Part shown: positions 1-64,000 of the stretch, one piece after another
Numbering within the stretch: position 1 is the stretch's first letter
How the letters are laid out: each line of letters opens with the position of its first letter
Assembly (NCBI GenBank): GCA_963511655.1
Contig: CAUPJV010000001.1
Coordinates: 132,987 to 196,986 of the forward strand
Source of the DNA: an uncultured Aquabacterium sp.
GTDB lineage: Bacteria > Pseudomonadota > Gammaproteobacteria > Burkholderiales > Burkholderiaceae_C
Length of the DNA: 64,000 nucleotides
Reading direction: 5' to 3'
Notes under the pieces: generated by a model
The model's input: the letters and a program-made list of their open reading frames with translations, nothing else
What the model was told of the DNA's origin: nothing
Databases searched by the model: none
Translations under genes and position numbers: made by a program

Positions 1-621
1 CTGTCTGTCCAGCAAGGCCTGGATCACGTGCGCGAACTCGGCTTTGGCCGGCGTGGGGTAGGGGTTGTTGTCATCGAGCCGAGCCTGGTCTGTGCGGGCT
101 CGCGACGCGGGGATCTGCACGGCCTTGAGGGCCCACCGGGCCAAGGTGCCGCCGAGGTCGATCTGCAGCTGCTTGCGTGCCCGAACCCAGCGGGCTCGGG
201 GGGTGGGATAGGCGTGCGTGTCCATCAGCCACAGGGCCTGGAGCCGGTCGTCATGCAGCGCTGCGGCCATCCCGTGGTGGGCGCCCGAGCAGATGCCCGC
301 CAGCGCGAAAGACCGGACCTGCGCAACGCGCTGGAGGTGGTCCATGGCAGCCTGCAGATCGACCACGGCCTGCCTCTCGAAGCTCAGGCCTTCATCGGAG
401 GCTTCGCTGTCGCCCAGGCCAGAGAGGTCCAGGCGCAGCACGGTGAAGCCCAGTTCGGCCAGCTTCCGGGCCAGCTTGACGTTGATGCGATGTGGCCCCA
501 TGCGGGGAACCACCCCTGCGTTGAGCAGCAGGACGGCGGTGCACCTCGCCACGCCGCTTGGGCGTGTGAGGGTGCCCACCAGGCGAGAGCCAGGCCCGAA
601 TGTGAGGATGTGCTCGTTCAC
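1..621 (-). CDS. Alpha/beta-hydrolase-fold protein with Cys nucleophile elbow (exosortase-associated hydrolase 1, TIGR03100-like); 3' end truncated by window edge
   Basis: Not in the ORF track; translated by hand. GTG start at 621 overlaps the TGA of the upstream gene (GTGA, 618-621) and the frame stays open to position 1: MNEHILTFGPGSRLVGTLTRP...LLLNAGVVPRMGPHRINVKLARKLAELGFTVLRLDLSGLGDS...ALAGICSGAHHG...; the elbow is G-I-C-S-G (283-297). Confidence 0.85.
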   Translation of the reverse strand, partial: MNEHILTFGPGSRLVGTLTRPSGVARCTAVLLLNAGVVPRMGPHRINVKLARKLAELGFTVLRLDLSGLGDSEASDEGLSFERQAVVDLQAAMDHLQRVAQVRSFALAGICSGAHHGMAAALHDDRLQALWLMDTHAYPTPRARWVRARKQLQIDLGGTLARWALKAVQIPASRARTDQARLDDNNPYPTPAKAEFAHVIQALLDRQ

Positions 622-1415
622 GCTGCCTGTCCCCTCACAGCCGAGGCCAGGAGGCGCAGCAGTGACGGTGGCGCCAGCGCAGCGCCTGCTGCCTCTTCGA
701 CGTGCCAGGCCATGTCGATGTCGGTGGGCTGGTGTCGCCAGGCGAGACCCCGGCTGGTCAAGCTCGACGACAGTTGCTTGTCAGATGGCGTGAGCCGCGT
801 GGCGATGTGGTGGCACCCCTCCTGGCAGCGCGGCTGCATGGACGCAACCGAGACGGCCTGGAGTTCCTGGATCCAGGTGTCGCTGACCCCGAAGCCCAGC
901 GCCTCGCCTCGCAATTCGGGGGCGGGGCGGCGATCGTGGATGAAGGGGTCGAATGTGTGGCGTGCGTGGGCGGCGCCCAGCTCCCGCGCGTAAGCGGCAC
1001 CATCGAGCACCGGCTCCCAGAGCACGATGCGAACGGGCGTCACCGGGCTGCGCTCAGACGCCAGCAGGGCCAGGGTGCCCCCCAGGCGCGTTCCGACCCA
1101 GACGGTGGCCGAGGCCCGGGTGCGGCGCCCCATTTCCTCCTGCGCTGCCAGGATGTCGTTTTGCCACTGTGTGATCGAGCCGGCCGTGTCCTCGCCAGAG
1201 GACTCTCCAGTGCCGAGGTAGTCAAAACGCATCACAGGCATGCCCTGGCACGCCAGCGATTCCGCCAGCAGGCGGTGGAGCCGGTGGGTGCGAATGGCCT
1301 CCTGCCCAAAAGGTGCGCACAGCAGCACTTGCAAGCCGTGACGGTTTGCGCCTGTAGGGGGGTGGTAGACCCCGTGGAGCCGATGCTGAGAGGGGCCGAA
1401 GAAAAATGGTGTCAT
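618..1415 (-). CDS. Alpha/beta-hydrolase-fold protein with Arg at nucleophile position (exosortase-associated hydrolase 2, TIGR03101-like)
   Basis: LLCAPFGQEAIRTHR and RFDYLGTGESSG motifs; the elbow reads VWVGTRLGG (G-T-R-L-G at 1080-1094) instead of G-x-S-x-G; lies 36 nt downstream of the megasynthase stop. Confidence 0.8.
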   Translation of the reverse strand: MTPFFFGPSQHRLHGVYHPPTGANRHGLQVLLCAPFGQEAIRTHRLHRLLAESLACQGMPVMRFDYLGTGESSGEDTAGSITQWQNDILAAQEEMGRRTRASATVWVGTRLGGTLALLASERSPVTPVRIVLWEPVLDGAAYARELGAAHARHTFDPFIHDRRPAPELRGEALGFGVSDTWIQELQAVSVASMQPRCQEGCHHIATRLTPSDKQLSSSLTSRGLAWRHQPTDIDMAWHVEEAAGAALAPPSLLRLLASAVRGQAA

Positions 1416-1451
1416 GGAAGAACAGTCCGGGGCGTCTTGGCTGCGTTCAGC

Positions 1452-4400
1452 TCAGCGCCCCAACCAGCGACTGAGCCACCCGCCCTTTGCAGGTCGGCTG
1501 GCATGTTGATCCGCATGCTGATCGGCGTGCCGGTCCGAACCCGATCCGCCATCATCGGCCAGTTTGGCGCCGGACAGAGGGGACGCTGACGAGGACGATC
1601 CCTTGTCTGCCGAAGCGGCAAGCTGCCCCAGGGTTTCGAAGATCAATCGGCGCACGTGCAGGGTGAGTCCGGTGCGCCGCTTGATTTCGGTGACCGCTCG
1701 CATGGCCAGCAAGGAGTGACCGCCCAGGTCGAAGAAGTTGTCATCGAGGCCGATGTCATCGGTGTCGATCAGCTCCTGCCAGACGGCGGCCATCGTCACT
1801 TCCAGCGGGGTGGCGGGCATGCGCTTGTTGTGCCTTGCGGCAGCGGGCCGGCTCGCTGCGTGGTTCGGGCGGGGCAGGGCGGCGCGGTCTACCTTGCCAT
1901 TGGGCAGCCGGGGCAAGGCGGGCAATGACACGATGTGCTGCGGCAGCATGTAGTCGGGCAAGCGCGAGGCCAGCATCGATGTCACGGCTTTCCCGTCCCC
2001 CAGGTCCTGCCCGTTGCGCGGCACGCAGTACGCAACCAGGCGCACGTCGCCGGGCTGGTCCTCGCGCGCCAGCACGACGGCCTGTCCGATGACGGTTTGA
2101 CTCAGCAAAGCGGCCTCGATTTCGCCGAGTTCGATGCGGTGCCCTCGCACCTTGACCTGGTGGTCCAGGCGTCCCAGGTGTTCCAGCGTGCCATCCGCGA
2201 GCCAGCGGCCAAGGTCGCCTGTCCGGTAGACGCGGGCCTCGGGCTGGGGGCTGAACGGATCCTGGACGAAGCGCTCTGCGGTTAGTTCCGGCCGATGGAG
2301 GTAGCCCGAGGTGACGCCATCACCGCCGATGCAGATCTCGCCCGGCGTGCCGATCGGGCAGGGCTGGCCCTGTGCCGTCAAGACGTGAACCTGGGTGTTC
2401 GCGATCGGTTGGCCGATGCGCACGCCCCGTTCCGGGTGCTCGACGCGCCAGCAGGTCGACCACACGGTGGTTTCCGTCGGGCCGTACATGTTCCAGACCG
2501 CGCCGCAGCGTTCCAGGAGGGCGCCTGCCAGCGAGGCTGGCAAGGGCTCGCCCCCGACCAGCGCGATGAAGCCGGGGGCACCTTGCCAGCCCGACTCGAC
2601 TAGCGCATGCCAGGTGCTGGGCGTGGCCTGCATCACGTCGATGTCTTCCTCCACCCGAGCCTTGAGCAGGAAGGGGTCGCGGCTGTCGTCTCCGCGACAC
2701 ATGACCACCTCTGCACCGACCAGCACGGGCAACAGCAACTCGAGCACGGAGATGTCGAAGCTCAGCGTGGTCACCGCAAGCAGACGTTGATGGGCCTGCA
2801 GGCCTGACTCACGCGCCATGCTGCGCAGGAAGTTGACCACGCTGCCATGTGGCACCACCACGCCTTTGGGCAGGCCGGTCGAGCCGGATGTGTAGATGAC
2901 ATACGCGGCATCGGAGATGCTGGCGTCGAGAGCTGGATCGGCCGCCAGGGGGGTATCCGGCTGCTGCAGCAGCAAGGCTTCATCCAGGTCTGTCAACAGG
3001 GTTTTGTCGCGCGGCCAGTCCAGTGCATGCAGGGTGTCCGAGCGGCTGACCACCCAGGCCAGGCGGGCATCCTGCGCCATGTGGCTCAGGCGCTCAGCGG
3101 GGTAGTCGGGGTCCAGTGGCACGTAAGCAGCGCCAGACTGAAGGATGCCCAGCACGGTGGCCAGGAGGTCCGGGCACCGGGGCATGCAAACCCCCACCAG
3201 GGCGCCCCTGCCCAGTCCATGCGCACGCAGGTGTCTTGCGATCTGCGTGGCGCGAGCCCACAGCTCGGCGTGGCTGAGGGAGCGTTCACCAGCCTGGCTG
3301 ATGGCGATGTCCGTCGACCCGACGTGCGGCTGTTGCCGCAGCAGATCGACCACGTTCTTTGCAGCGGGCCAATCGGTGGTGGTGTTGTTCCAGCGGCGAA
3401 GGTCTTCGCGCTCACGGTCGCAGAGGATGTCGATGTCTGACAGCGGGGAGCCAGCCAGATCCGGCAGCCGCCGCAGCAAGGTGGACAGCCGGTCGCCCAG
3501 CAACTGTGCGCTGGATGCGTCCAGGATGTCCGCGTTGTAGCTGATGGTGAACTCGATGCCCTCAGGCGTTTCCACGCACCACAGGGCCAGGTCCTGGGTG
3601 GTGCCCACCATGGGCACATCGAAGCGTTCGTGCACCACATTGCCCCACTTGGGCTGGCGTTCGCGTGCGTCCTGATAGGAGAACAGTGCCTGATGCAGCG
3701 GCGCCCGGCTTGCATCCCTGGGCAGCTGCAGGCTGCGGACGAGGTGATCCAGCGGGACATCGGGGTGCGAGAGGGCGTCGATCGCCTGACGCTGCACCTG
3801 CGTGAACCAGTCGGACACGGTCAGGTCGCCCCTGGGTCTCAGCCTCAGGGGCAGGGTGTTGACGAAGAAGCCGATGAGTGATTCGATTTCGGCGTGATCA
3901 CGTCCACGCACCGGGGTGCCGATGACCAGGTCCTCCTGTCCTGTGAGCTTGTGCAGCATCAGACCGAAGGCGCTCAGCAGCGTCGTGAAGAGCGTGCGTC
4001 CCTGACCTCGGGCGACATCACGCAGCTTGCGCGTCGTGTCGGGGTCGAGGTGGAAGGCGCACGAGCCGCCTTGTCCTGACATCACCGGTGGCCGGGCGCG
4101 GTCAACGGGCAAGGCCAGTGGCGATGGAGGCGGCGTCATCTGAGTCAGCCAGAACGCGGTCTGCGCCTGCAGCACTTCGCCGCTCATCCACTGGTTGTGC
4201 CAGGCTGCGAAGTCACCGTAGGTGACGGGCAGATCGGGCAAGCGAGCAGGCCGACCAGTCAGGGCGGCGTCGTACAGCTCGGACAATTCATCGTTGAAGA
4301 CCTGGAACGACCAGCCATCCCAGATCAGGTGGTGAACCAGGAAGAAGAGGACGTGCTCCTGGTCGGCGAGCTTGAAGAGCCGGATGGCAAACAGGGGGCC

Positions 4401-7400
4401 TTGTTCGAGGTCCAGGGGCCGTACAGCGATGTCATCCATGCGCTGACGCAGGCTGCCTTCTCTCTGGTTCTCGGGCAGGTGGCTGAGGTCATCGAGCGGC
4501 AGCAGGGACGCGTGCAGCGTGTTCGAGACGCGCTGCAGGTCGCCTGTCGGCGTGCGTTCGATGACGGTGCGCAGGGCGGTCTGCCTCAGCATCAGCTGCT
4601 GCCATGCCTGATCAAGCGCCTGCACGTTCAGCTCACCCACGAGCCGGTGGGCAGAAGGGATGTGGTGCGCGACGCTGTGGGGCGTGACGTTCTCGATGTA
4701 CCAGATGCGCTGTTGCATCTGGGACAGGGGGGCCGTGACGGCGTGCTCGCGGTGCGGGATGACCGGGGTGGGTGTGGCGGTTGTTGGCGCCGACTGCGTG
4801 TCGGCGGCATCGGCGGCATCGGGGGCGTGCGTGCGCCCTTCTCCGTCAAGCGCCAGGGCCAGTCGGCGAGGCGTGGGGTTGTCGAAAATCGTGTGCACGG
4901 TCACCGCGCGACCGCTTCGCTTGCGGATCTGCGTCACAGCCCGCATCACCAGAAGGGAGTGGCCGCCTCGATCGAAGAAGTCTTCGTCCAAGCCGAACCG
5001 ATCCAGCCCCAGCAGGCCGCGCCAGATCTCGGCGACGATGTCGGCCACGGAGTCAGCCACGGATACGTCCACTGACGCCGTCGGCTCCGCTGGCTTGTCA
5101 GCGGCAACAGTGGACGATGGCGTGACGGGCGCACCAAGGGCAGGCGGCGGTGCGTCTGCGCCAGGCGTGAAGTCATAACCCGACAGTGGGCGATCCGGGT
5201 CGGTCACGATGTCGCGCAGCATGCGTTCGAGGGCCTTGCCGAAAGCCGCGACGGTTTCGGTGTCGAGCACGTCCGCGTTGAACGTGAACACGAACTCGAT
5301 GTGGTTGCGTGTCTCCACGCACCACAGGGACAGGTCCTGCGCCGCTCCCAGCATGGGGGTCGGCATGCGCTGGTGGTCGACGTTGCCCCAGCGGGTGGTG
5401 CGTTCTCGCACGTCCTGGTAGGAGAACGAAGCCTGGTGGATGGGCGGGCGGCTGCGGTCGCGGGGCACCTGCATCACGTGCACCAGGTGATCGAAGGGCA
5501 CGTCGGGGTAGGAGAAGGCTTCCACCACCTTGCGGTGCACGGCGTCCAGCCAGGCTGGCAGAGTCATGTCCGCGCCGGGCTGCATGCGCAGTGGCAGCAT
5601 GTTGACGAAGAAGCCCATGAGGTGCTCCAGCGCCGGTTGCTCCCGTCCGCGAACCGGGGTGCCGATGACGAAGTCGTTCTGTTTGGTGACCCTGTGGAGG
5701 GCGAGGGCGTAGGCGGCCAGCAGGGTGATGTAGAGGGTGCGACCTCGTTGACGGGCCTGCGTACGCAGTGCGTCGGTCACGTCCTTGGCCAGGTTGAACT
5801 GGAACGAGCCGCCTCGGCCAGACATGACGGCTGGGCGCGGACGGTCAAGGGTCAGGTCCAGTGGTGGTGGCAGCGGCGTGAGCTGTTCGCGCCAGTAGCC
5901 CAGCTGACGCTGCAGCTCTGGCCCGGTCATCCACTCGTTGTGCCACGCCGCGAAGTCGCCGTAGCTGACCGTGAGGGCGGGCAGCCCTGGGGGCCGGCCT
6001 TCCAGGCAGGCGGCATAAAGCTCAGGCAGATCCACGTACAGCAGGTCAAAGGACCATGCGTCCCAGATCAGGTGATGAGCCTGGAAGAGCAGGCCGTGCT
6101 CTTCTGGCGCCAGGCGGAACAGGCGCGCGGTGAACAAGGGGCCTTTTTCCAGGTCATAGGGGGTCTCGACCAGCTCGGCGATGACCTTGTTCATCGCCGG
6201 CTTGCGCTCGTCCTCCGGCAGGTGACTGAAGTCGTCAAAGGGGATCAGGCTGAAGGGCAGTTCAGGCAGGATGCGCTGTACATCGCCATCCGGCGTGCGC
6301 GCGATCACCGTGCGCAGCACGCTTTGACGCTGGACGAGGAGCCGCCAGGCCTGGTTGAACGCTTCCACATCGAGCGGCCCCAGCAGGCGATGCCCGGTGG
6401 GGATGCTGTGAACCACGGTATCCGGCGTCAGGTTCTCCAGGAACCAGACGCGCTCCTGCATCTGCGACAAGGGTGCGCTCGATTGGTCGGCGCGAACCGG
6501 GATGGTGTCGGACTGACCCGAGCTGACGCCCTCGCCTGCCTCAGCAGCCTTGAGTTGCAGCAGCGCTGAAGCCAGGCCAGCAGGCGTGGGGTGATCGAAG
6601 ATCACACGCAGACCCGGGCGTTGACCCAGTGCTTTGGCCAGCGCCGCCGAGAGCTTGGCCGCCATCAGCGAATGCCCGCCCTGCTCGAAGAAGTGGTCGC
6701 TGTCGCCCAGGCGTTCGCGCCCGAGCAGCCGGCCCATCTCCCGAGCCACCGTGTCGATCGCCTGAGCGAGTGGGGTGCCTGCTGTCGCGGCGTCGGCGCG
6801 CGCAGGATGCGGTGTTTCAGAGCGAGGGGTCGGCAGCGAGGGGTGGGCCGTGCCGCTCGGCACCGGAAGCGCCTTGCGGTCGACCTTGTTGTTGGGCAGC
6901 AGGGGAAGCGCAGGCAGCACCAGCACCGAACGGGGCAGCATGTAATCTGGCAGTGTCTGCCTCAGGCTGTTGCGCAAGGCGCCCGTGTCCAGTGCTGCGC
7001 CCGCCTGAGGCACGACGTAGCCAATCAGGGCCATGTCGCCCGGCGTGACTTCGCAGGCGATGACCACCGCGCGCGACACACCCGCCAGCCTCTCCAGCTG
7101 GGCTTCGATTTCACCGAGCTCGATTCGATAGCCGCGGATCTTGACCTGGAAGTCCATGCGTCCCAGGTGCTCGATCTGACCGTCCTCGCGCCAGCGTCCC
7201 AGGTCCCCGGTGCGATAGACCAGCCGGCCGGGGCGCGGGCCCCATGGCAGCGCCACGAAGCGCTCTGCCGTCAGGTCGGGGCGACCGTGGTAGCCCAGGG
7301 CCACGCCATCACCACCGATGCAGATTTCGCCCTCTGCACCCACGGGCACGGGACGCAAGGCTTCATCCAGGATCCAGACCTGGGTGTTGTCTATGGGGCG

Positions 7401-10400
7401 CCCGATGGCGATCCGGCCTGATGCATCGGTGATGTGCGACAGCGTCGACCAGACCGTGGTTTCGGTGGGGCCGTACATGTTCCACACATCGACCCCCTTG
7501 GCCAGCAAGGCCGAGGCGAGTGCGGCGGGCAAGGGCTCGCCTCCGACCAGCGCCTTGAAACCCTGAGGGGGTTGCCACCCCGCATCCAGCAGCAGGTGCC
7601 AGGTGGTCGGTGTGGCTTGCATCACCGACACATGGTGTTGGCTGGCCAGTGCCATGAGGGCCTCACCATCCATGGCCTGATCACGCGTGGCCAGCACCAC
7701 GGTCCCGCCGGTGACCAGTGGCAGCAGCAACTCGAGCACCGCGATGTCGAAGCTCAGGGTGGTGACGGCCAGCAGGCGGTCTGAGGGCTGCAGCCCTGGC
7801 TCACGCCGCATCGAAGCCAGGAAGTTGCACACCGCCCGATGAGGCACGGCCACGCCCTTGGGGCGACCGGTCGAGCCCGAGGTGTAGATCACGTAGGCCG
7901 GGGCCTGGGTGTCGGTGTGGACCGGCAGACCGGTCGCGTGCGCAGCTTCAAGCAGGGCCGCCTCGCGATCGAGCTGCAGCTGCGCGCTGTGCGGGAGCCC
8001 GCAAGCCTCTGCGCAGGTCGAGTGTGTGACCACCAGCGTGAGGCCGGCGTCCTCGGCCATCATCTTCAGGCGCTCACCGGGGAAGCCGGGGTCCAGTGGC
8101 ACGTAGGACGCACCTGTCTTCAGCACGCCGAGCATCGCTGGCAGCAGGTGACGTCCACGTGGCAGGCTGATCCCGACGCGTTGACCTGGCGCTGCGCCAC
8201 GTGTTTGCAGCAAACGTGCGATCTGGTTGGCCTGCGCTTCCAGTTCCTGATAGGTCAAGGTGCCATCCTGGCTCACCACGGCCAGTTGCGTGGGGGTCTG
8301 CATGGCCTGACGGCTCACCCAGGCTTCCACTCTCGCGTGGGCATCCAGGGGCCGGTCGGTCTGATTCCACGTCAGCACGCGTGGGTCCGGCCCTGCGGGG
8401 CAGGCATCCGCGCCATCTGCCAGGATGTGCATCAGGCGGTCGACCAGCGCCTGCGCGCGGCTGTGGCTCAGGTACTCGCTGCTGTGGTGCAGATCGAGCG
8501 TGAGGGCGTCAGGCTGCTCGTGAAAGTTGAAGAAGACCTCGCTGAGCAGCCCGCGCTTGCGGCCCTCGTGCATGGACGCCAGCAAGGGGGCCCAGCCCGA
8601 CAGGTCGACTTTTGGGTTGAGGTTGAAGTAGATCGAAGTCAGGGCGGGCTTGCTGCCTTCGGCCTGCAGGCCGATTGCACGAGCGGCGGTCCCCTGGGTC
8701 ATCAGGGGGAACTCCATCGCGTCCATCAGGGTCGACTTGATGCGTCGCACCCGGTCAGCCAGCGGCTCGCCTTCGCGCGTCTGGATTCGCACCGGCAGGT
8801 CCAGCACGCCATCTGCAAGCAGGGGCCCATGGCGTTGCAGGCTTTGCGCGGCGAAGGGGATGCTCACGACGACATCGCGTCGACCGCTCTCGCGCCAGAT
8901 CAGTTCGGCCACGGCATGCAGCAGCCACTGAAAGAGCGTGGCGCCATGGGATCGGGCCTGCTCGCGCAGCCGGTCGAGTTGCCCGCCGTCCAGCCGGGCC
9001 CGAACCGTATCGCCCGCAAACGTTCGGGGCCCGGCGGGCGCCTGATCGCCGAGTGAAACGGCCGCGGGCAGGTTCTGCAGCGCCTGCTGCCAATGCCGCA
9101 CGCTGGCTTTTCCCTCCTCATGCTCGAATCGGGCGTGTTCGGTCTCTGCGAAGCGAAGCGCCGACTCGGCGGCGCCCCATTGTGGGGTCCGGCCTTCTCG
9201 GCGGGCGTGATACGCCTGGGCGAGTTCTGCGTTGAAGACGCTGGATGCCCAACCGTCGAAGACGAGGTGGCTGGCCACCACATGGACCACCACGCGGCCG
9301 TCGGCCAGACTCAGGATGCTGGCGCGGGCGAGCGGTGCCTGATCGAGGAGGAACACGGTGGCGCTGGCCTGCCAACTGTGCTGATCCAGGGCCTGATCGC
9401 TGTCCGGACAGACCCGCAGATCGACCTCTTCGACGGGCACCAGTGCGCTTGGCTCCAGGATCTGACGAGGCTGATCCAGGTCGAACCGCAGCTTGAAGGC
9501 GTCATGTCGTTGCAGGACGTCCTGCAGCGCCAGCTTCAGTGCAGGGCGATCAACGTCGCCTCGCAGACTCACGCAGAAAGATTCGTTGAGCGCCACCCGG
9601 GCCGCCGGGTCGTAGATCGCGGCCAGCCAGCGTTCGGTCTGTCCGGGCGTCAGGGGCGATGACGTTGGGGCCGAGGTGGCAGGAGGGGCGGGTGGGCGTG
9701 TCACGCCTGCGCAAGGCGAGCCTGCGCGCGGGTCGATGAAGCCCAGCGACATCAACTCGCTCATGATCTCGATGAAGGTGTCGGCAATGAGGTCGCAGTC
9801 GCTGTCGGTCATGGCCTCGGTCACGAAGTGGCCGAATTGCTCGTACAGGTGCAGGCCCTTGAAGCGAGCCAGGTAATAGAACAGGCTGATGTTGCGGGCG
9901 TTGTCGTCCCAGCTCAGGCGCCACAGCGAGGCGCAGTGCACGGCCTTGACCGGCGCGCGGCGCTCGGCGAAGGCGGTGTTGATGCGCTCGACCATGCGCT
10001 GCGTGCGCCCGTTGATGGCCTGGTACAGCGCGTGCCCGCCCTGTTTGATGTGCAGCAGCGTGGCGCGCGCCGCGGCCAGGGCCAGCGGGTGGCGCACGAA
10101 GGTGCCCGCGAAGTAGGTGACGCCCGCTTCAGGGTGCGAGTCGTCGCCGTACTGCCAGTGACCGCCATCCAGCGCATCCAGCCACAGGCTGTTGCCCGCG
10201 ATGGCCGCAAACGGCAGCCCGCCGCCGATGATCTTGCCGTAGGTGGCGATGTCGGCGCGCACGCCGTAGAACTCTTGCGCGCCACCCGGGGCCACGCGGA
10301 AGCCGGTGACGACCTCGTCGAAGATCAGCGCAGCGCCGCCTTGTGTGGCGATTTCGCGCAGCTGCTGCACGAAGGCCGTGGGCTGCAGCGTCGGGTACTT

Positions 10401-13400
10401 GTTCTGGATCGGCTCGATCATGATGGCCGCCAGTTCGTGCGCGCACTGGCGCAGCACCTCCAGCGACGCGGGGCTGTCGTAGTCCAGCACCAGGATGTTT
10501 TCCACCGCGTTGGCCAGGATGCCCGGGGCGGCCGACAGCGAGCGCAGCTGCTTGGTGCCGCGCACGATCACCTCGTCGAAGATGCCGTGGTAGCTGTTGT
10601 TGAAGATGGCGATTTTCTTGCGGCCGGTGACGGTGCGCGCGATGCGCATGGCGCCCATCACGGCCTCGGAGCCGGTGTTGCAGAAGCCCACGCGCTCCAT
10701 GCCCGTGAACTCGCGCATCAGGTCGGCGACTTCAGCGGCCATGGGGTGCTGGGGGCCGACCTCGATGCCCTTGTGCAGCTGCTCGACCATGGCCTGTGTC
10801 ACGTCGGCCGGCTTGTGGCCCAGGAAGTTGGCGCCGAAGCACGACAACAGGTCGATGTACTCGTTGCCGTCGATGTCCCAGATGCGCGCGCCGTCGGAGC
10901 GGTCGGCCACGATGGGGTAGACCAGGTCCTTCCACATCGGGTTGAAGCCGGTGACCACGCGCGGGTCGGCCATGGACTTGCGGTGTCGCTGGCTGAAGGC
11001 CTTGGAGGCGCCGGAGCGCTGGTTGTAGCGGCGGATGAAATCGTCGATCCACTGCTGCTGGGCCGGGGTGAACTCGTTGTTGGCAGACAGCACGATGCGC
11101 GCCGAAGCCCCGAACGGTTTTTCCACGAGGGCGTTTTTGGCGGGTTGCTCGGTGGCGGGGGGTGTGATGGCGGGTGGTGCGATGGCGGGTGGTGCGATGG
11201 GCGCGCTGGGTGCCCCCAAAGGCATCGCCGCGATCGGTGCGCTGGCCGCGCCGGGCGTGGGCTGTCCCAGCAAGGCGAGCTGCATCTGCATGATCTGCAT
11301 CTGCTGCTGGATGACGGCCATCACGGCATTCTGGGAGCCGGGCTGAGTCGGCGCGACCGGCATGACCAGCGTCTGCACGGGCGCGAAGGCCACATCGCCA
11401 GCCTGCAGAGCAGCCGCAGCCGCAGACGTAGACGCAGCAGGCTGCGCCGCCTCCGGTGCGAAGCGATCGGCGGGCACCTGCCCGTCCAGGAACACCGCCA
11501 GCTTGCTCAAGGTGTCGACGTCTTCCAGCAAGCGCCTGAAGCGCATCTTCACGCCGAAGGCCTTCTCGAACTCCAGCGTCGCCTGGGTGAGGGACAGCGA
11601 GTCAAGGCCCTGGTCGACGAAGGTGGCGTTGCGGTCGACCGTTTCAGGCGGCAGCCCGGCCACGTCACCCAGGATGCGGACGATTTCTTGCTCGATGCGG
11701 GGCAGTCGATTCATGGTGATCGGTGGTTGAGGCGGGGCGGTGGTGGTCGGCAAAGGATCGGGCGTCGCAGCCAGGGACACGGTCGCGACCGCGCGTCGCG
11801 TGAACCAGTGCCGCTCGCGGCGGAAGGGGTAGGTGGGCAGGGCCACTCGCGGGGTGCCGGTCGGCACGGGCCAGGCCACGTCCACGCCCTGCGACCACAG
11901 CTGGCCCAAGGCGCTGAGCGCATGACGCACGGGCGCCAGGTTGGATTGAGCGGCCTGGGCCGAGCTGAGCAGGGGCACGATGGCGGGCACCGCACCGTCA
12001 ACGCGGTGTTGTCGGACCAAGGCCGTCAAGGCCTGGCCGGGGCCGACCTCGATGAACAGCACGTCGCCCGGTGCCTGAGCCAGGGCTTGCTCGGCTTGCA
12101 CCGCCCGGCTGAAGGCCACGGGCGCGCGCACCTGGCGGGCCCAGTAGCCCGGGTCGGTGGCTTCGTGGTCAGACAACAAGGCGCCGCTGATGCACGAGTA
12201 CACCGGGATGCGAGGCGCGGCCAGCGTGGCGTTTGACAGGGCCGCGTGCACGCGCGGCAGGGCGCCTTCCATGGAGGCGCTGTGGAATGCGTGCGAGACC
12301 TTCAGGCGCGTGACGCCGATGTCTTGCGCCTCCAGCGTTCGCGCCAGCGTGTCGATGTCGGCGTGCGACCCAGCGACCACGCTGAGCTGCGGGGCGTTGA
12401 GCGCGGCCACGTCGATGCCGACGGGCAAGAGGGGTTGCAGCGCATCCAGGCTTGCCCGCACGGCCAGCATGGCGCCAGGCGGTTGCGCGAACATGGCCGC
12501 GCCGCGCTCCACCACGGCTTGCATGGCATCGGTGGGCGACATCACGCCCGCGTGGCAGGCCGCGGCGTACTCACCGATGCTGTGCCCGATCATGGCGTGG
12601 GGCTGGATGCCCAGGCTGTCGAGCCAGGCAGCCAGCGCGTGAGACACCGCAAACAGCGCCGGCTGGGCGTGGCGGGTTTCAGCCAGCAGCGCGGCGGCCT
12701 GGGCGTCGTCGGGTGCGGCTTGCGTCAGCAGGTGACGCAGGGTGGCTGCGAGCTCGGCGGGCGCGGCCGACAGGCAACGCTCGAAGGCGTCCCCGAAAGC
12801 CGGAAAGGCCTCGACCAGCTCGCGCGCCATGCCGGGGTGCTGGGAGCCCTGGCCGGGAAACAGGAAAACCAGGCGCGTGGGCCGCTTGACGCCAACCGTG
12901 CCGCTGGGAGACGGGGCGGCGGCGAGGGCGCGCAGGGCGTCCACCGCCTCAGCCGCGTCGCGTGCCACCACGGCTGCCCGCACCGGCATGGCCTGGCGGC
13001 CGCGCATCAAGGTGGCGGCCACGGCGGACAGCGGGGGCACGGGGTGTGGCGGTGGGCTGCTGTGCAGCTTGCCGGCCGCCAGGTGTTCAGCGAGGTGCTC
13101 AGCGAGGTCAAGCGCACGCTGTTTCAGCGCCTCGGGGTGGCGCGCCGACAGGGGCAGCAGTTGCAGGCCGCTGCCCGCGTCGACACCCAGCGGCGTGGCC
13201 GGCAGTGTGACAGGCAACGTGGCAGGTGGCCCCTCTTCGACGATGACGTGCGCGTTCGTGCCCCCCACGCCGAAGGAGCTCACCGCGGCGCGGCGCACCA
13301 CCGCACCGCGCGCCCAACCCAGCGGCTGGCCACTGACCTGAAACGGCGTGGCGGCAAAGTCGATCTGCGGGTTGGCTTGCGAGAAATGCAGCGTGCCCGG

Positions 13401-16400
13401 GATGCACTCGCGGTGCAGCGCCAGGGCGGCCTTGATGAGCCCCAGCACGCCCGCGGCGGCCACCAGGTGCCCGACGTGGCCCTTGACGGAGCCCAGCGTG
13501 CAAAAGCCCGTCTCGCGGGTGTCTTGCGACCAGGCCCGCGTCAGCGCCGCGACCTCGATGGGGTCGCCCAGCGCCGTGCCCGTGCCGTGCGCTTCCACGT
13601 AGCCGATGCTGCGCGCGTTGACCTGAGCGTGGCGCAGCGCCATGCGGATGGCCTGGGCCTGGCCGCTGACGCTGGGGGCCGTGAAGCTCGCCTTGTCGGC
13701 GCCATCGTTGTTGAGCCCGACGCCTTTGACCACGCCGTAGACGGTGTCGCCATCAGCCAGGGCGCGCGACAGGCGCTTGAGCACCACCACGCCGCCCCCG
13801 CTGCCGAACACCGTGCCCGAGGCCTGAGCGTCGAATGGCCGGCAGCGCCCGTCGGCCGACTCCATGCCCCCTTCGACGTGCAGGTAGCCTCCCTCTTGCG
13901 GGACGATGACGGTCACGCCGCCGGCCAGCGCCACGTCGCACTGACCCTGTGCCAGCGCGTGCCAGGCTTGTGTGACGGCCACGAGCGAGGTCGAACAGGC
14001 GGTGTGGATGGCCACGGCCGGGCCGTTGAGGTTGAGTCGGTGCGCCACCCGGGTGGCCACGTAGTCCTTCTCGTTGGCCAGCATGGTGGTGAACTCGCCG
14101 GCTTGCGCGATGAGCTCGGGCTGCTCGGCTCGCATGGCAGGCAGGTAGCCGTTGTTGGCGCTGCCCGCGTAGACGCCGATGCGCCCCGGGCTGCGAGACG
14201 GGTCGATGCCGGCGTGTTCCAGCCCGCTCCAGCACAGCTCCAGGAACAGGCGCTGTTGCGGGTCCATCAGCGTGGCTTCGCGCGGCGAGATGCCGAAGAA
14301 GGCCGCGTCGAAGCGGTCGGCATCGGCCAGCACGCCGCGAGCCGCCACGAAATGGGGCTGGCTGCGCAGCGACTCGGGCACGGACGCATCGAGCTCTTCG
14401 GGCCGAAAACGCCGCAGCGTTTCCTTGTCGTTCAGCAAGTCGGTCCAGAAGGTGTCCAGGTCGCGGGCCTCGCCCACGCGCAAGGCCATGCCGACGATGG
14501 CGATGCCTTCGCCAGGAGGCGCACCGATCGGCCCTTCATCGATTTGCGGCGTGGAGGTGTCCGGTGCGCTCAGCAAGGCAGCCAGCCCGGCCACCGTGGG
14601 GCGGTCGTAGACGTCGGCCACGCTCAGCCGCACGCCTTGCTCCTTGAGTCGGGTGACGAAGCGCATCACCAGCAGCGAGCGGGCACCCTGGTCGAACACG
14701 TTGGCGTCGTCGGGCAGTTGGTCCAGGCCCAGCAGCTCCTGCCAGAGCTGGCGAATGCGCCCGACCAGCTCCGTGCGGCCCGCCCGCGAGGCGTTGCCTT
14801 GGGGGGCGTCGGCGCTGGGTGCATTGGCGCGTGGTGCATCAGCGCGTGGTACAGCCGGTGGCAGGCTGCGGCGGTCGATCTTGCCGCTGGGCGTCGTGGG
14901 CAGCCGCTGGAGCACCGCGAAGCGCACCGGGATCATGTACTCGGGCAGGCGCTCACGCAGCCAGCTGCGCCATCCCGACGCCAACGTGCTGGCGCCCGGT
15001 TTGAGCACCACGTGGGCGGTCAGCACGCGGCTGCCGTCTGGGTCGGTCGGGGCCGTGACCACCGCATCCAGCAAGTCGGGGTGCGCCATCAGGGCCAGCT
15101 CGATGTCACCGGGTTCGATGCGGAAGCCGTCGACCTTGAGTTGCTGGTCGGCTCGACCCAGGTAGGTGAGGGCGCCGCCGTCGTCCTGGCTGACCAGGTC
15201 ACCGGTGGCATACCAGCGCCCGGTTTGGCCCGCGGGCTCGATCAGGAAGCGATCGGCCGTGAGGCTGGCCTGGCCGAGGTAGCCTTCGGCCAGGGTTTCA
15301 CCGCCCAGCATCAGCTCGCCCGGCGCGACACCGGGCTCATCCGAGGCCACGGGACGCAACCAGACCTTCACATGGGGCAGTGGGCGCCCGATCGGCGGGA
15401 TCTGCGGCCAGGTCTGCGGTGAGCCACTGAGCTCATGGGCGGTGACCACGTGGGTCTCCGTCGGGCCATAGTGGTTGTGCAGCACGGCACCGCTCTGGCG
15501 CTCGAACAGCGCGCGGATGTTGGGCGTGACCTGGAGCTGTTCGCCCGCGCTGACGACGTCCTGCAGGCACAGGCCGCCCGCCGTGGGCGACTCGCTGTGG
15601 GCGTCGGCGTCGGCTTCGGCTTCGGCTTCGGCGTCTGCGTGCGCGAGCATCTGCAGCGCCACATAGGGCAGGTAAAGGCGTTGAACGCGCTGCTCGACCA
15701 GGGCGGCACGCAGCCGAGCGGGGTCGCGGCGCACCTCGTCGGAGACGAGCACCAGCGTGCCACCGGTGGCCAGCGTGGTGGCGATTTCCTGGAAATGCAC
15801 GTCAAAGGACAGGGGCGCGAACTGCAGCGTGCGCGCCGACTGCCCCAGGCGCGGGTGCGCTGCGTGCCAGGCGGTGAGGTGGGCCAGCGGCGCCACCCCC
15901 ATGGCCACGCCCTTGGGCCGGCCAGTGGAGCCGGAGGTGAAGAGCACGTAGACCAGGTCGCCCGAGCCGGCGTGCGGTGCCTCGGAGCGCGCACGCGGCG
16001 ACGCCAGGCAAGGGAATTCGCCCACCTGCGAGCGCAGCGCGTCCAGCGAGGCGGAGTCGCCCACGACGGCGCGCACCTGCGCATCCTCCAGCATGGCCTG
16101 CAGGCGCTCACTGGGGTAGCTGAGGTCCAGCGGCACGTAAGCCAGCCCGGCCTCCAGCGCCGCCAGGATGGAGACGATGGTGTCGACGCTGCGGGCAGCG
16201 GCGATCCCCACCCGGTCACCCGACTGCAGCCCTGCAGCCAGCCACGCGGCGGTGCGCTGGCTGACCTGATCGGCCAGCTGCTGGTACGTCAGGTGGGCGC
16301 CCAGGCCCTCGATCGCAACGCGCGCAGGCCACTGCACTGCGCTGGTTCGCAAAAGCTCTCGTAGGTGGATGTGCGCTCCAGCCCCGTTGGTCATCGTCAC
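1452..16400 (-). CDS. Hybrid NRPS/type I PKS with embedded class III aminotransferase, 4982 aa (A-T-KS-AT-ACP-AMT-C-A-T-C-T-C-A-T, no TE)
   Basis: Approximate domains: A1 14860-16370 (YVLFTSGSTGRPKG, NHYGPTE, SGKIDR); T1 14570-14775 (DQGARSLL); KS 13240-14510 (HTACSTS, HGTGT, KGHVGH); AT 11890-12885 (GHSIG, HAFH); ACP 11475-11715 (QGLDSL); AMT 9770-11030 (DEVVTGFR, TYGKIIGGG); C1 8400-9660 (SHLVFDG); A2 6870-8360; T 6560-6770 (GGHSL); C2 5200-6480 (HHLIWDA); T 4850-5060 (GGHSL); C3 3460-4740 (HHLIWDG); A3 1890-3390; T 1620-1810 (GGHSL). GTG start with AGGA upstream. Confidence 0.97.
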   Translation of the reverse strand: MTMTNGAGAHIHLRELLRTSAVQWPARVAIEGLGAHLTYQQLADQVSQRTAAWLAAGLQSGDRVGIAAARSVDTIVSILAALEAGLAYVPLDLSYPSERLQAMLEDAQVRAVVGDSASLDALRSQVGEFPCLASPRARSEAPHAGSGDLVYVLFTSGSTGRPKGVAMGVAPLAHLTAWHAAHPRLGQSARTLQFAPLSFDVHFQEIATTLATGGTLVLVSDEVRRDPARLRAALVEQRVQRLYLPYVALQMLAHADAEAEAEADADAHSESPTAGGLCLQDVVSAGEQLQVTPNIRALFERQSGAVLHNHYGPTETHVVTAHELSGSPQTWPQIPPIGRPLPHVKVWLRPVASDEPGVAPGELMLGGETLAEGYLGQASLTADRFLIEPAGQTGRWYATGDLVSQDDGGALTYLGRADQQLKVDGFRIEPGDIELALMAHPDLLDAVVTAPTDPDGSRVLTAHVVLKPGASTLASGWRSWLRERLPEYMIPVRFAVLQRLPTTPSGKIDRRSLPPAVPRADAPRANAPSADAPQGNASRAGRTELVGRIRQLWQELLGLDQLPDDANVFDQGARSLLVMRFVTRLKEQGVRLSVADVYDRPTVAGLAALLSAPDTSTPQIDEGPIGAPPGEGIAIVGMALRVGEARDLDTFWTDLLNDKETLRRFRPEELDASVPESLRSQPHFVAARGVLADADRFDAAFFGISPREATLMDPQQRLFLELCWSGLEHAGIDPSRSPGRIGVYAGSANNGYLPAMRAEQPELIAQAGEFTTMLANEKDYVATRVAHRLNLNGPAVAIHTACSTSLVAVTQAWHALAQGQCDVALAGGVTVIVPQEGGYLHVEGGMESADGRCRPFDAQASGTVFGSGGGVVVLKRLSRALADGDTVYGVVKGVGLNNDGADKASFTAPSVSGQAQAIRMALRHAQVNARSIGYVEAHGTGTALGDPIEVAALTRAWSQDTRETGFCTLGSVKGHVGHLVAAAGVLGLIKAALALHRECIPGTLHFSQANPQIDFAATPFQVSGQPLGWARGAVVRRAAVSSFGVGGTNAHVIVEEGPPATLPVTLPATPLGVDAGSGLQLLPLSARHPEALKQRALDLAEHLAEHLAAGKLHSSPPPHPVPPLSAVAATLMRGRQAMPVRAAVVARDAAEAVDALRALAAAPSPSGTVGVKRPTRLVFLFPGQGSQHPGMARELVEAFPAFGDAFERCLSAAPAELAATLRHLLTQAAPDDAQAAALLAETRHAQPALFAVSHALAAWLDSLGIQPHAMIGHSIGEYAAACHAGVMSPTDAMQAVVERGAAMFAQPPGAMLAVRASLDALQPLLPVGIDVAALNAPQLSVVAGSHADIDTLARTLEAQDIGVTRLKVSHAFHSASMEGALPRVHAALSNATLAAPRIPVYSCISGALLSDHEATDPGYWARQVRAPVAFSRAVQAEQALAQAPGDVLFIEVGPGQALTALVRQHRVDGAVPAIVPLLSSAQAAQSNLAPVRHALSALGQLWSQGVDVAWPVPTGTPRVALPTYPFRRERHWFTRRAVATVSLAATPDPLPTTTAPPQPPITMNRLPRIEQEIVRILGDVAGLPPETVDRNATFVDQGLDSLSLTQATLEFEKAFGVKMRFRRLLEDVDTLSKLAVFLDGQVPADRFAPEAAQPAASTSAAAAALQAGDVAFAPVQTLVMPVAPTQPGSQNAVMAVIQQQMQIMQMQLALLGQPTPGAASAPIAAMPLGAPSAPIAPPAIAPPAITPPATEQPAKNALVEKPFGASARIVLSANNEFTPAQQQWIDDFIRRYNQRSGASKAFSQRHRKSMADPRVVTGFNPMWKDLVYPIVADRSDGARIWDIDGNEYIDLLSCFGANFLGHKPADVTQAMVEQLHKGIEVGPQHPMAAEVADLMREFTGMERVGFCNTGSEAVMGAMRIARTVTGRKKIAIFNNSYHGIFDEVIVRGTKQLRSLSAAPGILANAVENILVLDYDSPASLEVLRQCAHELAAIMIEPIQNKYPTLQPTAFVQQLREIATQGGAALIFDEVVTGFRVAPGGAQEFYGVRADIATYGKIIGGGLPFAAIAGNSLWLDALDGGHWQYGDDSHPEAGVTYFAGTFVRHPLALAAARATLLHIKQGGHALYQAINGRTQRMVERINTAFAERRAPVKAVHCASLWRLSWDDNARNISLFYYLARFKGLHLYEQFGHFVTEAMTDSDCDLIADTFIEIMSELMSLGFIDPRAGSPCAGVTRPPAPPATSAPTSSPLTPGQTERWLAAIYDPAARVALNESFCVSLRGDVDRPALKLALQDVLQRHDAFKLRFDLDQPRQILEPSALVPVEEVDLRVCPDSDQALDQHSWQASATVFLLDQAPLARASILSLADGRVVVHVVASHLVFDGWASSVFNAELAQAYHARREGRTPQWGAAESALRFAETEHARFEHEEGKASVRHWQQALQNLPAAVSLGDQAPAGPRTFAGDTVRARLDGGQLDRLREQARSHGATLFQWLLHAVAELIWRESGRRDVVVSIPFAAQSLQRHGPLLADGVLDLPVRIQTREGEPLADRVRRIKSTLMDAMEFPLMTQGTAARAIGLQAEGSKPALTSIYFNLNPKVDLSGWAPLLASMHEGRKRGLLSEVFFNFHEQPDALTLDLHHSSEYLSHSRAQALVDRLMHILADGADACPAGPDPRVLTWNQTDRPLDAHARVEAWVSRQAMQTPTQLAVVSQDGTLTYQELEAQANQIARLLQTRGAAPGQRVGISLPRGRHLLPAMLGVLKTGASYVPLDPGFPGERLKMMAEDAGLTLVVTHSTCAEACGLPHSAQLQLDREAALLEAAHATGLPVHTDTQAPAYVIYTSGSTGRPKGVAVPHRAVCNFLASMRREPGLQPSDRLLAVTTLSFDIAVLELLLPLVTGGTVVLATRDQAMDGEALMALASQHHVSVMQATPTTWHLLLDAGWQPPQGFKALVGGEPLPAALASALLAKGVDVWNMYGPTETTVWSTLSHITDASGRIAIGRPIDNTQVWILDEALRPVPVGAEGEICIGGDGVALGYHGRPDLTAERFVALPWGPRPGRLVYRTGDLGRWREDGQIEHLGRMDFQVKIRGYRIELGEIEAQLERLAGVSRAVVIACEVTPGDMALIGYVVPQAGAALDTGALRNSLRQTLPDYMLPRSVLVLPALPLLPNNKVDRKALPVPSGTAHPSLPTPRSETPHPARADAATAGTPLAQAIDTVAREMGRLLGRERLGDSDHFFEQGGHSLMAAKLSAALAKALGQRPGLRVIFDHPTPAGLASALLQLKAAEAGEGVSSGQSDTIPVRADQSSAPLSQMQERVWFLENLTPDTVVHSIPTGHRLLGPLDVEAFNQAWRLLVQRQSVLRTVIARTPDGDVQRILPELPFSLIPFDDFSHLPEDERKPAMNKVIAELVETPYDLEKGPLFTARLFRLAPEEHGLLFQAHHLIWDAWSFDLLYVDLPELYAACLEGRPPGLPALTVSYGDFAAWHNEWMTGPELQRQLGYWREQLTPLPPPLDLTLDRPRPAVMSGRGGSFQFNLAKDVTDALRTQARQRGRTLYITLLAAYALALHRVTKQNDFVIGTPVRGREQPALEHLMGFFVNMLPLRMQPGADMTLPAWLDAVHRKVVEAFSYPDVPFDHLVHVMQVPRDRSRPPIHQASFSYQDVRERTTRWGNVDHQRMPTPMLGAAQDLSLWCVETRNHIEFVFTFNADVLDTETVAAFGKALERMLRDIVTDPDRPLSGYDFTPGADAPPPALGAPVTPSSTVAADKPAEPTASVDVSVADSVADIVAEIWRGLLGLDRFGLDEDFFDRGGHSLLVMRAVTQIRKRSGRAVTVHTIFDNPTPRRLALALDGEGRTHAPDAADAADTQSAPTTATPTPVIPHREHAVTAPLSQMQQRIWYIENVTPHSVAHHIPSAHRLVGELNVQALDQAWQQLMLRQTALRTVIERTPTGDLQRVSNTLHASLLPLDDLSHLPENQREGSLRQRMDDIAVRPLDLEQGPLFAIRLFKLADQEHVLFFLVHHLIWDGWSFQVFNDELSELYDAALTGRPARLPDLPVTYGDFAAWHNQWMSGEVLQAQTAFWLTQMTPPPSPLALPVDRARPPVMSGQGGSCAFHLDPDTTRKLRDVARGQGRTLFTTLLSAFGLMLHKLTGQEDLVIGTPVRGRDHAEIESLIGFFVNTLPLRLRPRGDLTVSDWFTQVQRQAIDALSHPDVPLDHLVRSLQLPRDASRAPLHQALFSYQDARERQPKWGNVVHERFDVPMVGTTQDLALWCVETPEGIEFTISYNADILDASSAQLLGDRLSTLLRRLPDLAGSPLSDIDILCDREREDLRRWNNTTTDWPAAKNVVDLLRQQPHVGSTDIAISQAGERSLSHAELWARATQIARHLRAHGLGRGALVGVCMPRCPDLLATVLGILQSGAAYVPLDPDYPAERLSHMAQDARLAWVVSRSDTLHALDWPRDKTLLTDLDEALLLQQPDTPLAADPALDASISDAAYVIYTSGSTGLPKGVVVPHGSVVNFLRSMARESGLQAHQRLLAVTTLSFDISVLELLLPVLVGAEVVMCRGDDSRDPFLLKARVEEDIDVMQATPSTWHALVESGWQGAPGFIALVGGEPLPASLAGALLERCGAVWNMYGPTETTVWSTCWRVEHPERGVRIGQPIANTQVHVLTAQGQPCPIGTPGEICIGGDGVTSGYLHRPELTAERFVQDPFSPQPEARVYRTGDLGRWLADGTLEHLGRLDHQVKVRGHRIELGEIEAALLSQTVIGQAVVLAREDQPGDVRLVAYCVPRNGQDLGDGKAVTSMLASRLPDYMLPQHIVSLPALPRLPNGKVDRAALPRPNHAASRPAAARHNKRMPATPLEVTMAAVWQELIDTDDIGLDDNFFDLGGHSLLAMRAVTEIKRRTGLTLHVRRLIFETLGQLAASADKGSSSSASPLSGAKLADDGGSGSDRHADQHADQHASRPAKGGWLSRWLGR
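11166..11200. repeat. 15-bp tandem repeat (GATGGCGGGTGGTGC x2 plus partial) in the ACP-AMT linker
   Basis: Read directly; encodes the IAPPAIAPPAITPP linker stretch on the minus strand. Confidence 0.8.
15601..15636. repeat. Hexamer tandem repeat GC(G/T)TC(G/T) x6 inside adenylation domain A1
   Basis: gcgtcg gcgtcg gcttcg gcttcg gcttcg gcgtct; encodes ADAEAEAEADADA. Confidence 0.85.
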
Positions 16401-16501
16401 CTCGTCCTGCCTTTTGGTGGGTGGCGCTCAGGCATGACTTGCCCGTGCCTGGCTTCACCCCATTCGTGAGTCTGTGGCGTGCCTGTGGCACGCACCCAAG
16501 G

Positions 16502-16517
16502 AGTAACCATTGTTACT
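16502..16517. promoter_or_regulatory. Inverted repeat AGTAAC-N4-GTTACT, candidate operator in the megasynthase/dusA divergent region
   Basis: Perfect 6-bp arms in an AT-richer intergenic region about 100 nt upstream of the megasynthase start; regulator unknown. Confidence 0.4.
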
Positions 16518-16748
16518 TCGCAGTATTCACCGTGTTCAAAGCGAAAGGGTGGCTTGCCCCCAGGTTAAAGGGGTAAAAATGTCTTGCTGTTCGGGGCATG
16601 CCCAGCGGCAGGCCGGTGTTTTTCCGATATTCCTATGGATTCGGTAGGCCCTGTTGTTTTCCCATCCTCTGAAAACCCCGCCGAATCGGCCTAGATGGCG
16701 TTTCAATGGGAGCGACCCGTGCGGGTGCGACGCGCTACAGTCTCGGCC

Positions 16749-17827
16749 ATGAACACCGAGCCCTTGAGTCCCTGGCGCGCCTGCGTGGCGCCGATGCTGG
16801 ACTGGACCGACACCCACTGTCGCTACTTTCACCGCCTGCTCAGCCCCCACGCCCGTCTCTACACCGAGATGCTGACCACCGGCGCCCTGGTGCACGGCCA
16901 GATGCACCGGTTCCTGGACTACGACACCAGCGAGCACCCCGTGGCGTTGCAGCTCGGCGGCAGCGAGCCGGCCGACCTGGCCCACTGCGCCAAGCTGGCC
17001 CAGAAATGGGGCTACGACGAGGTCAACCTGAACTGCGGCTGCCCGAGCGAGCGCGTCCAGCGCGGTGCCTTCGGGGCCTGCCTGATGAACGAAGCCAGCC
17101 TGGTGGGCGACTGCGTCAAGGCCATGATCGACGCGGTCGGGGGCGACCCGAAGGTGCCCATCACGGTCAAGCACCGCATCGGCATCGATCAGAACGAGTC
17201 TTATGACTTCGTGCGCGACTTCGTGGGCACCGTGGCCGAGGCGGGCTGCGAGGTTTTCATCGTGCACGCGCGCAACGCCTGGCTCAAGGGCCTGAGCCCG
17301 AAGGAAAACCGCGAGATCCCGCCTTTGCGCTACGGCATGGTCCACCAGCTCAAGCGCGACTTCCCGCACCTGACCATCGTGCTCAATGGCGGCCTGGCCG
17401 ACAACGCCGCCTGCCTGGCTCAGCTGCAGCCCGGCGCCGAGCTGCCCGGCGTGACGCTGGATGGCGTCATGGTGGGGCGCGCGGCGTACCACACCCCCTG
17501 GATCCTGTCGGAGTGGGACGAGCTCTTCTTCGGCCAGGCCCCGCGCGCCGAGCCCTTGACCCGCGAGGGGGTTGAGGCCGCCATGGTGGCTTACGTCGAG
17601 CACCAGATGGCCCGCACCAAGGGCTGGGCGCACGGCGAGGTGCGCTGGCACCAGGTCATTCGCCACATCCTGGGGCTCTACAACGGCCTGCCTGGTGCCC
17701 GCCGTTGGCGCCAGGTGTGGTCCGACCACACCCTCAAGAACCACCTTCCCTCCGAGGTGATGAAGCTGGCGCACCAGCGACCGCCGCGTCGCGAAGAGCC
17801 CGGCACGGGCCTTGCAGCCGAGGCGGC

Positions 17828-17831
<4 letters not shown>
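16749..17831 (+). CDS. dusA: tRNA-dihydrouridine(20/20a) synthase DusA
   Basis: [54 protein letters not shown] motifs; start moved to the ATG at 16749. Confidence 0.93.
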
Positions 17832-20259
<2,428 letters not shown>

Positions 20260-20309
20260 TCCAAGCCCACACGCCGCAGGGGCGGGGGGAAAGCTGCGAT
20301 GATCTTTGC

Positions 20310-22931
20310 ATGAGCCAAGCCACCGTTTCCCCCCAGGCCGTGACTGTGTCTGCCTGGCGCTGGGCGCTGATCCAGACCCGCCGAGACCTGCGCGCCGGCA
20401 GCATGCGTTTCCTGCTCCTGTCCGTGGTGCTGGCCGTGGCGGCGCTGACGGCCGTGGCCTTCTTTGCCGACCGCATCGAGCGCGGCCTCAGCCGAGACGC
20501 AGCTCAGTTGCTGGGCGGGGACGCCGTCGTCGTCGGTGACCAGCCCGTGCCGCCCGAGTTCGCCCAGCGAGCCCAGGCCCTGGGCCTGCGCGTGGCGCGC
20601 ACCGCGGTCTTCCCGAGCATGGCCCGGGCGCTCGACGAGCAGGGCGGTGAAGCGCGGCTGGCCGCCATCAAGGCCGTCAGCGATCAACACCCCTTGCGAG
20701 GCCGCCTCACACTGGGTCGGCTGATGCCCGATGGGCAGGTCGAAGCCGGGGAGCTGGCACCGGCGGGTGGCCCCCCGTCTGGCCAGGCCTGGGTCGACCC
20801 GGGCTTGCTGCTCGGGCTGAACCTGAGCGTGGGTGACACCATCTGGCTGGGTGAGGCGCGCTTTCGGATCGCCGCCGTCATCCACAGCGAGCCGGACCGC
20901 GGCGGCGGCTTCATGAACTTCTCCCCGCGGGTGCTGATCCGCGAGTCGGACCTGGCCGCCACGCAGCTGGTGCAGCCCGCCAGCCGCGTGACCTACCGCG
21001 TGATGGTCGCGGGCGCGGCGCGGGGCTCCGATGCAGCCTCCCCGACTGCGACGGCCGCCCCCGTGCCCGCCTCCGAGACCCAGGCCGTCCAGCGCTTCGT
21101 CAACGAAAGCCAGGCGCGCACCGAAGACCTGCGCGGCCTGCGGGTCGAGACCCTGGAGCAAGGCCGCCCCGAGATGCGCGCCACCCTCGACCGCGCTGGC
21201 CTCTTCCTGCGCCTGGTGGCGCTGCTTGCGGCGTTGTTGTCTGCCGTGGCCGTGGCGCTGGTGGCGCGTGATTTCGCCCAGCGCCGCCTGGACGACTGCG
21301 CCCTCATGCGCGTGCTGGGTGTGCCCCAACGCACCATGGCCTGGGCCTACGGCCTGCAATTCCTGATGGTCGGCCTGCTCGCCAGTTTGCTGGGCCTCCT
21401 GCTGGGCTGGGCCTTCCACCTCGTCTTTGTTCACCTGCTGGCCGACCTGGTCAACGTCACCTTGCCAGCGGCTGGGTGGCAGCCCATTTTGCTGGGCGTG
21501 GGCGTGGGCGTGCTGCTCACGCTGGGCTTCGGCCTGCCGCCCGTGCTGCAACTGGCGCGCGTGCCGCCTTTGCGGGTCTTGCGCCGCGACCTCGGCGGGC
21601 TCAGGCCCCTGTCGGTCGGCATGGCGGCGTTCGGTGGCCTGGCCCTGTTCGGGCTGTTGATGGCCGTCGCGCGGGACCTGAAGATGGGCGGCATCGCCCT
21701 GGGTGGTTTCCTGGGTGCGATGCTGACGTTCGCGCTGCTGGGCTGGCTGGCCGTGCTCGCCTTGCGCAGCCTGGCGCAGCGCCTCGCCGGGCGCATGCCG
21801 AGCTGGTGGACTCTGGCCACGCGCCAGCTGACCGCGCAGCCGGGGCACACCATCGTGCAGGTGTGTGCCTTGGGTGTCGGCCTGCTGGCGCTGATGCTGC
21901 TGGTGCTCATCCGCACCGACCTGGTCGCCAGCTGGCGAGCCGCCACGCCACCCGACGCCCCGAACCGCTTCGTCATCAACATCCAGCCCGACCAGGTCCA
22001 GGCCTTTCAGCAGGCCCTGGTGGGCGCGGGTGTCTCCGACTTCGATTGGTATCCGATGGCCCGCGGCCGACTCGTCGCCATCAACGGACAAGCGGTGCGC
22101 CCCAAGGATCACCCGGACGAACGCGCCCAACGCCTGCTCGACCGCGAGTTCAACCTCAGCCACGCCGCCGCCGCGCCCGCGCACAACGAGGTCGTCGCCG
22201 GGCGCTACACCCCCGAGGAGCCCGATGCCTTCAGCGTCGAAGAGGGCCTGGCCCACACGCTCAAGCTCAAGTTGGGTGACCGCCTGCGCTTCGACATGGC
22301 CGGCCACATCGAGGAGCGCCGCATCACCAGCCTGCGCAAGGTGGACTGGTCGTCCATGCGCGTGAATTTCTTCGTCATGGCGCCTTCGGCCGAGGCACCG
22401 GACTGGCCCGCCACCTACATCACGTCGTTTCGCATGCCGCCCGGAGCCAAGCTCGACCGCGAACTGGTGCAGGCCTTTCCGAACGTGACGGTGGTGGACG
22501 TCTCAGCCACCGTGCAGCAGGTTCAGTCGGTGCTCACCCAGGTGATCGCGGCCGTCGAGTTCCTGTTCGTGTTCACGCTGGCCGCCGGCCTGATCGTGCT
22601 GATGGCCGGACTCATGACGTCGCGTGAGCGGCGCGCGCGCGAGTGGGCGGTGCTTCGCTCGTTGGGCGCCACCCGCACGCTGCTGTCGCGGGTGCAGCGC
22701 ATGGAGCTCATCGGCTTGGGCGCGCTGGCCGGGGCCTTGGCGGCGGCCGCGGCGCTCGCCATCGGCTGGGCCTTGGCGGCCAAGGTGTTTGAGTTCGCCT
22801 GGACGGCACCGTGGTGGTGGCCGCTGCTGGGCGCCATCGTGGGCGCCTTGCTGGCGTGGCTGGCAGGCTGGTGGAGCCTGCGGGGCGTGTTGCAGCGCCC
22901 CGTCTCGATCACCCTGCGTCAGGCGGACTGA
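20310..22931 (+). CDS. ybbP: YbbP-family ABC transporter permease (two FtsX-like halves)
   Basis: 873-aa multi-TM protein; LAVAALTAVAFFADR...LLGGD, APNRFVINIQPDQ, LRKVDWSSMRVNFF, RSLGATR motifs. Confidence 0.85.
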   Translation: MSQATVSPQAVTVSAWRWALIQTRRDLRAGSMRFLLLSVVLAVAALTAVAFFADRIERGLSRDAAQLLGGDAVVVGDQPVPPEFAQRAQALGLRVARTAVFPSMARALDEQGGEARLAAIKAVSDQHPLRGRLTLGRLMPDGQVEAGELAPAGGPPSGQAWVDPGLLLGLNLSVGDTIWLGEARFRIAAVIHSEPDRGGGFMNFSPRVLIRESDLAATQLVQPASRVTYRVMVAGAARGSDAASPTATAAPVPASETQAVQRFVNESQARTEDLRGLRVETLEQGRPEMRATLDRAGLFLRLVALLAALLSAVAVALVARDFAQRRLDDCALMRVLGVPQRTMAWAYGLQFLMVGLLASLLGLLLGWAFHLVFVHLLADLVNVTLPAAGWQPILLGVGVGVLLTLGFGLPPVLQLARVPPLRVLRRDLGGLRPLSVGMAAFGGLALFGLLMAVARDLKMGGIALGGFLGAMLTFALLGWLAVLALRSLAQRLAGRMPSWWTLATRQLTAQPGHTIVQVCALGVGLLALMLLVLIRTDLVASWRAATPPDAPNRFVINIQPDQVQAFQQALVGAGVSDFDWYPMARGRLVAINGQAVRPKDHPDERAQRLLDREFNLSHAAAAPAHNEVVAGRYTPEEPDAFSVEEGLAHTLKLKLGDRLRFDMAGHIEERRITSLRKVDWSSMRVNFFVMAPSAEAPDWPATYITSFRMPPGAKLDRELVQAFPNVTVVDVSATVQQVQSVLTQVIAAVEFLFVFTLAAGLIVLMAGLMTSRERRAREWAVLRSLGATRTLLSRVQRMELIGLGALAGALAAAAALAIGWALAAKVFEFAWTAPWWWPLLGAIVGALLAWLAGWWSLRGVLQRPVSITLRQAD

Positions 22932-22958
22932 ACGCCTGCTCAGGGAGTGAGCGAAGGC

Positions 22959-23549
22959 TCAGTTCGTGGTCAGGCTGTTGATGAGGCCCATCTCGGCGCT
23001 GCCCATCAGGGACTCGATGTCCATCAGGATCAGCAGGCGGTCGCTGACGTTGGCGATGCCGGTGATGTAGGTCGTGTCCACGATCGAGGCGCTCATCTCC
23101 GGTGCGGGCTGGATCACCTGCTCGGAGAGTTGCATCACGTCGCTGACCGAGTCCACCACGGCGCCCACCACGCGGCCCTTGACGTTGAGCACGATCACCA
23201 CCGTGAAGCTGTTGATGTCGCTCTGTCCGTCGTCGTTGACGCAGTTGAACTTCACGCGCAGGTCGACGATGGGCACGATCACGCCACGCAGGTTGACCAC
23301 GCCTTTGAGGTAGGCCGGCGAGTTCGCGATCTTGGTCGGCGGCTCGTAGGAGCGGATCTCCTGCACTTTCAGGATGTCGATGCCGTACTCTTCCGAACCC
23401 AGGCGAAACGTGAGGTATTCACGCCCGGCGGGGACGTGGCGAACCTGGCGCGTGGTGGTCTGACGCATGCCGAAGCCGGATGAGGGCGCGGCGCCATCGG
23501 TGCGGGCGGGCGTGGCGGTCTGGGGGGCGACTGCGTGCAGGGTTTCCAT
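22959..23549 (-). CDS. cheW: Chemotaxis coupling protein CheW
   Basis: EYLTFRLGSEEYGIDILKVQEIR, KGVVNLRGVIVPIVDLR, VGAVVDSVSDV; AGAGGA RBS before the ATG at 23549. Confidence 0.93.
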   Translation of the reverse strand: METLHAVAPQTATPARTDGAAPSSGFGMRQTTTRQVRHVPAGREYLTFRLGSEEYGIDILKVQEIRSYEPPTKIANSPAYLKGVVNLRGVIVPIVDLRVKFNCVNDDGQSDINSFTVVIVLNVKGRVVGAVVDSVSDVMQLSEQVIQPAPEMSASIVDTTYITGIANVSDRLLILMDIESLMGSAEMGLINSLTTN

Positions 23550-23667
23550 GTCGGTCCTCTGGAGGTCCTCGTGCGCCAAGCGGGGCGCACTCCGGTGGGT
23601 GGTTGTCTTACGGGTTATCGGACCCCGAGCTGGAAACTGAAGCGCGGTTTGTGCAGGGTGGCTGCGC

Positions 23668-24405
23668 TCAGAAGCGGATGCCGTACCAGCCGATGCCGAT
23701 GCCCCAGCTGCCCGTGTCGGCCCGGCTGCCCATGCGGGATGCGGTCAGGTCCAGGCCCAGCGTGTCGGGGATGAGCCAGTGGCGCAGGCTCAGGCTCTTC
23801 TGGGCTGCGGTCTGCAGGTCGCCCAGCACCTCCACGCCCAGCTGCCAGCGCGGGTGGGGGCGCCACACCAGCGCCGCGCCGTAAGCGGTGTCGGCGCCTT
23901 GCTGGTCGATGCGGTGGATGTGGCCGGCGTTGAGGTGCAGATCCCACTTGTCGTGCAGCGGCACGGACGCCAGCAGCAGGGCGGTCGACTGGCCCGCGCC
24001 CCAGTTGCGCGAGCCGGGCTCCTTCTGGGACGTCACCCCCAGTTTCAGGCCGAACTGCACCGCATCGAGCCGGGCCCAGGCCGGCACCCACTTGAGTGCC
24101 AGGCCCCGGCCTTGCGCCTGCTCGTCCCGCGGTGCCGACCACACCCCCTCGACGCCCAGCTCCACGCCTGGCACCACGCCGCACGCGGGCGCGAGGTGTT
24201 GGTGGTGGGCGTCGCGCTCCTGGTCGCGCCAGGCTTCGACCTGGCAGGTGCCGGGCTCGTTGACCCCGGCGTCGTCGGTGGTCAGCGGCCGGGCGCCGAG
24301 GGCCGCGCCCGGCGCGCTCAAGGCGATGCCCAGCACCAAGGCGAGCAGCGGGCTGACGGGGGAGGGCCGCGCGGGGGCGGGCAGGTGCGTCTGGTTGTGT
24401 GGCAT
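23668..24405 (-). CDS. Hypothetical exported protein, probable outer-membrane beta-barrel
   Basis: Hydrophobic signal-like N-terminus (LLALVLGIALSAPGAALG), amphipathic strands, C-terminal WGIGIGWYGIRF ending in Phe. Confidence 0.6.
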   Translation of the reverse strand: MPHNQTHLPAPARPSPVSPLLALVLGIALSAPGAALGARPLTTDDAGVNEPGTCQVEAWRDQERDAHHQHLAPACGVVPGVELGVEGVWSAPRDEQAQGRGLALKWVPAWARLDAVQFGLKLGVTSQKEPGSRNWGAGQSTALLLASVPLHDKWDLHLNAGHIHRIDQQGADTAYGAALVWRPHPRWQLGVEVLGDLQTAAQKSLSLRHWLIPDTLGLDLTASRMGSRADTGSWGIGIGWYGIRF

Positions 24406-24423
24406 GTCGCGCTCCGGTGTGGC

Positions 24424-25980
24424 TCAGACCTGGAAGGCCGAAACGGTTTGCTTGAGCCGATCGGCCTGCTCGTGCAAGCTCGACGAGGCCGCTGCGGACT
24501 GCTCGACCAGCGCGGCGTTTTGCTGCGTCATCTGATCAAGCGAGCTGACCGATTGGTTGACCTGTCCGATGCCTTCGCTCTGCCCGGACGCGGTCACGCT
24601 GATCTCACCGATGATGTCGCGCACCCGCTGGACGCTGGAGATGATCTCCTCCATCGCGACGCCCGCGTCTTGCACCAGGCGGGTGCCGGATTGGATGGTT
24701 TCACCTGACGCCTGGATCAGCTGCTTGATTTCCTGCGCGGCGCTGGCGCTGCGCTGCGCCAGGCTGCGCACCTCGCCAGCCACGACAGCGAAGCCGCGGC
24801 CCTGCTCACCGGCGCGGGCGGCTTCCACAGCGGCATTGAGCGCCAGGATGTTGGTCTGAAAAGCAATGCCATCGATCACGCCGATGATGTCGTGGATGCG
24901 GTGGCTCGTCTGGCTGATGGCGCCCATGTTGGCCACCACCCCGGAGACGATGCCGTTGCCGCGCTGCGCGGCCTCGGTGGCCTGCTTGGCCATCCCGTTG
25001 GCCATCGAGGCGGCCTCGGAGCTTTGCTGCACCGTCTGCGTGAGCTGGTCCATGTTGCTGGCGGCCTCCTGCAAGCTGGAGGCGGTGCTCTCGGTGCGAC
25101 TCGACAGGTCCATGTTGCCTGTGGCGATCTGCCCCGAGGCCACCGAAATCGCCTCCGCGGAGGTGCGCACCTCGGTGACCAGCGCCATCAGGCCGTCCTG
25201 CATCTGGGCCAGCGCCCGCAGCAGCGTGGCGGCTTCGTCTTCGCCTTGCGCCTCGATGCGGTTGTGCAGTTTGCCCTGCGCAATGGCCAGCGCCACCTCC
25301 CGCGCCTGCTCCAGCGGGTCGCAGATCGAGCGCTGGTTGAGCACCGTCAGCGGGCCCACCACCAGCACGGAGAAAACCAGCGCGGCCACGAACCACGACA
25401 GCGTCTGCCGCACGTTGTCTTCCTGGGCCTGAGTCGACTCACGCGCCTCCGCTTCCATGACCTTGTCGATGGCATCGAGCACCGGATCCAGCTCTCGCAG
25501 CTGGCTCAAGGCGGGCTTGATCAGGGCAGCCGCGTCGTCGGCGCTGATGCTGCCGGACTGAACCGCCTGCAGGGAAGGGGCCATCGCTGCGCGGTGTGCC
25601 TCCACCAGCTTGATCATGTCCCGCGCCAGTGGGTTGTCTTCGTCCTCCTCGCCCTGGAGCATGTCCTTGGCCAGGGCTTCGAGGGTGTCGGTGCCCTGGC
25701 GCCAGCGCACGGAAACGGCCTTGAGCTCCATCGGCTCGGCCGCGTGCAGGGCGATGTGCGTGACATTCAACTGGGTGCCGACGGCGGCTTGCCGCATCAG
25801 CGACAAGGCCCTCATCTCGGAGAAGGCGTGATCCGCGTGGTGCTGGGATTCGCTCTGGTTGTGCTTGAGGCCGTACAGCCCCACGCCCCCCACGAGCACC
25901 AGCAGCGTGAACACCACGCCGATGGCGCCATGCATGCGCAGGCGAATGCTGAATCGCCGCATCAGGTCAGTCGGTTTCAT
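24424..25980 (-). CDS. Methyl-accepting chemotaxis protein (TM-periplasmic sensor-TM-HAMP-signalling domain)
   Basis: [47 protein letters not shown] hairpin tip; [13 protein letters not shown]; GGAG RBS before the ATG at 25980. Confidence 0.95.
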
Positions 25981-26057
25981 GTGATCGCTCCAAGCCAAAG
26001 GCCCATGGACGTCACCCGACAGTCAACCCCCCCTGCCTGCAACGCCTTGTGTTAGCC

Positions 26058-26085
26058 ATTTCGGATGAAACGGAGGCGGAATTGA
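26058..26085 (-). promoter_or_regulatory. Possible sigma-28 (FliA) promoter for the MCP operon
   Basis: Minus strand TCAA-N16-TCCGAAAT versus consensus TAAA-N15-GCCGATAA; imperfect, but upstream of a chemoreceptor. Confidence 0.3.
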
Positions 26086-26181
26086 GGCAAATCGACGACA
26101 GCGATCTGTGAAGAAATCGACCTTCCCAGGTCGATTGGCGCCTGCTTGCGCCAGCGGTGGACGCAAGCAGGCTCGCGAGAC

Positions 26182-27276
26182 TCAGACGTTGAACAGGAAG
26201 TTCAGCACGTCACCGTCCTTGACGACGTATTCCTTGCCTTCGGCGCGCATCTTGCCCGCGTCTTTGGCACCGGCTTCACCCTTGAACTGGACGAAATCGT
26301 CGAATGCGATGGTCTGGGCCCGGATGAAGCCCTTTTCGAAGTCGGTGTGGATCACGCCGGCTGCTTGTGGGGCCGTGTCGCCGACGCGGATGGTCCACGC
26401 GCGCACTTCCTTGACGCCTGCGGTGAAGTAGGTTTGCAGGCCCAGGAGCTTGAAGGCCGCGCGGATCAGGCGGTTGAGGCCCGGCTCGCTTTGGCCCATC
26501 TCGGCCAGGAACATCGTGCGGTCTTCGTCTTCCATCTCCGAGAGCTCGGCTTCGGTCTTGGCGCAGATGGCCACGACTTCACCCTTCTGGGCCGCAGCGT
26601 ACTCGCGCAGGCGCTCCAGCAGCGGGTTGTTGTCGAAGCCGGTCTCAGAGACGTTGCCCACGAACATGGCCGGCTTGGCCGTGATCAGGCACAGCGGCTT
26701 GAGGATGGCCTGCTCTTCCTTGCTGAAGTCGATGGAGCGCACCGGTTTGGCCTCGTCCAGCGCAGCCTGGCACCGCTCCAGCACCTTGACCAGCGCCGCG
26801 GCTTCCTTGTCGTTGCCCGAGCGGGCCGCCTTGTTGTAGCGGTGCAGGCTCTTTTCGACCGTGCCCAGGTCGGCCAGGCACAGCTCGGTCTGGATGACCT
26901 CGATGTCGGCGATCGGGTCAACCCGCCCGGAGACGTGGATCACGTTGTCGTCTTCGAAGCAGCGCACCACGTTGACGATGGCGTCGGTCTCGCGGATGTG
27001 ACTGAGGAACTGGTTGCCCAGACCTTCGCCTTTGGAGGCGCCCGCCACCAGGCCGGCGATGTCCACGAACTCGACGATGGCCGGCAGGATGCGCTCAGGC
27101 TGAACGATTTCGGCCAGGGACTGCAGGCGCGGGTCCGGCACCTCCACCACGCCCACGTTGGGCTCGATGGTGCAGAAGGGGTAGTTCTCGGCCGCGATGC
27201 CGGCCTTGGTCAGGGCGTTGAAGAGGGTGGACTTGCCGACGTTGGGCAGACCCACGATGCCGCACTTGAGGCTCAT
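26182..27276 (-). CDS. ychF: Redox-regulated ATPase YchF
   Basis: [56 protein letters not shown]. Confidence 0.97.
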
Positions 27277-27453
27277 GGTGTTCCTGACAGAGGAGGGGGG
27301 TGAAAGTGAAAACGGGTGGCGCCGGGGCATTCAGCTCGACGCGATGGGTGACATTTTACGCGGGCGGGGCCGCCTTGCCCGGCTGGCGCGGGCCCTTGGG
27401 GTAGATTAGCGGGCGCGGCGGGCCTCGTGGGCCTGGCGCGAGGAAGTTTTCAA

Positions 27454-28623
27454 ATGAACCACCCCAGCGGCAAACGATTCGACGTGTGTGTGAGCGGCTC
27501 CGGCGCCGTGGCGATGAGCCTGGCGCTGTCGCTCTCGGCCGAGGGCTTCGACGTGGCCTGGGCGCGCGCCGAGGCCTTCACCGCCCCGAACTCCACCGAC
27601 GTGCGCACCTACGCCCTCAATGCGCGCGCCATCGCGCTGCTGACGCGGCTGAAGATCTGGCCAGCGCTCCAGGCTCACGCCGCGCCGGTCTTCGACATGC
27701 GCATCCGCGGCGACGCGGGCGGTGCCTTGCACTTCTCGGCCTGGCAGCAGCGCGTGACCGAGCTCGCCTGGATCGTCGACGCGGGCGCGCTGGAGCGCCT
27801 GCTCAGCGACGCCTTGCGTTTCGCCCCCCGTGTCGAGGTGGTCGCCCCGCTGCAGGGCGGGCAGGCCCCTGTCAACGCCGCGCTGCTGGCCATCTGCGAG
27901 GGCAAGTTCTCCGACACCCGCCAGAACCTGGGCGTGGCCTTCGAGCGCCATGCCTACGGGCACTGGGGTGTGGCCGCGCGCCTGCGGGCAAGCCGGCCGC
28001 ACCAAGGTGTGGCGCGCCAGTGGTTTCGCTCGCCCGACGTCATGGCGTTGCTGCCCTTCAACCAGCCTGACCCCCAAGCTTCTTACGGCCTGGTCTGGTC
28101 GCTTCCGCAGGAGCGAGCCCAGGTCCTCGCCGGCTTGCCCGCCACCGAATTCGAGCTCGCCTTGCGCGAAGCCATCGAGGCCTGTGAGCCCGGTGCGCTC
28201 GACCACGTGGGTGAACTCAGCCTGAGCTCCCCCGTGTCCTCGTGGCCGCTGGCGCTGGCGCAGGCTTCGCGCTGGAGCGGCCCGGGCTGGGTGCTGCTGG
28301 GCGACGCCGCCCACCAGGTGCACCCGCTGGCCGGGCAGGGCCTCAACCTCGGGCTGGCCGATGTCGACACCCTCGTGGAGGTGCTGAGCGAGTCGCGTCG
28401 CCTGGAGCCCTGGCGCCACGCCGGAGACGAGCGTGTGTTGCAGCGGTACGTGCGTCGCCGGGAATGGCCCACCCGCGCCATGGCCAACCTGACCGATGGC
28501 ATGCTCCACCTGTTCGCCGATTCACGCGGCCCCCTCAAGGAGCTGCGCAACGCCGGCATGAGCGTGGTCGAGCGACTGGGGCCCCTCAAGCACTGGCTGG
28601 TCGGGCGCGCCCTGGACGCCTGA
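27454..28623 (+). CDS. UbiH/UbiI/VisC-family FAD-dependent monooxygenase
   Basis: N-terminal Rossmann-like VCVSGSGAVA, DVRTYALN, VLLGDAAHQVHPLAGQGLNLG. Confidence 0.85.
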   Translation: MNHPSGKRFDVCVSGSGAVAMSLALSLSAEGFDVAWARAEAFTAPNSTDVRTYALNARAIALLTRLKIWPALQAHAAPVFDMRIRGDAGGALHFSAWQQRVTELAWIVDAGALERLLSDALRFAPRVEVVAPLQGGQAPVNAALLAICEGKFSDTRQNLGVAFERHAYGHWGVAARLRASRPHQGVARQWFRSPDVMALLPFNQPDPQASYGLVWSLPQERAQVLAGLPATEFELALREAIEACEPGALDHVGELSLSSPVSSWPLALAQASRWSGPGWVLLGDAAHQVHPLAGQGLNLGLADVDTLVEVLSESRRLEPWRHAGDERVLQRYVRRREWPTRAMANLTDGMLHLFADSRGPLKELRNAGMSVVERLGPLKHWLVGRALDA

Positions 28624-28647
28624 GCCCTCATTCTTCAAGGACCTGAG

Positions 28648-29421
28648 ATGATCAAACACAAACGCAGCCTGATGGCCATGGGCCTGGGGCTGGCGGTCGG
28701 CCTGCCCCTGAGTGGCCTGAGCGGCCTCGCGCTGGCCCAGAACCCCGAGCTTCCCGCGGCCCAGCTCGCGGCGCTCAAGCAGAAGCTTGCCCAGCGGCTG
28801 CCGCAACTGCCGCCCATCGACGGTGCCCGTCAAACCTCCATGCCTGGCGTCATCGAGGTGCGCTCGGGCGGCAACATTTTCTACACCGATGCGAACGGCG
28901 ATCACCTCATCGAAGGCCAGATGATCGACACGCGCAGCCAGCGCAACCTCACGGAAGAGCGCCTGGAGGTGCTCAACCGAGTCGACTTCGCCACCTTGCC
29001 GCTCAACGACGCGGTGCTCTGGAAGCGTGGCAACGGCAAGCGCCGCATGGTGGTCTTCTCCGACCCCAACTGCGGGTATTGCAAGCGCCTGGAGCGCGAC
29101 ATCCAGAAGCTCAACGACGTGAGCGTCTACACGATCATGATCGGCATCCTGGGTGACGACTCGCGCGCCAAGGCCGAGGCCATCTGGTGCGCCAAAGACC
29201 GCACCCAGGCCTGGTTGGGCTGGATGCTCGACGGCGTGCAGCCGCCCAAGGCCCTGGGCCAGTGCGGCTCGCCCCTGCAGCGCAACATGGCGCTGGCGCA
29301 GAAGCTGCGCGTCAACGGCACGCCGGCGATCATTTTTGAGGACGGCACCCGTGCGCCCGGCGCGGTGCCACTGGCCACGCTGGAGCAGCGCCTGGCTCGC
29401 GCCACTGGCAAAGCCGACTGA
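28648..29421 (+). CDS. dsbC: Thiol:disulfide interchange protein DsbC
   Basis: Signal peptide, FSDPNCGYCKRL active site, VNGTPAIIFEDG. Confidence 0.9.
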   Translation: MIKHKRSLMAMGLGLAVGLPLSGLSGLALAQNPELPAAQLAALKQKLAQRLPQLPPIDGARQTSMPGVIEVRSGGNIFYTDANGDHLIEGQMIDTRSQRNLTEERLEVLNRVDFATLPLNDAVLWKRGNGKRRMVVFSDPNCGYCKRLERDIQKLNDVSVYTIMIGILGDDSRAKAEAIWCAKDRTQAWLGWMLDGVQPPKALGQCGSPLQRNMALAQKLRVNGTPAIIFEDGTRAPGAVPLATLEQRLARATGKAD

Positions 29422-29439
29422 GGCTCGGCGACCCGGCGC

Positions 29440-30711
29440 TCAGGGCGTCGGGGCTGGGGGCTCGGGCGGTGCGGGCGGTGCGGGCTGCGCAGATGGTGCA
29501 AGCGGCAGCGCAGCCTTTGCGCTGGACCCGCCGGTGCTGCCGGTCCCGCCCGGGTTCTGCTGCGGAGCCCGGTCCATCCGCATGTCCATCCACACGTCGT
29601 CTTTCATCTTCATGTAGATGCGCACCGGCAGGTACTGCAGGCCCGGTGCGAACCACACGTCGGCGGGCAGCGCGCCGCCATCGACGACCGCCTTGCGAGG
29701 TCGAACGTGCAGCGTCGGGATGCGCCCCATCGGGGTCTCCAGCAGCTCCTCGGCCACGACGTCGAAGATCAACGGCTCCGGCTTGCGCAGCGTCACCACC
29801 GTCATTTCGAAGCTCGCACCCGGGCGCAGGCGCTCGGGCTTGAGCACGAACTGGTAGGCGACCTGGATCATGAAGCTCGCCGGGTCCTGGATGCCCTCCG
29901 GGCGAGGGTACTGTTTGCCGTCTGGCTGAATGACCTGGTCGGCGTCGAGCTTGATCAGCTTCGGCGACGACGTCTTGATGAGCAGCCGGTTGACGTTCTC
30001 GTACAGCCGCGGGTAGAGCCCCTCGGGGAGGATGTCACCTTCGCTGGTCAGGCGCCATGACCCCAGCGGCGCGAAGCTCGGCCCCACGCTGGCTTCGACG
30101 TGGACCTGGTAGCGCTGGTCCTTGCGCACCCACTCCACCGAAGACTGGCCATAGACCGGTCCACGAAAGAAGCCCTCCATCTTGTAGCTCACGCGGGTCG
30201 CTGCAGGCCACTCGAAGGCCGGGCCCTTGGCGTCGCCATTGGTGGCGCTGGAGGCCGCTGCAGAGGGGGCCTGCGCCACGGTGGCGGGCTCAGGCGCCGA
30301 CGGCGGGGACGGTGGTTTGGCTGCCAGCGCGACGTCGGTGGCCCCGGACGCCCCCGGCAGCGCCTCACTGGCCGCTTGCGCCACCGCTGAGGCAGCCTCC
30401 TGGGGGGCCGACGCCGCCTTGGCTGGCTTGACCACCTTGCGACGCTTCACAGGCGCTGCCGCGGCCTGGGTGGGCGGGGCGGCCGGCGGGGCGACCATCG
30501 CCGGGGGCTGCGTCAGCTTGACCTCGCTGACGTAGGTGGCCTCCATGCGCTGGATGGCGCGGGCATCGGGTTGCAGCGCCTGCATGTCATCGAGCACCGT
30601 GCCCGTCAGCCACAGGTGCATGGCGGCCACCAGCGCGGTCAGCGCGACGATGGCGCGCACCGGCTGTGCGCGCCGCGTCGGCGACTCGGGTGGCGCTGCC
30701 TCGGGTCTCAC
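29440..30711 (-). CDS. DUF3108-like exported protein with Pro/Ala-rich N-terminal region
   Basis: GTG start overlapping the M61 gene stop (GTGA); N-terminal TM; C-terminal WFAPGLQYLPVRI motif. Confidence 0.65.
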   Translation of the reverse strand: MRPEAAPPESPTRRAQPVRAIVALTALVAAMHLWLTGTVLDDMQALQPDARAIQRMEATYVSEVKLTQPPAMVAPPAAPPTQAAAAPVKRRKVVKPAKAASAPQEAASAVAQAASEALPGASGATDVALAAKPPSPPSAPEPATVAQAPSAAASSATNGDAKGPAFEWPAATRVSYKMEGFFRGPVYGQSSVEWVRKDQRYQVHVEASVGPSFAPLGSWRLTSEGDILPEGLYPRLYENVNRLLIKTSSPKLIKLDADQVIQPDGKQYPRPEGIQDPASFMIQVAYQFVLKPERLRPGASFEMTVVTLRKPEPLIFDVVAEELLETPMGRIPTLHVRPRKAVVDGGALPADVWFAPGLQYLPVRIYMKMKDDVWMDMRMDRAPQQNPGGTGSTGGSSAKAALPLAPSAQPAPPAPPEPPAPTP

Positions 30712-32504
30712 GCCTGCAGCCAGCTGAGGCGTCGCTGGAGCGCCGCAGCGGGTGCGGCCTCGCCCGCGAGGGCCAGCGAGACGATGTCGGCCCCCTCTGC
30801 CTGCGACAAGGCCGGCAGGCTGAGCTTGAGCACGCGCTGATCGCGGCTGATCAACAAGCCTTGTGCTCGGTGAGCGTCGTGCCACTGCACCAGGTCGTCG
30901 GCGCGCTTGAGGCGCCAGCCGTCCAGCGCCAGCAACTCATCAGAGGCGCTCAGCCCGGCCGACTCGGCCACGCTGTCTCGCATCACGGCCTGCACCTTGA
31001 GGGCGCCCCCCGCATCCGACAGGCGCACGCCCATGCGCTGCGCCAGCGGTGCGGCCTTGCTCACCCAGTGCACCCCCGCGGCCGACAGCAGGGCCTGCAG
31101 CGGCAGCTCGTCGCAGCCCTCGGTCCAGCGGTGCAGCAGCGCCGACCAGCTCGCAGCTGAGGCACCTGCGGCTTTCAGCGCGGCGGTGTCGGGGGCGGCT
31201 GCGGCCTCGTCGCCCAGGGCCTGCGCGATGTCGGCGTGCGTGATCGGGCGGTTCAGGCGCCACAGGCGCTGCATCACGCCATCGAGCGTCGGCTGCCGAT
31301 CGTCGACGGGCGGCATCAGGCGCAGGCTCAGGTCGAGCGTCAGGGCCACCAGCGAGCCCTTGGTGTAGTAGCTCACCGTGGCGTTGGCGGTGTTCTCATC
31401 CGGGCGGTAATAGCGCGTCCAGGCGTCGAAGCTGGCCTGCGCCACGCTGTAGCGGTGTCGTCCTGGCGTGCTGCGCACCTGGTTGATGGTCTTGCTCATC
31501 AGCTTGAGGTAGGCGGCCGCGTCGATCAGGCCGGTGCGCAGCAGGAACTGGTCGTCGTAGTAAGACGTGAAGCCCTCGAAGAACCACAGCAGGCGCGTCA
31601 TGGTCTCGCGCGTCAGGTCGCAGGGCGCGAACTCCACCGGCTTCAGGCGCTTGACGTTCCAGGTGTGGAAGTACTCGTGGCTGATGAGGCCCAGCAGGGT
31701 CTGGTAGGCCTCGGTCGGGGGCGTGCGCCCCTGGCGCGGCAGGTCCTTGCGCGCGCAGATCAGAGCCGTGCTCTGGCGGTGCTCCAGCCCGCCGTAGCCG
31801 TCGTCGACCGCGTTGAGCATGAACACGTAGTGATCGAAATCCGGCTTGCGGCGCCCATGCCAGAACGCGATCTGCGCCTCGCAGATGCGGCGCGTGTCGG
31901 CCAGCAGCCGCTCGCCGTCGAGGTCTGGGCTGGCGCCCGAGATCACGAACTCATGGCGCACGCCACGCACCGTGAACTCGCCACGCCAGAACGTGCCGAG
32001 CTCCACGGGGTGGTCGATCAGGGCGTCGTAGTCGGGGGCAAGGTAGTCGCCTGCCCCCGAGGCTTGCAGCTTGAGGGCCGGCAAAGAGGTGGCCACGCGC
32101 CAACCTTTGGGCAGGCCGCTCAGGCGCACGCGGTGCGGCGCATGGGCGAAACCTTCGGCCAGCAGGAACAGGCTGGTGCCATTGAAAAAACCGCGCTGCG
32201 CGTCGAGGAAGGCCGCGCGCACCGAGGTGTCGAAAGCGTGCACCTCATACCTCAGCGTGAGCGCCGTGCGCCCGTCGGTCTCGACCTCCCAGGTCGTTTT
32301 GTCGATGGGCGTGACCTCGCAGGCGCGCCCGCCTTGGGATGCGCTCAGCGGAGACAGGTTGCGTGCGAACTCCCGGATCAGGTAGCTGCCCGGGATCCAC
32401 ACCGGCAGGCTCAGGCGCTGGCGTGCCTGGGGACGAGGCACCCGCATCGTCACCTGTAAGCGGTGGCGGTGCGGCTCTTGGGCTTCGACGCGGAATTCAA
32501 TCAT
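30708..32504 (-). CDS. M61-family glycyl aminopeptidase with C-terminal PDZ domain
   Basis: LPVWIPGSY, GGLEH, LISHEYFHTWNVKRLKP (HExxH), WFFEGFTSYYD, SYYTKG. Confidence 0.92.
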   Translation of the reverse strand: MIEFRVEAQEPHRHRLQVTMRVPRPQARQRLSLPVWIPGSYLIREFARNLSPLSASQGGRACEVTPIDKTTWEVETDGRTALTLRYEVHAFDTSVRAAFLDAQRGFFNGTSLFLLAEGFAHAPHRVRLSGLPKGWRVATSLPALKLQASGAGDYLAPDYDALIDHPVELGTFWRGEFTVRGVRHEFVISGASPDLDGERLLADTRRICEAQIAFWHGRRKPDFDHYVFMLNAVDDGYGGLEHRQSTALICARKDLPRQGRTPPTEAYQTLLGLISHEYFHTWNVKRLKPVEFAPCDLTRETMTRLLWFFEGFTSYYDDQFLLRTGLIDAAAYLKLMSKTINQVRSTPGRHRYSVAQASFDAWTRYYRPDENTANATVSYYTKGSLVALTLDLSLRLMPPVDDRQPTLDGVMQRLWRLNRPITHADIAQALGDEAAAAPDTAALKAAGASAASWSALLHRWTEGCDELPLQALLSAAGVHWVSKAAPLAQRMGVRLSDAGGALKVQAVMRDSVAESAGLSASDELLALDGWRLKRADDLVQWHDAHRAQGLLISRDQRVLKLSLPALSQAEGADIVSLALAGEAAPAAALQRRLSWLQA

Positions 32505-32537
32505 CCAGGGGCCTGTGTCCTGTGTTTCGTGAAGGGG

Positions 32538-33056
32538 TCAGATCTGGGCGGCGGCCAGGAAGCAACTCAGGCTGGCCACCACGGTCAGTCGAAAGCGCAA
32601 CGTGAGCCAGCCTGCCGCGCCCAACTCCAGGTAGTGCTTGCGGTCGGCGAGGTAGCAGCCGATGAGCAAGGCCCCCAGCAGGGCCAGACCCGCGTGTGGC
32701 GGCATGAGCAGCGCCACCCAGGCCGCCAGCGAAAAGGCGATGCCCGTCCAGAGCGAGCGCCGTTGGTAGCCCGGCACATCGATTCCGGCTTGCCCGGCCT
32801 GAGACGAACCCATGACCAGACCCCATCGCATGCCACCCAGGAACGACAGGATCAGGGCCGCGTACGCGCTGAGTGCACGCACCACGAAGGCGAAGGGCTC
32901 CTCGTCGATGCGCCCCACCAGCAACCACACGAACAGCGACCCACCCGCGAAGGGGATCAGGCCCGCGTAGCCCAGGCCAAGGGCCAGGCGATTGGGCTCG
33001 GCATGGTGCAGGTGAGGGGGGGAGGGCAGGGCCGTCGGGGCGGTGGCGTGGGGCAT
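32538..33056 (-). CDS. DUF3429-family membrane protein
   Basis: LGYAGLIPF, YAALILSFLGGMRWG, WLTLRFRLT. Confidence 0.8.
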   Translation of the reverse strand: MPHATAPTALPSPPHLHHAEPNRLALGLGYAGLIPFAGGSLFVWLLVGRIDEEPFAFVVRALSAYAALILSFLGGMRWGLVMGSSQAGQAGIDVPGYQRRSLWTGIAFSLAAWVALLMPPHAGLALLGALLIGCYLADRKHYLELGAAGWLTLRFRLTVVASLSCFLAAAQI

Positions 33057-33165
33057 GCGAGGTCAGACCAGGTGCAAGGTGCGGGGGGCGGGGGGCGGGG
33101 ACGTCAGGCTGCATTGTGTCAAGAACGGCCCGCGCGCGCTGGCACCGGCGGGCGTTTCCCTGCGC

Positions 33166-33963
33166 TCATGCAGCCAGCCAGCTGAACACAGCCGGCACGT
33201 CGGTGGGCAGTGTCAGCGCTTGCTCGCGCCATCGGGCCACGGTGTCCGTGCGCGTGAAGCCCTGGCGCAGCGTCAGGCCGCAGCTCACGTTGAGCAGCGT
33301 CTGGGGGTGCAGGTTCTGCAGCAGCGCCTGCCACAGGGCTGGGTTGCGGTAGGGCGTCTCGATCACCAGCTGGGTCTGATGCGCCTTGCGCGATGCCGCC
33401 TCCAGCTCGCGAATGCGTTGGGCGCGCTGGGTGGCGTCCGTGGGGAGGTAGCCCACGAAGGCGAAGCTCTGCCCGTGCAGGCCGCTGCCCGCCAACGCCA
33501 GCACCAGCGAGCTGGGGCCCGACATGGGCAGCACCGTCAGGCCCGCGCGATGTGCCGCCTGGACCACGGAGGCCCCGGGGTCTGCCACGCCGGGCAGCCC
33601 GGCTTCCGAGATCAATCCGATGTCGTGGCCGTCGTGCGCGGGCGCCAGCAAGGCCTCGATGGCCTGGCGCTCGGCCCCAGGCGCAGCGGGTTTGCCGCCT
33701 TTGGGTGGGCGCGGCAACTCCTGGATGTCCAGTGACTGAATCGGTGCGACCAGGGGCGCGATCGCATCCACCCGCTTCAGGAAAGCCCGGGTGGTTTTGG
33801 CGTTTTCTGCCACCCAATGCCGCAGCCGCGCCGCGGCCTGGATGGCCCCCAGCGGCAGCACCTCCTGCAAGTCGGGCGGCGCGCCCTCTGCCGGGTCGAT
33901 GCAGCCCAGGTCCAGCGTGTTGGGGATCAGCAGCAGCCGACCGAGGTGGGGGGCTTCAGCCAT
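33166..33963 (-). CDS. SAM-dependent tetrapyrrole-methylase-family protein (RsmI-like)
   Basis: LLLIPNTL, WVAENAKTTRAFL, GLISEAGLPGVADPG, GPSSLVLALAGSG, VIETPYRN. Confidence 0.85.
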   Translation of the reverse strand: MAEAPHLGRLLLIPNTLDLGCIDPAEGAPPDLQEVLPLGAIQAAARLRHWVAENAKTTRAFLKRVDAIAPLVAPIQSLDIQELPRPPKGGKPAAPGAERQAIEALLAPAHDGHDIGLISEAGLPGVADPGASVVQAAHRAGLTVLPMSGPSSLVLALAGSGLHGQSFAFVGYLPTDATQRAQRIRELEAASRKAHQTQLVIETPYRNPALWQALLQNLHPQTLLNVSCGLTLRQGFTRTDTVARWREQALTLPTDVPAVFSWLAA

Positions 33964-34672
33964 GGCGGAGGTCCGTTTGAGGTGGGGTGGGGGTGCCTTG
34001 CACGCGCAGGGCGGCCAGCAGGTCCAAGCCGACGGCGGCCAGCATCCGGCGTGTGGTCATCAGGGGCAAACCGATCAGGGCCGTCGGGTCGTCGGAGTCG
34101 ATGCGCTCGAGCAGCGCGATGCCCAGCCCCTCGCACTTGGCGCTGCCGGCGCAGTCGTAGGGCTGTTCGAGCTGCAGGTAGGTTTCGATGTCGGCGTCGC
34201 TCAAGGCACGAAAGGCCACGGCCACCGAGTTCAGCGCTTCCTCGACTTGCGCTGTGCGAGGCCGAAGCACGCACACGGCCGTGTGAAAGTGCACGACCCG
34301 CCCGCGCATGGCACGCAGCTGCGCCACGGCGCCGGCGTGGTTCCCGGGTTTGCCCAGCGCTTGTCCGCCAAGGTCGGCCACCTGGTCGGATCCGATCACG
34401 ACCACGTCGTCGTTTGCGTCACGGCGCGTGCACCAGGTCGCCACCGCCTCCGCTTTGGCCCGAGCCAGCCTCGCGGCCAGGGCCCGCGGCGCTTCACCGG
34501 GCAGCGGGCTCTCGTCGGTCTGCGGCGCCAAGGTGTCAAAAGGCAGCCCCAGCCGAGCCAGCAACTCCCGCCGGTATGGCGAAGTCGACCCCAGCACCAG
34601 GCGAGGCAGGGCGGGTGGATTCGGCGTGTCAGCCGGTGGGTTCGTGACGTGCAAGCGGTGCATGGCGCGCAT
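33956..34672 (-). CDS. yceF: Maf-family nucleoside triphosphate pyrophosphatase (YceF type)
   Basis: LVLGSTSPYRRELL, VIGSDQV, LGKPG, PYDCAGSAKCEGLG, ALIGLPL; divergent from yceD; the start could be 34663. Confidence 0.88.
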   Translation of the reverse strand: MRAMHRLHVTNPPADTPNPPALPRLVLGSTSPYRRELLARLGLPFDTLAPQTDESPLPGEAPRALAARLARAKAEAVATWCTRRDANDDVVVIGSDQVADLGGQALGKPGNHAGAVAQLRAMRGRVVHFHTAVCVLRPRTAQVEEALNSVAVAFRALSDADIETYLQLEQPYDCAGSAKCEGLGIALLERIDSDDPTALIGLPLMTTRRMLAAVGLDLLAALRVQGTPTPPQTDLRHG

Positions 34673-34734
34673 TGTCCGCGGATTTGACGGCTCGGCCGGG
34701 CCGCCTCGGGTGACGAAGCCACTAAACTCAGGGC

Positions 34735-35325
34735 ATGAAATCGCGCGCTTTTGTCCCTGAAAAACTCGACGTCCAGTCCTTCATCGAGGACGCCGCCACG
34801 CTCACGGGTCAGACCCCCGTGGCCGCCTTGTCCCGCCTGGCTTCCGGCCTGTCACCCGAAGCCGATCTGGCTGCCTTGCCTCCCGTGACCTGGACGGCGA
34901 CGGGTCGCCTGGTGCCCCAGCGCGTCGGCTCGCCCGAACTCTGGCTGGACCTGCAAGCAGAAGCCGACCTGGAGTGGGAGTGCCAGCGCTGCCTGCACGG
35001 CGTGCGCCTGCCCCTCAGCCTGGAGCGCCAGATCCGCTTTGCTCGCGATGAAGCCGAGGCGGCGCAGCTCGATGCCGAATCCGACGACGATGTGCTCGGC
35101 CTGTCGCGCAACTTCAACCTGATCGAGCTGATCGAAGACGAGCTCATCATGGCGCAGCCCATCGTGCCCCGCCACGATGTCTGCCCGACCGACGTCGAGT
35201 CCCTCATGGCCGATGAGTCGGAGACGCCGGCCCCCGGTGCGTTGCCGGACGCCGAGCCGGCCGCTGCCGAGCGCCCCCATCCCTTCGCCGCCCTCGCGGC
35301 GCTCAAGAAGACGAAGTCCGACTGA
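34735..35325 (+). CDS. yceD: YceD/DUF177 family protein
   Basis: ECQRCL, LIEDELIMAQPIVPRHDVC, PHPFAALAALKK; immediately upstream of rpmF. Confidence 0.88.
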   Translation: MKSRAFVPEKLDVQSFIEDAATLTGQTPVAALSRLASGLSPEADLAALPPVTWTATGRLVPQRVGSPELWLDLQAEADLEWECQRCLHGVRLPLSLERQIRFARDEAEAAQLDAESDDDVLGLSRNFNLIELIEDELIMAQPIVPRHDVCPTDVESLMADESETPAPGALPDAEPAAAERPHPFAALAALKKTKSD

Positions 35326-35329
35326 CGGT

Positions 35330-35359
35330 TTGAGTGCCGCATCGGGTTTGTGCTAGAAT
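35330..35359 (+). promoter_or_regulatory. Probable sigma-70 promoter for rpmF
   Basis: TTGAGT-N18-TAGAAT with extended -10 TG at 35351-35352. Confidence 0.5.
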
Positions 35360-35514
35360 TTCGAGTTTTCCGGGATCTGCATTTGCGGGTTGGGTGCGCC
35401 AGAGGCGCCTTGGCAGCAAATTCGGCATCCATTCACCAGTTGCCGCATGCGGACTGTGGGCCCAGGGTTCGCACGGCATTGGCACAAATCGCCCACATAT
35501 CGCACGGAGTCATC

Positions 35515-35697
35515 ATGGCCGTTCAGCAAAACAAGAAGTCGCCTTCCAAGCGTGGCATGCACCGCTCGCACAACGCCCTGGTCACCCCGGGTACCGCCGT
35601 CGAGTCCACCACCGGTGAAGTGCACCTGCGTCACCACATCAGCCCGACCGGTTTTTACCGCGGTCGCAAGGTCCTCAAGACCAAGGCCGACGCCTGA
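35515..35697 (+). CDS. rpmF: 50S ribosomal protein L32
   Basis: [19 protein letters not shown]...[17 protein letters not shown], 60 aa. Confidence 0.97.
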
Positions 35698-35755
35698 TCG
35701 GCTGATTCCTGCGCCGGCTCCACCCGAGCCGTGCCAGTGCGCTTCCCAAGCCAAG

Positions 35756-35793
35756 AGGGCTGGACAACCCGTTCACGTGGGTTTGCCGGCCCT
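35756..35793 (+). terminator. Imperfect hairpin downstream of rpmF (weak terminator or stabilising stem)
   Basis: AGGGCTGG..AACCC / GGGTT..CCGGCCCT followed by a T-rich tract. Confidence 0.35.
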
Positions 35794-35909
35794 TGTCGTT
35801 TGTCGGTCGCTTTTCGTTGATCGCCCCCCTGCGATCGCGTTCTGTCGATTGGTCGGCCAGCCTCAGCCTGGCTGGCGTCCTCACCCGGCCTCAGCCGACG
35901 TCATCGCCC

Positions 35910-37043
35910 ATGAGTTCAGTCACCTCACCCTCCTCATCTGCGACCGCTGGCGCGGCCGGCTTGTTGCAGTCGCCTGTGCGCATTTCGGTGGACTGCATGG
36001 GCGGAGACCATGGCCCCTCCGTGACGCTGCCTGCCTGCCAGGCCTTCCTGGCCAAGCACCCCGAAGCCGAGCTCCTGCTCGTCGGTCTGCCTGAGGCGCT
36101 GGCGCCTGCGCAGTCCTGGGCGCGCTGCCGCATCGTGCCAGCCACCGAAGTGGTCACCATGGATGACCCGGTGGAGGTGGCCTTGCGCCGCAAGAAGGAC
36201 TCCTCCATGCGCGTGGCCATCGGTCAGGTCAAGGCCTCGGCCGACGCGCCCGCAGCGGCGCACGCCTGTGTGTCCGCTGGCAACACCGGCGCCTTGATGG
36301 CCCTGGCTCGCTACCTGCTCAAGACCGTCGAAGGCATCGATCGCCCGGCGCTGGCCACCGTCATGCCCAATCAGAAAGACGGCTTCACCACCGTGCTCGA
36401 CCTGGGTGCCAACGTCGACTGCTCGGCGGAGCACCTGCTGCAGTTCGCCGTCATGGGCTCTGCCCTGGTGTCGGCTGTGGATGGCAAGGCCTCGCCCAGC
36501 GTGGGCCTGCTCAACATCGGCGAAGAGGTCATCAAGGGCAGCGAGGTGATCAAGCAAGCGGGTGATCTGCTGCGCCGCGCTCACGAGCATGGCCTCATCA
36601 ACTTCCACGGCAACGTCGAAGGCAATGACATTTTCAAAGGCACGTCGGACATCGTGGTCTGCGATGGCTTCGTGGGCAACGTCGCCTTGAAGACAGCCGA
36701 AGGCCTGGCCAGCATGTTCGCCTCCTTCATCAAGCAGGAGTTCACGCGCAACATCGTCACCAAAATGGTGGCTTTGGTGGCCATGCCGGTTCTGAATCGC
36801 TTCAAAAACCGCGTTGACCACCGTCGCTACAGCGGTGCGGCCTTGCTGGGCCTGCGCGGGCTGGTCTTCAAGAGCCACGGGTCTTCGGACAAGCTGGCCT
36901 TTGAGGTGGCCTTGAATCGCGCTTATGATGCGGCCCGTCATCGACTGCTGGACCGGGTTCACGACCAGATCGCAGCCACGCTGGTCAGCCTGCCCAACCC
37001 GGCGGCCCCGACAGCGCAGGCGGATGTGGGACAAGCGGCCTGA
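35910..37043 (+). CDS. plsX: Phosphate acyltransferase PlsX
   Basis: [51 protein letters not shown]-like, FKSHGS. Confidence 0.95.
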
Positions 37044-37054
37044 TCCCCCCCTCA

Positions 37055-38122
37055 ATGTCAGAACGACACACGGGCGACAAGATCGCCCCCCCGCAAGCCT
37101 CCACCCAGGCTGCGACCCAAGCGCCCCACAAGGGCGCTCTCTCGACAAACAGGTTCTCTCGCATCGCCGGCACCGGCAGCTTCCTGCCGCCCCATCGGGT
37201 GAGCAACCAGGAGCTGGTTGATCGCTTGGCTCGCGACGGCATCCAGAGCTCCGACGAGTGGATCGTCGAGCGCACCGGCATCCGCGCGCGGCATTTTGCC
37301 GAGCCCGACGTGACCGCGAGCATGCTCGGCCTGGAGGCCTGCAAGCGCGCGCTTGACTCCGCTGGCTGCGCGCCTGCCGACATCGACCTGATCATCTGTG
37401 CCACGTCCACGCCGGACATGGTCTTCCCGTCCACGGCCTGCCTGATTCAGCGCGACCTCGGCGTGGGGGGCTGTCCGGCTTTCGACGTCCAGGCGGTGTG
37501 CTCGGGCTTCATCTACGCCCTGACCGTGGCCGACGCCATGATCCGCACCGGCGCGGCCAGTCGCGCTCTGGTGGTCGGCACCGAGGTTTTCTCTCGCCTG
37601 CTCGATTTCCGGGACCGAACCACCTGCGTGCTGTTCGGTGACGGCGCCGGTGCCGTGGTGCTTGAGGCTTCGCAGCGCCCAGGCATCGTGGCCGCGCGCT
37701 TGCATGCCGATGGCCAGCACGCCGGGCTGCTCAACGTGCCCGGCAACGTCAGTGGCGGCCGGGTTCTGGGAGACGCCACCATCAAGATGGACGGCCAGTC
37801 TGTGTTCAAACTCGCCGTCAGCGTGCTCGACAAGGCCGCCCATGAGGTGCTCGACGCGGCCGGGCGCTCGCCTGACTGCATCGACTGGCTCATCCCGCAC
37901 CAGGCCAACCTGCGCATCATGCAGGGCACCGCCAAAAAACTGAAACTTCCGCATGACAAGATCGTGGTCACGGTGGACCAGCATGGCAACACCTCCGCTG
38001 CGTCCATCCCGTTGGCGCTTGACCACGGCGTTCGCTCAGGGCAGGTCCAGCGCGGCCAGACCCTGATGCTCGAAGGCGTCGGCGGGGGCTTCACCTGGGG
38101 CGCTGTGCTCGTTGATTTCTGA
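37055..38122 (+). CDS. fabH: Beta-ketoacyl-ACP synthase III
   Basis: QAVCSGF (Cys), WLIPHQAN (His), [10 protein letters not shown] (Asn), GGGFTWG. Confidence 0.96.
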
Positions 38123-38174
38123 GCCGCTCCCCATCCTCCTGCGTCACACCACCAAACATCCAAGGACGACACAC

Positions 38175-39113
38175 ATGACCGCATTCGCATTCGTCTTCCC
38201 GGGTCAAGGCTCTCAATCCGTTGGCATGCTCGACGCCTGGGGTGATCACGCCGCCGTGCGCGACACCCTGGCCGAGGCCTCCGATGCCTTGGGCGAAGAC
38301 ATCCGCAAGCTCATCGCCGAAGGCCCCAAAGAGACCCTGGACCTCACCACCAACACCCAGCCGGTCATGTTGACGGCCGGCGTGGCCTGCTGGCGCGCCT
38401 GGTTGGCCGAGACCGGCCTGTCGCCCGCTGCCGTGGCGGGCCACTCGCTGGGCGAGTACACCGCCCTGGTGGCGTCGGGCGTGCTGAGCTTGAAGGATGC
38501 GCTGCCCCTGGTTCGTTTCCGCGCCCAGGCCATGCAAGACGCCGTCCCCGTGGGCGTGGGCGGCATGGCCGCCATCCTTGGCATGGACGCCGAGGGCGTC
38601 AAGGCGGGTTGTGCTCAGGCGGCCGCCGAGACCGGGCAGGCCGTCGAGGCCGTGAACTTCAACGACCCCAAGCAGACCGTCATCGCGGGCACCAAGGCCG
38701 GCGTGGAAAAGGCCTGTGAATTGCTCAAGGCCGCCGGTGCCAAGCGCGCGCTGCCCCTGCCGGTGTCCGCGCCGTTTCACAGCAGCCTGATGAAGCCCGC
38801 CGCCGAGCGCCTGAAGGAAAAGCTCGCGGCCACGTCGTTTGCGGCACCCCGGTTCGCCGTCGTCAACAACGTCGACGTGGCCGTGACCCAGGAGCCCGAT
38901 GCGTTCCGCGACGCCCTGTATCGTCAGGCCTTCGGTCCGGTGCGCTGGGTCGAGACCATCCAGGCCCTCAAGGCCCGCGGCCTTTCGCACGTGATTGAAT
39001 GTGGCCCGGGCAAGGTCCTCTCCGGCATGGTCAAGCGCATCGACGCCGACCTGGTCAGCGCCACCGTGCTGGATCCGGCCTCTTTGGCCGAGGCCCGTGC
39101 CCTCCTGGCATGA
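38175..39113 (+). CDS. fabD: Malonyl-CoA:ACP transacylase
   Basis: FVFPGQGSQ, AGHSLGEY, VSAPFHS. Confidence 0.96.
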   Translation: MTAFAFVFPGQGSQSVGMLDAWGDHAAVRDTLAEASDALGEDIRKLIAEGPKETLDLTTNTQPVMLTAGVACWRAWLAETGLSPAAVAGHSLGEYTALVASGVLSLKDALPLVRFRAQAMQDAVPVGVGGMAAILGMDAEGVKAGCAQAAAETGQAVEAVNFNDPKQTVIAGTKAGVEKACELLKAAGAKRALPLPVSAPFHSSLMKPAAERLKEKLAATSFAAPRFAVVNNVDVAVTQEPDAFRDALYRQAFGPVRWVETIQALKARGLSHVIECGPGKVLSGMVKRIDADLVSATVLDPASLAEARALLA

Positions 39114-39144
39114 CCGCGCCCGAACCGTTTCAAGAGAACACACC

Positions 39145-39891
39145 ATGAGCACCGAATTCAAAGGACAGATCGCGCTGGTCACCGGCGCCAGCCGCGGCAT
39201 CGGTCGCGCCATCGCCACGGCGCTGGCCCAACGCGGCCTCAAGGTCATCGGCACCGCCACATCCGACGCGGGCGCGCAAGCGATCACCGAGGGCCTGTCT
39301 GCCTTCGAGGGCTGCAAGGGCATCGTGCTGAACGTGACCGACGCCGCGGGCGTGGATGCAGCCATCGACGCCATCCTCAAGGAGCACGGCGCCCTGCACG
39401 TGCTGGTCAACAACGCCGGCATCACCCGCGACACCCTGGCCATGCGCATGAAGGACGACGACTGGGATGCCGTGATGGACACCAACCTCAAGGCGGTCTT
39501 TCGCCTGAGTCGTGCCGTCATGCGCCCCATGATGAAGCAGCGCCATGGCCGCATCATCAGCATCACCTCCGTGGTGGGCGCCAGCGGCAACCCCGGGCAA
39601 GCCAACTACGCGGCCGCCAAGGCGGGTGTGGCGGGCATGACCCGCGCCCTCGCCCGTGAGCTGGGCAGCCGTGGCGTGACGGTCAACTGCGTGGCGCCGG
39701 GCTTCATCGACACCGACATGACCAAGGCCTTGTCGGAAGAACAACACACCGCCTTGAAGTCGCAGATCCCGCTGGGGCGACTCGGGCAGCCTGAAGACAT
39801 CGCCGAAGCCGTGGCCTTCCTGGCCTCGCCGCAAGCCGCCTACATCACGGGCGTCGAGCTGCACGTCAACGGCGGCATGTTCATGAACTGA
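39145..39891 (+). CDS. fabG: 3-oxoacyl-ACP reductase
   Basis: VTGASRGIG, VNNAGITRD, NYAAAK, ELHVNGGM. Confidence 0.96.
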   Translation: MSTEFKGQIALVTGASRGIGRAIATALAQRGLKVIGTATSDAGAQAITEGLSAFEGCKGIVLNVTDAAGVDAAIDAILKEHGALHVLVNNAGITRDTLAMRMKDDDWDAVMDTNLKAVFRLSRAVMRPMMKQRHGRIISITSVVGASGNPGQANYAAAKAGVAGMTRALARELGSRGVTVNCVAPGFIDTDMTKALSEEQHTALKSQIPLGRLGQPEDIAEAVAFLASPQAAYITGVELHVNGGMFMN

Positions 39892-40000
39892 TTTTGAGAT
39901 CTTGCTGGGGAATCTCAAATTCGATTTTTCGAGCCGTCAGCGCAATGACATGCTGAATCGGTAAAATCCCCTTTTTGTTTGCATACCTCCTGGAGGAGTC

Positions 40001-40240
40001 ATGAGCGATATCGAAGCACGCGTCAAGAAGATCATTGCAGAGCAACTCGGCGTGGCCGAGTCTGAAGTCAGCCCCGAGAAGGCTTTCGTTGCCGACCTGG
40101 GTGCCGACTCCCTGGACACCGTTGAGCTGGTGATGGCCCTCGAAGACGAGTTCGGCATCGAGATCCCGGACGAAGAGGCAGAAAAGATCACCACCGTGCA
40201 GCTGGCGATCGACTACGCCAAGGCCCACGTCAAGGCCTGA
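40001..40240 (+). CDS. acpP: Acyl carrier protein
   Basis: [20 protein letters not shown]. Confidence 0.98.
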
Positions 40241-40255
40241 TCCACCGCGCAGAGT

Positions 40256-40278
40256 CAAGGCCCTTCGGGGCCTTGTTT
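40256..40278 (+). terminator. Rho-independent terminator-like hairpin after acpP
   Basis: CAAGGCCC-TTCG-GGGCCTTG-TTT: 8-bp stem, cUUCGg loop, short U tract. Confidence 0.7.
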
Positions 40279-40309
40279 GCATGGAACTCAACTTTTTGCA
40301 TTGGCAAGC

Positions 40310-41554
40310 ATGACCCGTCGTCGCGTCGTCATCACCGGCCTGGGGCTGATCACTCCCCTGGGCAACCATGTCCAGGACTCCTGGGACGCCCTCCTTGCCG
40401 GCCGCTCCGGCATCCAGACCATCACCCAGTTCGACGCTGCGGCGTTCGCCTGCCAGTTCGCCGGTGAGGTCAAGGGCTTCAACATCGAGGACTACATCCC
40501 CGCCAAGGAAGCCCGGCACATGGACCGGTTCATCCACTTCGGCTTGGCTGCGAGCATGCAGGCTGTGCGGGATGCGGGCCTGCCCACGGGCGACGCGCTG
40601 ACCCCCGAGGTCGCCGAGCGCATCGGCGTCATGGTGGGTTCGGGCATCGGTGGCCTGCCCATGATCGAGCAGACCCACACCGACTACAAGGAACGTGGCC
40701 CACGCCGCATTTCCCCCTTCTTCGTGCCCGCCTCGATCATCAACATGATCAGCGGCCACGTCTCCATCTACCACGGCTTCCGTGGCCCCAACCTGGGTGT
40801 CGTCACCGCCTGCACCACCGGCTTGCACGCCATCGGTCTGGCCGCGCGCCTCATCGAGTGCGGGGACGCCGACATCATGGTGGCCGGCGGCTCCGAGTCC
40901 ACCGTGTCGCCGCTGGGCGTCGGTGGTTTTGCAGCCTCCCGTGCGCTGTCGACTCGCAACGACGACCCGACCACCGCCTCGCGTCCGTTCGACAAGGACC
41001 GCGACGGTTTCGTGCTGGGTGAGGGCGCCGGCGTCATGGTGCTGGAGTCCTACGACAGCGCTGTGGCACGAGGCGCGCGAATCTACGCCGAACTCGCCGG
41101 CTTCGGCATGAGCGGCGACGCCCACCACATGACCGCCCCCGACGTGGACGGCCCCAAGCGCTCGATGCTCAACGCCTTGCGCAACGCTGGCTTGAACACC
41201 GACCAGGTGCAGTACCTCAACGCACACGGCACCTCCACGCCGCTGGGTGACGTCAACGAAACCAACGCCATCAAACTGGCCTTCGGTGATGACGCCAGGA
41301 AGCTGGTGGTCAACTCGACCAAGTCCATGACCGGCCACCTGCTGGGCGGCGCGGGCGGCATCGAGTCGGTGTTCACCGTGCTGGCCATCCACAATCAGGT
41401 CTCGCCCCCGACGATCAACATCTTCAACCAGGATCCCGAGTGCGACCTGGACTACTGCGCCAACACCGCACGCGAGATGAAGATCGACGCCGCGCTGAAG
41501 AACAACTTCGGCTTCGGTGGCACCAACGGGTCCCTCGTTTTCAAACGCATCTGA
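40310..41554 (+). CDS. fabF: Beta-ketoacyl-ACP synthase II
   Basis: RRVVITGLG, VTACTTG, NAHGTSTPLGD, KSMTGHLLG, NNFGFGGTNG. Confidence 0.97.
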   Translation: MTRRRVVITGLGLITPLGNHVQDSWDALLAGRSGIQTITQFDAAAFACQFAGEVKGFNIEDYIPAKEARHMDRFIHFGLAASMQAVRDAGLPTGDALTPEVAERIGVMVGSGIGGLPMIEQTHTDYKERGPRRISPFFVPASIINMISGHVSIYHGFRGPNLGVVTACTTGLHAIGLAARLIECGDADIMVAGGSESTVSPLGVGGFAASRALSTRNDDPTTASRPFDKDRDGFVLGEGAGVMVLESYDSAVARGARIYAELAGFGMSGDAHHMTAPDVDGPKRSMLNALRNAGLNTDQVQYLNAHGTSTPLGDVNETNAIKLAFGDDARKLVVNSTKSMTGHLLGGAGGIESVFTVLAIHNQVSPPTINIFNQDPECDLDYCANTAREMKIDAALKNNFGFGGTNGSLVFKRI

Positions 41555-41604
41555 CGTCATCCGCAGCGGGTTGTGCAGGTTTGATCCGCTGAACCTTGCC
41601 CAAC

Positions 41605-42426
41605 ATGTCGATCCTGGCTCCGCTGCTGCGTCCAGCGTCCTGGCGCCTGGCGCCGGGCGCTGCAGACGCCCCCCTGATCCGCCTGGCCGGACAGGCCCTC
41701 ATCGTGCTCAGTGGCCTGGCCTTGCTGGCCTGGTCGCTGGCTGTCTGGCACGGCGCCTGGGTGCGCGGGGACCTTGAATGGCCAGCCGCACTGGCGGTGC
41801 TGTGCTGCGTGGTGTGGCTCTGGCAGGCCAGTCGGCTGTGGCGCGACTGGTCTGCGCCGTCTCACCGCCTGACTTTGCGCTGGACGGGGCCCCCAGGCCC
41901 AGGCGCAGGCGCAGGCCCAGGCGCAGGCGTTGTAGCGGGGACTGCTGCGCCCGGAGGGTGGCGCGTCGACGAGTGGGGCGAGGTCGGGGTTGAGGTTTCC
42001 CTGGTCTGGGACTGGCAGCACGTTTTGCTGGTTCGACTCAAGCCCTCGCATGATGGGGCCCCGGCTTGGGTCTGGTTGTCCGAGCGCATCGGCAACGAGG
42101 TGCATCGCCTGCGCACGCTGCTGTGCCTGCCGACTTCGTTCACCCAAACCGCCGGTGCCGGTGTCGCCGCCGTCGACGCTGTCGAGCCAGTCCGGCCCCT
42201 GGATGCCATTTTTCGGAAGGTGGCATCATCGAGCCGTCCCCCTCCTGGCAAAGCGCGATCGATGCGAGTTCCCTCACTGTCTTCCCTGGTCAGCCGCGAG
42301 TTGGATTCGGCGGGCCTGGCGCCGCCCTTGCGCATCGAGGACGACTTCCCGCTCACGCAGTTCTTCGATCGCGACGAACACGGCGCCGATGCGGCCGCGA
42401 TCTCACCGTCCAAAGGGGCTGCGTGA
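41605..42426 (+). CDS. Hypothetical membrane protein (YgfX-like N-terminal part, low-complexity tail)
   Basis: Two hydrophobic segments, RLTLRWTG, VWDWQHVLLVRL, WVWL..R motif; sits between fabF and rpoE and its stop overlaps the rpoE ATG. Confidence 0.55.
   Translation: MSILAPLLRPASWRLAPGAADAPLIRLAGQALIVLSGLALLAWSLAVWHGAWVRGDLEWPAALAVLCCVVWLWQASRLWRDWSAPSHRLTLRWTGPPGPGAGAGPGAGVVAGTAAPGGWRVDEWGEVGVEVSLVWDWQHVLLVRLKPSHDGAPAWVWLSERIGNEVHRLRTLLCLPTSFTQTAGAGVAAVDAVEPVRPLDAIFRKVASSSRPPPGKARSMRVPSLSSLVSRELDSAGLAPPLRIEDDFPLTQFFDRDEHGADAAAISPSKGAA
41894..41929. repeat. Perfect 18-bp tandem duplication (CAGGCCCAGGCGCAGGCG x2)
   Basis: Read directly; encodes PGPGAGAGPGAG. Confidence 0.85.
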
Positions 42427-43130
42427 TGCAGGGTGACGACGTCAACGACCCGCCGCTGTCGGAGGCCCCCCGCCTGGCCGCTTTCCCCGATGCCGGAGCG
42501 CCGCTGGCCGAGCCCGTGGCGCCCTTGAACGACGTCGATGCGGTCCTGGTCGAGCGCGTGCAGCGCGGCGATCAGAAGGCCTTCGAGATGCTGGTGGTCA
42601 AGTACCAGCGGCGCATCGAGCGCCTCATCGCTCGCATGGTGCGCGACGTTGACCTGGTGGAAGACATCGCCCAGGAAACCTTCATCCGGGCGTACCGCGC
42701 TTTGCCCGGCTTTCGTGGCGAGAGCGCCTTCTACACCTGGCTCTACCGCATCGCGGTCAACACAGCCAAGCGGGCCATGATCGGGCTCAAGCGCGACCCG
42801 CTGCTGACCGAGGCGGCCATGGGTGGCTCCGGCGACGACGACGATGAGCACCCCCGCGCCCAGGATGACGCCACCGATGGCGAGACGCCCGAGTCGATCA
42901 TGGCCAGCCGCCAGGTGGCCGAAACCGTCAACGCCGCCATCGAGGCTTTGTCCGAAGACCTGCGTCAGGCCATCACGCTGCGTGAAATCGAGGGCCTGAG
43001 CTACGAGGAGATCTCCGAGCTCATGGGCTGTCCGATCGGCACGGTGCGTTCGCGCATTTTCCGAGCCCGGGAGTCCATCGCATCCCGCCTGCGCCCCTTG
43101 CTCGACACCCGGGAGGGCGAGCGTTGGTGA
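42426..43130 (+). CDS. rpoE: ECF sigma factor RpoE (sigma-E/AlgU type)
   Basis: VERVQRGDQKAFEMLVVKYQRRI, FRGESAFYTWLYRIAVNTAK, LREIEGLSYEEI, CPIGTVRSRIFRARE. Confidence 0.96.
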   Translation: MQGDDVNDPPLSEAPRLAAFPDAGAPLAEPVAPLNDVDAVLVERVQRGDQKAFEMLVVKYQRRIERLIARMVRDVDLVEDIAQETFIRAYRALPGFRGESAFYTWLYRIAVNTAKRAMIGLKRDPLLTEAAMGGSGDDDDEHPRAQDDATDGETPESIMASRQVAETVNAAIEALSEDLRQAITLREIEGLSYEEISELMGCPIGTVRSRIFRARESIASRLRPLLDTREGERW

Positions 43131-43134
43131 GCAC

Positions 43135-43162
43135 GGAACTTTCCGCTTCTGCCTTGATCCAT
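43135..43162 (+). promoter_or_regulatory. Sigma-E-type promoter upstream of rseA
   Basis: GGAACTT-N16-TCCAT matches the sigmaE/AlgU consensus GGAACTT-N16-TCnAA. Confidence 0.6.
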
Positions 43163-43220
43163 GAAGGGCGCCTGCATCCCATGTCGGGGTGCGGGCAGGC
43201 TGATTCAGGAGCCAAGACGC

Positions 43221-43916
43221 ATGTCTGAACACCCGCAAGGCGGTGCCGTGTCCCGCGAAATCCTCTCTGCCCTGGCCGATGGTCAGGCCACCTCGACCGA
43301 GGCCGCTCAGGCCAGTGCCGCCTGGCGCGGTCAGCCCGAAGCGCGCGCCACCTGGCATGCCTACCACCTCATCGGCGACGTGCTGCGTTCCCCCGAGGCG
43401 CTGGCAGCGTCCGACAGCGAACGATTTTTGCAACGCCTGCGCGCCCGCATGTCCGACGAGCCGGTGGTGCTGGCCCCGCAGGCTGTTCAGGCCGCACAGG
43501 TGCTGCGTCACGATTCTGCGGCTGCTCTCACCCAGGACAACACGGGCCAGCCGCTGCGTCGCCGCATGTGGGCCGGCCCGGCGGCCGTCGCTGCCAGCTT
43601 TGCCTTGATCGTGGGGGTGCTGACCTCCCAGGTGGGTGCCCCGGGTGCCCCGGGCGACGTCGGTGGTGCCTCTGGAGGCGAGCAACTGGCCCGTTCGGGC
43701 ACCGGCTGGGCCGAAGCCAGCGTGGTGAGTCAGCCCGGGCTGAGCCTGAGCGCTGGCGGCTCCTTCAGCAACCGCGGCGATCAGGTCACCGGCTTGTTGC
43801 CTCGCGACCCTCGCCTGGATCAGGCGATGACCGTGCAGCGCCCGCTGCCCAACCCCCCCTCGACCTTCTCCGAGCCGCCTGGCCTGATCCGCACCACCGC
43901 GTACAGCGCCCCTTGA
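43221..43916 (+). CDS. rseA: Anti-sigma-E factor RseA
   Basis: EILSALADG, TWHAYHLIGDVLRS, single TM (AAVAASFALIVGVL); AGGAG RBS. Confidence 0.9.
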   Translation: MSEHPQGGAVSREILSALADGQATSTEAAQASAAWRGQPEARATWHAYHLIGDVLRSPEALAASDSERFLQRLRARMSDEPVVLAPQAVQAAQVLRHDSAAALTQDNTGQPLRRRMWAGPAAVAASFALIVGVLTSQVGAPGAPGDVGGASGGEQLARSGTGWAEASVVSQPGLSLSAGGSFSNRGDQVTGLLPRDPRLDQAMTVQRPLPNPPSTFSEPPGLIRTTAYSAP

Positions 43917-44127
43917 ATTCGCAGCGCCTTGACCCCAATTCGACCGCGGTGAGCCTTTGCAGGCTCCCGCGGTTTTTGTCTGTTGAAGCGGGCGTGTCGC
44001 CTGCTTTGGTGCTCAGCGCTTCACTGAACTTTGCCTGGCGCATCGATTGCGCGCGCGAACTGTCGTCCAATCTGTGGGCTCCCACGTTGCCATGTCATCC
44101 GCATCTCCATCCAAGAGGTCTTCGCTC

Positions 44128-45687
44128 ATGATGCCGTCCCAAATGACCGTTGCTTCCACGCCGTCCGTCATCCGTCGCACCCTCGTTGTTGGCGCCGTGG
44201 TCTCCGCTGTCGGGCTGATCCTCAGCTCCAGCCTGTTTCCGCATGCGTCTCAGGCGCAGCAATCGGTCGCCATGGCCGCTGCTCCCAGCGCCATCCCGGC
44301 GACGCCTGCGCAGCCCGCCCCGCAGGCCCCGCTCCTGGTCAAGGGCTTGCCCGACTTCACCGACCTCGTCGAGAAGGTCGGGCCCTCGGTGGTCAGCATC
44401 CGCACGACCCAGCGCGTCAACGACGAAGAGGACACGGGTGATGAAGCCGACGCGCAGATGCGCGAGTTCTTCAAGCGATTCTTCGGTGTGCCCATGCCTG
44501 ACCAGCGTCGCAATGCGCCCCGTCGTGGTGGCGAGCAGGGCGAGGAGCGCCCCCGCGGCGTGGGTTCGGGCTTCGTGCTCAGCGCCGACGGCTACGTCAT
44601 GACGAACGCCCACGTGGTGGAGGGCGCCGACGAGGTCTACGTCAACCTGACGGACAAGCGCGAGTACAAAGCCAAGGTCGTGGGGGCAGACAAACGCACC
44701 GACGTTGCCGTGCTCAAGATCGAAGCCAACAAACTGCCGGCCGTCGCGATCGGCAACGTCGCCAGCCTGCGAGTGGGCGAGTGGGTCATGGCCATCGGCA
44801 CGCCCTTCGGCCTGGAGAACACCGTCACCGCTGGCATCGTCAGCGCCAAGGCGCGTGACACCGGCGAAGAAATCCGGTTCATCCAGACCGACGTGGCCGT
44901 CAACCCGGGCAACTCGGGCGGCCCGCTGATCAACATGCGCGGCGAGGTCGTGGGCATCAACTCGCAGATCCTCAGCCGCTCCGGCGGCTTCATGGGCATT
45001 TCCCTGTCCATCCCCATCGACGACGCCATGAAGGTGGCCGACCAGCTGCGCAGCGGCGGCAAGGTGATCCGCGGTCGCATCGGTGTGTCCATCGCGCCGG
45101 TGACCAAGGACGTGGCTGAGTCCATCGGCCTGGGCAAGCCGCGGGGGGCGCTGGTGCAGGGCGTGGAGCCCGGCACGCCGGCGGACAAGGCTGGCGTTGA
45201 GGCGGGCGACATCATCACCCAGTTCAACGGTCAGGCCATCGACAAGGCCGGGGACCTGCCGCGCCTGGTGGCAGCCACTCGCCCTGGCACCAAGAGCACC
45301 TTGCAGGTTTTCCGCCGTGGGGGATTCAAGGAACTCGCGGTGACCGTCGCCGAGCTCGAGGCCCCCAAAGCCAAGTCAGAGCAGCCAGCCAAGCCTGCAG
45401 CGAAGGCGTCTGCCGCTGCGTTGGGGCTGACCGTGACCGACCTGAGCGCCGAGCAAAAGCGCGAGCTCAAGCAAAGTGGCGGCGTGCTGGTGGAGGGGGC
45501 AGAAGGCCCCGCTGCCCGGGCTGGCCTGCGCGCGGGCGACGTCATCCTGGCGGTGGCCAACGTTCAGGTTGCCAACGCCAGTGAGTTCGAGGCGTTGCTG
45601 GGCAAGGTGGACAAGAGCCGTCCGGTGAGCGTGCTGGTGCGCCGCGGCGAGTGGGCTCAGTACGCCGTGATCCGGCCCGTCAAGTGA
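44128..45687 (+). CDS. Do/DegP-family periplasmic serine protease (MucD-like) with two PDZ domains
   Basis: LPDFTDLVE, GSGF, MTNAHVV (His), TDVAVLK (Asp), VNPGNSGGPL (Ser). Confidence 0.95.
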   Translation: MMPSQMTVASTPSVIRRTLVVGAVVSAVGLILSSSLFPHASQAQQSVAMAAAPSAIPATPAQPAPQAPLLVKGLPDFTDLVEKVGPSVVSIRTTQRVNDEEDTGDEADAQMREFFKRFFGVPMPDQRRNAPRRGGEQGEERPRGVGSGFVLSADGYVMTNAHVVEGADEVYVNLTDKREYKAKVVGADKRTDVAVLKIEANKLPAVAIGNVASLRVGEWVMAIGTPFGLENTVTAGIVSAKARDTGEEIRFIQTDVAVNPGNSGGPLINMRGEVVGINSQILSRSGGFMGISLSIPIDDAMKVADQLRSGGKVIRGRIGVSIAPVTKDVAESIGLGKPRGALVQGVEPGTPADKAGVEAGDIITQFNGQAIDKAGDLPRLVAATRPGTKSTLQVFRRGGFKELAVTVAELEAPKAKSEQPAKPAAKASAAALGLTVTDLSAEQKRELKQSGGVLVEGAEGPAARAGLRAGDVILAVANVQVANASEFEALLGKVDKSRPVSVLVRRGEWAQYAVIRPVK

Positions 45688-45761
45688 GGCAAGCCGGGTG
45701 CAGCAAGGGCAATCCCGAGCACGCCATGGGGTTGTTGGCCGCTTTCGACAGCGTCGATCGG

Positions 45762-45883
45762 TGTTGATAACTCGGGTGGCGGGGTGGAATCTGGCTACAA
45801 TCCGCCCTGCCGTCCAGACTGACGGCCCCTTTCTGCTGACGTCAGACTTGCCCACAACCTGCTGTTGATAACCTGTGCATAAC
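45762..45883. promoter_or_regulatory. Cluster of DnaA-box-like motifs upstream of lepA
   Basis: TGTTGATAAC at 45762 and 45863, TGTGCATAAC at 45874 (fits TGTGNATAA), and a degenerate opposite-orientation TTGCCCACA at 45848. Confidence 0.5.
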
Positions 45884-46028
45884 AGGCGATTCCCGGCCTG
45901 CGAGCCTGCTCCAGTGGCTTGCAAACAGCCCTTGCGGATGGGACCTTCGCTACAATGGAGGTCCAACAAGCAGTTGCCATACGTTTTTGTTGGAAGGCGC
46001 GTCACTCCTTTTGACGTGCCTTTTTTTT

Positions 46029-47837
<1,809 letters not shown>

Positions 47838-47885
47838 GTCCCTTCAGGCTCGCACCGATCGCCAACGACCACAACGAGAACATCG

Positions 47886-48857
47886 ATGAGTTTGATCACC
47901 GGATTGCTGTACGCGGCCCTCGCCGTGTACCTGGGGGGCTGGTACGCAGGGCGCTGGCACGGCAACTTTTCGCTGCTGCTGTTCGTCATGACCGTGGTCA
48001 CGTTCGTGTACTGGCTGGCTGAGCGCTATCGCTTTCGGCCGGCCCGTGAAGCAGCCGCCCGGGCGCTGATCGAGCAGGACCAGTCGCGTCGTTCTCAACT
48101 CGCCCTGCAGGGCATCGACCAGGTCGACGGCAACGTGCTGGTGGCGCGTGACCGCCTCCTGGCTCAGCCCTGGTGGCTGGACTGGAGCGCGGGCCTGTTC
48201 CCGGTGATCTGCGCGGTGTTCTTCATGCGCTCGTTCCTGTTCGAGCCCTTCAAGATCCCGTCGGGCTCCATGATCCCGACCTTGCTGGTCGGCGACCTCA
48301 TCCTGGTCAACAAATTCCACTATGGCATCCGCCTGCCGGTGATCAACAAGAAAGTCGTCGACAACAACCAGCCGCAGCGTGGCGACGTCATCGTCTTTCG
48401 CTACCCGGTCAACACCAGCCTCGACTACATCAAGCGCGTGGTGGGCTTGCCTGGCGACACCATCGCCTATGTCAACAAGCAACTCACGGTCAACGGCCAG
48501 CCCGTGCCCCAGGATCAGCTGCCCGAGTACTACGACGCCGACAGCCTGAAGTACGCACTGCAGTTTTCCGAAAAGTTCGACGGTCGCGAGCACCGCATCC
48601 TCGTCGACAAGGACCGCCCGCCCTTCGTGCCACCGCAGGCCGTTGAGGACTACCCTCACCGCGACAACTGCAGCTACAGTGGCGAAGGGGTGGTCTGCAA
48701 GGTGCCGCCAGGTCACTATTTCGTGATGGGCGACAACCGCGACAACTCCCAGGACTCCCGCTACTGGGGGTTCGTCCCCGACCAGAACCTCGTCGGCAAG
48801 GCCTTCGTGATCTGGATGAATTTCGGCGACTTCAAGCGAATCGGTTTCTTCCATTGA
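47886..48857 (+). CDS. lepB: Signal peptidase I
   Basis: FKIPSGSMIPTL (Ser), DYIKRVVGLPGD (Lys), MGDNRDNSQDSRYWG. Confidence 0.96.
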   Translation: MSLITGLLYAALAVYLGGWYAGRWHGNFSLLLFVMTVVTFVYWLAERYRFRPAREAAARALIEQDQSRRSQLALQGIDQVDGNVLVARDRLLAQPWWLDWSAGLFPVICAVFFMRSFLFEPFKIPSGSMIPTLLVGDLILVNKFHYGIRLPVINKKVVDNNQPQRGDVIVFRYPVNTSLDYIKRVVGLPGDTIAYVNKQLTVNGQPVPQDQLPEYYDADSLKYALQFSEKFDGREHRILVDKDRPPFVPPQAVEDYPHRDNCSYSGEGVVCKVPPGHYFVMGDNRDNSQDSRYWGFVPDQNLVGKAFVIWMNFGDFKRIGFFH

Positions 48858-48871
48858 ACAGGATCGAGCCC

Positions 48872-49264
48872 ATGCCCCTCGTGTCTCGTTGCACCCGCCA
48901 GGCGGGTGGTGCTCGCGTGCGCCAGTCAGGCGTGACCCTCGTTGGCTTGCTCTTCTGGGCGGTGCTCATCTGCACCTTCGCCTTGCTGCTGATGAAGGTG
49001 GCGCCGGCGGTGTCGGAGTACCGCACCATCCAGGGCATGGTCAACAAGGCCGCGGCCGAAGGCGGCTCCACGGTGCCCGAGATCCGAGCGGCCTACGACC
49101 GCTACGTTCAGATCGAATACGGCGTTGAGGCGATTCGCTCCGGACGTGACCTGGACATCTCCAAAGAAGAAGATCGCGTCGTCATCCGCTTCGCCTACGA
49201 CAAGGAAATCGAGCTCGTCGACCCGGTCTACCTGGTCCTCAAGTTCAAGGGCCAGTCCAAGTGA
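48872..49264 (+). CDS. DUF4845-family protein
   Basis: RQSGVTLVGLL pilin-like start, TM segment, FAYDKEIEL; typical position between lepB and rnc. Confidence 0.8.
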   Translation: MPLVSRCTRQAGGARVRQSGVTLVGLLFWAVLICTFALLLMKVAPAVSEYRTIQGMVNKAAAEGGSTVPEIRAAYDRYVQIEYGVEAIRSGRDLDISKEEDRVVIRFAYDKEIELVDPVYLVLKFKGQSK

Positions 49265-49319
49265 CCGCTTTTGCACCTCGCTCCTTCCTGACCCGGGCCT
49301 GTGATCAGGCCCTTTCTCA

Positions 49320-50108
49320 TTGCGGGAAAGCACGTTGAACGCTCGCTCGCCCACCCTCTCTCCTGCCTTGCTGGGCCTGCAGCAGCGCCTGGGGCACACC
49401 TTCGCCGATCCGGCCCTCCTCGTGCGCGCCGTGACCCACAAGAGCTTCGGCGCCGACCACTACGAGCGCCTGGAGTTCCTGGGGGACGCGGTGCTGGACC
49501 TGGGCGTCTCGACCTTGCTGTACGCCCGTTTCGAGCGGGGCGCCGAGGGTGACCTGACGCGCGTTCGCGCTCACCTGGTGCGCCAGGACATGCTTCATCG
49601 CCTGGCGGTGAAGTTCGGCCTGCCTTCCGTGTTGCGCCTCAGCGAGGGCGAGGCCAAGGGAGGGGGGGCTCAGCGCCCATCCATCCTGGCTGACGCGCTG
49701 GAGGCCATCATCGGTGCGGTGTACCTGGACGCTGGTTTCGAAGCGGCCCGCGACCTGGTGTTGCGGCTGTTCGAGCCGGTGCTGGCCGAGAGCTCCTCCC
49801 TGGAGGGCTGGAGCAAGGACGCCAAGACCGCCTTGCAGGAGTGGTTGCAGGCGCGCAAGATGCCGGTGCCAACTTACCGCATCGAGGGCACCCGAGGCAA
49901 GGCCCACGAGCAGGTCTTCATCGTGGCCTGCGAGTTGCCCGACCTGGCCATCTCCGTGACGGGGGAGGGCACCTCGCGCCGCGCTGCTGAGCAAACCGCC
50001 GCTCAGGCGGCCATGACCCGGGTGGCGGCCTTGCCCGCTCGACAGGCCGCTGCGACCAGCCCCGAGCCCGTCATCGTCCACAAGCCGCGCTCGTCTCAAG
50101 CGGATTGA
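49320..50108 (+). CDS. rnc: Ribonuclease III
   Basis: HYERLEFLGDAVL, ILADALEAIIGAVYLD, DAKTALQEWLQ dsRBD; start uncertain (TTG). Confidence 0.95.
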   Translation: MRESTLNARSPTLSPALLGLQQRLGHTFADPALLVRAVTHKSFGADHYERLEFLGDAVLDLGVSTLLYARFERGAEGDLTRVRAHLVRQDMLHRLAVKFGLPSVLRLSEGEAKGGGAQRPSILADALEAIIGAVYLDAGFEAARDLVLRLFEPVLAESSSLEGWSKDAKTALQEWLQARKMPVPTYRIEGTRGKAHEQVFIVACELPDLAISVTGEGTSRRAAEQTAAQAAMTRVAALPARQAAATSPEPVIVHKPRSSQAD

Positions 50109-50155
50109 GCTTCACACGCGGCTCGCCGCAGCCTTTGTTTCTGATTGGTTGAATC

Positions 50156-51175
50156 ATGCCCAAGTCGCCCGCCGATGACCTGAACCCCTCGCTTGACCAG
50201 ATGCTGGCCAAGCTGACGATGGCCCGCACCGGCGAGGGTCAGCCTGCCGCGGCGACGCAGCAGCGCTGCGGCTTGATCGCCATCGTCGGTCGCCCCAATG
50301 TGGGCAAGTCCACCCTGCTCAATGCGCTCGTGGGCCAGAAGGTGTCCATCACCTCGCGCAAGGCCCAGACCACGCGCCACCGCATCACCGGCATCCGCAC
50401 CGAGGGCGACACCCAATTCGTCTTCGTGGACACGCCCGGCTTCCAGACGCGCCACACCGTGCGCGGCACCGCAGCCCTCAACCGCAACCTCAACAAGACG
50501 GTGCAAGCCACCTTGTCGGACGTGGCGGTCGTGTTGTTCCTGGTCGAGGCGGGCCGTTTCGGCCCCGACGATGCCCAGGTGCTGGCCCTGCTGCCCAAGG
50601 ATCGCCCGGTGCTGCTTGTGGCCAACAAGCTCGACCTCATTCACCGCCGCGAAGACCTCTTCCCCTGGTTGCAGTCCATGCAGGAGCGCCACCCCTTCAC
50701 GGAGTTCGTGCCCCTGTCTGCCAAGCGCGAGGACGACACCCGTCGCTTGCTGGACATCGTGCGGCCGTACCTGCCCGAGCAGGGCTGGTGGTACGAGTCC
50801 GATGCGCTGACCGACCGCACCGACCGGTTCCTCGCCAGCGAGATCGTGCGTGAAAAGCTCTTTCGCCTGACCGGCGATGAGCTGCCCTACACCTCGACCG
50901 TGGTCATCGACCAGTACACCGACGAGCCCCCGCAGCCCGACAACCCCAAGTCCACCGGCATGGTGCGCATCGCTGCGACCATCATCGTGGAGCGCGAGCA
51001 GCACAAGGGCATGGTCATCGGGGACAAGGGCGAGCGCCTCAAGCGCATCGGCACCGAGGCCCGCACCGAGCTCGAGCGCCTGATGGGCCGCAAGGTCTTC
51101 CTGGAGATCTGGGTCAAGGTGCGCTCGGGCTGGGCGGACGACGACGCCCGCTTGCGCACCTACGGCTACGAGTGA
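50156..51175 (+). CDS. era: GTPase Era
   Basis: [29 protein letters not shown]-like [21 protein letters not shown]. Confidence 0.96.
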
Positions 51176-51191
51176 GGCCAGGCCCGCGAGC

Positions 51192-52013
51192 ATGGCCAAG
51201 CCTGCGTCCCGCTCGACATCGCGTGCACCGTCACCGGCTTATGTCCTGCACAGCCACGACTGGAGCGAGTCCAGCCTGATCCTCGACCTGTTCTGCCGTG
51301 ACCAGGGCAGGGTGATGGCCATCGCCAAGGGCGCCAAGCGGCCGCACTCCCAGTTGCGCCCCGTGTTGATGCCCTTCCAGCGCATCACGGTGGGCTTCGG
51401 GGCCAAGCGGGGCGAGGAGTCCGAGGTGTGGTTGCTGCGGCAGGCTGAATGGGCGGGCGGTCCGGCCTTTGGTGGAGGCGATGCTTTGCTGCCTGCGTTC
51501 TACCTCAATGAGTTGCTGATGCGCCTGTTGCCTCGGCAAGAGCCGCACCCGGTCTTGTTCGAGGCGTATGCCGACGTCCTGCGGGCCTTGCCCGAGCCGG
51601 GGCTCTTGCAAGCGGGCTTGCGCGCGTTCGAGCTCGTGTTGTTGCGCCAGCTCGGGCACCTGCCGGACCTGTCCCTGCTCACGCTGGACGGCTCGCCGGT
51701 GCAGGCGGGCGAGCCCCACGAACTCCATCCGGAACTGGGGGTGCGGCCGGCGCACTGGATGGGCGAGTCCAGCGACGCGGCGGCCGTGCTCAACGGCTCG
51801 GTGCTGCTGGCCATGGAAGAGGCTTTGTCTGACGCGTGGCTCAACGACGAGCGACGCGTGCGGCCTGGGCACACGCCCGTGCCCAGCCTGATGGCCGCCT
51901 GCATGCCGGCGCTGAGTGACCTCAAGGCCACCACGCGATCGCTGCTTCACTATCATCTGGGCACGCACACCCTGCGCACCCGACAGCTCATGATGGAACT
52001 TCAGCAACCATGA
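51192..52013 (+). CDS. recO: DNA repair protein RecO
   Basis: AYVLHSHDWSESSLILDLF, AKGAKRP, FYLNELLMRLL, RAFELVLL. Confidence 0.92.
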   Translation: MAKPASRSTSRAPSPAYVLHSHDWSESSLILDLFCRDQGRVMAIAKGAKRPHSQLRPVLMPFQRITVGFGAKRGEESEVWLLRQAEWAGGPAFGGGDALLPAFYLNELLMRLLPRQEPHPVLFEAYADVLRALPEPGLLQAGLRAFELVLLRQLGHLPDLSLLTLDGSPVQAGEPHELHPELGVRPAHWMGESSDAAAVLNGSVLLAMEEALSDAWLNDERRVRPGHTPVPSLMAACMPALSDLKATTRSLLHYHLGTHTLRTRQLMMELQQP

Positions 52014-52825
52014 CCTTCTCAGGCCTGCACCTCACCGCCCTCGATGCCCCCTTGCTGGGCGTCAACATCGACCACGTGGCCACGGTGCGCAACGCACGCG
52101 GCGGGCGCTTCCCCGACCCGGTGGCCGCCGCCTTGCTGGCCGTCGAGGGCGGCGCCGACATCATCACCTTTCACCTCCGTGAAGACCGACGCCACATCCG
52201 CGATGAGGACGTGGCGCGCCTCAAGGAGGCCATTCAGGTGCCCCTGAACTTCGAGGCCGCCGTCACCGACGAGATGCTCGACATCATCGAGCGCACGGCG
52301 CCTGAGCATGTCTGCCTCGTGCCGGAGCGCCGCCAGGAGGTGACCACCGAAGGCGGCCTGGACGTGATAGGCCAGTTCGACCGCGTGCGCGACGCCTGTG
52401 TGCGCCTGGCCGAGTCGGGCAGCCGCGTGTCGCTGTTCATCGGTGCCGACCTGGCTCAGATCGACGCCGCCGCCCGGGCCGGCGCCCCGTGCGTGGAGTT
52501 GCACACCGGCCCGCTCGCCCACGCCTGGTGGGACCGCGATCACGCCTTGCTGGAGCGCGAGCTGCAGCGCCTGCAACGCGGCCTCCTGCACGCGACCAGC
52601 CTGGGCCTGCGCACGCACGCCGGTCACGGCCTGGCGCTGAGTCAGCCCGAAGCGGATGGCGCCGACCAGCCCAGCAGCGCGGCCCTGGTGGCGGCCTTGC
52701 CCGACGTGCACGAACTGCACATCGGGCACGCCTTGATCGGCCACGCCTTGTTCGTTGGCCTCAAGCAGGCCATCGCCGACTTCAAGGCCGAGGCCATCCG
52801 CGCTCGGCAGGCGGGGCGCGCGTGA
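52010..52825 (+). CDS. pdxJ: Pyridoxine 5'-phosphate synthase
   Basis: [48 protein letters not shown]. Confidence 0.93.
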
Positions 52826-53253
52826 TCGTCGGCATCGGCACCGACCTGTGCGACGTGCGCCGCATCCAGGCCACCCTGGAGCGCCGCGGCGACCGCTTCG
52901 CAGAAAAGGTCCTGGGGGAGCGCGAGCTGGCCGTGTGGCGAGCTCGCACGGCGCGTTCACCCTTGCGAGGCTTGCGCTACCTGGCCACGCGCTTCGCGGC
53001 CAAGGAGGCCTTCTCCAAGGCCATCGGCCTGGGCATCCACATGCCCATGACCTGGCGGGCCTGCCAGGTGCTCAACGCCGAAAGCGGGCAGCCTCAGGTT
53101 GTGCTCGACGGCGCCCTGGCCACGTGGTTCGATGCCCGCGGCTGGAAGGCCCACGTCACCGTGACCGATGAAGGCGACCTCGCGCAGGCCTTTGTCGTCG
53201 TCGAGACCGACCCGGCGCGCGCGCCCTCTCTCGCCCCCGCGTTGGCGCCTTGA
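52822..53253 (+). CDS. acpS: Holo-ACP synthase (AcpS-type PPTase)
   Basis: GTG start overlapping the pdxJ stop; [20 protein letters not shown]. Confidence 0.95.
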
Positions 53254-53314
53254 ACGCAGCGACAATGCTGCCTTTCCCGCTGTTTGAACCCGCCTGACCC
53301 AGACGCCTGAAGCC

Positions 53315-54445
53315 ATGTCCAAGAAACGCACCGTCCAGCGCACCGCTCAGCCCGCCGTCGAGGCGATTCACCACGCCCCGGTCGTGCTCGACATCGAGGG
53401 CCTCAGCCTCAGCGACGCCGACCGCCGCCGCCTGGCCCACCCCCTGACTGGTGGCCTGATCCTGTTCGCGCGCAACTGGCAAAGCCGCGTTCAGCTCACC
53501 GCGTTGTGCGCCGAGATCAAGTCCATCCGCCCCGACGTGCTGATCTGCGTGGACCACGAGGGCGGCCGCGTGCAGCGCTTCAAGACCGACGGATTCACCC
53601 ACGTGCCGGCCATGCGCCGCCTCGGCGAGATGTGGATGGACGATGGCAAAGGTGGCAAGAACGGGCAGGGCAGCGGGGCCCTGGCGGCCACCGATGCGGC
53701 AACGGCCTGTGGCTACGTGCTCGCCAGCGAGCTGCGCGCCTGCGGTGTCGACCTCACCTTCACACCCGTCCTGGACCTGGACTGGGGCGAAAGCGGTGTC
53801 ATCGGTGACCGCGCGTTCCACCGCGACGCCCGCGTGGCCACCCTGCTCGCCAAAAGCGTGATGCACGGCCTGCTGCTGGCGGGCATGGCCAACTGCGGCA
53901 AGCATTTCCCGGGTCACGGCTTTGTCAAAGCGGACTCCCACGTCGACATCCCCGTCGACAAACGCAGCCTCAAGGCCATCCTGGCCGATGACGCCAAGCC
54001 CTACGAGTGGCTCAGCACCTCGCTGACCAGCGTGATGCCGGCCCACGTCATCTACCCCAAGGTCGACAGCGCCCCGGCGGGTTTCTCGTCGCGCTGGTTG
54101 CAAGACATCCTGCGCGGACAGCTGGGCTTCACCGGCGCCATCTTCAGCGACGACCTGAGCATGGAAGGCGCCAGCGTGGCCGGCAGCCACACCCAGGGGG
54201 CGCTGGCCGCGCTCAACGCCGGTTGCGACCTGGTGCTGTTGTGCAACCAGTCGCTGAAAGGTGGCCAGGCGGTGGACGACCTGCTCGATGGCCTCATGCA
54301 GGCCCTGGCCCGTGGTGAGTGGGTGGCCAGCGCCGACAGCGAGGCGCGCCGCCTGGACCTGTTGCCTCAGACCGCACCCCAGACCTGGGATGAGCTGATG
54401 CACCTGCCGCAGTACCAGCAGGCCCTGGCTCGCCTGCCGCGCTGA
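53315..54445 (+). CDS. nagZ: Beta-N-acetylhexosaminidase NagZ (GH3)
   Basis: VDHEGGRVQRF, GKHFPGHG..ADSH, MPAHVIY, FSDDLSM. Confidence 0.95.
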   Translation: MSKKRTVQRTAQPAVEAIHHAPVVLDIEGLSLSDADRRRLAHPLTGGLILFARNWQSRVQLTALCAEIKSIRPDVLICVDHEGGRVQRFKTDGFTHVPAMRRLGEMWMDDGKGGKNGQGSGALAATDAATACGYVLASELRACGVDLTFTPVLDLDWGESGVIGDRAFHRDARVATLLAKSVMHGLLLAGMANCGKHFPGHGFVKADSHVDIPVDKRSLKAILADDAKPYEWLSTSLTSVMPAHVIYPKVDSAPAGFSSRWLQDILRGQLGFTGAIFSDDLSMEGASVAGSHTQGALAALNAGCDLVLLCNQSLKGGQAVDDLLDGLMQALARGEWVASADSEARRLDLLPQTAPQTWDELMHLPQYQQALARLPR

Positions 54446-54471
54446 CGTCTGCAGCGCAGGCCAGCAGGGGC

Positions 54472-56325
54472 TCAGTTCGAGCCGCTGTAGAGCCGATCCA
54501 GCAGGCCTTGGTTGCGGTCGATCACCACCTTGCGCTTGACCTTCAGCGTGGGCGTGAGCTCGCCGCCTTCCACCGTCAGGGAGTGCGTCAGCACCGCGAA
54601 TTTGCGCACCTGCGCCACGCGCGCTTGCTGCGAGTTGACGTGGTCGATGTCGGCCTGCAAGGCCTCGCGAACCTTCGGGTGCTGGTGCCAGGTGGCGGGC
54701 TCTCCCAGGCCCTGCGATTCGGCGAAAGCGGCCAAGGCCAAAGGGTTCAGCGTGAGCAGCGCGCTCAGGTGGTGCCTGCCATCGCCGCACACCACGGCGT
54801 GCTCGATCAGGTCGGCCTCCATCAACGCCGACTCGATGTTGGCCGGTGAGATGTTCTTGCCGCCCGAGGTGATGATGATGTCCTTTTTGCGCCCCGTGAT
54901 GTAGACATAGCCGTCTTCGTCGATGTGGCCGATGTCTCCGGTCCTCAACCAGTCGTGCTCGAAGCTGTCCGCCGTGGCCGCAGGTGAGCCCATGTAGCCC
55001 TGGAAGACGTGGGGGCCCCGCACCAGCAACTCCCCGTCGTCGTTCACGCGGATCTCGGTGCCTGGCAATGGCTTGCCCACGGAGCCGACCCGCGTGCTGC
55101 CCTGCAGCGACAGGGTCGACGGCCCGCACACCTCAGACTGCCCGTAGAGCTCACGCACTGGCAGGCCCAGGCCCGCGAAGAAACGCAGCTTCTCCGGGTT
55201 GATGGGGGCCGCCCCCGAGCTCAGCAGCCGGGCGGCGTCGAAACCCAGCGCCGCCTGCACCTTGCGGTGGATCAGTCGGTGCGCCAGCGCTTTTTGCAGC
55301 GTCAGCCAGGGGCCCGCCGGCTGCCCTGCGTGGTCGAGGTCGTGCCAGCGTTGCCCCACGTCCATGGCCCACCGCGCCAGGCTGGCTTTCACCCCCGTGG
55401 CCTGACTCAGTTTGGCCTCGATGGCCGATTGCATCTTCTCCCACACCCGCGGCACGCCGAAGAAAATCGTGGGGCGCACCTCCTTGAGGTGCTCGCCCAG
55501 GTCTTCGATGCTGCGCGCGTAGTACACGCTGAAGCCGCCGTGCACCTGGTTGTGCATGGTCCCCATCTGCTCGGCGACGTGGGCCAGCGGCAGGTAAGAC
55601 AGCACGCGGTCGCGCTCGTCGACCGTGAACAGCGACGTCATGGTCACGCCCATCCACCACAGGTTGCCCAGGCTGAGCGCCACCGCCTTGGCGGGCCCGG
55701 TGGTGCCGGAGGTGTAGATCAGGGTGCCGATGTCGGAGGCGCGCAGGCCATCAAGGCGTTCCGCGAGCGCGCCCTCGTGGTCCTCGCTCCCCCTGCCCAG
55801 GAAGTCCGGCCAGGACAGCACCCTCAGGCTGGTGCTGACCTCCGCGCTGCCTTCCAGCATCACCACGGTGCGCAGGTGGTGCAAGTGCTCGCGGCAGGCT
55901 TGAACGGGGTCCATCCGCGCGGGCGTGTCCACCATCAGCACCGCCGCTTTGCAATGATTGAGGATGTGTGTGATGTCCTGGCTGGAGCTGGTCCAGTAGA
56001 TGCCGACCGGGGTGGCGCCCACCGCCATGGCGGCGAAGGCCATCGCGACCCACTGCGGGTTGTTGAAGCTCAGGATGGCGACGGCGTCGCCACGCTGCAC
56101 GCCGAGCTCGATCAGGGCTCGAGCCGCTCGGCGCACCTCTTGGGCGTGGTCTGTCCAGCTGGTGGCCTGCCATCCGCGCTCATCGCGCACGTGGTACGCG
56201 GGGTGGTCGGCGAGGCGCCTGGCCGTGTCGAACAGCAGCACAGGAGGTGGAACGAACCCCGCCAGGGTCGTGGTGGACGCGGTGTCGTCAGCCTGCGCCG
56301 CGGCTGGAGCATGTGCAGTCGCCAA
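54472..56325 (-). CDS. Long-chain fatty acyl-CoA synthetase (AMP-binding, FadD15/ACSL-like)
   Basis: LIYTSGTTGPAK, SYLPLAHVAE, FFGVPRVWEK, ELYGQSE, WLRTGDIG, GRKKDIIITSGGKNI; TTG start with AGGAG RBS. Confidence 0.92.
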   Translation of the reverse strand: MATAHAPAAAQADDTASTTTLAGFVPPPVLLFDTARRLADHPAYHVRDERGWQATSWTDHAQEVRRAARALIELGVQRGDAVAILSFNNPQWVAMAFAAMAVGATPVGIYWTSSSQDITHILNHCKAAVLMVDTPARMDPVQACREHLHHLRTVVMLEGSAEVSTSLRVLSWPDFLGRGSEDHEGALAERLDGLRASDIGTLIYTSGTTGPAKAVALSLGNLWWMGVTMTSLFTVDERDRVLSYLPLAHVAEQMGTMHNQVHGGFSVYYARSIEDLGEHLKEVRPTIFFGVPRVWEKMQSAIEAKLSQATGVKASLARWAMDVGQRWHDLDHAGQPAGPWLTLQKALAHRLIHRKVQAALGFDAARLLSSGAAPINPEKLRFFAGLGLPVRELYGQSEVCGPSTLSLQGSTRVGSVGKPLPGTEIRVNDDGELLVRGPHVFQGYMGSPAATADSFEHDWLRTGDIGHIDEDGYVYITGRKKDIIITSGGKNISPANIESALMEADLIEHAVVCGDGRHHLSALLTLNPLALAAFAESQGLGEPATWHQHPKVREALQADIDHVNSQQARVAQVRKFAVLTHSLTVEGGELTPTLKVKRKVVIDRNQGLLDRLYSGSN

Positions 56326-56348
56326 GGTCTCTCCTGTGTTTGACAGGC

Positions 56349-56377
56349 ATTACAGACCTTTGTGACGTTAACGTCAA
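56349..56377 (-). promoter_or_regulatory. Sigma-70 promoter of the acyl-CoA synthetase with overlapping 14-bp palindromic operator
   Basis: Minus strand TTGACG-N17-TGTAAT; perfect palindrome TGACGTTAACGTCA (56363-56376) overlaps the -35 box. Confidence 0.7.
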
Positions 56378-57565
56378 TCAGTCACCGTTTAGGTGAAACC
56401 CTCTGAGCGCACGATGCCTCTCTGGTGTTGAGGAACGCGTTGCGCGCTCGTTGGGCCGGCGCCAGTCCCAGTACATGAGCTTGGCAAAATACAGCATCAG
56501 GCTGAGGTCGGTGCGCGGCGCACCACGCCAGAACGAGGGCTTAAGCGCGGTCATGAGCATCTCGGCGCCGCGGTGTTCCCGAGCCAGCCCGAGCACCGGT
56601 TTGGGAAACACGCAAGCCGACCATTCGCGCGCCTCCTGCGGTCCGCACGAAGGGGTTTGGCCCGCCAGCAGGGCGACCAGGGGGGCGAAGATGGGGTTGC
56701 CCGCGGCCAGGGCCGCGGTCATCGAGCCCCAGGGGCGCGGGTTGATTTCCAGGAACCAGAACGTGCCATTCTCGTCGCGGATGAAGTCCGCTTGCATGTA
56801 GCCGCTCCACTCGAGCGCCGCCCCGAGCTTCGTCAGCGACTCCACCATCTCCGGCGGGTGCTCGTGACGCACGAAGGACGCCGGACCGGACCCCACCGGC
56901 TGCTGCTGGACGATCTCATAGCCATGCAGGTGGGTGAGGGCGCCTCGGTGAAAGAAGCCGCCACAGGCCCAGCTGGCGCCTCGAATGTGCCTTTGCAAGA
57001 GCGTTCGCTGCCCCTCCAGCTTCTTCAGGCCTGTGCGCAAATCCGCGCTGTCCTGACAGATCACGACCTGGTTGCCGGCGTGCCCCCACTCGCCCTTGAG
57101 CACCGCAGGGTAGCCGAGCCGTTCGGCGACGGCGAAGGCGTGGTGGATGTCGTGCACGCACTCCCACTCGGGCGTCGGCACACCCAGAGACCGGGCGAAG
57201 GCCGCCATCCCCGACTTCTTTTGAAGCATGTCGAGGTCGGCCCGCTTGATCTTGGGCACCAGCTTCGTGCTCTCGGGTGCGGCGTCGTGGCAGGCGAAGA
57301 TCCCGGCCTCGTCCAGGGGGAGGATCCAGCGGTTGTTCGGGTCCTGCTCCAGTCGGCGGACGTGAGCGGCCAGGGCGTGCTCGTCTGCGAAATCGACTTG
57401 ATGCACCTTCAGCCAGGTGGCCAGCTCCCGTGGTTGGCGTCCGTCAGACAGCATGTGAACATCCCATCCTGCCTCGTGCAGGGCCCGCGCCAGGTAGAGG
57501 TTTTGGGGCCAGTCCATCTGGCCGATCAGGGTCACTTGGGGTGTTCCAGGCGCGGCGAGGCTCAA
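56378..57565 (-). CDS. Stand-alone ATP-grasp (carboxylate-amine ligase) protein
   Basis: QKKSGMAAFARSLGVPTP, LGYPAVLKGEWGHAG, LLQRHIRG, DFIRDENGTFWFLEINPRPWGS; TTG start with GGAG RBS. Confidence 0.85.
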   Translation of the reverse strand: MSLAAPGTPQVTLIGQMDWPQNLYLARALHEAGWDVHMLSDGRQPRELATWLKVHQVDFADEHALAAHVRRLEQDPNNRWILPLDEAGIFACHDAAPESTKLVPKIKRADLDMLQKKSGMAAFARSLGVPTPEWECVHDIHHAFAVAERLGYPAVLKGEWGHAGNQVVICQDSADLRTGLKKLEGQRTLLQRHIRGASWACGGFFHRGALTHLHGYEIVQQQPVGSGPASFVRHEHPPEMVESLTKLGAALEWSGYMQADFIRDENGTFWFLEINPRPWGSMTAALAAGNPIFAPLVALLAGQTPSCGPQEAREWSACVFPKPVLGLAREHRGAEMLMTALKPSFWRGAPRTDLSLMLYFAKLMYWDWRRPNERATRSSTPERHRALRGFHLNGD

Positions 57566-57772
57566 TTTCTTCTCCGTTTTGCGTCGATGTCGGCCATGGG
57601 TGAGACGGCACCGAGATGCCTATGCCACACACGCTTTCTTGCGATTACGACCTCCACCGGCGTCTGGATGCAGTGTTTGGGGCGATTCCTGTTCTTGTGG
57701 TGACCTGGGATCAGGTCCGCGTGACGCATTTCACGATTCGGCCTTCCTGTCCGGAGCCGAAAAAATCGTGGC

Positions 57773-57799
57773 AAAAAAAAACCCGGCCGGAGCCGGGTT
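57773..57799 (-). terminator. Rho-independent terminator of rne
   Basis: Minus strand AACCCGGC-TCCG-GCCGGGTT followed by a T run, 18 nt after the rne stop. Confidence 0.85.
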
Positions 57800-57816
57800 G
57801 GGAGGGATGGGTTCGA

Positions 57817-60800
57817 TCAGCCCGGGGTGCGCTCGAAGGGCAGGGTGATCTGGCTGAGGTCCTTGCGGGTCTCGACCAGGATCAGCGGGCCTTCGTCCAG
57901 AACGACCGCTGGCTTGCGTTCGCGCGGAACGTGCACAGGTTGGGGCTCGCTGGCGATGGCCTGCTGAACAGCACGGATCTTCTCTTCATCGGAGTTGACC
58001 CACTCCAGGCCTGCGCCTTGAGCGATCGCCTGCAGGTCGTCCATCGGCAGCACGAAGGCCACGGCCGCAGGGGCGGTGACGGCCGACGTTGCAGCCTCAG
58101 GCGCAACGGGCGCCAGCGTCTGCGCCACAGGCTGCTCAGCCGGCGTGGGAGCCTCTTCGGGCTGGGCAACAGGCGTTGCAGGCGCTTCGACAGCCACCGG
58201 TTCAGCCGAAGCCGGTGCAGGTGCCTCTTGGGGAGGCGAGACCTGGGTGGTTTGCTCGCCGGTGTCGATGGCATCGCCAGCGTTTTGCTCCGAGACGTCG
58301 GTGCGTTCCGTGCGGGCCACGCTTTCGGCTGCTTCCACGCCGTCGGCCTGTCCTTCGGTGCGCTCGCGGCGCTCACCGCCGCGGCGATTGCGGCGACGGC
58401 GACGGCCTTCCTCGTTCGCTGCGTCGCCTTCGGCTGACTGAGCATCGGTGTCGCCGGAGACCTGGGGCTGGTCTTGATCTGCTGGCGCGGCCTCTGCGGC
58501 TTCGCTTGCAGCACCCAGTTGCGCGTCGTCGCGCTCGCCACGGCCACGGCCACCACGGCGACGGCGACGGCCGCCTTCGCGTTCGCCTTCTGCCTGTGCT
58601 TCAGGCACGCCTGGAACCTGAAGGCCCTCGGCTGCGTCTGCGCCCGCAGCCGCCAAGCCCAGGGCTTGCGCTTCGGCGGAGATGGCATCGCGGTTCAGGG
58701 GCGCGCGCTCGGCGCCTTCGCCGCGGCCACGGCCACCTCGGCCACCGCGCTCGCCACGCTCACGTCCCGACTGGGTCGAGTCACGGCCGCCGTCGCGCTG
58801 ACCTTCTCGTTGAGCCTCTCGCTGGCCCTCGCGTCCCACGGCCTGGTCACCCTCGGCACGCTCTTCGCGTGCACCCTGGCGACGACCGCCTCGGCCTTCG
58901 GCCTTCTCGGTGCGCTCGCCGTTGCGCTCGCCGTTGCGTTCACCACGCTCGCCACGCTCACCGCGACCGCCGCGGCGCTGCCCGTCGCGACGACCTCGGC
59001 CCTTGCCGTCGTCCTTGGACTCCTCGGCCGGCTTCGGGGTGGCGGGGGCCGTGACCACCGGGGCCGGTGCGGCCTGTGGGCCCTCACCGAAGCCCAGCAG
59101 GCGCTTGACCCAGCCGAAGAAGCCACCGCTGCTTTGAGCGGGGGCGGCGGCGACCGCTGGTGCGGCCACCGTCACCGGCGGGGCCATTTCAACGGCCTCT
59201 TCCTTGGGCGGAGCCACGGGGGCGGGTTGATCGGGCAACACACCCTTGATCACCGGCTCCTGCTTGGGCTTGGCCTTCTCGCGACGGGTGATGCCCACCT
59301 CGTCGTTCGGCTCCTCGATCATCGTGTAGCTGGCCTGGATGTTCTCCAGACGCGGATCGTCGTGTCGCAGGCGCTCCAGCTTGTAGTTCGGGGTCTCGAG
59401 GTGGCGGTTGGGCACCAGCAGCACGGTCACGCGCTGCTTGAGCTCGATCTTGGTGATCTCGGTGCGCTTTTCGTTCAGCAGGAAGGAGGTCACTTCCACC
59501 GGCACTTGCACGTGCACGGCCGAGGTGTTGTCCTTCATCGATTCTTCTTGAATGATGCGCAGGATCTGCAGCGCCGACGATTCGGTGTCACGGATGTGGC
59601 CGGTGCCGTTGCAACGCGGGCAGGTGATGTGACTGCCTTCGCTCAGCGCCGGGCGCAGGCGTTGGCGCGACATCTCCAGCAGACCGAACTTCGAGATGGA
59701 GCTGAACTGCACGCGTGCGCGGTCGAAGCGCAGGGCGTCACGCAGACGCTGCTCGACCTCGCGGCGGTTCTTGTTGTCCTCCATGTCGATGAAGTCCATG
59801 ACGATCAGGCCACCCAGGTCGCGCAAGCGCATCTGGCGGGCGATCTCATCTGCCGCTTCCAGGTTGGTGCGGAAGGCGGTTTCCTCGATGTCGCTGCCAC
59901 GGGTGGCGCGCGCCGAGTTCACGTCCACCGACACCAGGGCCTCGGTGTGGTCGATCACGATGGCGCCACCCGAGGGCAGGTTCACCGTGCGGCTGAAAGC
60001 CGTCTCGATCTGGTGCTCGATCTGGAAGCGCGCGAACAGCGCGGCGTCATCGCGGTAGCGCTTGACCCGGCTCGACTGGTCGGGCATGACGTGCAGCATG
60101 AACTGCTTGGCCTGCTCGTAGATGTCGTCCGTGTCGATCAGGATTTCGCCGATGTCGTTGGTGAAGTAGTCGCGGATTGCGCGGATGACCAGCGACGACT
60201 CCTGATAGATCAGGTAGGCGCCCTTGCCGGCGGTGGAGGCTTCATCGATCGCCGTCCACAGCTTGAGCATGTAGTTCAGGTCCCACTGCAGCTCGGCTGC
60301 GGTGCGGCCGATGCCAGCGGTGCGGGCGATCAGGCTCATGCCCTTCGGGTACTCCAGCTGGTCCATCGCCTCCTTGAGCTCTTCGCGCTCATCTCCCTCG
60401 ATGCGGCGGCTCACGCCACCACCACGGGGGTTGTTGGGCATCAGGACCAGGTATCGGCCAGCCAGCGAGACGAAGGTCGTCAGGGCGGCACCCTTGTTGC
60501 CGCGCTCTTCCTTTTCGACCTGGACGAGCAGCTCCTGCCCCTCCTTGATCACGTCCTGGATGCGCGCGGAGCGAACCTCCACGCCGTCCTTGAAGTACTG
60601 GCGCGAGATTTCCTTGAACGGCAGGAAGCCGTGGCGTTCTTCGCCGTAATCGACGAAGCAGGCTTCCAGCGAAGGCTCGACGCGGGTGACGACGGCCTTG
60701 TAGATGTTGCCTTTGCGTTGTTCCCGGCCTTCGATTTCGGTTTCGAAGTCGAGCAGTTTCTGTCCGTCAACGATGGCCAGGCGGCGTTCTTCCGGCTGCG

Positions 60801-60825
60801 TGGCGTTGATCAGCATGCGCTTCAT
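57817..60825 (-). CDS. rne: Ribonuclease E
   Basis: [22 protein letters not shown]1 domain, [21 protein letters not shown], long Arg/Glu-rich C-terminal scaffold; GGAG RBS before the ATG at 60825. Confidence 0.97.
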
Positions 60826-61551
60826 GGGCTCTCCATGTTCCAGTCGGAGGCCGATCGGGATGGCGCCGATCCATGCCTCCACATGCCCCCGACCAAAAGG
60901 TCAGGGACCGCATTCATGCGCGAGCAACGACGAAGAACCGAGAAGGAATTGCCAGGGACGTCAGGGCTGCGAGAGGCAGCCTGGCGGCAGGGGCGCGCGT
61001 GTCAGAGCGGGGACGCGGATCGGGCGACAGCCAGAGAATGCCCATGCCGAAGGCGCCGGATGGGCGTGACGGCGGGCAGGGAGAAGGGGGCTGGCGGGCA
61101 GGTTGCAAACCACCGTGGACACCCACGCGAGCAACGCACCGACGGCCAAGCTGAGGGCGTCGGCCTGCTGACAGGCGGGGTGGGCGGATTGCGGAACAAG
61201 CCAGGACACGTGTGCTTCACTCGACACAGGTCTCAGCAGCTTGCGTCTGAGTCCATCAGACGGCACGGGTGCTGAAACCCATCAACCTTGAATCGTGGTT
61301 CGATCGACATTGGCTCTGACAAACTCCCCGCCCGACAAGTCCACGCCTTGGGTGGTCTTTTCCGGAGAAGGCGAATGCTGCATGGCCATACGTTTGGCGG
61401 GGCTCCCCGCCGTGCCCCATCTTCGTCAGCTGCGGCGACCGGCTCGTCGTAAAATTGCGGTCTGCTGCGGCAAGCGCTTGGGTGGGCGATTTGCAGGCGA
61501 AACTCGCTGAGCGCAGATTCCGCATACAACCACTCACACAAGACACACGAC

Positions 61552-62706
61552 GTGGCTCAAACCATTATAGGTGCGAAAAATGCACCCAGGCGTTCGGGAT
61601 TGGCCGCAAAAAAGGCAGCTTCAAAGTCCGCCTCATCGGGCGCCGCCAGGCCCGCCACATCGGCTTCGCCCCGAGCGCAGGCTGAGGGGCAGCCCGCACC
61701 CGCCGCGGTCCAGCGCCTGGTGGTGGACGAGGGCAGCGTCGACCAGCGCCTCGACAACTTCCTCATCAAGGTGCTCAAGGGGGCGCCCAAGACCTTGGTC
61801 TACCGGATCATCCGCAGTGGCGAGGTGAGGGTGAACAAGGGCCGCGCGTCGGCCGACACCCGCCTGGCCATGGGCGACGAGGTCCGCGTGCCGCCTTTGC
61901 GCCTGGCGGAAAAAGCCGACCCCGACGCCAACCCGGCACCCGCTCGCGAATTCCCGGTGCTGTTTGAAGACGAGTTCATGCTGGTCATCAACAAGCCGGC
62001 GGGCGTGGCGGTGCATGGCGGCAGCGGGGTGAGCTTCGGTGTCATTGAGCAGCTGCGCCGCGCGCGCCCCACGGCGCGATTCCTGGAGTTGGTGCACCGC
62101 CTGGACAAAGAAACCTCGGGGGTGCTGGTGATCGCCAAAAAGCGCACTGCGCTGACCACCTTGCAGGATGTCTTTCGCCACCGGCAGGCCCACAAGACCT
62201 ATTTCGCGCTGGTCAGCGGGGCGTGGCCCGATCGCAAGAAGGTGGTCGACGTGGCGCTGCACAAATTCCTCACGCCGGAGGGGGAGCGCCGGGTCAAGGC
62301 CGTGGCCGGTGACGACGAGGGGCGTCGATCGATTTCCCTGGTTCACATCGTGCAACGCTATGCCGGCTACAGTCTGCTGGACGTGACGATCAAGACCGGC
62401 CGCACCCACCAGATCCGGGTGCACCTGTCTCACGAGGGGCACGCCATCGTGGGTGACGACAAGTACGGTGACTTCGCGCTCAACAAGGCGCTGGCGCGAG
62501 GAGGCGATGCGCCACTGCCGCACATCGACCGCAGCCGCCTGCCTCAAGGCCGCTTCGAGCGCATGTTTCTGCATGCCCGTTACCTGCGCCTGGCGCACCC
62601 GGTGACCGGTGAGGATGTCACCTTCGAGGCCGAATTGCCCGCCGATTGCAGCACCTTGCTCAGCGCGTTGACCCCGCAAGAAGCGGGTGTCACCGCGTCG
62701 AAGTAA
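61552..62706 (+). CDS. rluC: 23S rRNA pseudouridine synthase RluC
   Basis: S4 domain QRLDNFL...RSGEVRVNKG, NKPAGVAVHGGSG, HRLDKETSG, TGRTHQIRVH; divergent from rne. Confidence 0.92.
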   Translation: MAQTIIGAKNAPRRSGLAAKKAASKSASSGAARPATSASPRAQAEGQPAPAAVQRLVVDEGSVDQRLDNFLIKVLKGAPKTLVYRIIRSGEVRVNKGRASADTRLAMGDEVRVPPLRLAEKADPDANPAPAREFPVLFEDEFMLVINKPAGVAVHGGSGVSFGVIEQLRRARPTARFLELVHRLDKETSGVLVIAKKRTALTTLQDVFRHRQAHKTYFALVSGAWPDRKKVVDVALHKFLTPEGERRVKAVAGDDEGRRSISLVHIVQRYAGYSLLDVTIKTGRTHQIRVHLSHEGHAIVGDDKYGDFALNKALARGGDAPLPHIDRSRLPQGRFERMFLHARYLRLAHPVTGEDVTFEAELPADCSTLLSALTPQEAGVTASK

Positions 62707-62742
62707 AGTGCTTGAAACAGACCACCTTCAGACGGACGCAGC

Positions 62743-63426
62743 TTGACCTCCAACACCGACACCGGCCTGCGGCCGAGGGCATATGACCTGGTCGTCTTCG
62801 ACTGGGACGGCACCCTGTATGACTCCACCGCGCTGATCGTGCGCTGCATCCAGTCAGCCTGCGCCGACCTGGGGCTGCCCGTGCCGGCTCAGAAGGACGC
62901 GGCCTACGTCATCGGCCTGGGCCTCCACGACGCCCTGGCCCATGTGGCGCCGACCCTGGAGCCCGCTCGCGTGCCGGAGCTGGGCCTGCGCTACCGGCAT
63001 CACTACTTCAACCGCCAGCATGAGCTCTCCTTGTTCGAGGGGGTGTTGCCCATGCTGCAAACCCTCAAGGGCCGCAACCACTGGCTGGCCGTGGCGACCG
63101 GCAAGTCTCGCTCCGGCCTGGATGAGGCGCTGACCCACGTCGAGTTGCAGGGAGTCTTCGACGGATCGCGCACGGCCGACGAGACCATCTCCAAGCCCCA
63201 CCCGCGCATGCTGCTGGAGTTGATGCGCGAATTCGGGGTCGAGCCGGAGCGCACCTTGATGATCGGCGACACGACGCACGACCTGCAGCTGGCGCTCAAC
63301 GCCGGGGCACACAGCGTGGCCGTGAGCTATGGAGCCCACGAGCCCGCGGCCTTTGCCGACTTCCCCACGCGGTTCGTGGCGCACTCCACCCCCGAGCTGC
63401 ACGACTGGTTGTCGCGGCATGCGTGA
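62743..63426 (+). CDS. HAD-IA family hydrolase (phosphoglycolate phosphatase-like)
   Basis: VFDWDGTLYDS, VATGKS, SKPHP, MIGDTTHD. Confidence 0.9.
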   Translation: MTSNTDTGLRPRAYDLVVFDWDGTLYDSTALIVRCIQSACADLGLPVPAQKDAAYVIGLGLHDALAHVAPTLEPARVPELGLRYRHHYFNRQHELSLFEGVLPMLQTLKGRNHWLAVATGKSRSGLDEALTHVELQGVFDGSRTADETISKPHPRMLLELMREFGVEPERTLMIGDTTHDLQLALNAGAHSVAVSYGAHEPAAFADFPTRFVAHSTPELHDWLSRHA

Positions 63427-63796
63427 GCGCAACCTGGAGCCGCAGGCACTCTGCGCCTCATCCGATCTGCTGGAAGGCGGCGACGCCGTGACCTTCGAGG
63501 TCATGGAGTTCGGTCGGCGCGCACCTGCGTTCGCCTTGCGCGTCGGCAAGGTGTCGGTCGCCTACCTCAATCGCTGCGCACACGTGCCTGCCGAGATGGA
63601 CTGGCAGCCCGGCAAATTCTGGGATCAGGATCGACGCTTCATCATCTGCTCGGTGCACGGGGCGCTGTACGATCCGTCCAGCGGGCAATGCGTCAGCGGC
63701 CCCTGTCCCGGCGCCCGCCTCCACCCGATCCGCTTGAAGGAGGAGGGCGAGCAGGTGCATTGGTATCCTTCTGATCGTCTCCAGCCGCTGCCCTGA
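63419..63796 (+). CDS. Rieske 2Fe-2S ferredoxin-like protein
   Basis: NRCAH and CSVHG ligand motifs; overlaps the HAD stop by 8 nt. Confidence 0.9.
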   Translation: MRERNLEPQALCASSDLLEGGDAVTFEVMEFGRRAPAFALRVGKVSVAYLNRCAHVPAEMDWQPGKFWDQDRRFIICSVHGALYDPSSGQCVSGPCPGARLHPIRLKEEGEQVHWYPSDRLQPLP

Positions 63797-63845
63797 TCGA
63801 CGAGCCCAGGCCCGCCCCCATCCTGTTTCACCACGACACCCCCTC

Positions 63846-64000
63846 ATGGACGCTTCCACGCCCGACCCCAAGCCCGAGGCCCAGGCGGCCTTGTTCAACG
63901 AACTCGCTCGCGTCTACCTGGATCAGCAACGGCGCGATGCCCGCTGGCGTCGCCTGTGGCGCCTGTTGTGGCTGGGTGTGGCCATCAGCGTGGTCTGGGC
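63846..64000 (+). CDS. Probable S49-family peptidase (SppA), N-terminal fragment truncated by window edge
   Basis: MDASTPDPKPEAQAALFNELARVYLDQQRRDARWRRLWRLLWLGVAISVVW resembles the QRR..RW plus TM start of burkholderial S49 peptidases, and the position after HAD-Rieske fits. Confidence 0.6.
   Translation, partial: MDASTPDPKPEAQAALFNELARVYLDQQRRDARWRRLWRLLWLGVAISVVW

What the first reader, a model, noticed from the sequence alone, without database searches (positions are those of the whole stretch)
1..16400. Candidate undescribed system: TE-less single-gene NRPS-PKS-aminotransferase megasynthase with a coupled alpha/beta-hydrolase pair
Seen: one 15-kb ORF with 14 domains (A-T-KS-AT-ACP-AMT-C-A-T-C-T-C-A-T), all five carrier serines present, no TE or R domain, followed co-directionally by two hydrolase-fold genes that overlap each other by GTGA. 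Known: embedded class III aminotransferases occur in McyE (microcystin) and MycA (mycosubtilin), but those lines start from fatty-acyl or polyketide chains and are split across several genes ending in a TE. Inference: this is a compact pathway to a short, amine-rich peptide-ketide (roughly pyrrolidine beta-amino acid-Gly-[X]-Gly). I cannot match it to any characterised cluster from memory.
Basis: partly seen in the sequence, partly recalled or inferred. Interest (0 to 1): 0.9.

Follow-up and report, generated by a model that had tools for sequence, protein, structure and literature searches.

The report
Release-domain-less peptide-polyketide synthase with hydrolase pair
A single 15-kb gene in an Aquabacterium-like bacterium encodes a complete peptide-polyketide assembly line with no built-in release domain, and an uncharacterised two-protein unit (one cysteine hydrolase, one catalytically dead partner) most likely unloads its product instead.

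Summary
One ORF on the minus strand (1452-16400, 4982 aa) reads A-T-KS-AT-ACP-AMT-C-A-T-C-T-C-A-T. All five carrier serines are present and there is no TE or R domain. Two alpha/beta-hydrolase genes follow and overlap each other by GTGA.

DNA left of the window adds a JmjC oxygenase, a membrane-anchored SGNH protein, a methyltransferase and an Sfp-type PPTase, then housekeeping genes. The genome holds no other NRPS and no convincing TE, so this is not the first gene of a longer line.

Specificity codes predict Pro, then malonate and transamination (the AMT domain is MycA-like), then Gly residues.

The cassette is conserved across many Burkholderiales and Lysobacterales. The A-less C-T pair is a duplication found only in the nearest clade.

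The hydrolases are divergent paralogues of the exosortase-A hydrolase 2 / hydrolase 1 pair. Hydrolase 1 has an invariant Cys and His. Hydrolase 2 never has a nucleophile. Orthologues without the pair end in a Cys-type TE. In an independent class-wide sample the pair followed a TE-less C-A-T terminus in 10 of 11 loci.

I found no characterised cluster, but could not run MIBiG. This scan has noted the same pair on other genomes. The product and its acceptor remain unknown.

The parts
1452..16400 (-). Megasynthase ORF, 4982 aa: A-T-KS-AT-ACP-AMT-C-A-T-C-T-C-A-T, with no TE or R domain
14880..16349 (-). A1 adenylation domain, code DVQYVAHVVK (Pro-like)
   Evidence: The code DVQ[YF][VI]AHVVK is conserved in nearly all Pro-primed orthologues.
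14571..14759 (-). T1 carrier domain (GARSL, Ser575)
13083..14507 (-). KS domain with linker; TACSTS Cys, EAHGTGT and KGHVGH His
11949..12869 (-). AT domain with GHSIGE and HAFH (malonyl-type motif)
   Evidence: The meaning of the HAFH motif is from established PKS knowledge.
11496..11690 (-). ACP (GLDSL)
9711..10919 (-). Class-III aminotransferase (AMT) domain of MycA type; PLP lysine in YGKIIGGG
   Evidence: (MycA AMT 6KFM/6KFU, E 4e-124, 418 bits)
8361..9659 (-). C1 condensation domain (SHLVFDGW)
6888..8315 (-). A2 adenylation domain, code DILQLGMVWK (Gly)
6561..6752 (-). T2 carrier domain (GGHSL)
5163..6485 (-). C2 condensation domain (HHLIWDAW). The same DA variant is the only inter-Gly C domain in orthologues L006 and L008.
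4854..5039 (-). T3 carrier domain with no adenylation domain of its own; part of the clade-specific extra didomain
3399..4736 (-). C3 condensation domain (HHLIWDGW), 54% identical to C2
1893..3314 (-). A3 adenylation domain, code DILQLGMVWK (Gly)
1614..1787 (-). T4, the terminal carrier domain (GGHSL)
1455..1613 (-). C-terminal tail: a low-complexity linker ending in a conserved basic amphipathic motif, GWLSRWLGR
   Evidence: The motif GW[LF]xR[LW]LGR or MxRLxxLVxRA ends most of the TE-less orthologues printed; L036, for one, lacks it.
618..1415 (-). Hydrolase-2-like alpha/beta-fold protein, 265 aa, with Arg at the nucleophile elbow (GTRLG); a predicted pseudoenzyme
   Evidence: (TIGR03101 88 bits, cut-off 202.75)
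1..621 (-). Hydrolase-1-like alpha/beta hydrolase with a Cys nucleophile (GICSG). Its first 207 of 274 codons lie in the window. It overlaps the upstream gene by GTGA. Further left in the genome (locus L002) lie: JmjC 18198-19064(-), SGNH 17086-18183(+), methyltransferase 16185-16982(-), PPTase 15481-16206(-).
16401..16694 (.). 294-nt divergent intergenic region between the megasynthase and dusA; no Rfam match

Best explanation
This is a complete, self-contained hybrid assembly line.

Chain assembly (inferred from domains and specificity codes):
- A1 loads proline (or a close cyclic imino acid) on T1.
- KS-AT-ACP extends it with malonate to a beta-keto acyl thioester. There is no KR domain.
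- The MycA-type AMT domain converts the keto group to an amine, giving 3-amino-3-(pyrrolidin-2-yl)propanoyl-S-ACP.
- C1-A2-T2 adds glycine.
- C2-T3 is an A-less module, probably loaded with glycine by a neighbouring Gly-specific A domain. It is an extra didomain peculiar to this clade.
- C3-A3-T4 adds the last glycine.
- The predicted chain is a diamino-acyl-(Gly)2-3 thioester on T4.

Release (inferred from comparative evidence):
- There is no TE or R domain. The two co-transcribed, translationally coupled alpha/beta-fold proteins unload the chain.
- Hydrolase 1 takes the glycyl-terminated chain on its invariant Cys (a Cys-His enzyme). It then passes the chain to water or to an acceptor not yet identified.
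- Hydrolase 2 is an obligate non-catalytic partner with Arg or Gly where the nucleophile should be. It may bind the carrier, the tail motif or the acceptor.

Accessory genes:
- The JmjC oxygenase probably hydroxylates the chain.
- The Sfp-type PPTase primes the five carrier domains.

What is shown and what is inferred: the domains, motifs, gene order, conservation and complementary distribution are shown by tool results. The substrates, the order of chemical steps, the acyl-Cys intermediate and the fate of the product are inferred.
For: Architecture and catalytic motifs.

Specificity codes, and their conservation across orthologues.

AMT domain: nearest solved relative is the MycA AMT, at 418 bits against about 177 bits for the next family.

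The cluster ends within a few kb on both sides. Housekeeping genes lie to the right. To the left are JmjC, SGNH, methyltransferase and PPTase, then housekeeping genes.

The genome has only this NRPS, and its PF00975 hits are marginal, 32 bits or less.

The hydrolase pair sits next to the orthologous megasynthase in about 40 loci from Burkholderiales, Lysobacterales and Myxococcota.

Orthologues L025, L031 and L032 lack the pair. They end instead in a PF00975 TE (85-87 bits) whose nucleophile is also Cys, GLCAGG. In the megasynthase tree these TE-bearing forms fall as separate lineages among pair-bearing ones.

Hydrolase 1: Cys111 and His251 are invariant in 41 of 41 sequences. Hydrolase 2: the elbow residue is Arg or Gly in most sequences and is never Ser or Cys.

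Independent sample, chosen by a hydrolase-1 profile in 401 evenly drawn genomes of the class: all 11 strong loci have hydrolase 2 immediately upstream. In 10 of the 11 the pair directly follows a terminal C-A-T with no release domain. In 7 of those 10 the terminal A domain has a Gly code.

Natural fusions exist: hydrolase 2 fused to hydrolase 1 (P0029), and hydrolase 1 fused to an A-T-KS-AT line (P0109).

The hydrolase-1 AF2 model is confident (pLDDT 90) and is an alpha/beta hydrolase.
Against: There is no biochemical evidence for any step.

Foldseek matches for hydrolase 1 are generic (TM 0.5-0.6), so the fold says nothing about what it does beyond hydrolase or acyltransferase.

Some orthologues with full flanks have neither the pair nor a TE: the Aquimonas group and L036, which has a free-standing C protein. 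Other release routes therefore exist.

The JmjC gene travels with the line whether a TE or the pair is present, which leaves room for an oxidative release step.

The Pro call rests on a remembered code table, not on a predictor.

No exporter gene lies in the cluster.

Not all immediate neighbours of pair-bearing loci are polysaccharide genes.
Confidence: 0.6

Rival explanations
1. Oxidative release. The JmjC Fe(II)/2-oxoglutarate oxygenase hydroxylates the alpha-carbon of the terminal glycine on T4. The carbinolamide then collapses and frees the product as a primary amide. The hydrolase pair only clears the leftover glyoxylyl thioester. This is the logic described for the terminal Gly module of myxothiazol and melithiazol, which I cite from memory.
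For: The line ends in Gly. The JmjC gene is part of the conserved core and has an invariant HxD...H plus Lys. It co-occurs with both TE-bearing and pair-bearing forms, as expected if a hydrolase is still needed to regenerate the carrier.
Against: The JmjC protein is only weakly similar to side-chain hydroxylases such as FIH and JMJD5, E about 1e-4, and no alpha-hydroxylase precedent exists in that family. In one search many pair-bearing loci showed no JmjC match within the fetched flanks, and the neighbours I sampled in the independent class-wide loci were not JmjC. No evidence bears on the site of hydroxylation.
Confidence: 0.12
2. The pair is a proofreading (type-II-TE-like) unit. Real release is non-enzymatic or performed by a C domain, for example intramolecular attack by the pyrrolidine nitrogen or the beta-amine, or condensation with a free amine.
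For: The chain carries two free amines. L036 has a free-standing C protein where the pair would be. Some lineages have neither the pair nor a TE.
Against: The pair stands exactly where a cis TE stands in sister lineages. It directly follows the last carrier in 10 of 11 independent loci. It occurs fused to assembly lines. Editing TEs normally coexist with a terminal TE rather than replace it (established knowledge).
Confidence: 0.1
3. It is a member of an already characterised cluster with a known product that I failed to find.
For: MIBiG, antiSMASH and BiG-FAM could not be run. The paper library lacks most subscription journals.
Against: Seven full-text searches on the pair, the architecture and the host genera returned nothing relevant. 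NCBIfam still labels the nearest hydrolase families as hypothetical equivalogs.
Confidence: 0.1
4. It is only the first gene of a conventional multi-gene line that ends in a TE elsewhere.
For: None, beyond the lack of a TE in this gene.
Against: The next genes are the hydrolases, JmjC, SGNH, methyltransferase and PPTase, then housekeeping. The 99%-complete genome has no other condensation-domain gene of NRPS size and no convincing TE.
Confidence: 0.03

Closest known systems
MycA / ItuA (mycosubtilin and iturin synthetase subunit A), beta-aminating cassette KS-AT-ACP-AMT-C-A-T
   Same: The domain order from KS to the first NRPS module is the same. The AMT domain is its closest solved relative (6KFM/6KFU, E 4e-124). 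The predicted chemistry is also the same: beta-keto thioester to beta-amino thioester, then peptide bond.
   Different: The starter is an amino acid loaded by an NRPS A domain (Pro-like code), not a fatty acid loaded by an acyl-AMP ligase. The whole line is one protein. The downstream residues are only Gly. There is no terminal TE.
Exosortase-A-associated hydrolase 2 / hydrolase 1 pair (NCBIfam TIGR03101 / TIGR03100, hypothetical equivalogs)
   Same: Both pairs have the same gene order, hydrolase 2 then hydrolase 1. Hydrolase 1 has a Cys at the nucleophile elbow and hydrolase 2 has an Arg there. In both settings the pair sits beside a TE-less, carrier-protein-dependent activating enzyme.
   Different: The scores are far below the curated cut-offs: 88 against 202.75, and 85 against 168.45. 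This genome has the genuine set elsewhere, on contig C5, beside ligase_PEP_1 and dCO2ase_PEP1. The window's pair is therefore a separate paralogous subfamily tied to NRPS/PKS termini.
Cys-nucleophile NRPS thioesterase domains (SulM of sulfazecin, ObiF of obafluorin)
   Same: A thiol rather than a serine takes the chain at release. Both papers describe a catalytic cysteine (PMC11298585, PMC6668435). The cis TE in orthologues L025, L031 and L032 is also of Cys type.
   Different: Those are cis PF00975 domains that form beta-lactam or beta-lactone rings. Here the Cys enzyme is a free-standing protein of another alpha/beta-hydrolase family with a dead partner, and no strained ring is predicted.
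Proline-primed PKS extension that makes dolaproine in dolastatin-type peptides (from memory)
   Same: Pro is loaded and extended by one ketide unit, giving a 3-substituted 3-(pyrrolidin-2-yl)propanoate unit.
   Different: That unit is reduced and O-methylated, not transaminated, and it lies inside a long TE-terminated line.

Membership tests
MycA/ItuA-type beta-aminating hybrid synthetase | Class-III aminotransferase domain embedded directly after the PKS ACP and before a C domain | tested here: met
   Pfam Aminotran_3 at 1828-2143, between the ACP (1571-1635) and C1 (from 2248). The best PDB match is the MycA AMT, E 4e-124.
MycA/ItuA-type beta-aminating hybrid synthetase | Fatty-acyl-AMP ligase loading domain (lipopeptide starter) | tested here: not met
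   A1 carries an amino-acid code with Asp235, DVQYVAHVVK (Pro-like).
MycA/ItuA-type beta-aminating hybrid synthetase | Line ends in a terminal TE domain | tested here: not met
   No PF00975 or reductase domain in the protein. None convincing in the genome.
TIGR03100 hydr1_PEP / TIGR03101 hydr2_PEP (exosortase A system-associated) | Score above NCBIfam's curated cut-off | tested here: not met
   85.2 against 168.45, and 88.1 against 202.75. The genome's true members score 287.8 and 210.4.
TIGR03100 hydr1_PEP / TIGR03101 hydr2_PEP (exosortase A system-associated) | Adjacent pair in the order hydrolase 2 then hydrolase 1 | tested here: met
   618-1415 then 1-621, overlapping by GTGA. The order is the same in about 40 related loci and in 11 of 11 independent loci.
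TIGR03100 hydr1_PEP / TIGR03101 hydr2_PEP (exosortase A system-associated) | Neighbourhood with the exosortase-A set (ligase_PEP_1, ACP, dCO2ase_PEP1) | tested here: not met
   The neighbours here are the megasynthase, JmjC, SGNH, methyltransferase and PPTase. The ligase and decarboxylase lie on contig C5.
TIGR03100 hydr1_PEP / TIGR03101 hydr2_PEP (exosortase A system-associated) | Cys at the hydrolase-1 elbow and a non-nucleophile at the hydrolase-2 elbow (a shared trait seen here, not a published definition) | tested here: met
   GICSG and GTRLG in the window; GLCDG and SLRAG in the genome's true pair.
Type I NRPS/PKS thioesterase release | PF00975 domain after the last carrier domain | tested here: not met
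   Only a 53-aa tail follows T4. By contrast, orthologues L025 and L031 have the domain at 85-87 bits.
JmjC / cupin-8 Fe(II)/2-oxoglutarate oxygenase (accessory gene) | Pfam Cupin_8 above cut-off and an HxD...H metal triad | tested here: met
   Cupin_8 scores 30.7 bits against a cut-off of 27.4. H142, D144, H215 and K157 are invariant in 25 orthologues.

The most novel reading that the evidence does not exclude
The hydrolase-2 / hydrolase-1 unit is a widespread, undescribed two-protein off-loading module. It combines a Cys acyl-enzyme with an Arg/Gly pseudoenzyme and replaces the thioesterase of carrier-protein assembly lines. It does not hydrolyse the chain. Instead it grafts glycyl-terminated products onto an envelope acceptor such as a glycan, a lipid, or the substrate of exosortase A. 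If so, this amine-rich Pro-ketide-Gly peptide is a cell-surface decoration, and the long-unexplained exosortase-A accessory genes work the same way.
Probability: 0.25. Interest if true: 0.85.

Novelty: new variant of a known kind. Interest (0 to 1): 0.62.

Why it matters
NRPS and PKS lines are thought to need a TE, R or terminal C domain to release their product. Here the release function appears to have passed to a separate two-protein unit. Its hydrolase-1 component belongs to a very large family: 3196 clusters at 50% identity with E <= 1e-30. No paper that I could find describes it.

If the reading is confirmed, three things follow.
- Natural-product research gains a new, portable release or transfer module.
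- The exosortase-A-associated hydrolase genes get a testable function.
- A family of small diamino-acyl-glycine products, found in common freshwater and biofilm bacteria such as Aquabacterium, Hydrogenophaga, Methylibium and Lysobacterales, becomes open to study.

Culturable type strains carry orthologous clusters, so the experiments are practical.

Tried and rejected
- Literature. Seven full-text searches on the hydrolase pair, TIGR03100/03101, exosortase plus NRPS, the host genera and the architecture found no description of the system. The review of embedded PLP domains (PMC3870968) does not mention these taxa.
- Fold of hydrolase 1. The AF2 model is good (pLDDT 90), but Foldseek against the PDB gave only generic alpha/beta hydrolases, among them feruloyl esterases, lipases and the DcsB TE, at TM 0.5-0.6. 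Profile searches of the PDB for both hydrolases likewise gave only generic or recently deposited esterases.
- JmjC protein. A single-sequence PDB search found nothing. The profile search gave only weak FIH and JMJD5 hits.
- Riboswitch. I looked for one, for example a glycine riboswitch, in the 5' intergenic region and found none.
- Further NRPS or TE. I considered that one might lie beyond the window or elsewhere in the genome, and rejected this.
- C2 as a dead domain. I considered that its HHxxxDA motif marks it as inactive. I rejected this as evidence, because the same variant is the only C domain between the two Gly modules in orthologues L006 and L008.
- Glycan neighbours. I tested whether polysaccharide genes always flank the pair. 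They do not: the immediate neighbours in independent loci are mixed.
- Step not taken.
Full report
**1. What is in the window**

A single ORF runs on the minus strand from 16400 to 1452 and encodes 4982 aa. It has a coding-type codon bias, with GC3 of 0.84.

Pfam on the whole protein and on nine overlapping pieces gives this map:
- A1 18-507, T1 548-610, KS 632-1106, AT 1178-1484, ACP 1571-1635
- AMT 1828-2143, C1 from 2248, A2 2696-3171, T2 3217-3280
- C2 3306-3746, T3 3788-3849, C3 3889-4334, A3 4363-4836, T4 4872-4929
- a 53-residue tail

No thioesterase or reductase domain is present.

The catalytic motifs are intact:
- five carrier serines
- the KS Cys/His/His
- AT GHSIGE and HAFH
- the AMT lysine
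- the C-domain motifs SHLVFDGW, HHLIWDAW and HHLIWDGW

Thirty-six bases downstream starts a 265-aa alpha/beta-fold gene (618-1415). Its stop overlaps the GTG start of a second such gene (1-621) in the sequence GTGA. No minus-strand terminator separates the three genes.

**2. Limits of the cluster**

The window is G000:C1:132987-196986. To the right of the megasynthase lie dusA (divergent), guanine deaminase, adenosine deaminase and ybbP, which are all housekeeping genes.

I fetched the DNA to the left of the window. Hydrolase 1 is 274 aa in full. After it come:
- a JmjC/cupin-8 protein, whose true start is at L002:19064, 289 aa
- a divergently oriented SGNH/GDSL protein with an N-terminal membrane or signal segment
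- a TIGR04325 methyltransferase
- an Sfp-type PPTase

Next come 3-hydroxyisobutyryl-CoA hydrolase, a GGDEF regulator, typA, truB and rbfA.

The genome is 99% complete. Its only NRPS-size condensation-domain hits are the three inside this protein, and its PF00975 matches are all marginal, at 32 bits or less.

**3. Predicted chemistry**

I read the ten Stachelhaus positions from the A4, A5 and A10 motifs. The positional mapping reproduces DAWTIAAICK for GrsA-PheA as I recalled that sequence.

- A1 reads DVQYVAHVVK, a proline-type code.
- A2 and A3 both read DILQLGMVWK, the glycine code. The meaning of the codes comes from memory of the published table.
- The AT domain has the malonyl-type HAFH motif, and there is no KR domain.
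- The AMT domain's best solved relative by far is the aminotransferase domain of mycosubtilin synthase MycA (6KFM/6KFU, E 4e-124, 418 bits; the next family scores about 177 bits).

The inferred chain is 3-amino-3-(pyrrolidin-2-yl)propanoyl-Gly-(Gly)-Gly on T4.

**4. A conserved family, with one local peculiarity**

A search with the AMT-C1 stretch found 165 related loci, of which 80 were kept. The nearest are Aquabacterium genomes and MAGs at 79-83% identity. Others are Hydrogenophaga, Methylibium, Piscinibacter, Rubrivivax, Leptothrix, Ideonella, Caldimonas, Aquimonas and other Lysobacterales. More distant forms occur elsewhere.

Most orthologues are 4100-4450 aa and read A-T-KS-AT-ACP-AMT-C-A-T-C-A-T.
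- Only the window and its five nearest relatives carry the extra didomain, and they form one clade in the megasynthase tree.
- C2 and C3 are 54% identical, so the A-less module is an old, lineage-specific duplication.
- The HHxxxDA motif of C2 is also the motif of the only inter-Gly C domain in L006 and L008. It is therefore not a sign of inactivity.

The A1 code DVQ[YF][VI]AHVVK is conserved throughout the Pro-primed clade. A2 is usually Gly and sometimes Ser-like. A sister clade in Lysobacterales and Myxococcota starts with a Val-type code.

Within the host family the full cassette was found in 7 of 301 sampled genomes, a patchy distribution.

**5. The hydrolase pair**

NCBIfam places the two proteins nearest TIGR03101 (hydrolase 2) and TIGR03100 (hydrolase 1), both 'exosortase A system-associated'. 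The scores are far below the cut-offs: 88 against 203, and 85 against 168.

The same genome has the genuine pair on contig C5, scoring 210 and 288 bits. It sits next to ligase_PEP_1 (760 bits) and dCO2ase_PEP1 (614 bits). The window's pair is thus a distinct paralogous subfamily.

Alignment of 41-44 orthologues, with the genuine pair included, shows the following:
- In hydrolase 1, the elbow Cys111 and a C-terminal (D/N)-His251 are invariant.
- In hydrolase 2, the elbow residue is Arg or Gly in most sequences and is never Ser or Cys.
- The genuine exosortase-A pair shows the same Cys and Arg pattern.

The AF2 model of hydrolase 1 is confident (pLDDT 90). Its structural neighbours are generic alpha/beta hydrolases.

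**6. Evidence that the pair is the release device**

(a) The pair adjoins the orthologous megasynthase in about 40 loci. These include distant lineages where its position and orientation differ.

(b) Three orthologues lack the pair (L025, L031, L032). Each ends instead in a PF00975 thioesterase (85-87 bits) whose nucleophile is, unusually, also Cys: GLCAGG. These forms sit as separate lineages among pair-bearing ones in the tree. Cis TE and trans pair have therefore been exchanged more than once.

(c) I ran an independent sample. A hydrolase-1 profile was searched in 401 genomes drawn evenly from the class.
- It gave 11 strong loci in 8 genomes.
- All 11 have hydrolase 2 immediately upstream.
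- In 10 of them the pair directly follows a terminal C-A-T with no release domain, behind otherwise different lines.
- In 7 of those 10 the last A domain has a Gly code.

(d) Natural fusions exist: hydrolase 2 fused to hydrolase 1 (P0029, with an Arg elbow and a Cys elbow), and hydrolase 1 fused to an A-T-KS-AT line (P0109).

(e) Most of the TE-less megasynthases printed end in a conserved basic amphipathic motif, GW[LF]xR[LW]LGR or MxRLxxLVxRA. This is a candidate docking or membrane-contact peptide.

The hydrolase-1 family is large: 3196 clusters at 50% identity with E <= 1e-30.

Cys-type TEs are known from SulM and ObiF (PMC11298585, PMC6668435), where the thiol is tied to unusual release chemistry. 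By analogy, I infer an acyl-S-Cys intermediate here.

**7. What remains open**

The fate of the chain is unknown. Some context points to glycans:
- UDP-sugar dehydrogenase and epimerase genes beside the orthologue in Caldimonas and Aquimonas
- Acyl_transf_3 genes in two lineages
- a polysaccharide deacetylase, a Wzx-type flippase and a carbamoyltransferase beside independent pair loci
- the SGNH protein and the O-antigen-type methyltransferase in this cluster

Other neighbours are unrelated, so grafting onto a surface polymer is a hypothesis only.

The conserved JmjC oxygenase has an invariant HxD...H plus Lys and weak FIH/JMJD5 likeness. It could tailor the chain. Alternatively, it could hydroxylate the terminal Gly and so trigger release as an amide.

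Lineages with neither pair nor TE (Aquimonas, and L036 with a free C protein) show that other release routes exist.

**8. Known or new**

I could not run MIBiG or BiG-FAM. Full-text searches found no description of the pair or of this architecture.

Earlier notes of this scan report the same Cys/Arg hydrolase pair behind TE-less lines in other genomes. My tests were designed independently and agree with them.

My verdict has three parts.
- The assembly line is a new member of the MycA-like beta-aminating hybrids.
- The trans-acting pair that replaces the TE makes the whole system a new variant of a known kind.
- It is of real, though not extreme, interest.

Noticed in passing
G000 contig C5:93700-99000 (locus L084): The same genome carries the genuine exosortase-A accessory set. 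Hydrolase 2 scores 210 bits and hydrolase 1 scores 288 bits. They lie divergent from ligase_PEP_1 (760 bits) and dCO2ase_PEP1 (614 bits). It is a second TE-less, carrier-dependent system with the same Cys/Arg pair.
   Followed up: partly
L040 (Aquimonas voraii DSM 16957) 2270-19047; also L038, L043, L044, L056: These orthologous megasynthases are shorter and have neither the hydrolase pair nor a TE. They are flanked by a UDP-sugar dehydrogenase, an NAD-dependent epimerase, a hexapeptide-repeat acyltransferase, a free ACP and an AMP-ligase.
   Followed up: partly
L036 18541-20391 (Rubrivivax MAG): A free-standing 617-aa condensation-domain protein lies near the end of a TE-less orthologue that has no hydrolase pair in the fetched flank. 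It may be an alternative release enzyme.
   Followed up: no
P0066 (724 aa) and P0109 (1866 aa): Hydrolase 1 occurs fused to other modules. P0109 carries it at the N-terminus of an A-T-KS-AT line. P0066 carries it before a roughly 430-aa C-terminal region that I did not identify.
   Followed up: partly
The genome search (e.g. G286:C19:40665-42326, G074:C1:491802-493484): Many genomes of the same family hold a different ORF of about 2400-2550 aa whose AMT domain is 46-51% identical to this one but lacks the following C1 domain. This is a second, distinct AMT-containing synthase type.
   Followed up: no
L031 versus L032: A contig binned as 'Synechococcus sp. UW140' is almost identical to a Hydrogenophaga sp. 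XSHU_21 contig across the megasynthase (tree branch lengths 0.025 and 0.029). It is probably a mis-binned contig.
   Followed up: no
window 16695-17831 and loci L004, L005, L007, L008, L011, L012, L035, L053: dusA lies divergently next to the megasynthase in this genome and in at least nine relatives, at 73-97% protein identity. The insertion next to dusA is therefore old and syntenic. No integrase was seen.
   Followed up: partly
window 23668-24405 (-): A 245-aa ORF with very high GC3 (0.94) lies between cheW and an MCP gene. It has no Pfam or NCBIfam match.
   Followed up: no
L051 19947-21869 and L030 19106-21022: An S15 X-Pro dipeptidyl-peptidase family gene (about 640 aa) lies just beyond the hydrolase pair and JmjC in two lineages. 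It could process or degrade a Pro-containing product.
   Followed up: no

What the first reader, a model, noticed from the sequence alone, without database searches (positions are those of the whole stretch)
1..1810. Chain release probably delegated to the hydrolase pair, possibly onto a surface polymer
Seen: the megasynthase ends at a T domain plus a ~50-aa low-complexity tail, and the next two genes are alpha/beta-hydrolase folds. Known: a pair with these elbow types (TIGR03100/TIGR03101) is found together in PEP-CTERM/exosortase-A exopolysaccharide loci near acyl-carrier and ligase genes. Inference: the pair may act as a trans-acting thioesterase or acyltransferase that moves the peptide onto a polysaccharide or other envelope acceptor rather than releasing a diffusible metabolite. 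No exporter or resistance gene is visible in the window, although the operon is truncated.
Basis: partly seen in the sequence, partly recalled or inferred. Interest (0 to 1): 0.8.

Follow-up and report, generated by a model that had tools for sequence, protein, structure and literature searches.

The report
Cys/Arg hydrolase pair unloading TE-less NRPS
A peptide-making megasynthase with no release domain is followed by two coupled hydrolase-like genes, one with an active-site cysteine and one catalytically dead; this uncharacterised pair most likely takes the finished chain off the enzyme, and relatives in other bacteria sit inside sugar-polymer operons.

Summary
The 4982-aa PKS-NRPS (window 1452-16400, minus strand) ends in a carrier (T) domain plus a 49-aa tail and has no thioesterase. 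The next two genes overlap by GTGA and both fold as alpha/beta hydrolases.

- **Family placement.** Their best HMM hits are TIGR03101 and TIGR03100, but at less than half the trusted cut-offs. They form a sister clade to the canonical exosortase-A pair, which this genome also carries elsewhere as ACP-hydr2-hydr1.
- **Active sites.** The first protein has Arg at the nucleophile position and no conserved His. The second has an invariant Cys111, with Asp134 and His251.
- **Distribution.** In 56 of 78 related loci, from several phyla, the pair directly follows a thioesterase-less terminal T domain. In Hydrogenophaga the first protein is fused to that T domain. Release by the pair is therefore well supported.
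- **Acceptor.** Transfer to a glycan or envelope acceptor is only partly supported. This cluster has no glycan genes. It adds a cupin, a membrane-anchored SGNH protein, an O-antigen-locus-type methyltransferase and a PPTase. At least 14 related NRPS loci do hold glycosyltransferase, flippase or sugar-nucleotide genes, and Lautropia keeps its pairs only in polysaccharide loci.
- **New here.** The NRPS tail ends in a MinD-like amphipathic motif.
- **Earlier finds.** This scan has found the pair at least 8 times before on other DNA.

The parts
1452..16400 (-). Hybrid PKS-NRPS megasynthase, 4982 aa. Domain order is A-T-KS-AT-T-aminotransferase-C-A-T-C-T-C-A-T. It has no thioesterase, reductase or terminal condensation release domain.
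   Evidence: ORF. Pfam domain content. Core motifs and the single terminal LGGHSL. A1 is an amino-acid-type adenylation domain (best PDB matches LgrA and TycB).
1614..1787 (-). Terminal carrier (T/PCP) domain; phosphopantetheine serine Ser4896 at window 1713-1715.
   Evidence: PF00550 hit at residues 209-266 of the C-terminal 319 aa. Coordinates.
1455..1601 (-). 49-aa low-complexity linker tail after the last T domain.
   Evidence: Translation. Comparable A/P/S-rich tails of variable sequence occur in 55 related NRPS termini.
1455..1484 (-). Conserved C-terminal basic amphipathic motif GGWLSRWLGR. It is either a MinD-type membrane-targeting helix or a docking peptide for the hydrolase pair.
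   Evidence: The motif has the same G-hydrophobic-hydrophobic-x-R-hydrophobic-hydrophobic-G pattern as this genome's own MinD C-terminus, GFFKRLFGGK. The strict motif is present in 27 of 55 related tails against 9 of 3261 long ORFs of this genome. The tails are more amphipathic and more basic than the background. The motif is absent where hydr2L is fused to the T domain.
618..1415 (-). hydr2L: 265-aa alpha/beta-hydrolase-fold protein with Arg110 at the nucleophile position and no conserved His. It is a probable non-catalytic partner or adaptor for the T domain.
   Evidence: TIGR03101 at 88.1 bits against a cut-off of 202.75. AF2 pLDDT 94.7. The elbow residue is R in 58, G in 13 and A in 3 of 75 relatives, never Ser/Cys/Asp. 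It is fused in frame to the NRPS T domain in L048 and L055.
1..621 (-). hydr1L, N-terminal 207 of 274 aa (the rest lies left of the window, G000:C1:132783-132986). It is an alpha/beta hydrolase with a Cys111 nucleophile (G-I-C-S-G), Asp134 after strand beta6 and His251.
   Evidence: TIGR03100 at 85.2 bits against a cut-off of 168.45, full-length match. Cys is present in 78 of 78 relatives, His251 in 77 of 78, and Asp/Glu134 in 78 of 78. AF2 pLDDT 93.0, with the strand order placing C111 after beta5, D134 after beta6 and H251 after beta8. GTGA overlap with hydr2L.

Best explanation
hydr2L and hydr1L together form a two-subunit, trans-acting release enzyme. It stands in for the thioesterase domain that this PKS-NRPS lacks.

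**Inferred steps**
1. hydr2L is a catalytically dead alpha/beta-fold paralogue (Arg at the elbow, no His). It binds the terminal T domain or its tail and presents the phosphopantetheine-bound chain to hydr1L.
2. Cys111 of hydr1L (triad Cys111/Asp134/His251) attacks the thioester and forms an acyl-S-enzyme.
3. The chain is passed to a nucleophile.

**Destination.** Three things suggest the usual acceptor in this family is a membrane-proximal sugar or lipid-linked glycan rather than water:
- The thioester is kept on a cysteine.
- The last T domain carries a flexible tail ending in a MinD-like amphipathic helix.
- The pair is repeatedly embedded in glycan-assembly operons in other lineages.

In this Aquabacterium cluster the acceptor is not encoded nearby. 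The membrane-anchored SGNH protein and the TIGR04325 methyltransferase may act on the transferred product.

**What is shown:** gene order, coupling, fold, conserved residues, distribution and the fusion.
**What is inferred:** the complex itself, the acyl-Cys intermediate, the acceptor and the membrane tethering.
For: - **No other release function.** The NRPS has no TE, R or terminal C domain. Related NRPSs stop 48-113 aa after the carrier serine.
- **Adjacency.** In the best 80 of at least 492 related loci, the pair follows a terminal T domain directly in 56 of the 78 loci that could be scored. These span Burkholderiales, Alphaproteobacteria, Gemmatimonadota, Myxococcota and others.
- **Coupling.** The hydr2L stop overlaps the hydr1L start by 4 nt in 39 of about 75 pairs and by 8 nt in 11. 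In this window the overlap is GTGA.
- **Fusion.** In Hydrogenophaga L048 and L055, hydr2L is fused in frame to the NRPS, exactly where a TE domain would be.
- **Same order in the canonical family.** This genome's canonical cassette reads ligase (TIGR03098) / ACP / hydr2 (TIGR03101) / hydr1 (TIGR03100), with the same R and C elbows.
- **Active sites.** hydr1L has Cys in 78/78, His in 77/78 and Asp/Glu134 in 78/78 relatives. hydr2L never has a nucleophile at the elbow. Both models are confident.
- **Precedent.** Asp after beta6 is the arrangement of most NRPS TE domains, and Cys-nucleophile TE domains are known (SulM, ObiF; PMC11298585).
- **Glycan link.**
  - L077: pair followed by GT4, an unknown gene, GT2 and DegT.
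  - L086, L103, L110: pair followed by a Wzx-like flippase, with overlapping genes.
  - L084: GT4, GT4 and WecG, then NRPS and pair.
  - L080, L101: a second pair followed by WecG/Wzy.
  - L075, L093: GT4, Wzy and polysaccharide deacetylases.
  - Rhizobacter: UDP-glucose dehydrogenase plus an epimerase.
  - Lautropia G036 (99% complete) has the same TE-less NRPS with tail and PPTase. Its only two pairs lie in polysaccharide operons.
- **Membrane hints.** MinD-like tail. N-terminal TM anchor on the SGNH protein. The TIGR04325 methyltransferase family is otherwise seen inside a Leptospira LPS locus (PMC8055020).
Against: - Nothing here is biochemical. No acyl-enzyme, complex or product has been observed.
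- This cluster and its Aquabacterium orthologues contain no glycosyltransferase, flippase, MBOAT or exporter. A free small peptide released by hydrolysis fits this locus equally well.
- Glycan genes were found near only about a quarter of NRPS-linked loci, without a proper background control. They could instead glycosylate a diffusible product.
- The pair is soluble and cytoplasmic.
- The tail motif disappears in the T-hydr2L fusions. That fits a docking peptide at least as well as a membrane anchor.
- Cys-nucleophile alpha/beta hydrolases that simply hydrolyse also exist.
- The closest PDB folds are generic esterases with TM-scores of only 0.55-0.68.
Confidence: 0.6

Rival explanations
1. The pair is simply a hydrolytic (or cyclising) trans-acting thioesterase. 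It releases a free, diffusible small peptide-polyketide. The glycan genes seen elsewhere are unrelated neighbours or decorate a soluble product.
For: The Aquabacterium cluster has no glycan gene. Stand-alone alpha/beta-hydrolase release enzymes such as DcsB and GrgF appear among the fold matches. The pair is soluble.
Against: An invariant Cys rather than Ser. Operonic coupling to GT4, Wzx and WecG genes in several unrelated lineages, and the Lautropia arrangement. No exporter in the cluster.
Confidence: 0.25
2. The pair is an aminoacyl shuttle of the SyrC/CmaE kind. It loads the A-less T domain of the C-T module, or moves units between T domains, and does not release the chain.
For: This NRPS has an A-less C-T module, as do about 17 related ones. 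Cys-dependent aminoacyl transfer between carriers is known (SyrC, CmaE; PMC8748450).
Against: The pair is equally present where every module has its own A domain (L050, L052) and with minimal A-T or C-A-T synthetases (L110, L048, L084). Under this reading these TE-less lines would still have no release function.
Confidence: 0.07
3. The pair is an editing (type II thioesterase-like) enzyme that clears misprimed carriers. Release happens by another route.
For: It is a trans-acting alpha/beta-fold protein encoded next to an NRPS.
Against: There is no PF00975 match. A classical PF00975 type II thioesterase coexists with the pair in L086, L103 and L108. No alternative release domain exists in any of the lines.
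Confidence: 0.04
4. The adjacency is incidental. The pair works on a polysaccharide or another substrate independently of the NRPS.
For: Lautropia pairs sit in glycan loci away from the NRPS. One locus has thiolase-pair-PPTase with no NRPS nearby (L033/L049).
Against: 56 of 78 loci have the T domain directly upstream. T-hydr2L fusions exist. A PPTase co-occurs in at least 25 loci.
Confidence: 0.04

Closest known systems
NCBIfam TIGR03101 / TIGR03100, 'hydrolase 2 / hydrolase 1, exosortase A system-associated' (hypothetical equivalogs; no biochemistry found in the literature searched)
   Same: Best HMM hits for both proteins. Same gene order (carrier, hydr2, hydr1), same sizes, and the same Arg elbow in hydr2 and Cys elbow plus D-H motif in hydr1. 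Both sit beside an adenylating enzyme and a carrier protein.
   Different: Scores are 88 and 85 bits against cut-offs of 203 and 168. The proteins form a separate sister clade with 100/100 support. They are attached to a multimodular PKS-NRPS instead of a stand-alone ligase, ACP and decarboxylase. This locus is not in an exosortase/EPS region. Public records name relatives only 'alpha/beta hydrolase', 'dienelactone hydrolase' or 'hypothetical'.
Cys-nucleophile NRPS thioesterase domains (SulM, ObiF1; PMC11298585)
   Same: Alpha/beta-hydrolase fold. A catalytic cysteine takes the chain from the upstream carrier domain, and the thioester intermediate is used for non-hydrolytic chemistry.
   Different: Those are cis domains of PF00975 type with Asp after beta7, and they form beta-lactam or beta-lactone rings. 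Here there are two separate proteins of a different alpha/beta subfamily, the Asp follows beta6, one subunit is dead, and the last residue is not one that could form such a ring (inference).
SyrC / CmaE aminoacyl-S-carrier transferases (cited in PMC8748450; the Cys-based mechanism is from my own knowledge of Singh et al. 2007)
   Same: Stand-alone enzymes that take an aminoacyl group from a T-domain thioester onto an active-site Cys and hand it to another acceptor.
   Different: They are single proteins that shuttle between two carriers in mid-pathway. Sequence homology was not tested here. The pair occurs at the end of the line and without a free-standing acceptor carrier.
Carrier-protein-dependent aminoacylation of envelope polymers: DltABCD (D-alanylation of teichoic acids) and AlmEFG (glycine on Vibrio cholerae lipid A). 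From my own knowledge, not tested here.
   Same: An adenylating enzyme loads a carrier, and a transferase moves the residue to a cell-envelope glycoconjugate. DltD is a membrane-anchored SGNH-fold protein, like the SGNH gene of this cluster.
   Different: No MBOAT (DltB) or LpxL-type (AlmG) transferase is present. The donor here is a multimodular PKS-NRPS product, and the transferase candidate is a Cys/Arg alpha/beta-hydrolase pair.
MinD / FtsA C-terminal amphipathic membrane-targeting sequence
   Same: The motif is at the extreme C-terminus, behind a flexible linker, and is basic and amphipathic. It follows the pattern G-hydrophobic-hydrophobic-x-R/K-hydrophobic-hydrophobic-G, as in this genome's own MinD (GFFKRLFGG). 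The KS domain of the megasynthase would give two copies per dimer (inference).
   Different: It sits on an NRPS, which I did not find described. Membrane binding is untested. The motif is missing in T-hydr2L fusions, so it may instead be a docking peptide.

Membership tests
TIGR03100 (hydr1_PEP) | HMM score at or above the curated cut-off of 168.45 bits | tested here: not met
   85.2 bits, E 4.5e-24, full-length match 6-272/274. The genome's true member on contig C5 scores 287.8 bits.
TIGR03100 (hydr1_PEP) | Placement inside the canonical clade | tested here: not met
   21 canonical sequences form one clade (100/100). All 78 NRPS-type sequences form the sister clade.
TIGR03100 (hydr1_PEP) | Cys at the nucleophile elbow and a C-terminal D-H motif | tested here: met
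   G-I-C-S-G and D250-H251 align with G-L-C-D-G and D-H of the canonical copy.
TIGR03100/TIGR03101 pair | The two genes are adjacent, hydr2 before hydr1, next to a carrier protein and an adenylating enzyme | tested here: met
   T domain, then hydr2L, then hydr1L with a GTGA overlap. The canonical cassette reads ligase/ACP/hydr2/hydr1.
TIGR03100/TIGR03101 pair | Location in an exosortase A (XrtA) / PEP-CTERM exopolysaccharide locus | tested here: not met
   The flanks are Dus, deaminases and FtsX on one side, and cupin, SGNH, MTase and PPTase then ECH, TypA, TruB and InfB on the other. Exosortase-like genes lie on other contigs and score below the XrtA cut-off.
TIGR03101 (hydr2_PEP) | HMM score at or above the curated cut-off of 202.75 bits | tested here: not met
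   88.1 bits, and only the N-terminal half matches (3-144 of 265). The true member on C5 scores 210 bits.
TIGR03101 (hydr2_PEP) | Arg in place of the catalytic nucleophile | tested here: met
   G-T-R-L-G aligns with S-L-R-A-G of the canonical copy. R in 58 of 75 relatives, G or A in the rest.
Thioesterase domain family PF00975 (type I / type II TE) | Pfam PF00975 match with a Ser (or Cys)-Asp-His triad | tested here: not met
   No PF00975 hit for either protein at E <= 0.01. A genuine PF00975 protein coexists with the pair in L086.
SyrC/CmaE aminoacyl shuttles | Sequence homology, and a free-standing acceptor carrier protein in the cluster | not tested
   No reference sequence was compared. 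No free-standing carrier gene was seen among the seven cluster genes, but small ORFs were not searched exhaustively.
MinD-type membrane-targeting sequence | A C-terminal basic amphipathic helix behind a flexible linker | tested here: met
   GGWLSRWLGR compared with the genome's own MinD GFFKRLFGGK. Motif enrichment is 27/55 against 9/3261. Hydrophobic moment and charge are above background.
MinD-type membrane-targeting sequence | Actual membrane binding | not testable with these tools
   Needs a GFP-tail fusion or liposome co-sedimentation.

The most novel reading that the evidence does not exclude
An NRPS-made peptide is covalently grafted onto a lipid-linked or surface glycan. A membrane-tethered, thioesterase-less megasynthase hands its product, through a Cys/Arg alpha/beta-hydrolase heterodimer, to a sugar acceptor at the inner membrane. 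This would be a widespread but undescribed way of decorating bacterial polysaccharides or LPS with non-ribosomal peptide-polyketide units.
Probability: 0.35. Interest if true: 0.85.

Novelty: new variant of a known kind. Interest (0 to 1): 0.66.

Why it matters
Chain release decides what an assembly line makes and where the product goes. This pair would be a third general solution beside cis TE/R/C-terminal domains and single trans-thioesterases. It is a two-protein device with a cysteine enzyme and a dead paralogue.

The device is present in hundreds of loci across several phyla, and databases label it only 'alpha/beta hydrolase'. It also gives a testable function to the large exosortase-associated hydrolase 1/2 families, which have had no biochemistry.

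If the acceptor is a glycan, NRPS chemistry becomes linked to cell-surface polymer decoration. That would affect how such 'orphan' clusters are mined, because no free metabolite would be found. The MinD-like tail would be a simple way to localise a megasynthase at the membrane.

Tried and rejected
- **Natural hydr2L-hydr1L fusions.** I looked for these. The long ORFs that seemed to span both genes (L080, L101, L050, L057) are out-of-frame Arg-rich read-throughs in high-GC DNA, not fusions.
- **Fold search.** Foldseek against the PDB gave only generic esterase, monoglyceride-lipase and feruloyl-esterase matches for both models (TM 0.5-0.68). It gave no functional lead beyond 'alpha/beta hydrolase'.
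- **Literature.** Searches for the TIGR accessions, for exosortase-associated hydrolases and for NRPS membrane-targeting tails found no functional study.
- **Loader for A-less T domains.** Rejected as the general role, because the pair also serves lines in which every module has an A domain.
- **Editing thioesterase.** Rejected, because a classical PF00975 TEII coexists with the pair in three loci.
- **FAAL starter.** Rejected, because A1 is an amino-acid-type adenylation domain.
- **Neighbourhood clustering.** Greedy longest-ORF calling followed by BLAST clustering is crude. It included antisense ORFs and used strict coverage, so the count of loci with glycan genes is a lower bound and has no background control.

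Full report
**What is there**

The window is G000:C1:132987-196986 of a 3.64-Mb, 67% G+C genome of the genus Aquabacterium. On the minus strand, a single 4982-aa ORF (1452-16400) encodes a hybrid PKS-NRPS. Pfam finds three adenylation, three condensation and five carrier domains, plus a KS, an AT and a class III aminotransferase. It finds no thioesterase or reductase domain.

- The first adenylation domain is of the amino-acid type, not a fatty-acyl-AMP ligase.
- The last carrier domain covers residues 4872-4929, with Ser4896 in LGGHSL.
- A 49-aa low-complexity tail follows that domain.

After 36 nt comes a 265-aa gene (618-1415), which I call hydr2L. Its stop overlaps, as GTGA, the GTG start of a second gene, hydr1L. 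hydr1L runs off the window. Read from the genome it is 274 aa (L001:4797-5621:-).

The operon continues with a cupin/JmjC-like gene. Beyond it lie a divergent SGNH/GDSL gene with an N-terminal membrane anchor, a TIGR04325-family methyltransferase (171 bits, cut-off 80) and an Sfp-type PPTase. Housekeeping genes follow (ECH, a GGDEF response regulator, TypA, TruB, RbfA, InfB). On the other side of the NRPS are Dus, two deaminases and an FtsX-type permease. The cluster is therefore a compact seven-gene island with no exporter and no glycan gene.

**The two hydrolase-fold proteins**

| Protein | Best NCBIfam hit | Score | Trusted cut-off | AF2 pLDDT |
|---|---|---|---|---|
| hydr2L | TIGR03101 | 88.1 bits | 202.75 | 94.7 |
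| hydr1L | TIGR03100 | 85.2 bits (full-length match) | 168.45 | 93.0 |

The closest solved structures are generic esterases, with TM-scores of 0.5-0.68.

I compared 75-78 relatives of each protein.

- **hydr1L.** Cys111 in G-x-C-S-G is present in 78 of 78, His251 in 77 of 78, and Asp or Glu at position 134 in 78 of 78. In the model, Cys111 follows strand beta5, Asp134 follows beta6 and His251 follows beta8. An acid after beta6 is the arrangement reported for most NRPS thioesterase domains (PMC11298585).
- **hydr2L.** The elbow residue is Arg in 58, Gly in 13 and Ala in 3 relatives, and is never a nucleophile. No histidine is conserved. It is best read as a non-catalytic paralogue.

Both proteins lack signal peptides and membrane segments.

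**Relation to the exosortase-associated pair**

The same genome carries a bona fide cassette on contig C5:

- decarboxylase TIGR03099 (615 bits)
- ligase TIGR03098 (760 bits)
- an ACP
- hydr2 TIGR03101 (210 bits)
- hydr1 TIGR03100 (288 bits)

. That pair has the same Arg and Cys elbows and the same order behind a carrier protein.

In a maximum-likelihood tree, 21 canonical hydr1 sequences form one clade. All 78 NRPS-type sequences form its sister, with 100/100 support on both sides. The window's proteins are therefore relatives of the TIGR families, not members of them. Public records call their close relatives only 'alpha/beta hydrolase', 'dienelactone hydrolase' or 'hypothetical'. I found no functional study of either family.

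**Distribution and context**

A pattern scan of one genome per species found at least 492 relatives of hydr1L, and I mapped the best 80 loci.

- In 56 of the 78 loci that could be scored, hydr2L-hydr1L directly follows an NRPS or PKS-NRPS terminal carrier domain.
- The typical architecture is AT-aminotransferase-C-A-T-C-(A)-T.
- The taxa include Burkholderiales, Alphaproteobacteria, Gemmatimonadota, Myxococcota, Nevskiales and others.
- Most of the remaining loci are short contigs.
- These synthetases stop 48-113 residues after the carrier serine, which leaves no room for a release domain.
- The hydr2L stop overlaps the hydr1L start by 4 nt in 39 pairs and by 8 nt in 11.
- A PPTase accompanies the pair in at least 25 loci.

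Three observations narrow the function.

1. In two Hydrogenophaga genomes (L048, L055), hydr2L is fused in frame to the NRPS, behind the last carrier domain. That is exactly the position of a thioesterase domain.
2. The pair serves lines of very different size, including a bare A-T protein (L110) and single C-A-T modules (L048, L084). Its role is therefore not tied to A-less modules.
3. A classical PF00975 type II thioesterase coexists with the pair in L086, L103 and L108. The pair is therefore not the editing enzyme.

Release of the carrier-bound chain is the one function all these lines lack, and the pair always accompanies them.

**The acceptor question**

In this genome and its four Aquabacterium orthologues there are indeed none. 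Elsewhere the link recurs.

| Locus | Arrangement |
|---|---|
| L077 | pair, GT4 (overlapping), unknown gene, GT2, DegT sugar aminotransferase |
| L086, L103, L110 | pair followed by an overlapping Wzx-like flippase (Polysacc_synt_3) |
| L084 | GT4, GT4, WecG, NRPS, pair |
| L080, L101 | a second pair followed by WecG and Wzy_C |
| L075, L093 | GT4, Wzy_C, polysaccharide deacetylases and an epimerase next door |
| Rhizobacter (L052, L054, L061) | UDP-glucose dehydrogenase plus an NAD-epimerase |

That makes at least 14 of 56 NRPS-linked loci. This is a lower bound, and I could not set it against a proper background.

The most telling case is Lautropia. Genome G036 is 99% complete in 6 contigs. 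It has the same TE-less NRPS family (A-T-KS-AT-T-AMT, then C-A-T-C-T with a tail, then a PPTase, with a divergent SGNH gene). Its only two hydr2L-hydr1L pairs lie on another contig, inside polysaccharide operons. One operon reads sugar transferase, UDP-glucose dehydrogenase, pair, DUF218. The other reads Wzy, WecG, UDP-GlcNAc 2-epimerase, pair. In the tree these Lautropia copies are nested within the NRPS-linked radiation.

Within the Aquabacterium cluster itself there are two weak hints. The SGNH protein is membrane-anchored. The TIGR04325 methyltransferase belongs to a family that lies within the LPS locus of Leptospira borgpetersenii (PMC8055020).

The 'low-complexity' tail is a variable A/P/S-rich linker that ends in a conserved basic amphipathic motif. 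Here it reads ...AKGGWLSRWLGR. Elsewhere it reads, for example, KGLLGRLFGGRGESR, GWLRKLVGKLLP or GLFSRVLGRLGRR.

- The pattern G-hydrophobic-hydrophobic-x-R/K-hydrophobic-hydrophobic-G is that of the membrane-targeting helix of MinD. This genome's own MinD ends in ...PGFFKRLFGGK.
- A strict form of the motif occurs in the last 22 residues of 27 of 55 related NRPS termini. It occurs in 9 of 3261 long ORFs of this genome, and two of those nine are this NRPS and MinD.
- The tails are more amphipathic and more basic than ORF C-termini in general. Related sequences are not independent, so the p-values overstate the difference.
- I found no description of such a tail on an NRPS, and this scan had not noted it before.

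There are two readings.

- **Membrane anchor.** The tail places the last carrier at the inner membrane. The KS dimer would supply two copies, as a MinD dimer does (inference).
- **Docking peptide.** The tail binds hydr2L. The motif is absent in the T-hydr2L fusions and in the basal clades, and this is why I keep the docking reading open.

I put the membrane anchor at roughly 50% and the docking peptide at roughly 40%.

**Mechanism proposed**

hydr2L (dead, Arg elbow) binds the terminal carrier or its tail. hydr1L takes the chain onto Cys111 as a thioester and passes it to a nucleophile. Known Cys-based carrier-thioester enzymes include the SulM and ObiF thioesterase domains and the SyrC/CmaE shuttles (their Cys mechanism is from my own knowledge). 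These use the retained thioester for transfer or ring closure rather than hydrolysis.

I rate 'the pair is the release device' at about 0.8. I rate 'the acceptor for this locus is a glycan or envelope molecule rather than water' at about 0.4. The combined statement, as worded in the best explanation, I rate at 0.6.

**Novelty**

Trans-acting alpha/beta-hydrolase release enzymes are known. A conserved two-protein Cys/pseudo-enzyme device is not described in what I could search. It is sister to the uncharacterised exosortase-associated pair, and it sometimes sits inside glycan operons. It is a new variant of a known kind.

This scan has met the same pair at least eight times on other genomes, with concordant readings. 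Those are AI notes, not independent evidence. I re-derived each point above from this window and from fetched loci.

Noticed in passing
window 1455-1484 (minus strand), NRPS C-terminus: The NRPS ends in GGWLSRWLGR behind a flexible linker. The pattern matches the membrane-targeting helix of the genome's own MinD (GFFKRLFGGK). It is conserved in most related TE-less NRPS termini.
   Followed up: partly
G000 contig C5, 93728-98962 (locus L016:7729-12962); outside the window: The same genome holds a canonical cassette: decarboxylase TIGR03099, ligase TIGR03098, an ACP, hydr2 TIGR03101 and hydr1 TIGR03100. It sits next to dnaE and an AraC regulator and is not in an EPS locus. The exosortase-like genes are on contigs C26 and C51 and score below the XrtA cut-off.
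   Followed up: partly
L048:8935-10008 and L055:8956-10008 (Hydrogenophaga): hydr2L is fused in frame to the C-terminus of the NRPS (C-A-T-linker-hydr2L), in the place of a thioesterase domain. The amphipathic tail motif is missing there.
   Followed up: yes
L122/L123 (Lautropia G036 contig C6, 50852-64245), and L035, L036 (contig C2): Lautropia has the same TE-less PKS-NRPS family with tail, PPTase and SGNH. Both of its hydrolase pairs are in polysaccharide operons on another contig.
   Followed up: yes
L057, L066, L067, L080, L081, L091, L106, L107 (genes next to the pair): A Peptidase_S15 / PepX_C (X-Pro dipeptidyl-peptidase, CocE/NonD-type) gene accompanies the pair in eight loci. Its role is unknown.
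   Followed up: no
L086:8248-9000, and homologues in L103 and L108: A classical PF00975 type II thioesterase lies on the opposite strand between the NRPS and the hydrolase pair in an alphaproteobacterial clade. In that clade the NRPS lacks the amphipathic tail and the pair is followed by a Wzx-like flippase.
   Followed up: partly
L033 = L049 (Aquabacterium MAG), about 8957-12677: This locus reads thiolase, hydr2L, hydr1L, PPTase, with no NRPS within 10 kb. It is a context the release model does not explain.
   Followed up: no
window 3460-6480 (minus strand): The internal module is C-T without an adenylation domain, and its condensation motif reads HHLIWDA. About 17 related lines end in such an A-less C-T module. 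How that carrier is loaded is open.
   Followed up: partly
L052, L061 and Lautropia loci (cluster 8; for example L052:16832-18700:-, L105:12373-14499:-): A 600-700-aa protein family with no Pfam match is shared between the Rhizobacter NRPS-linked loci and the Lautropia polysaccharide loci.
   Followed up: no
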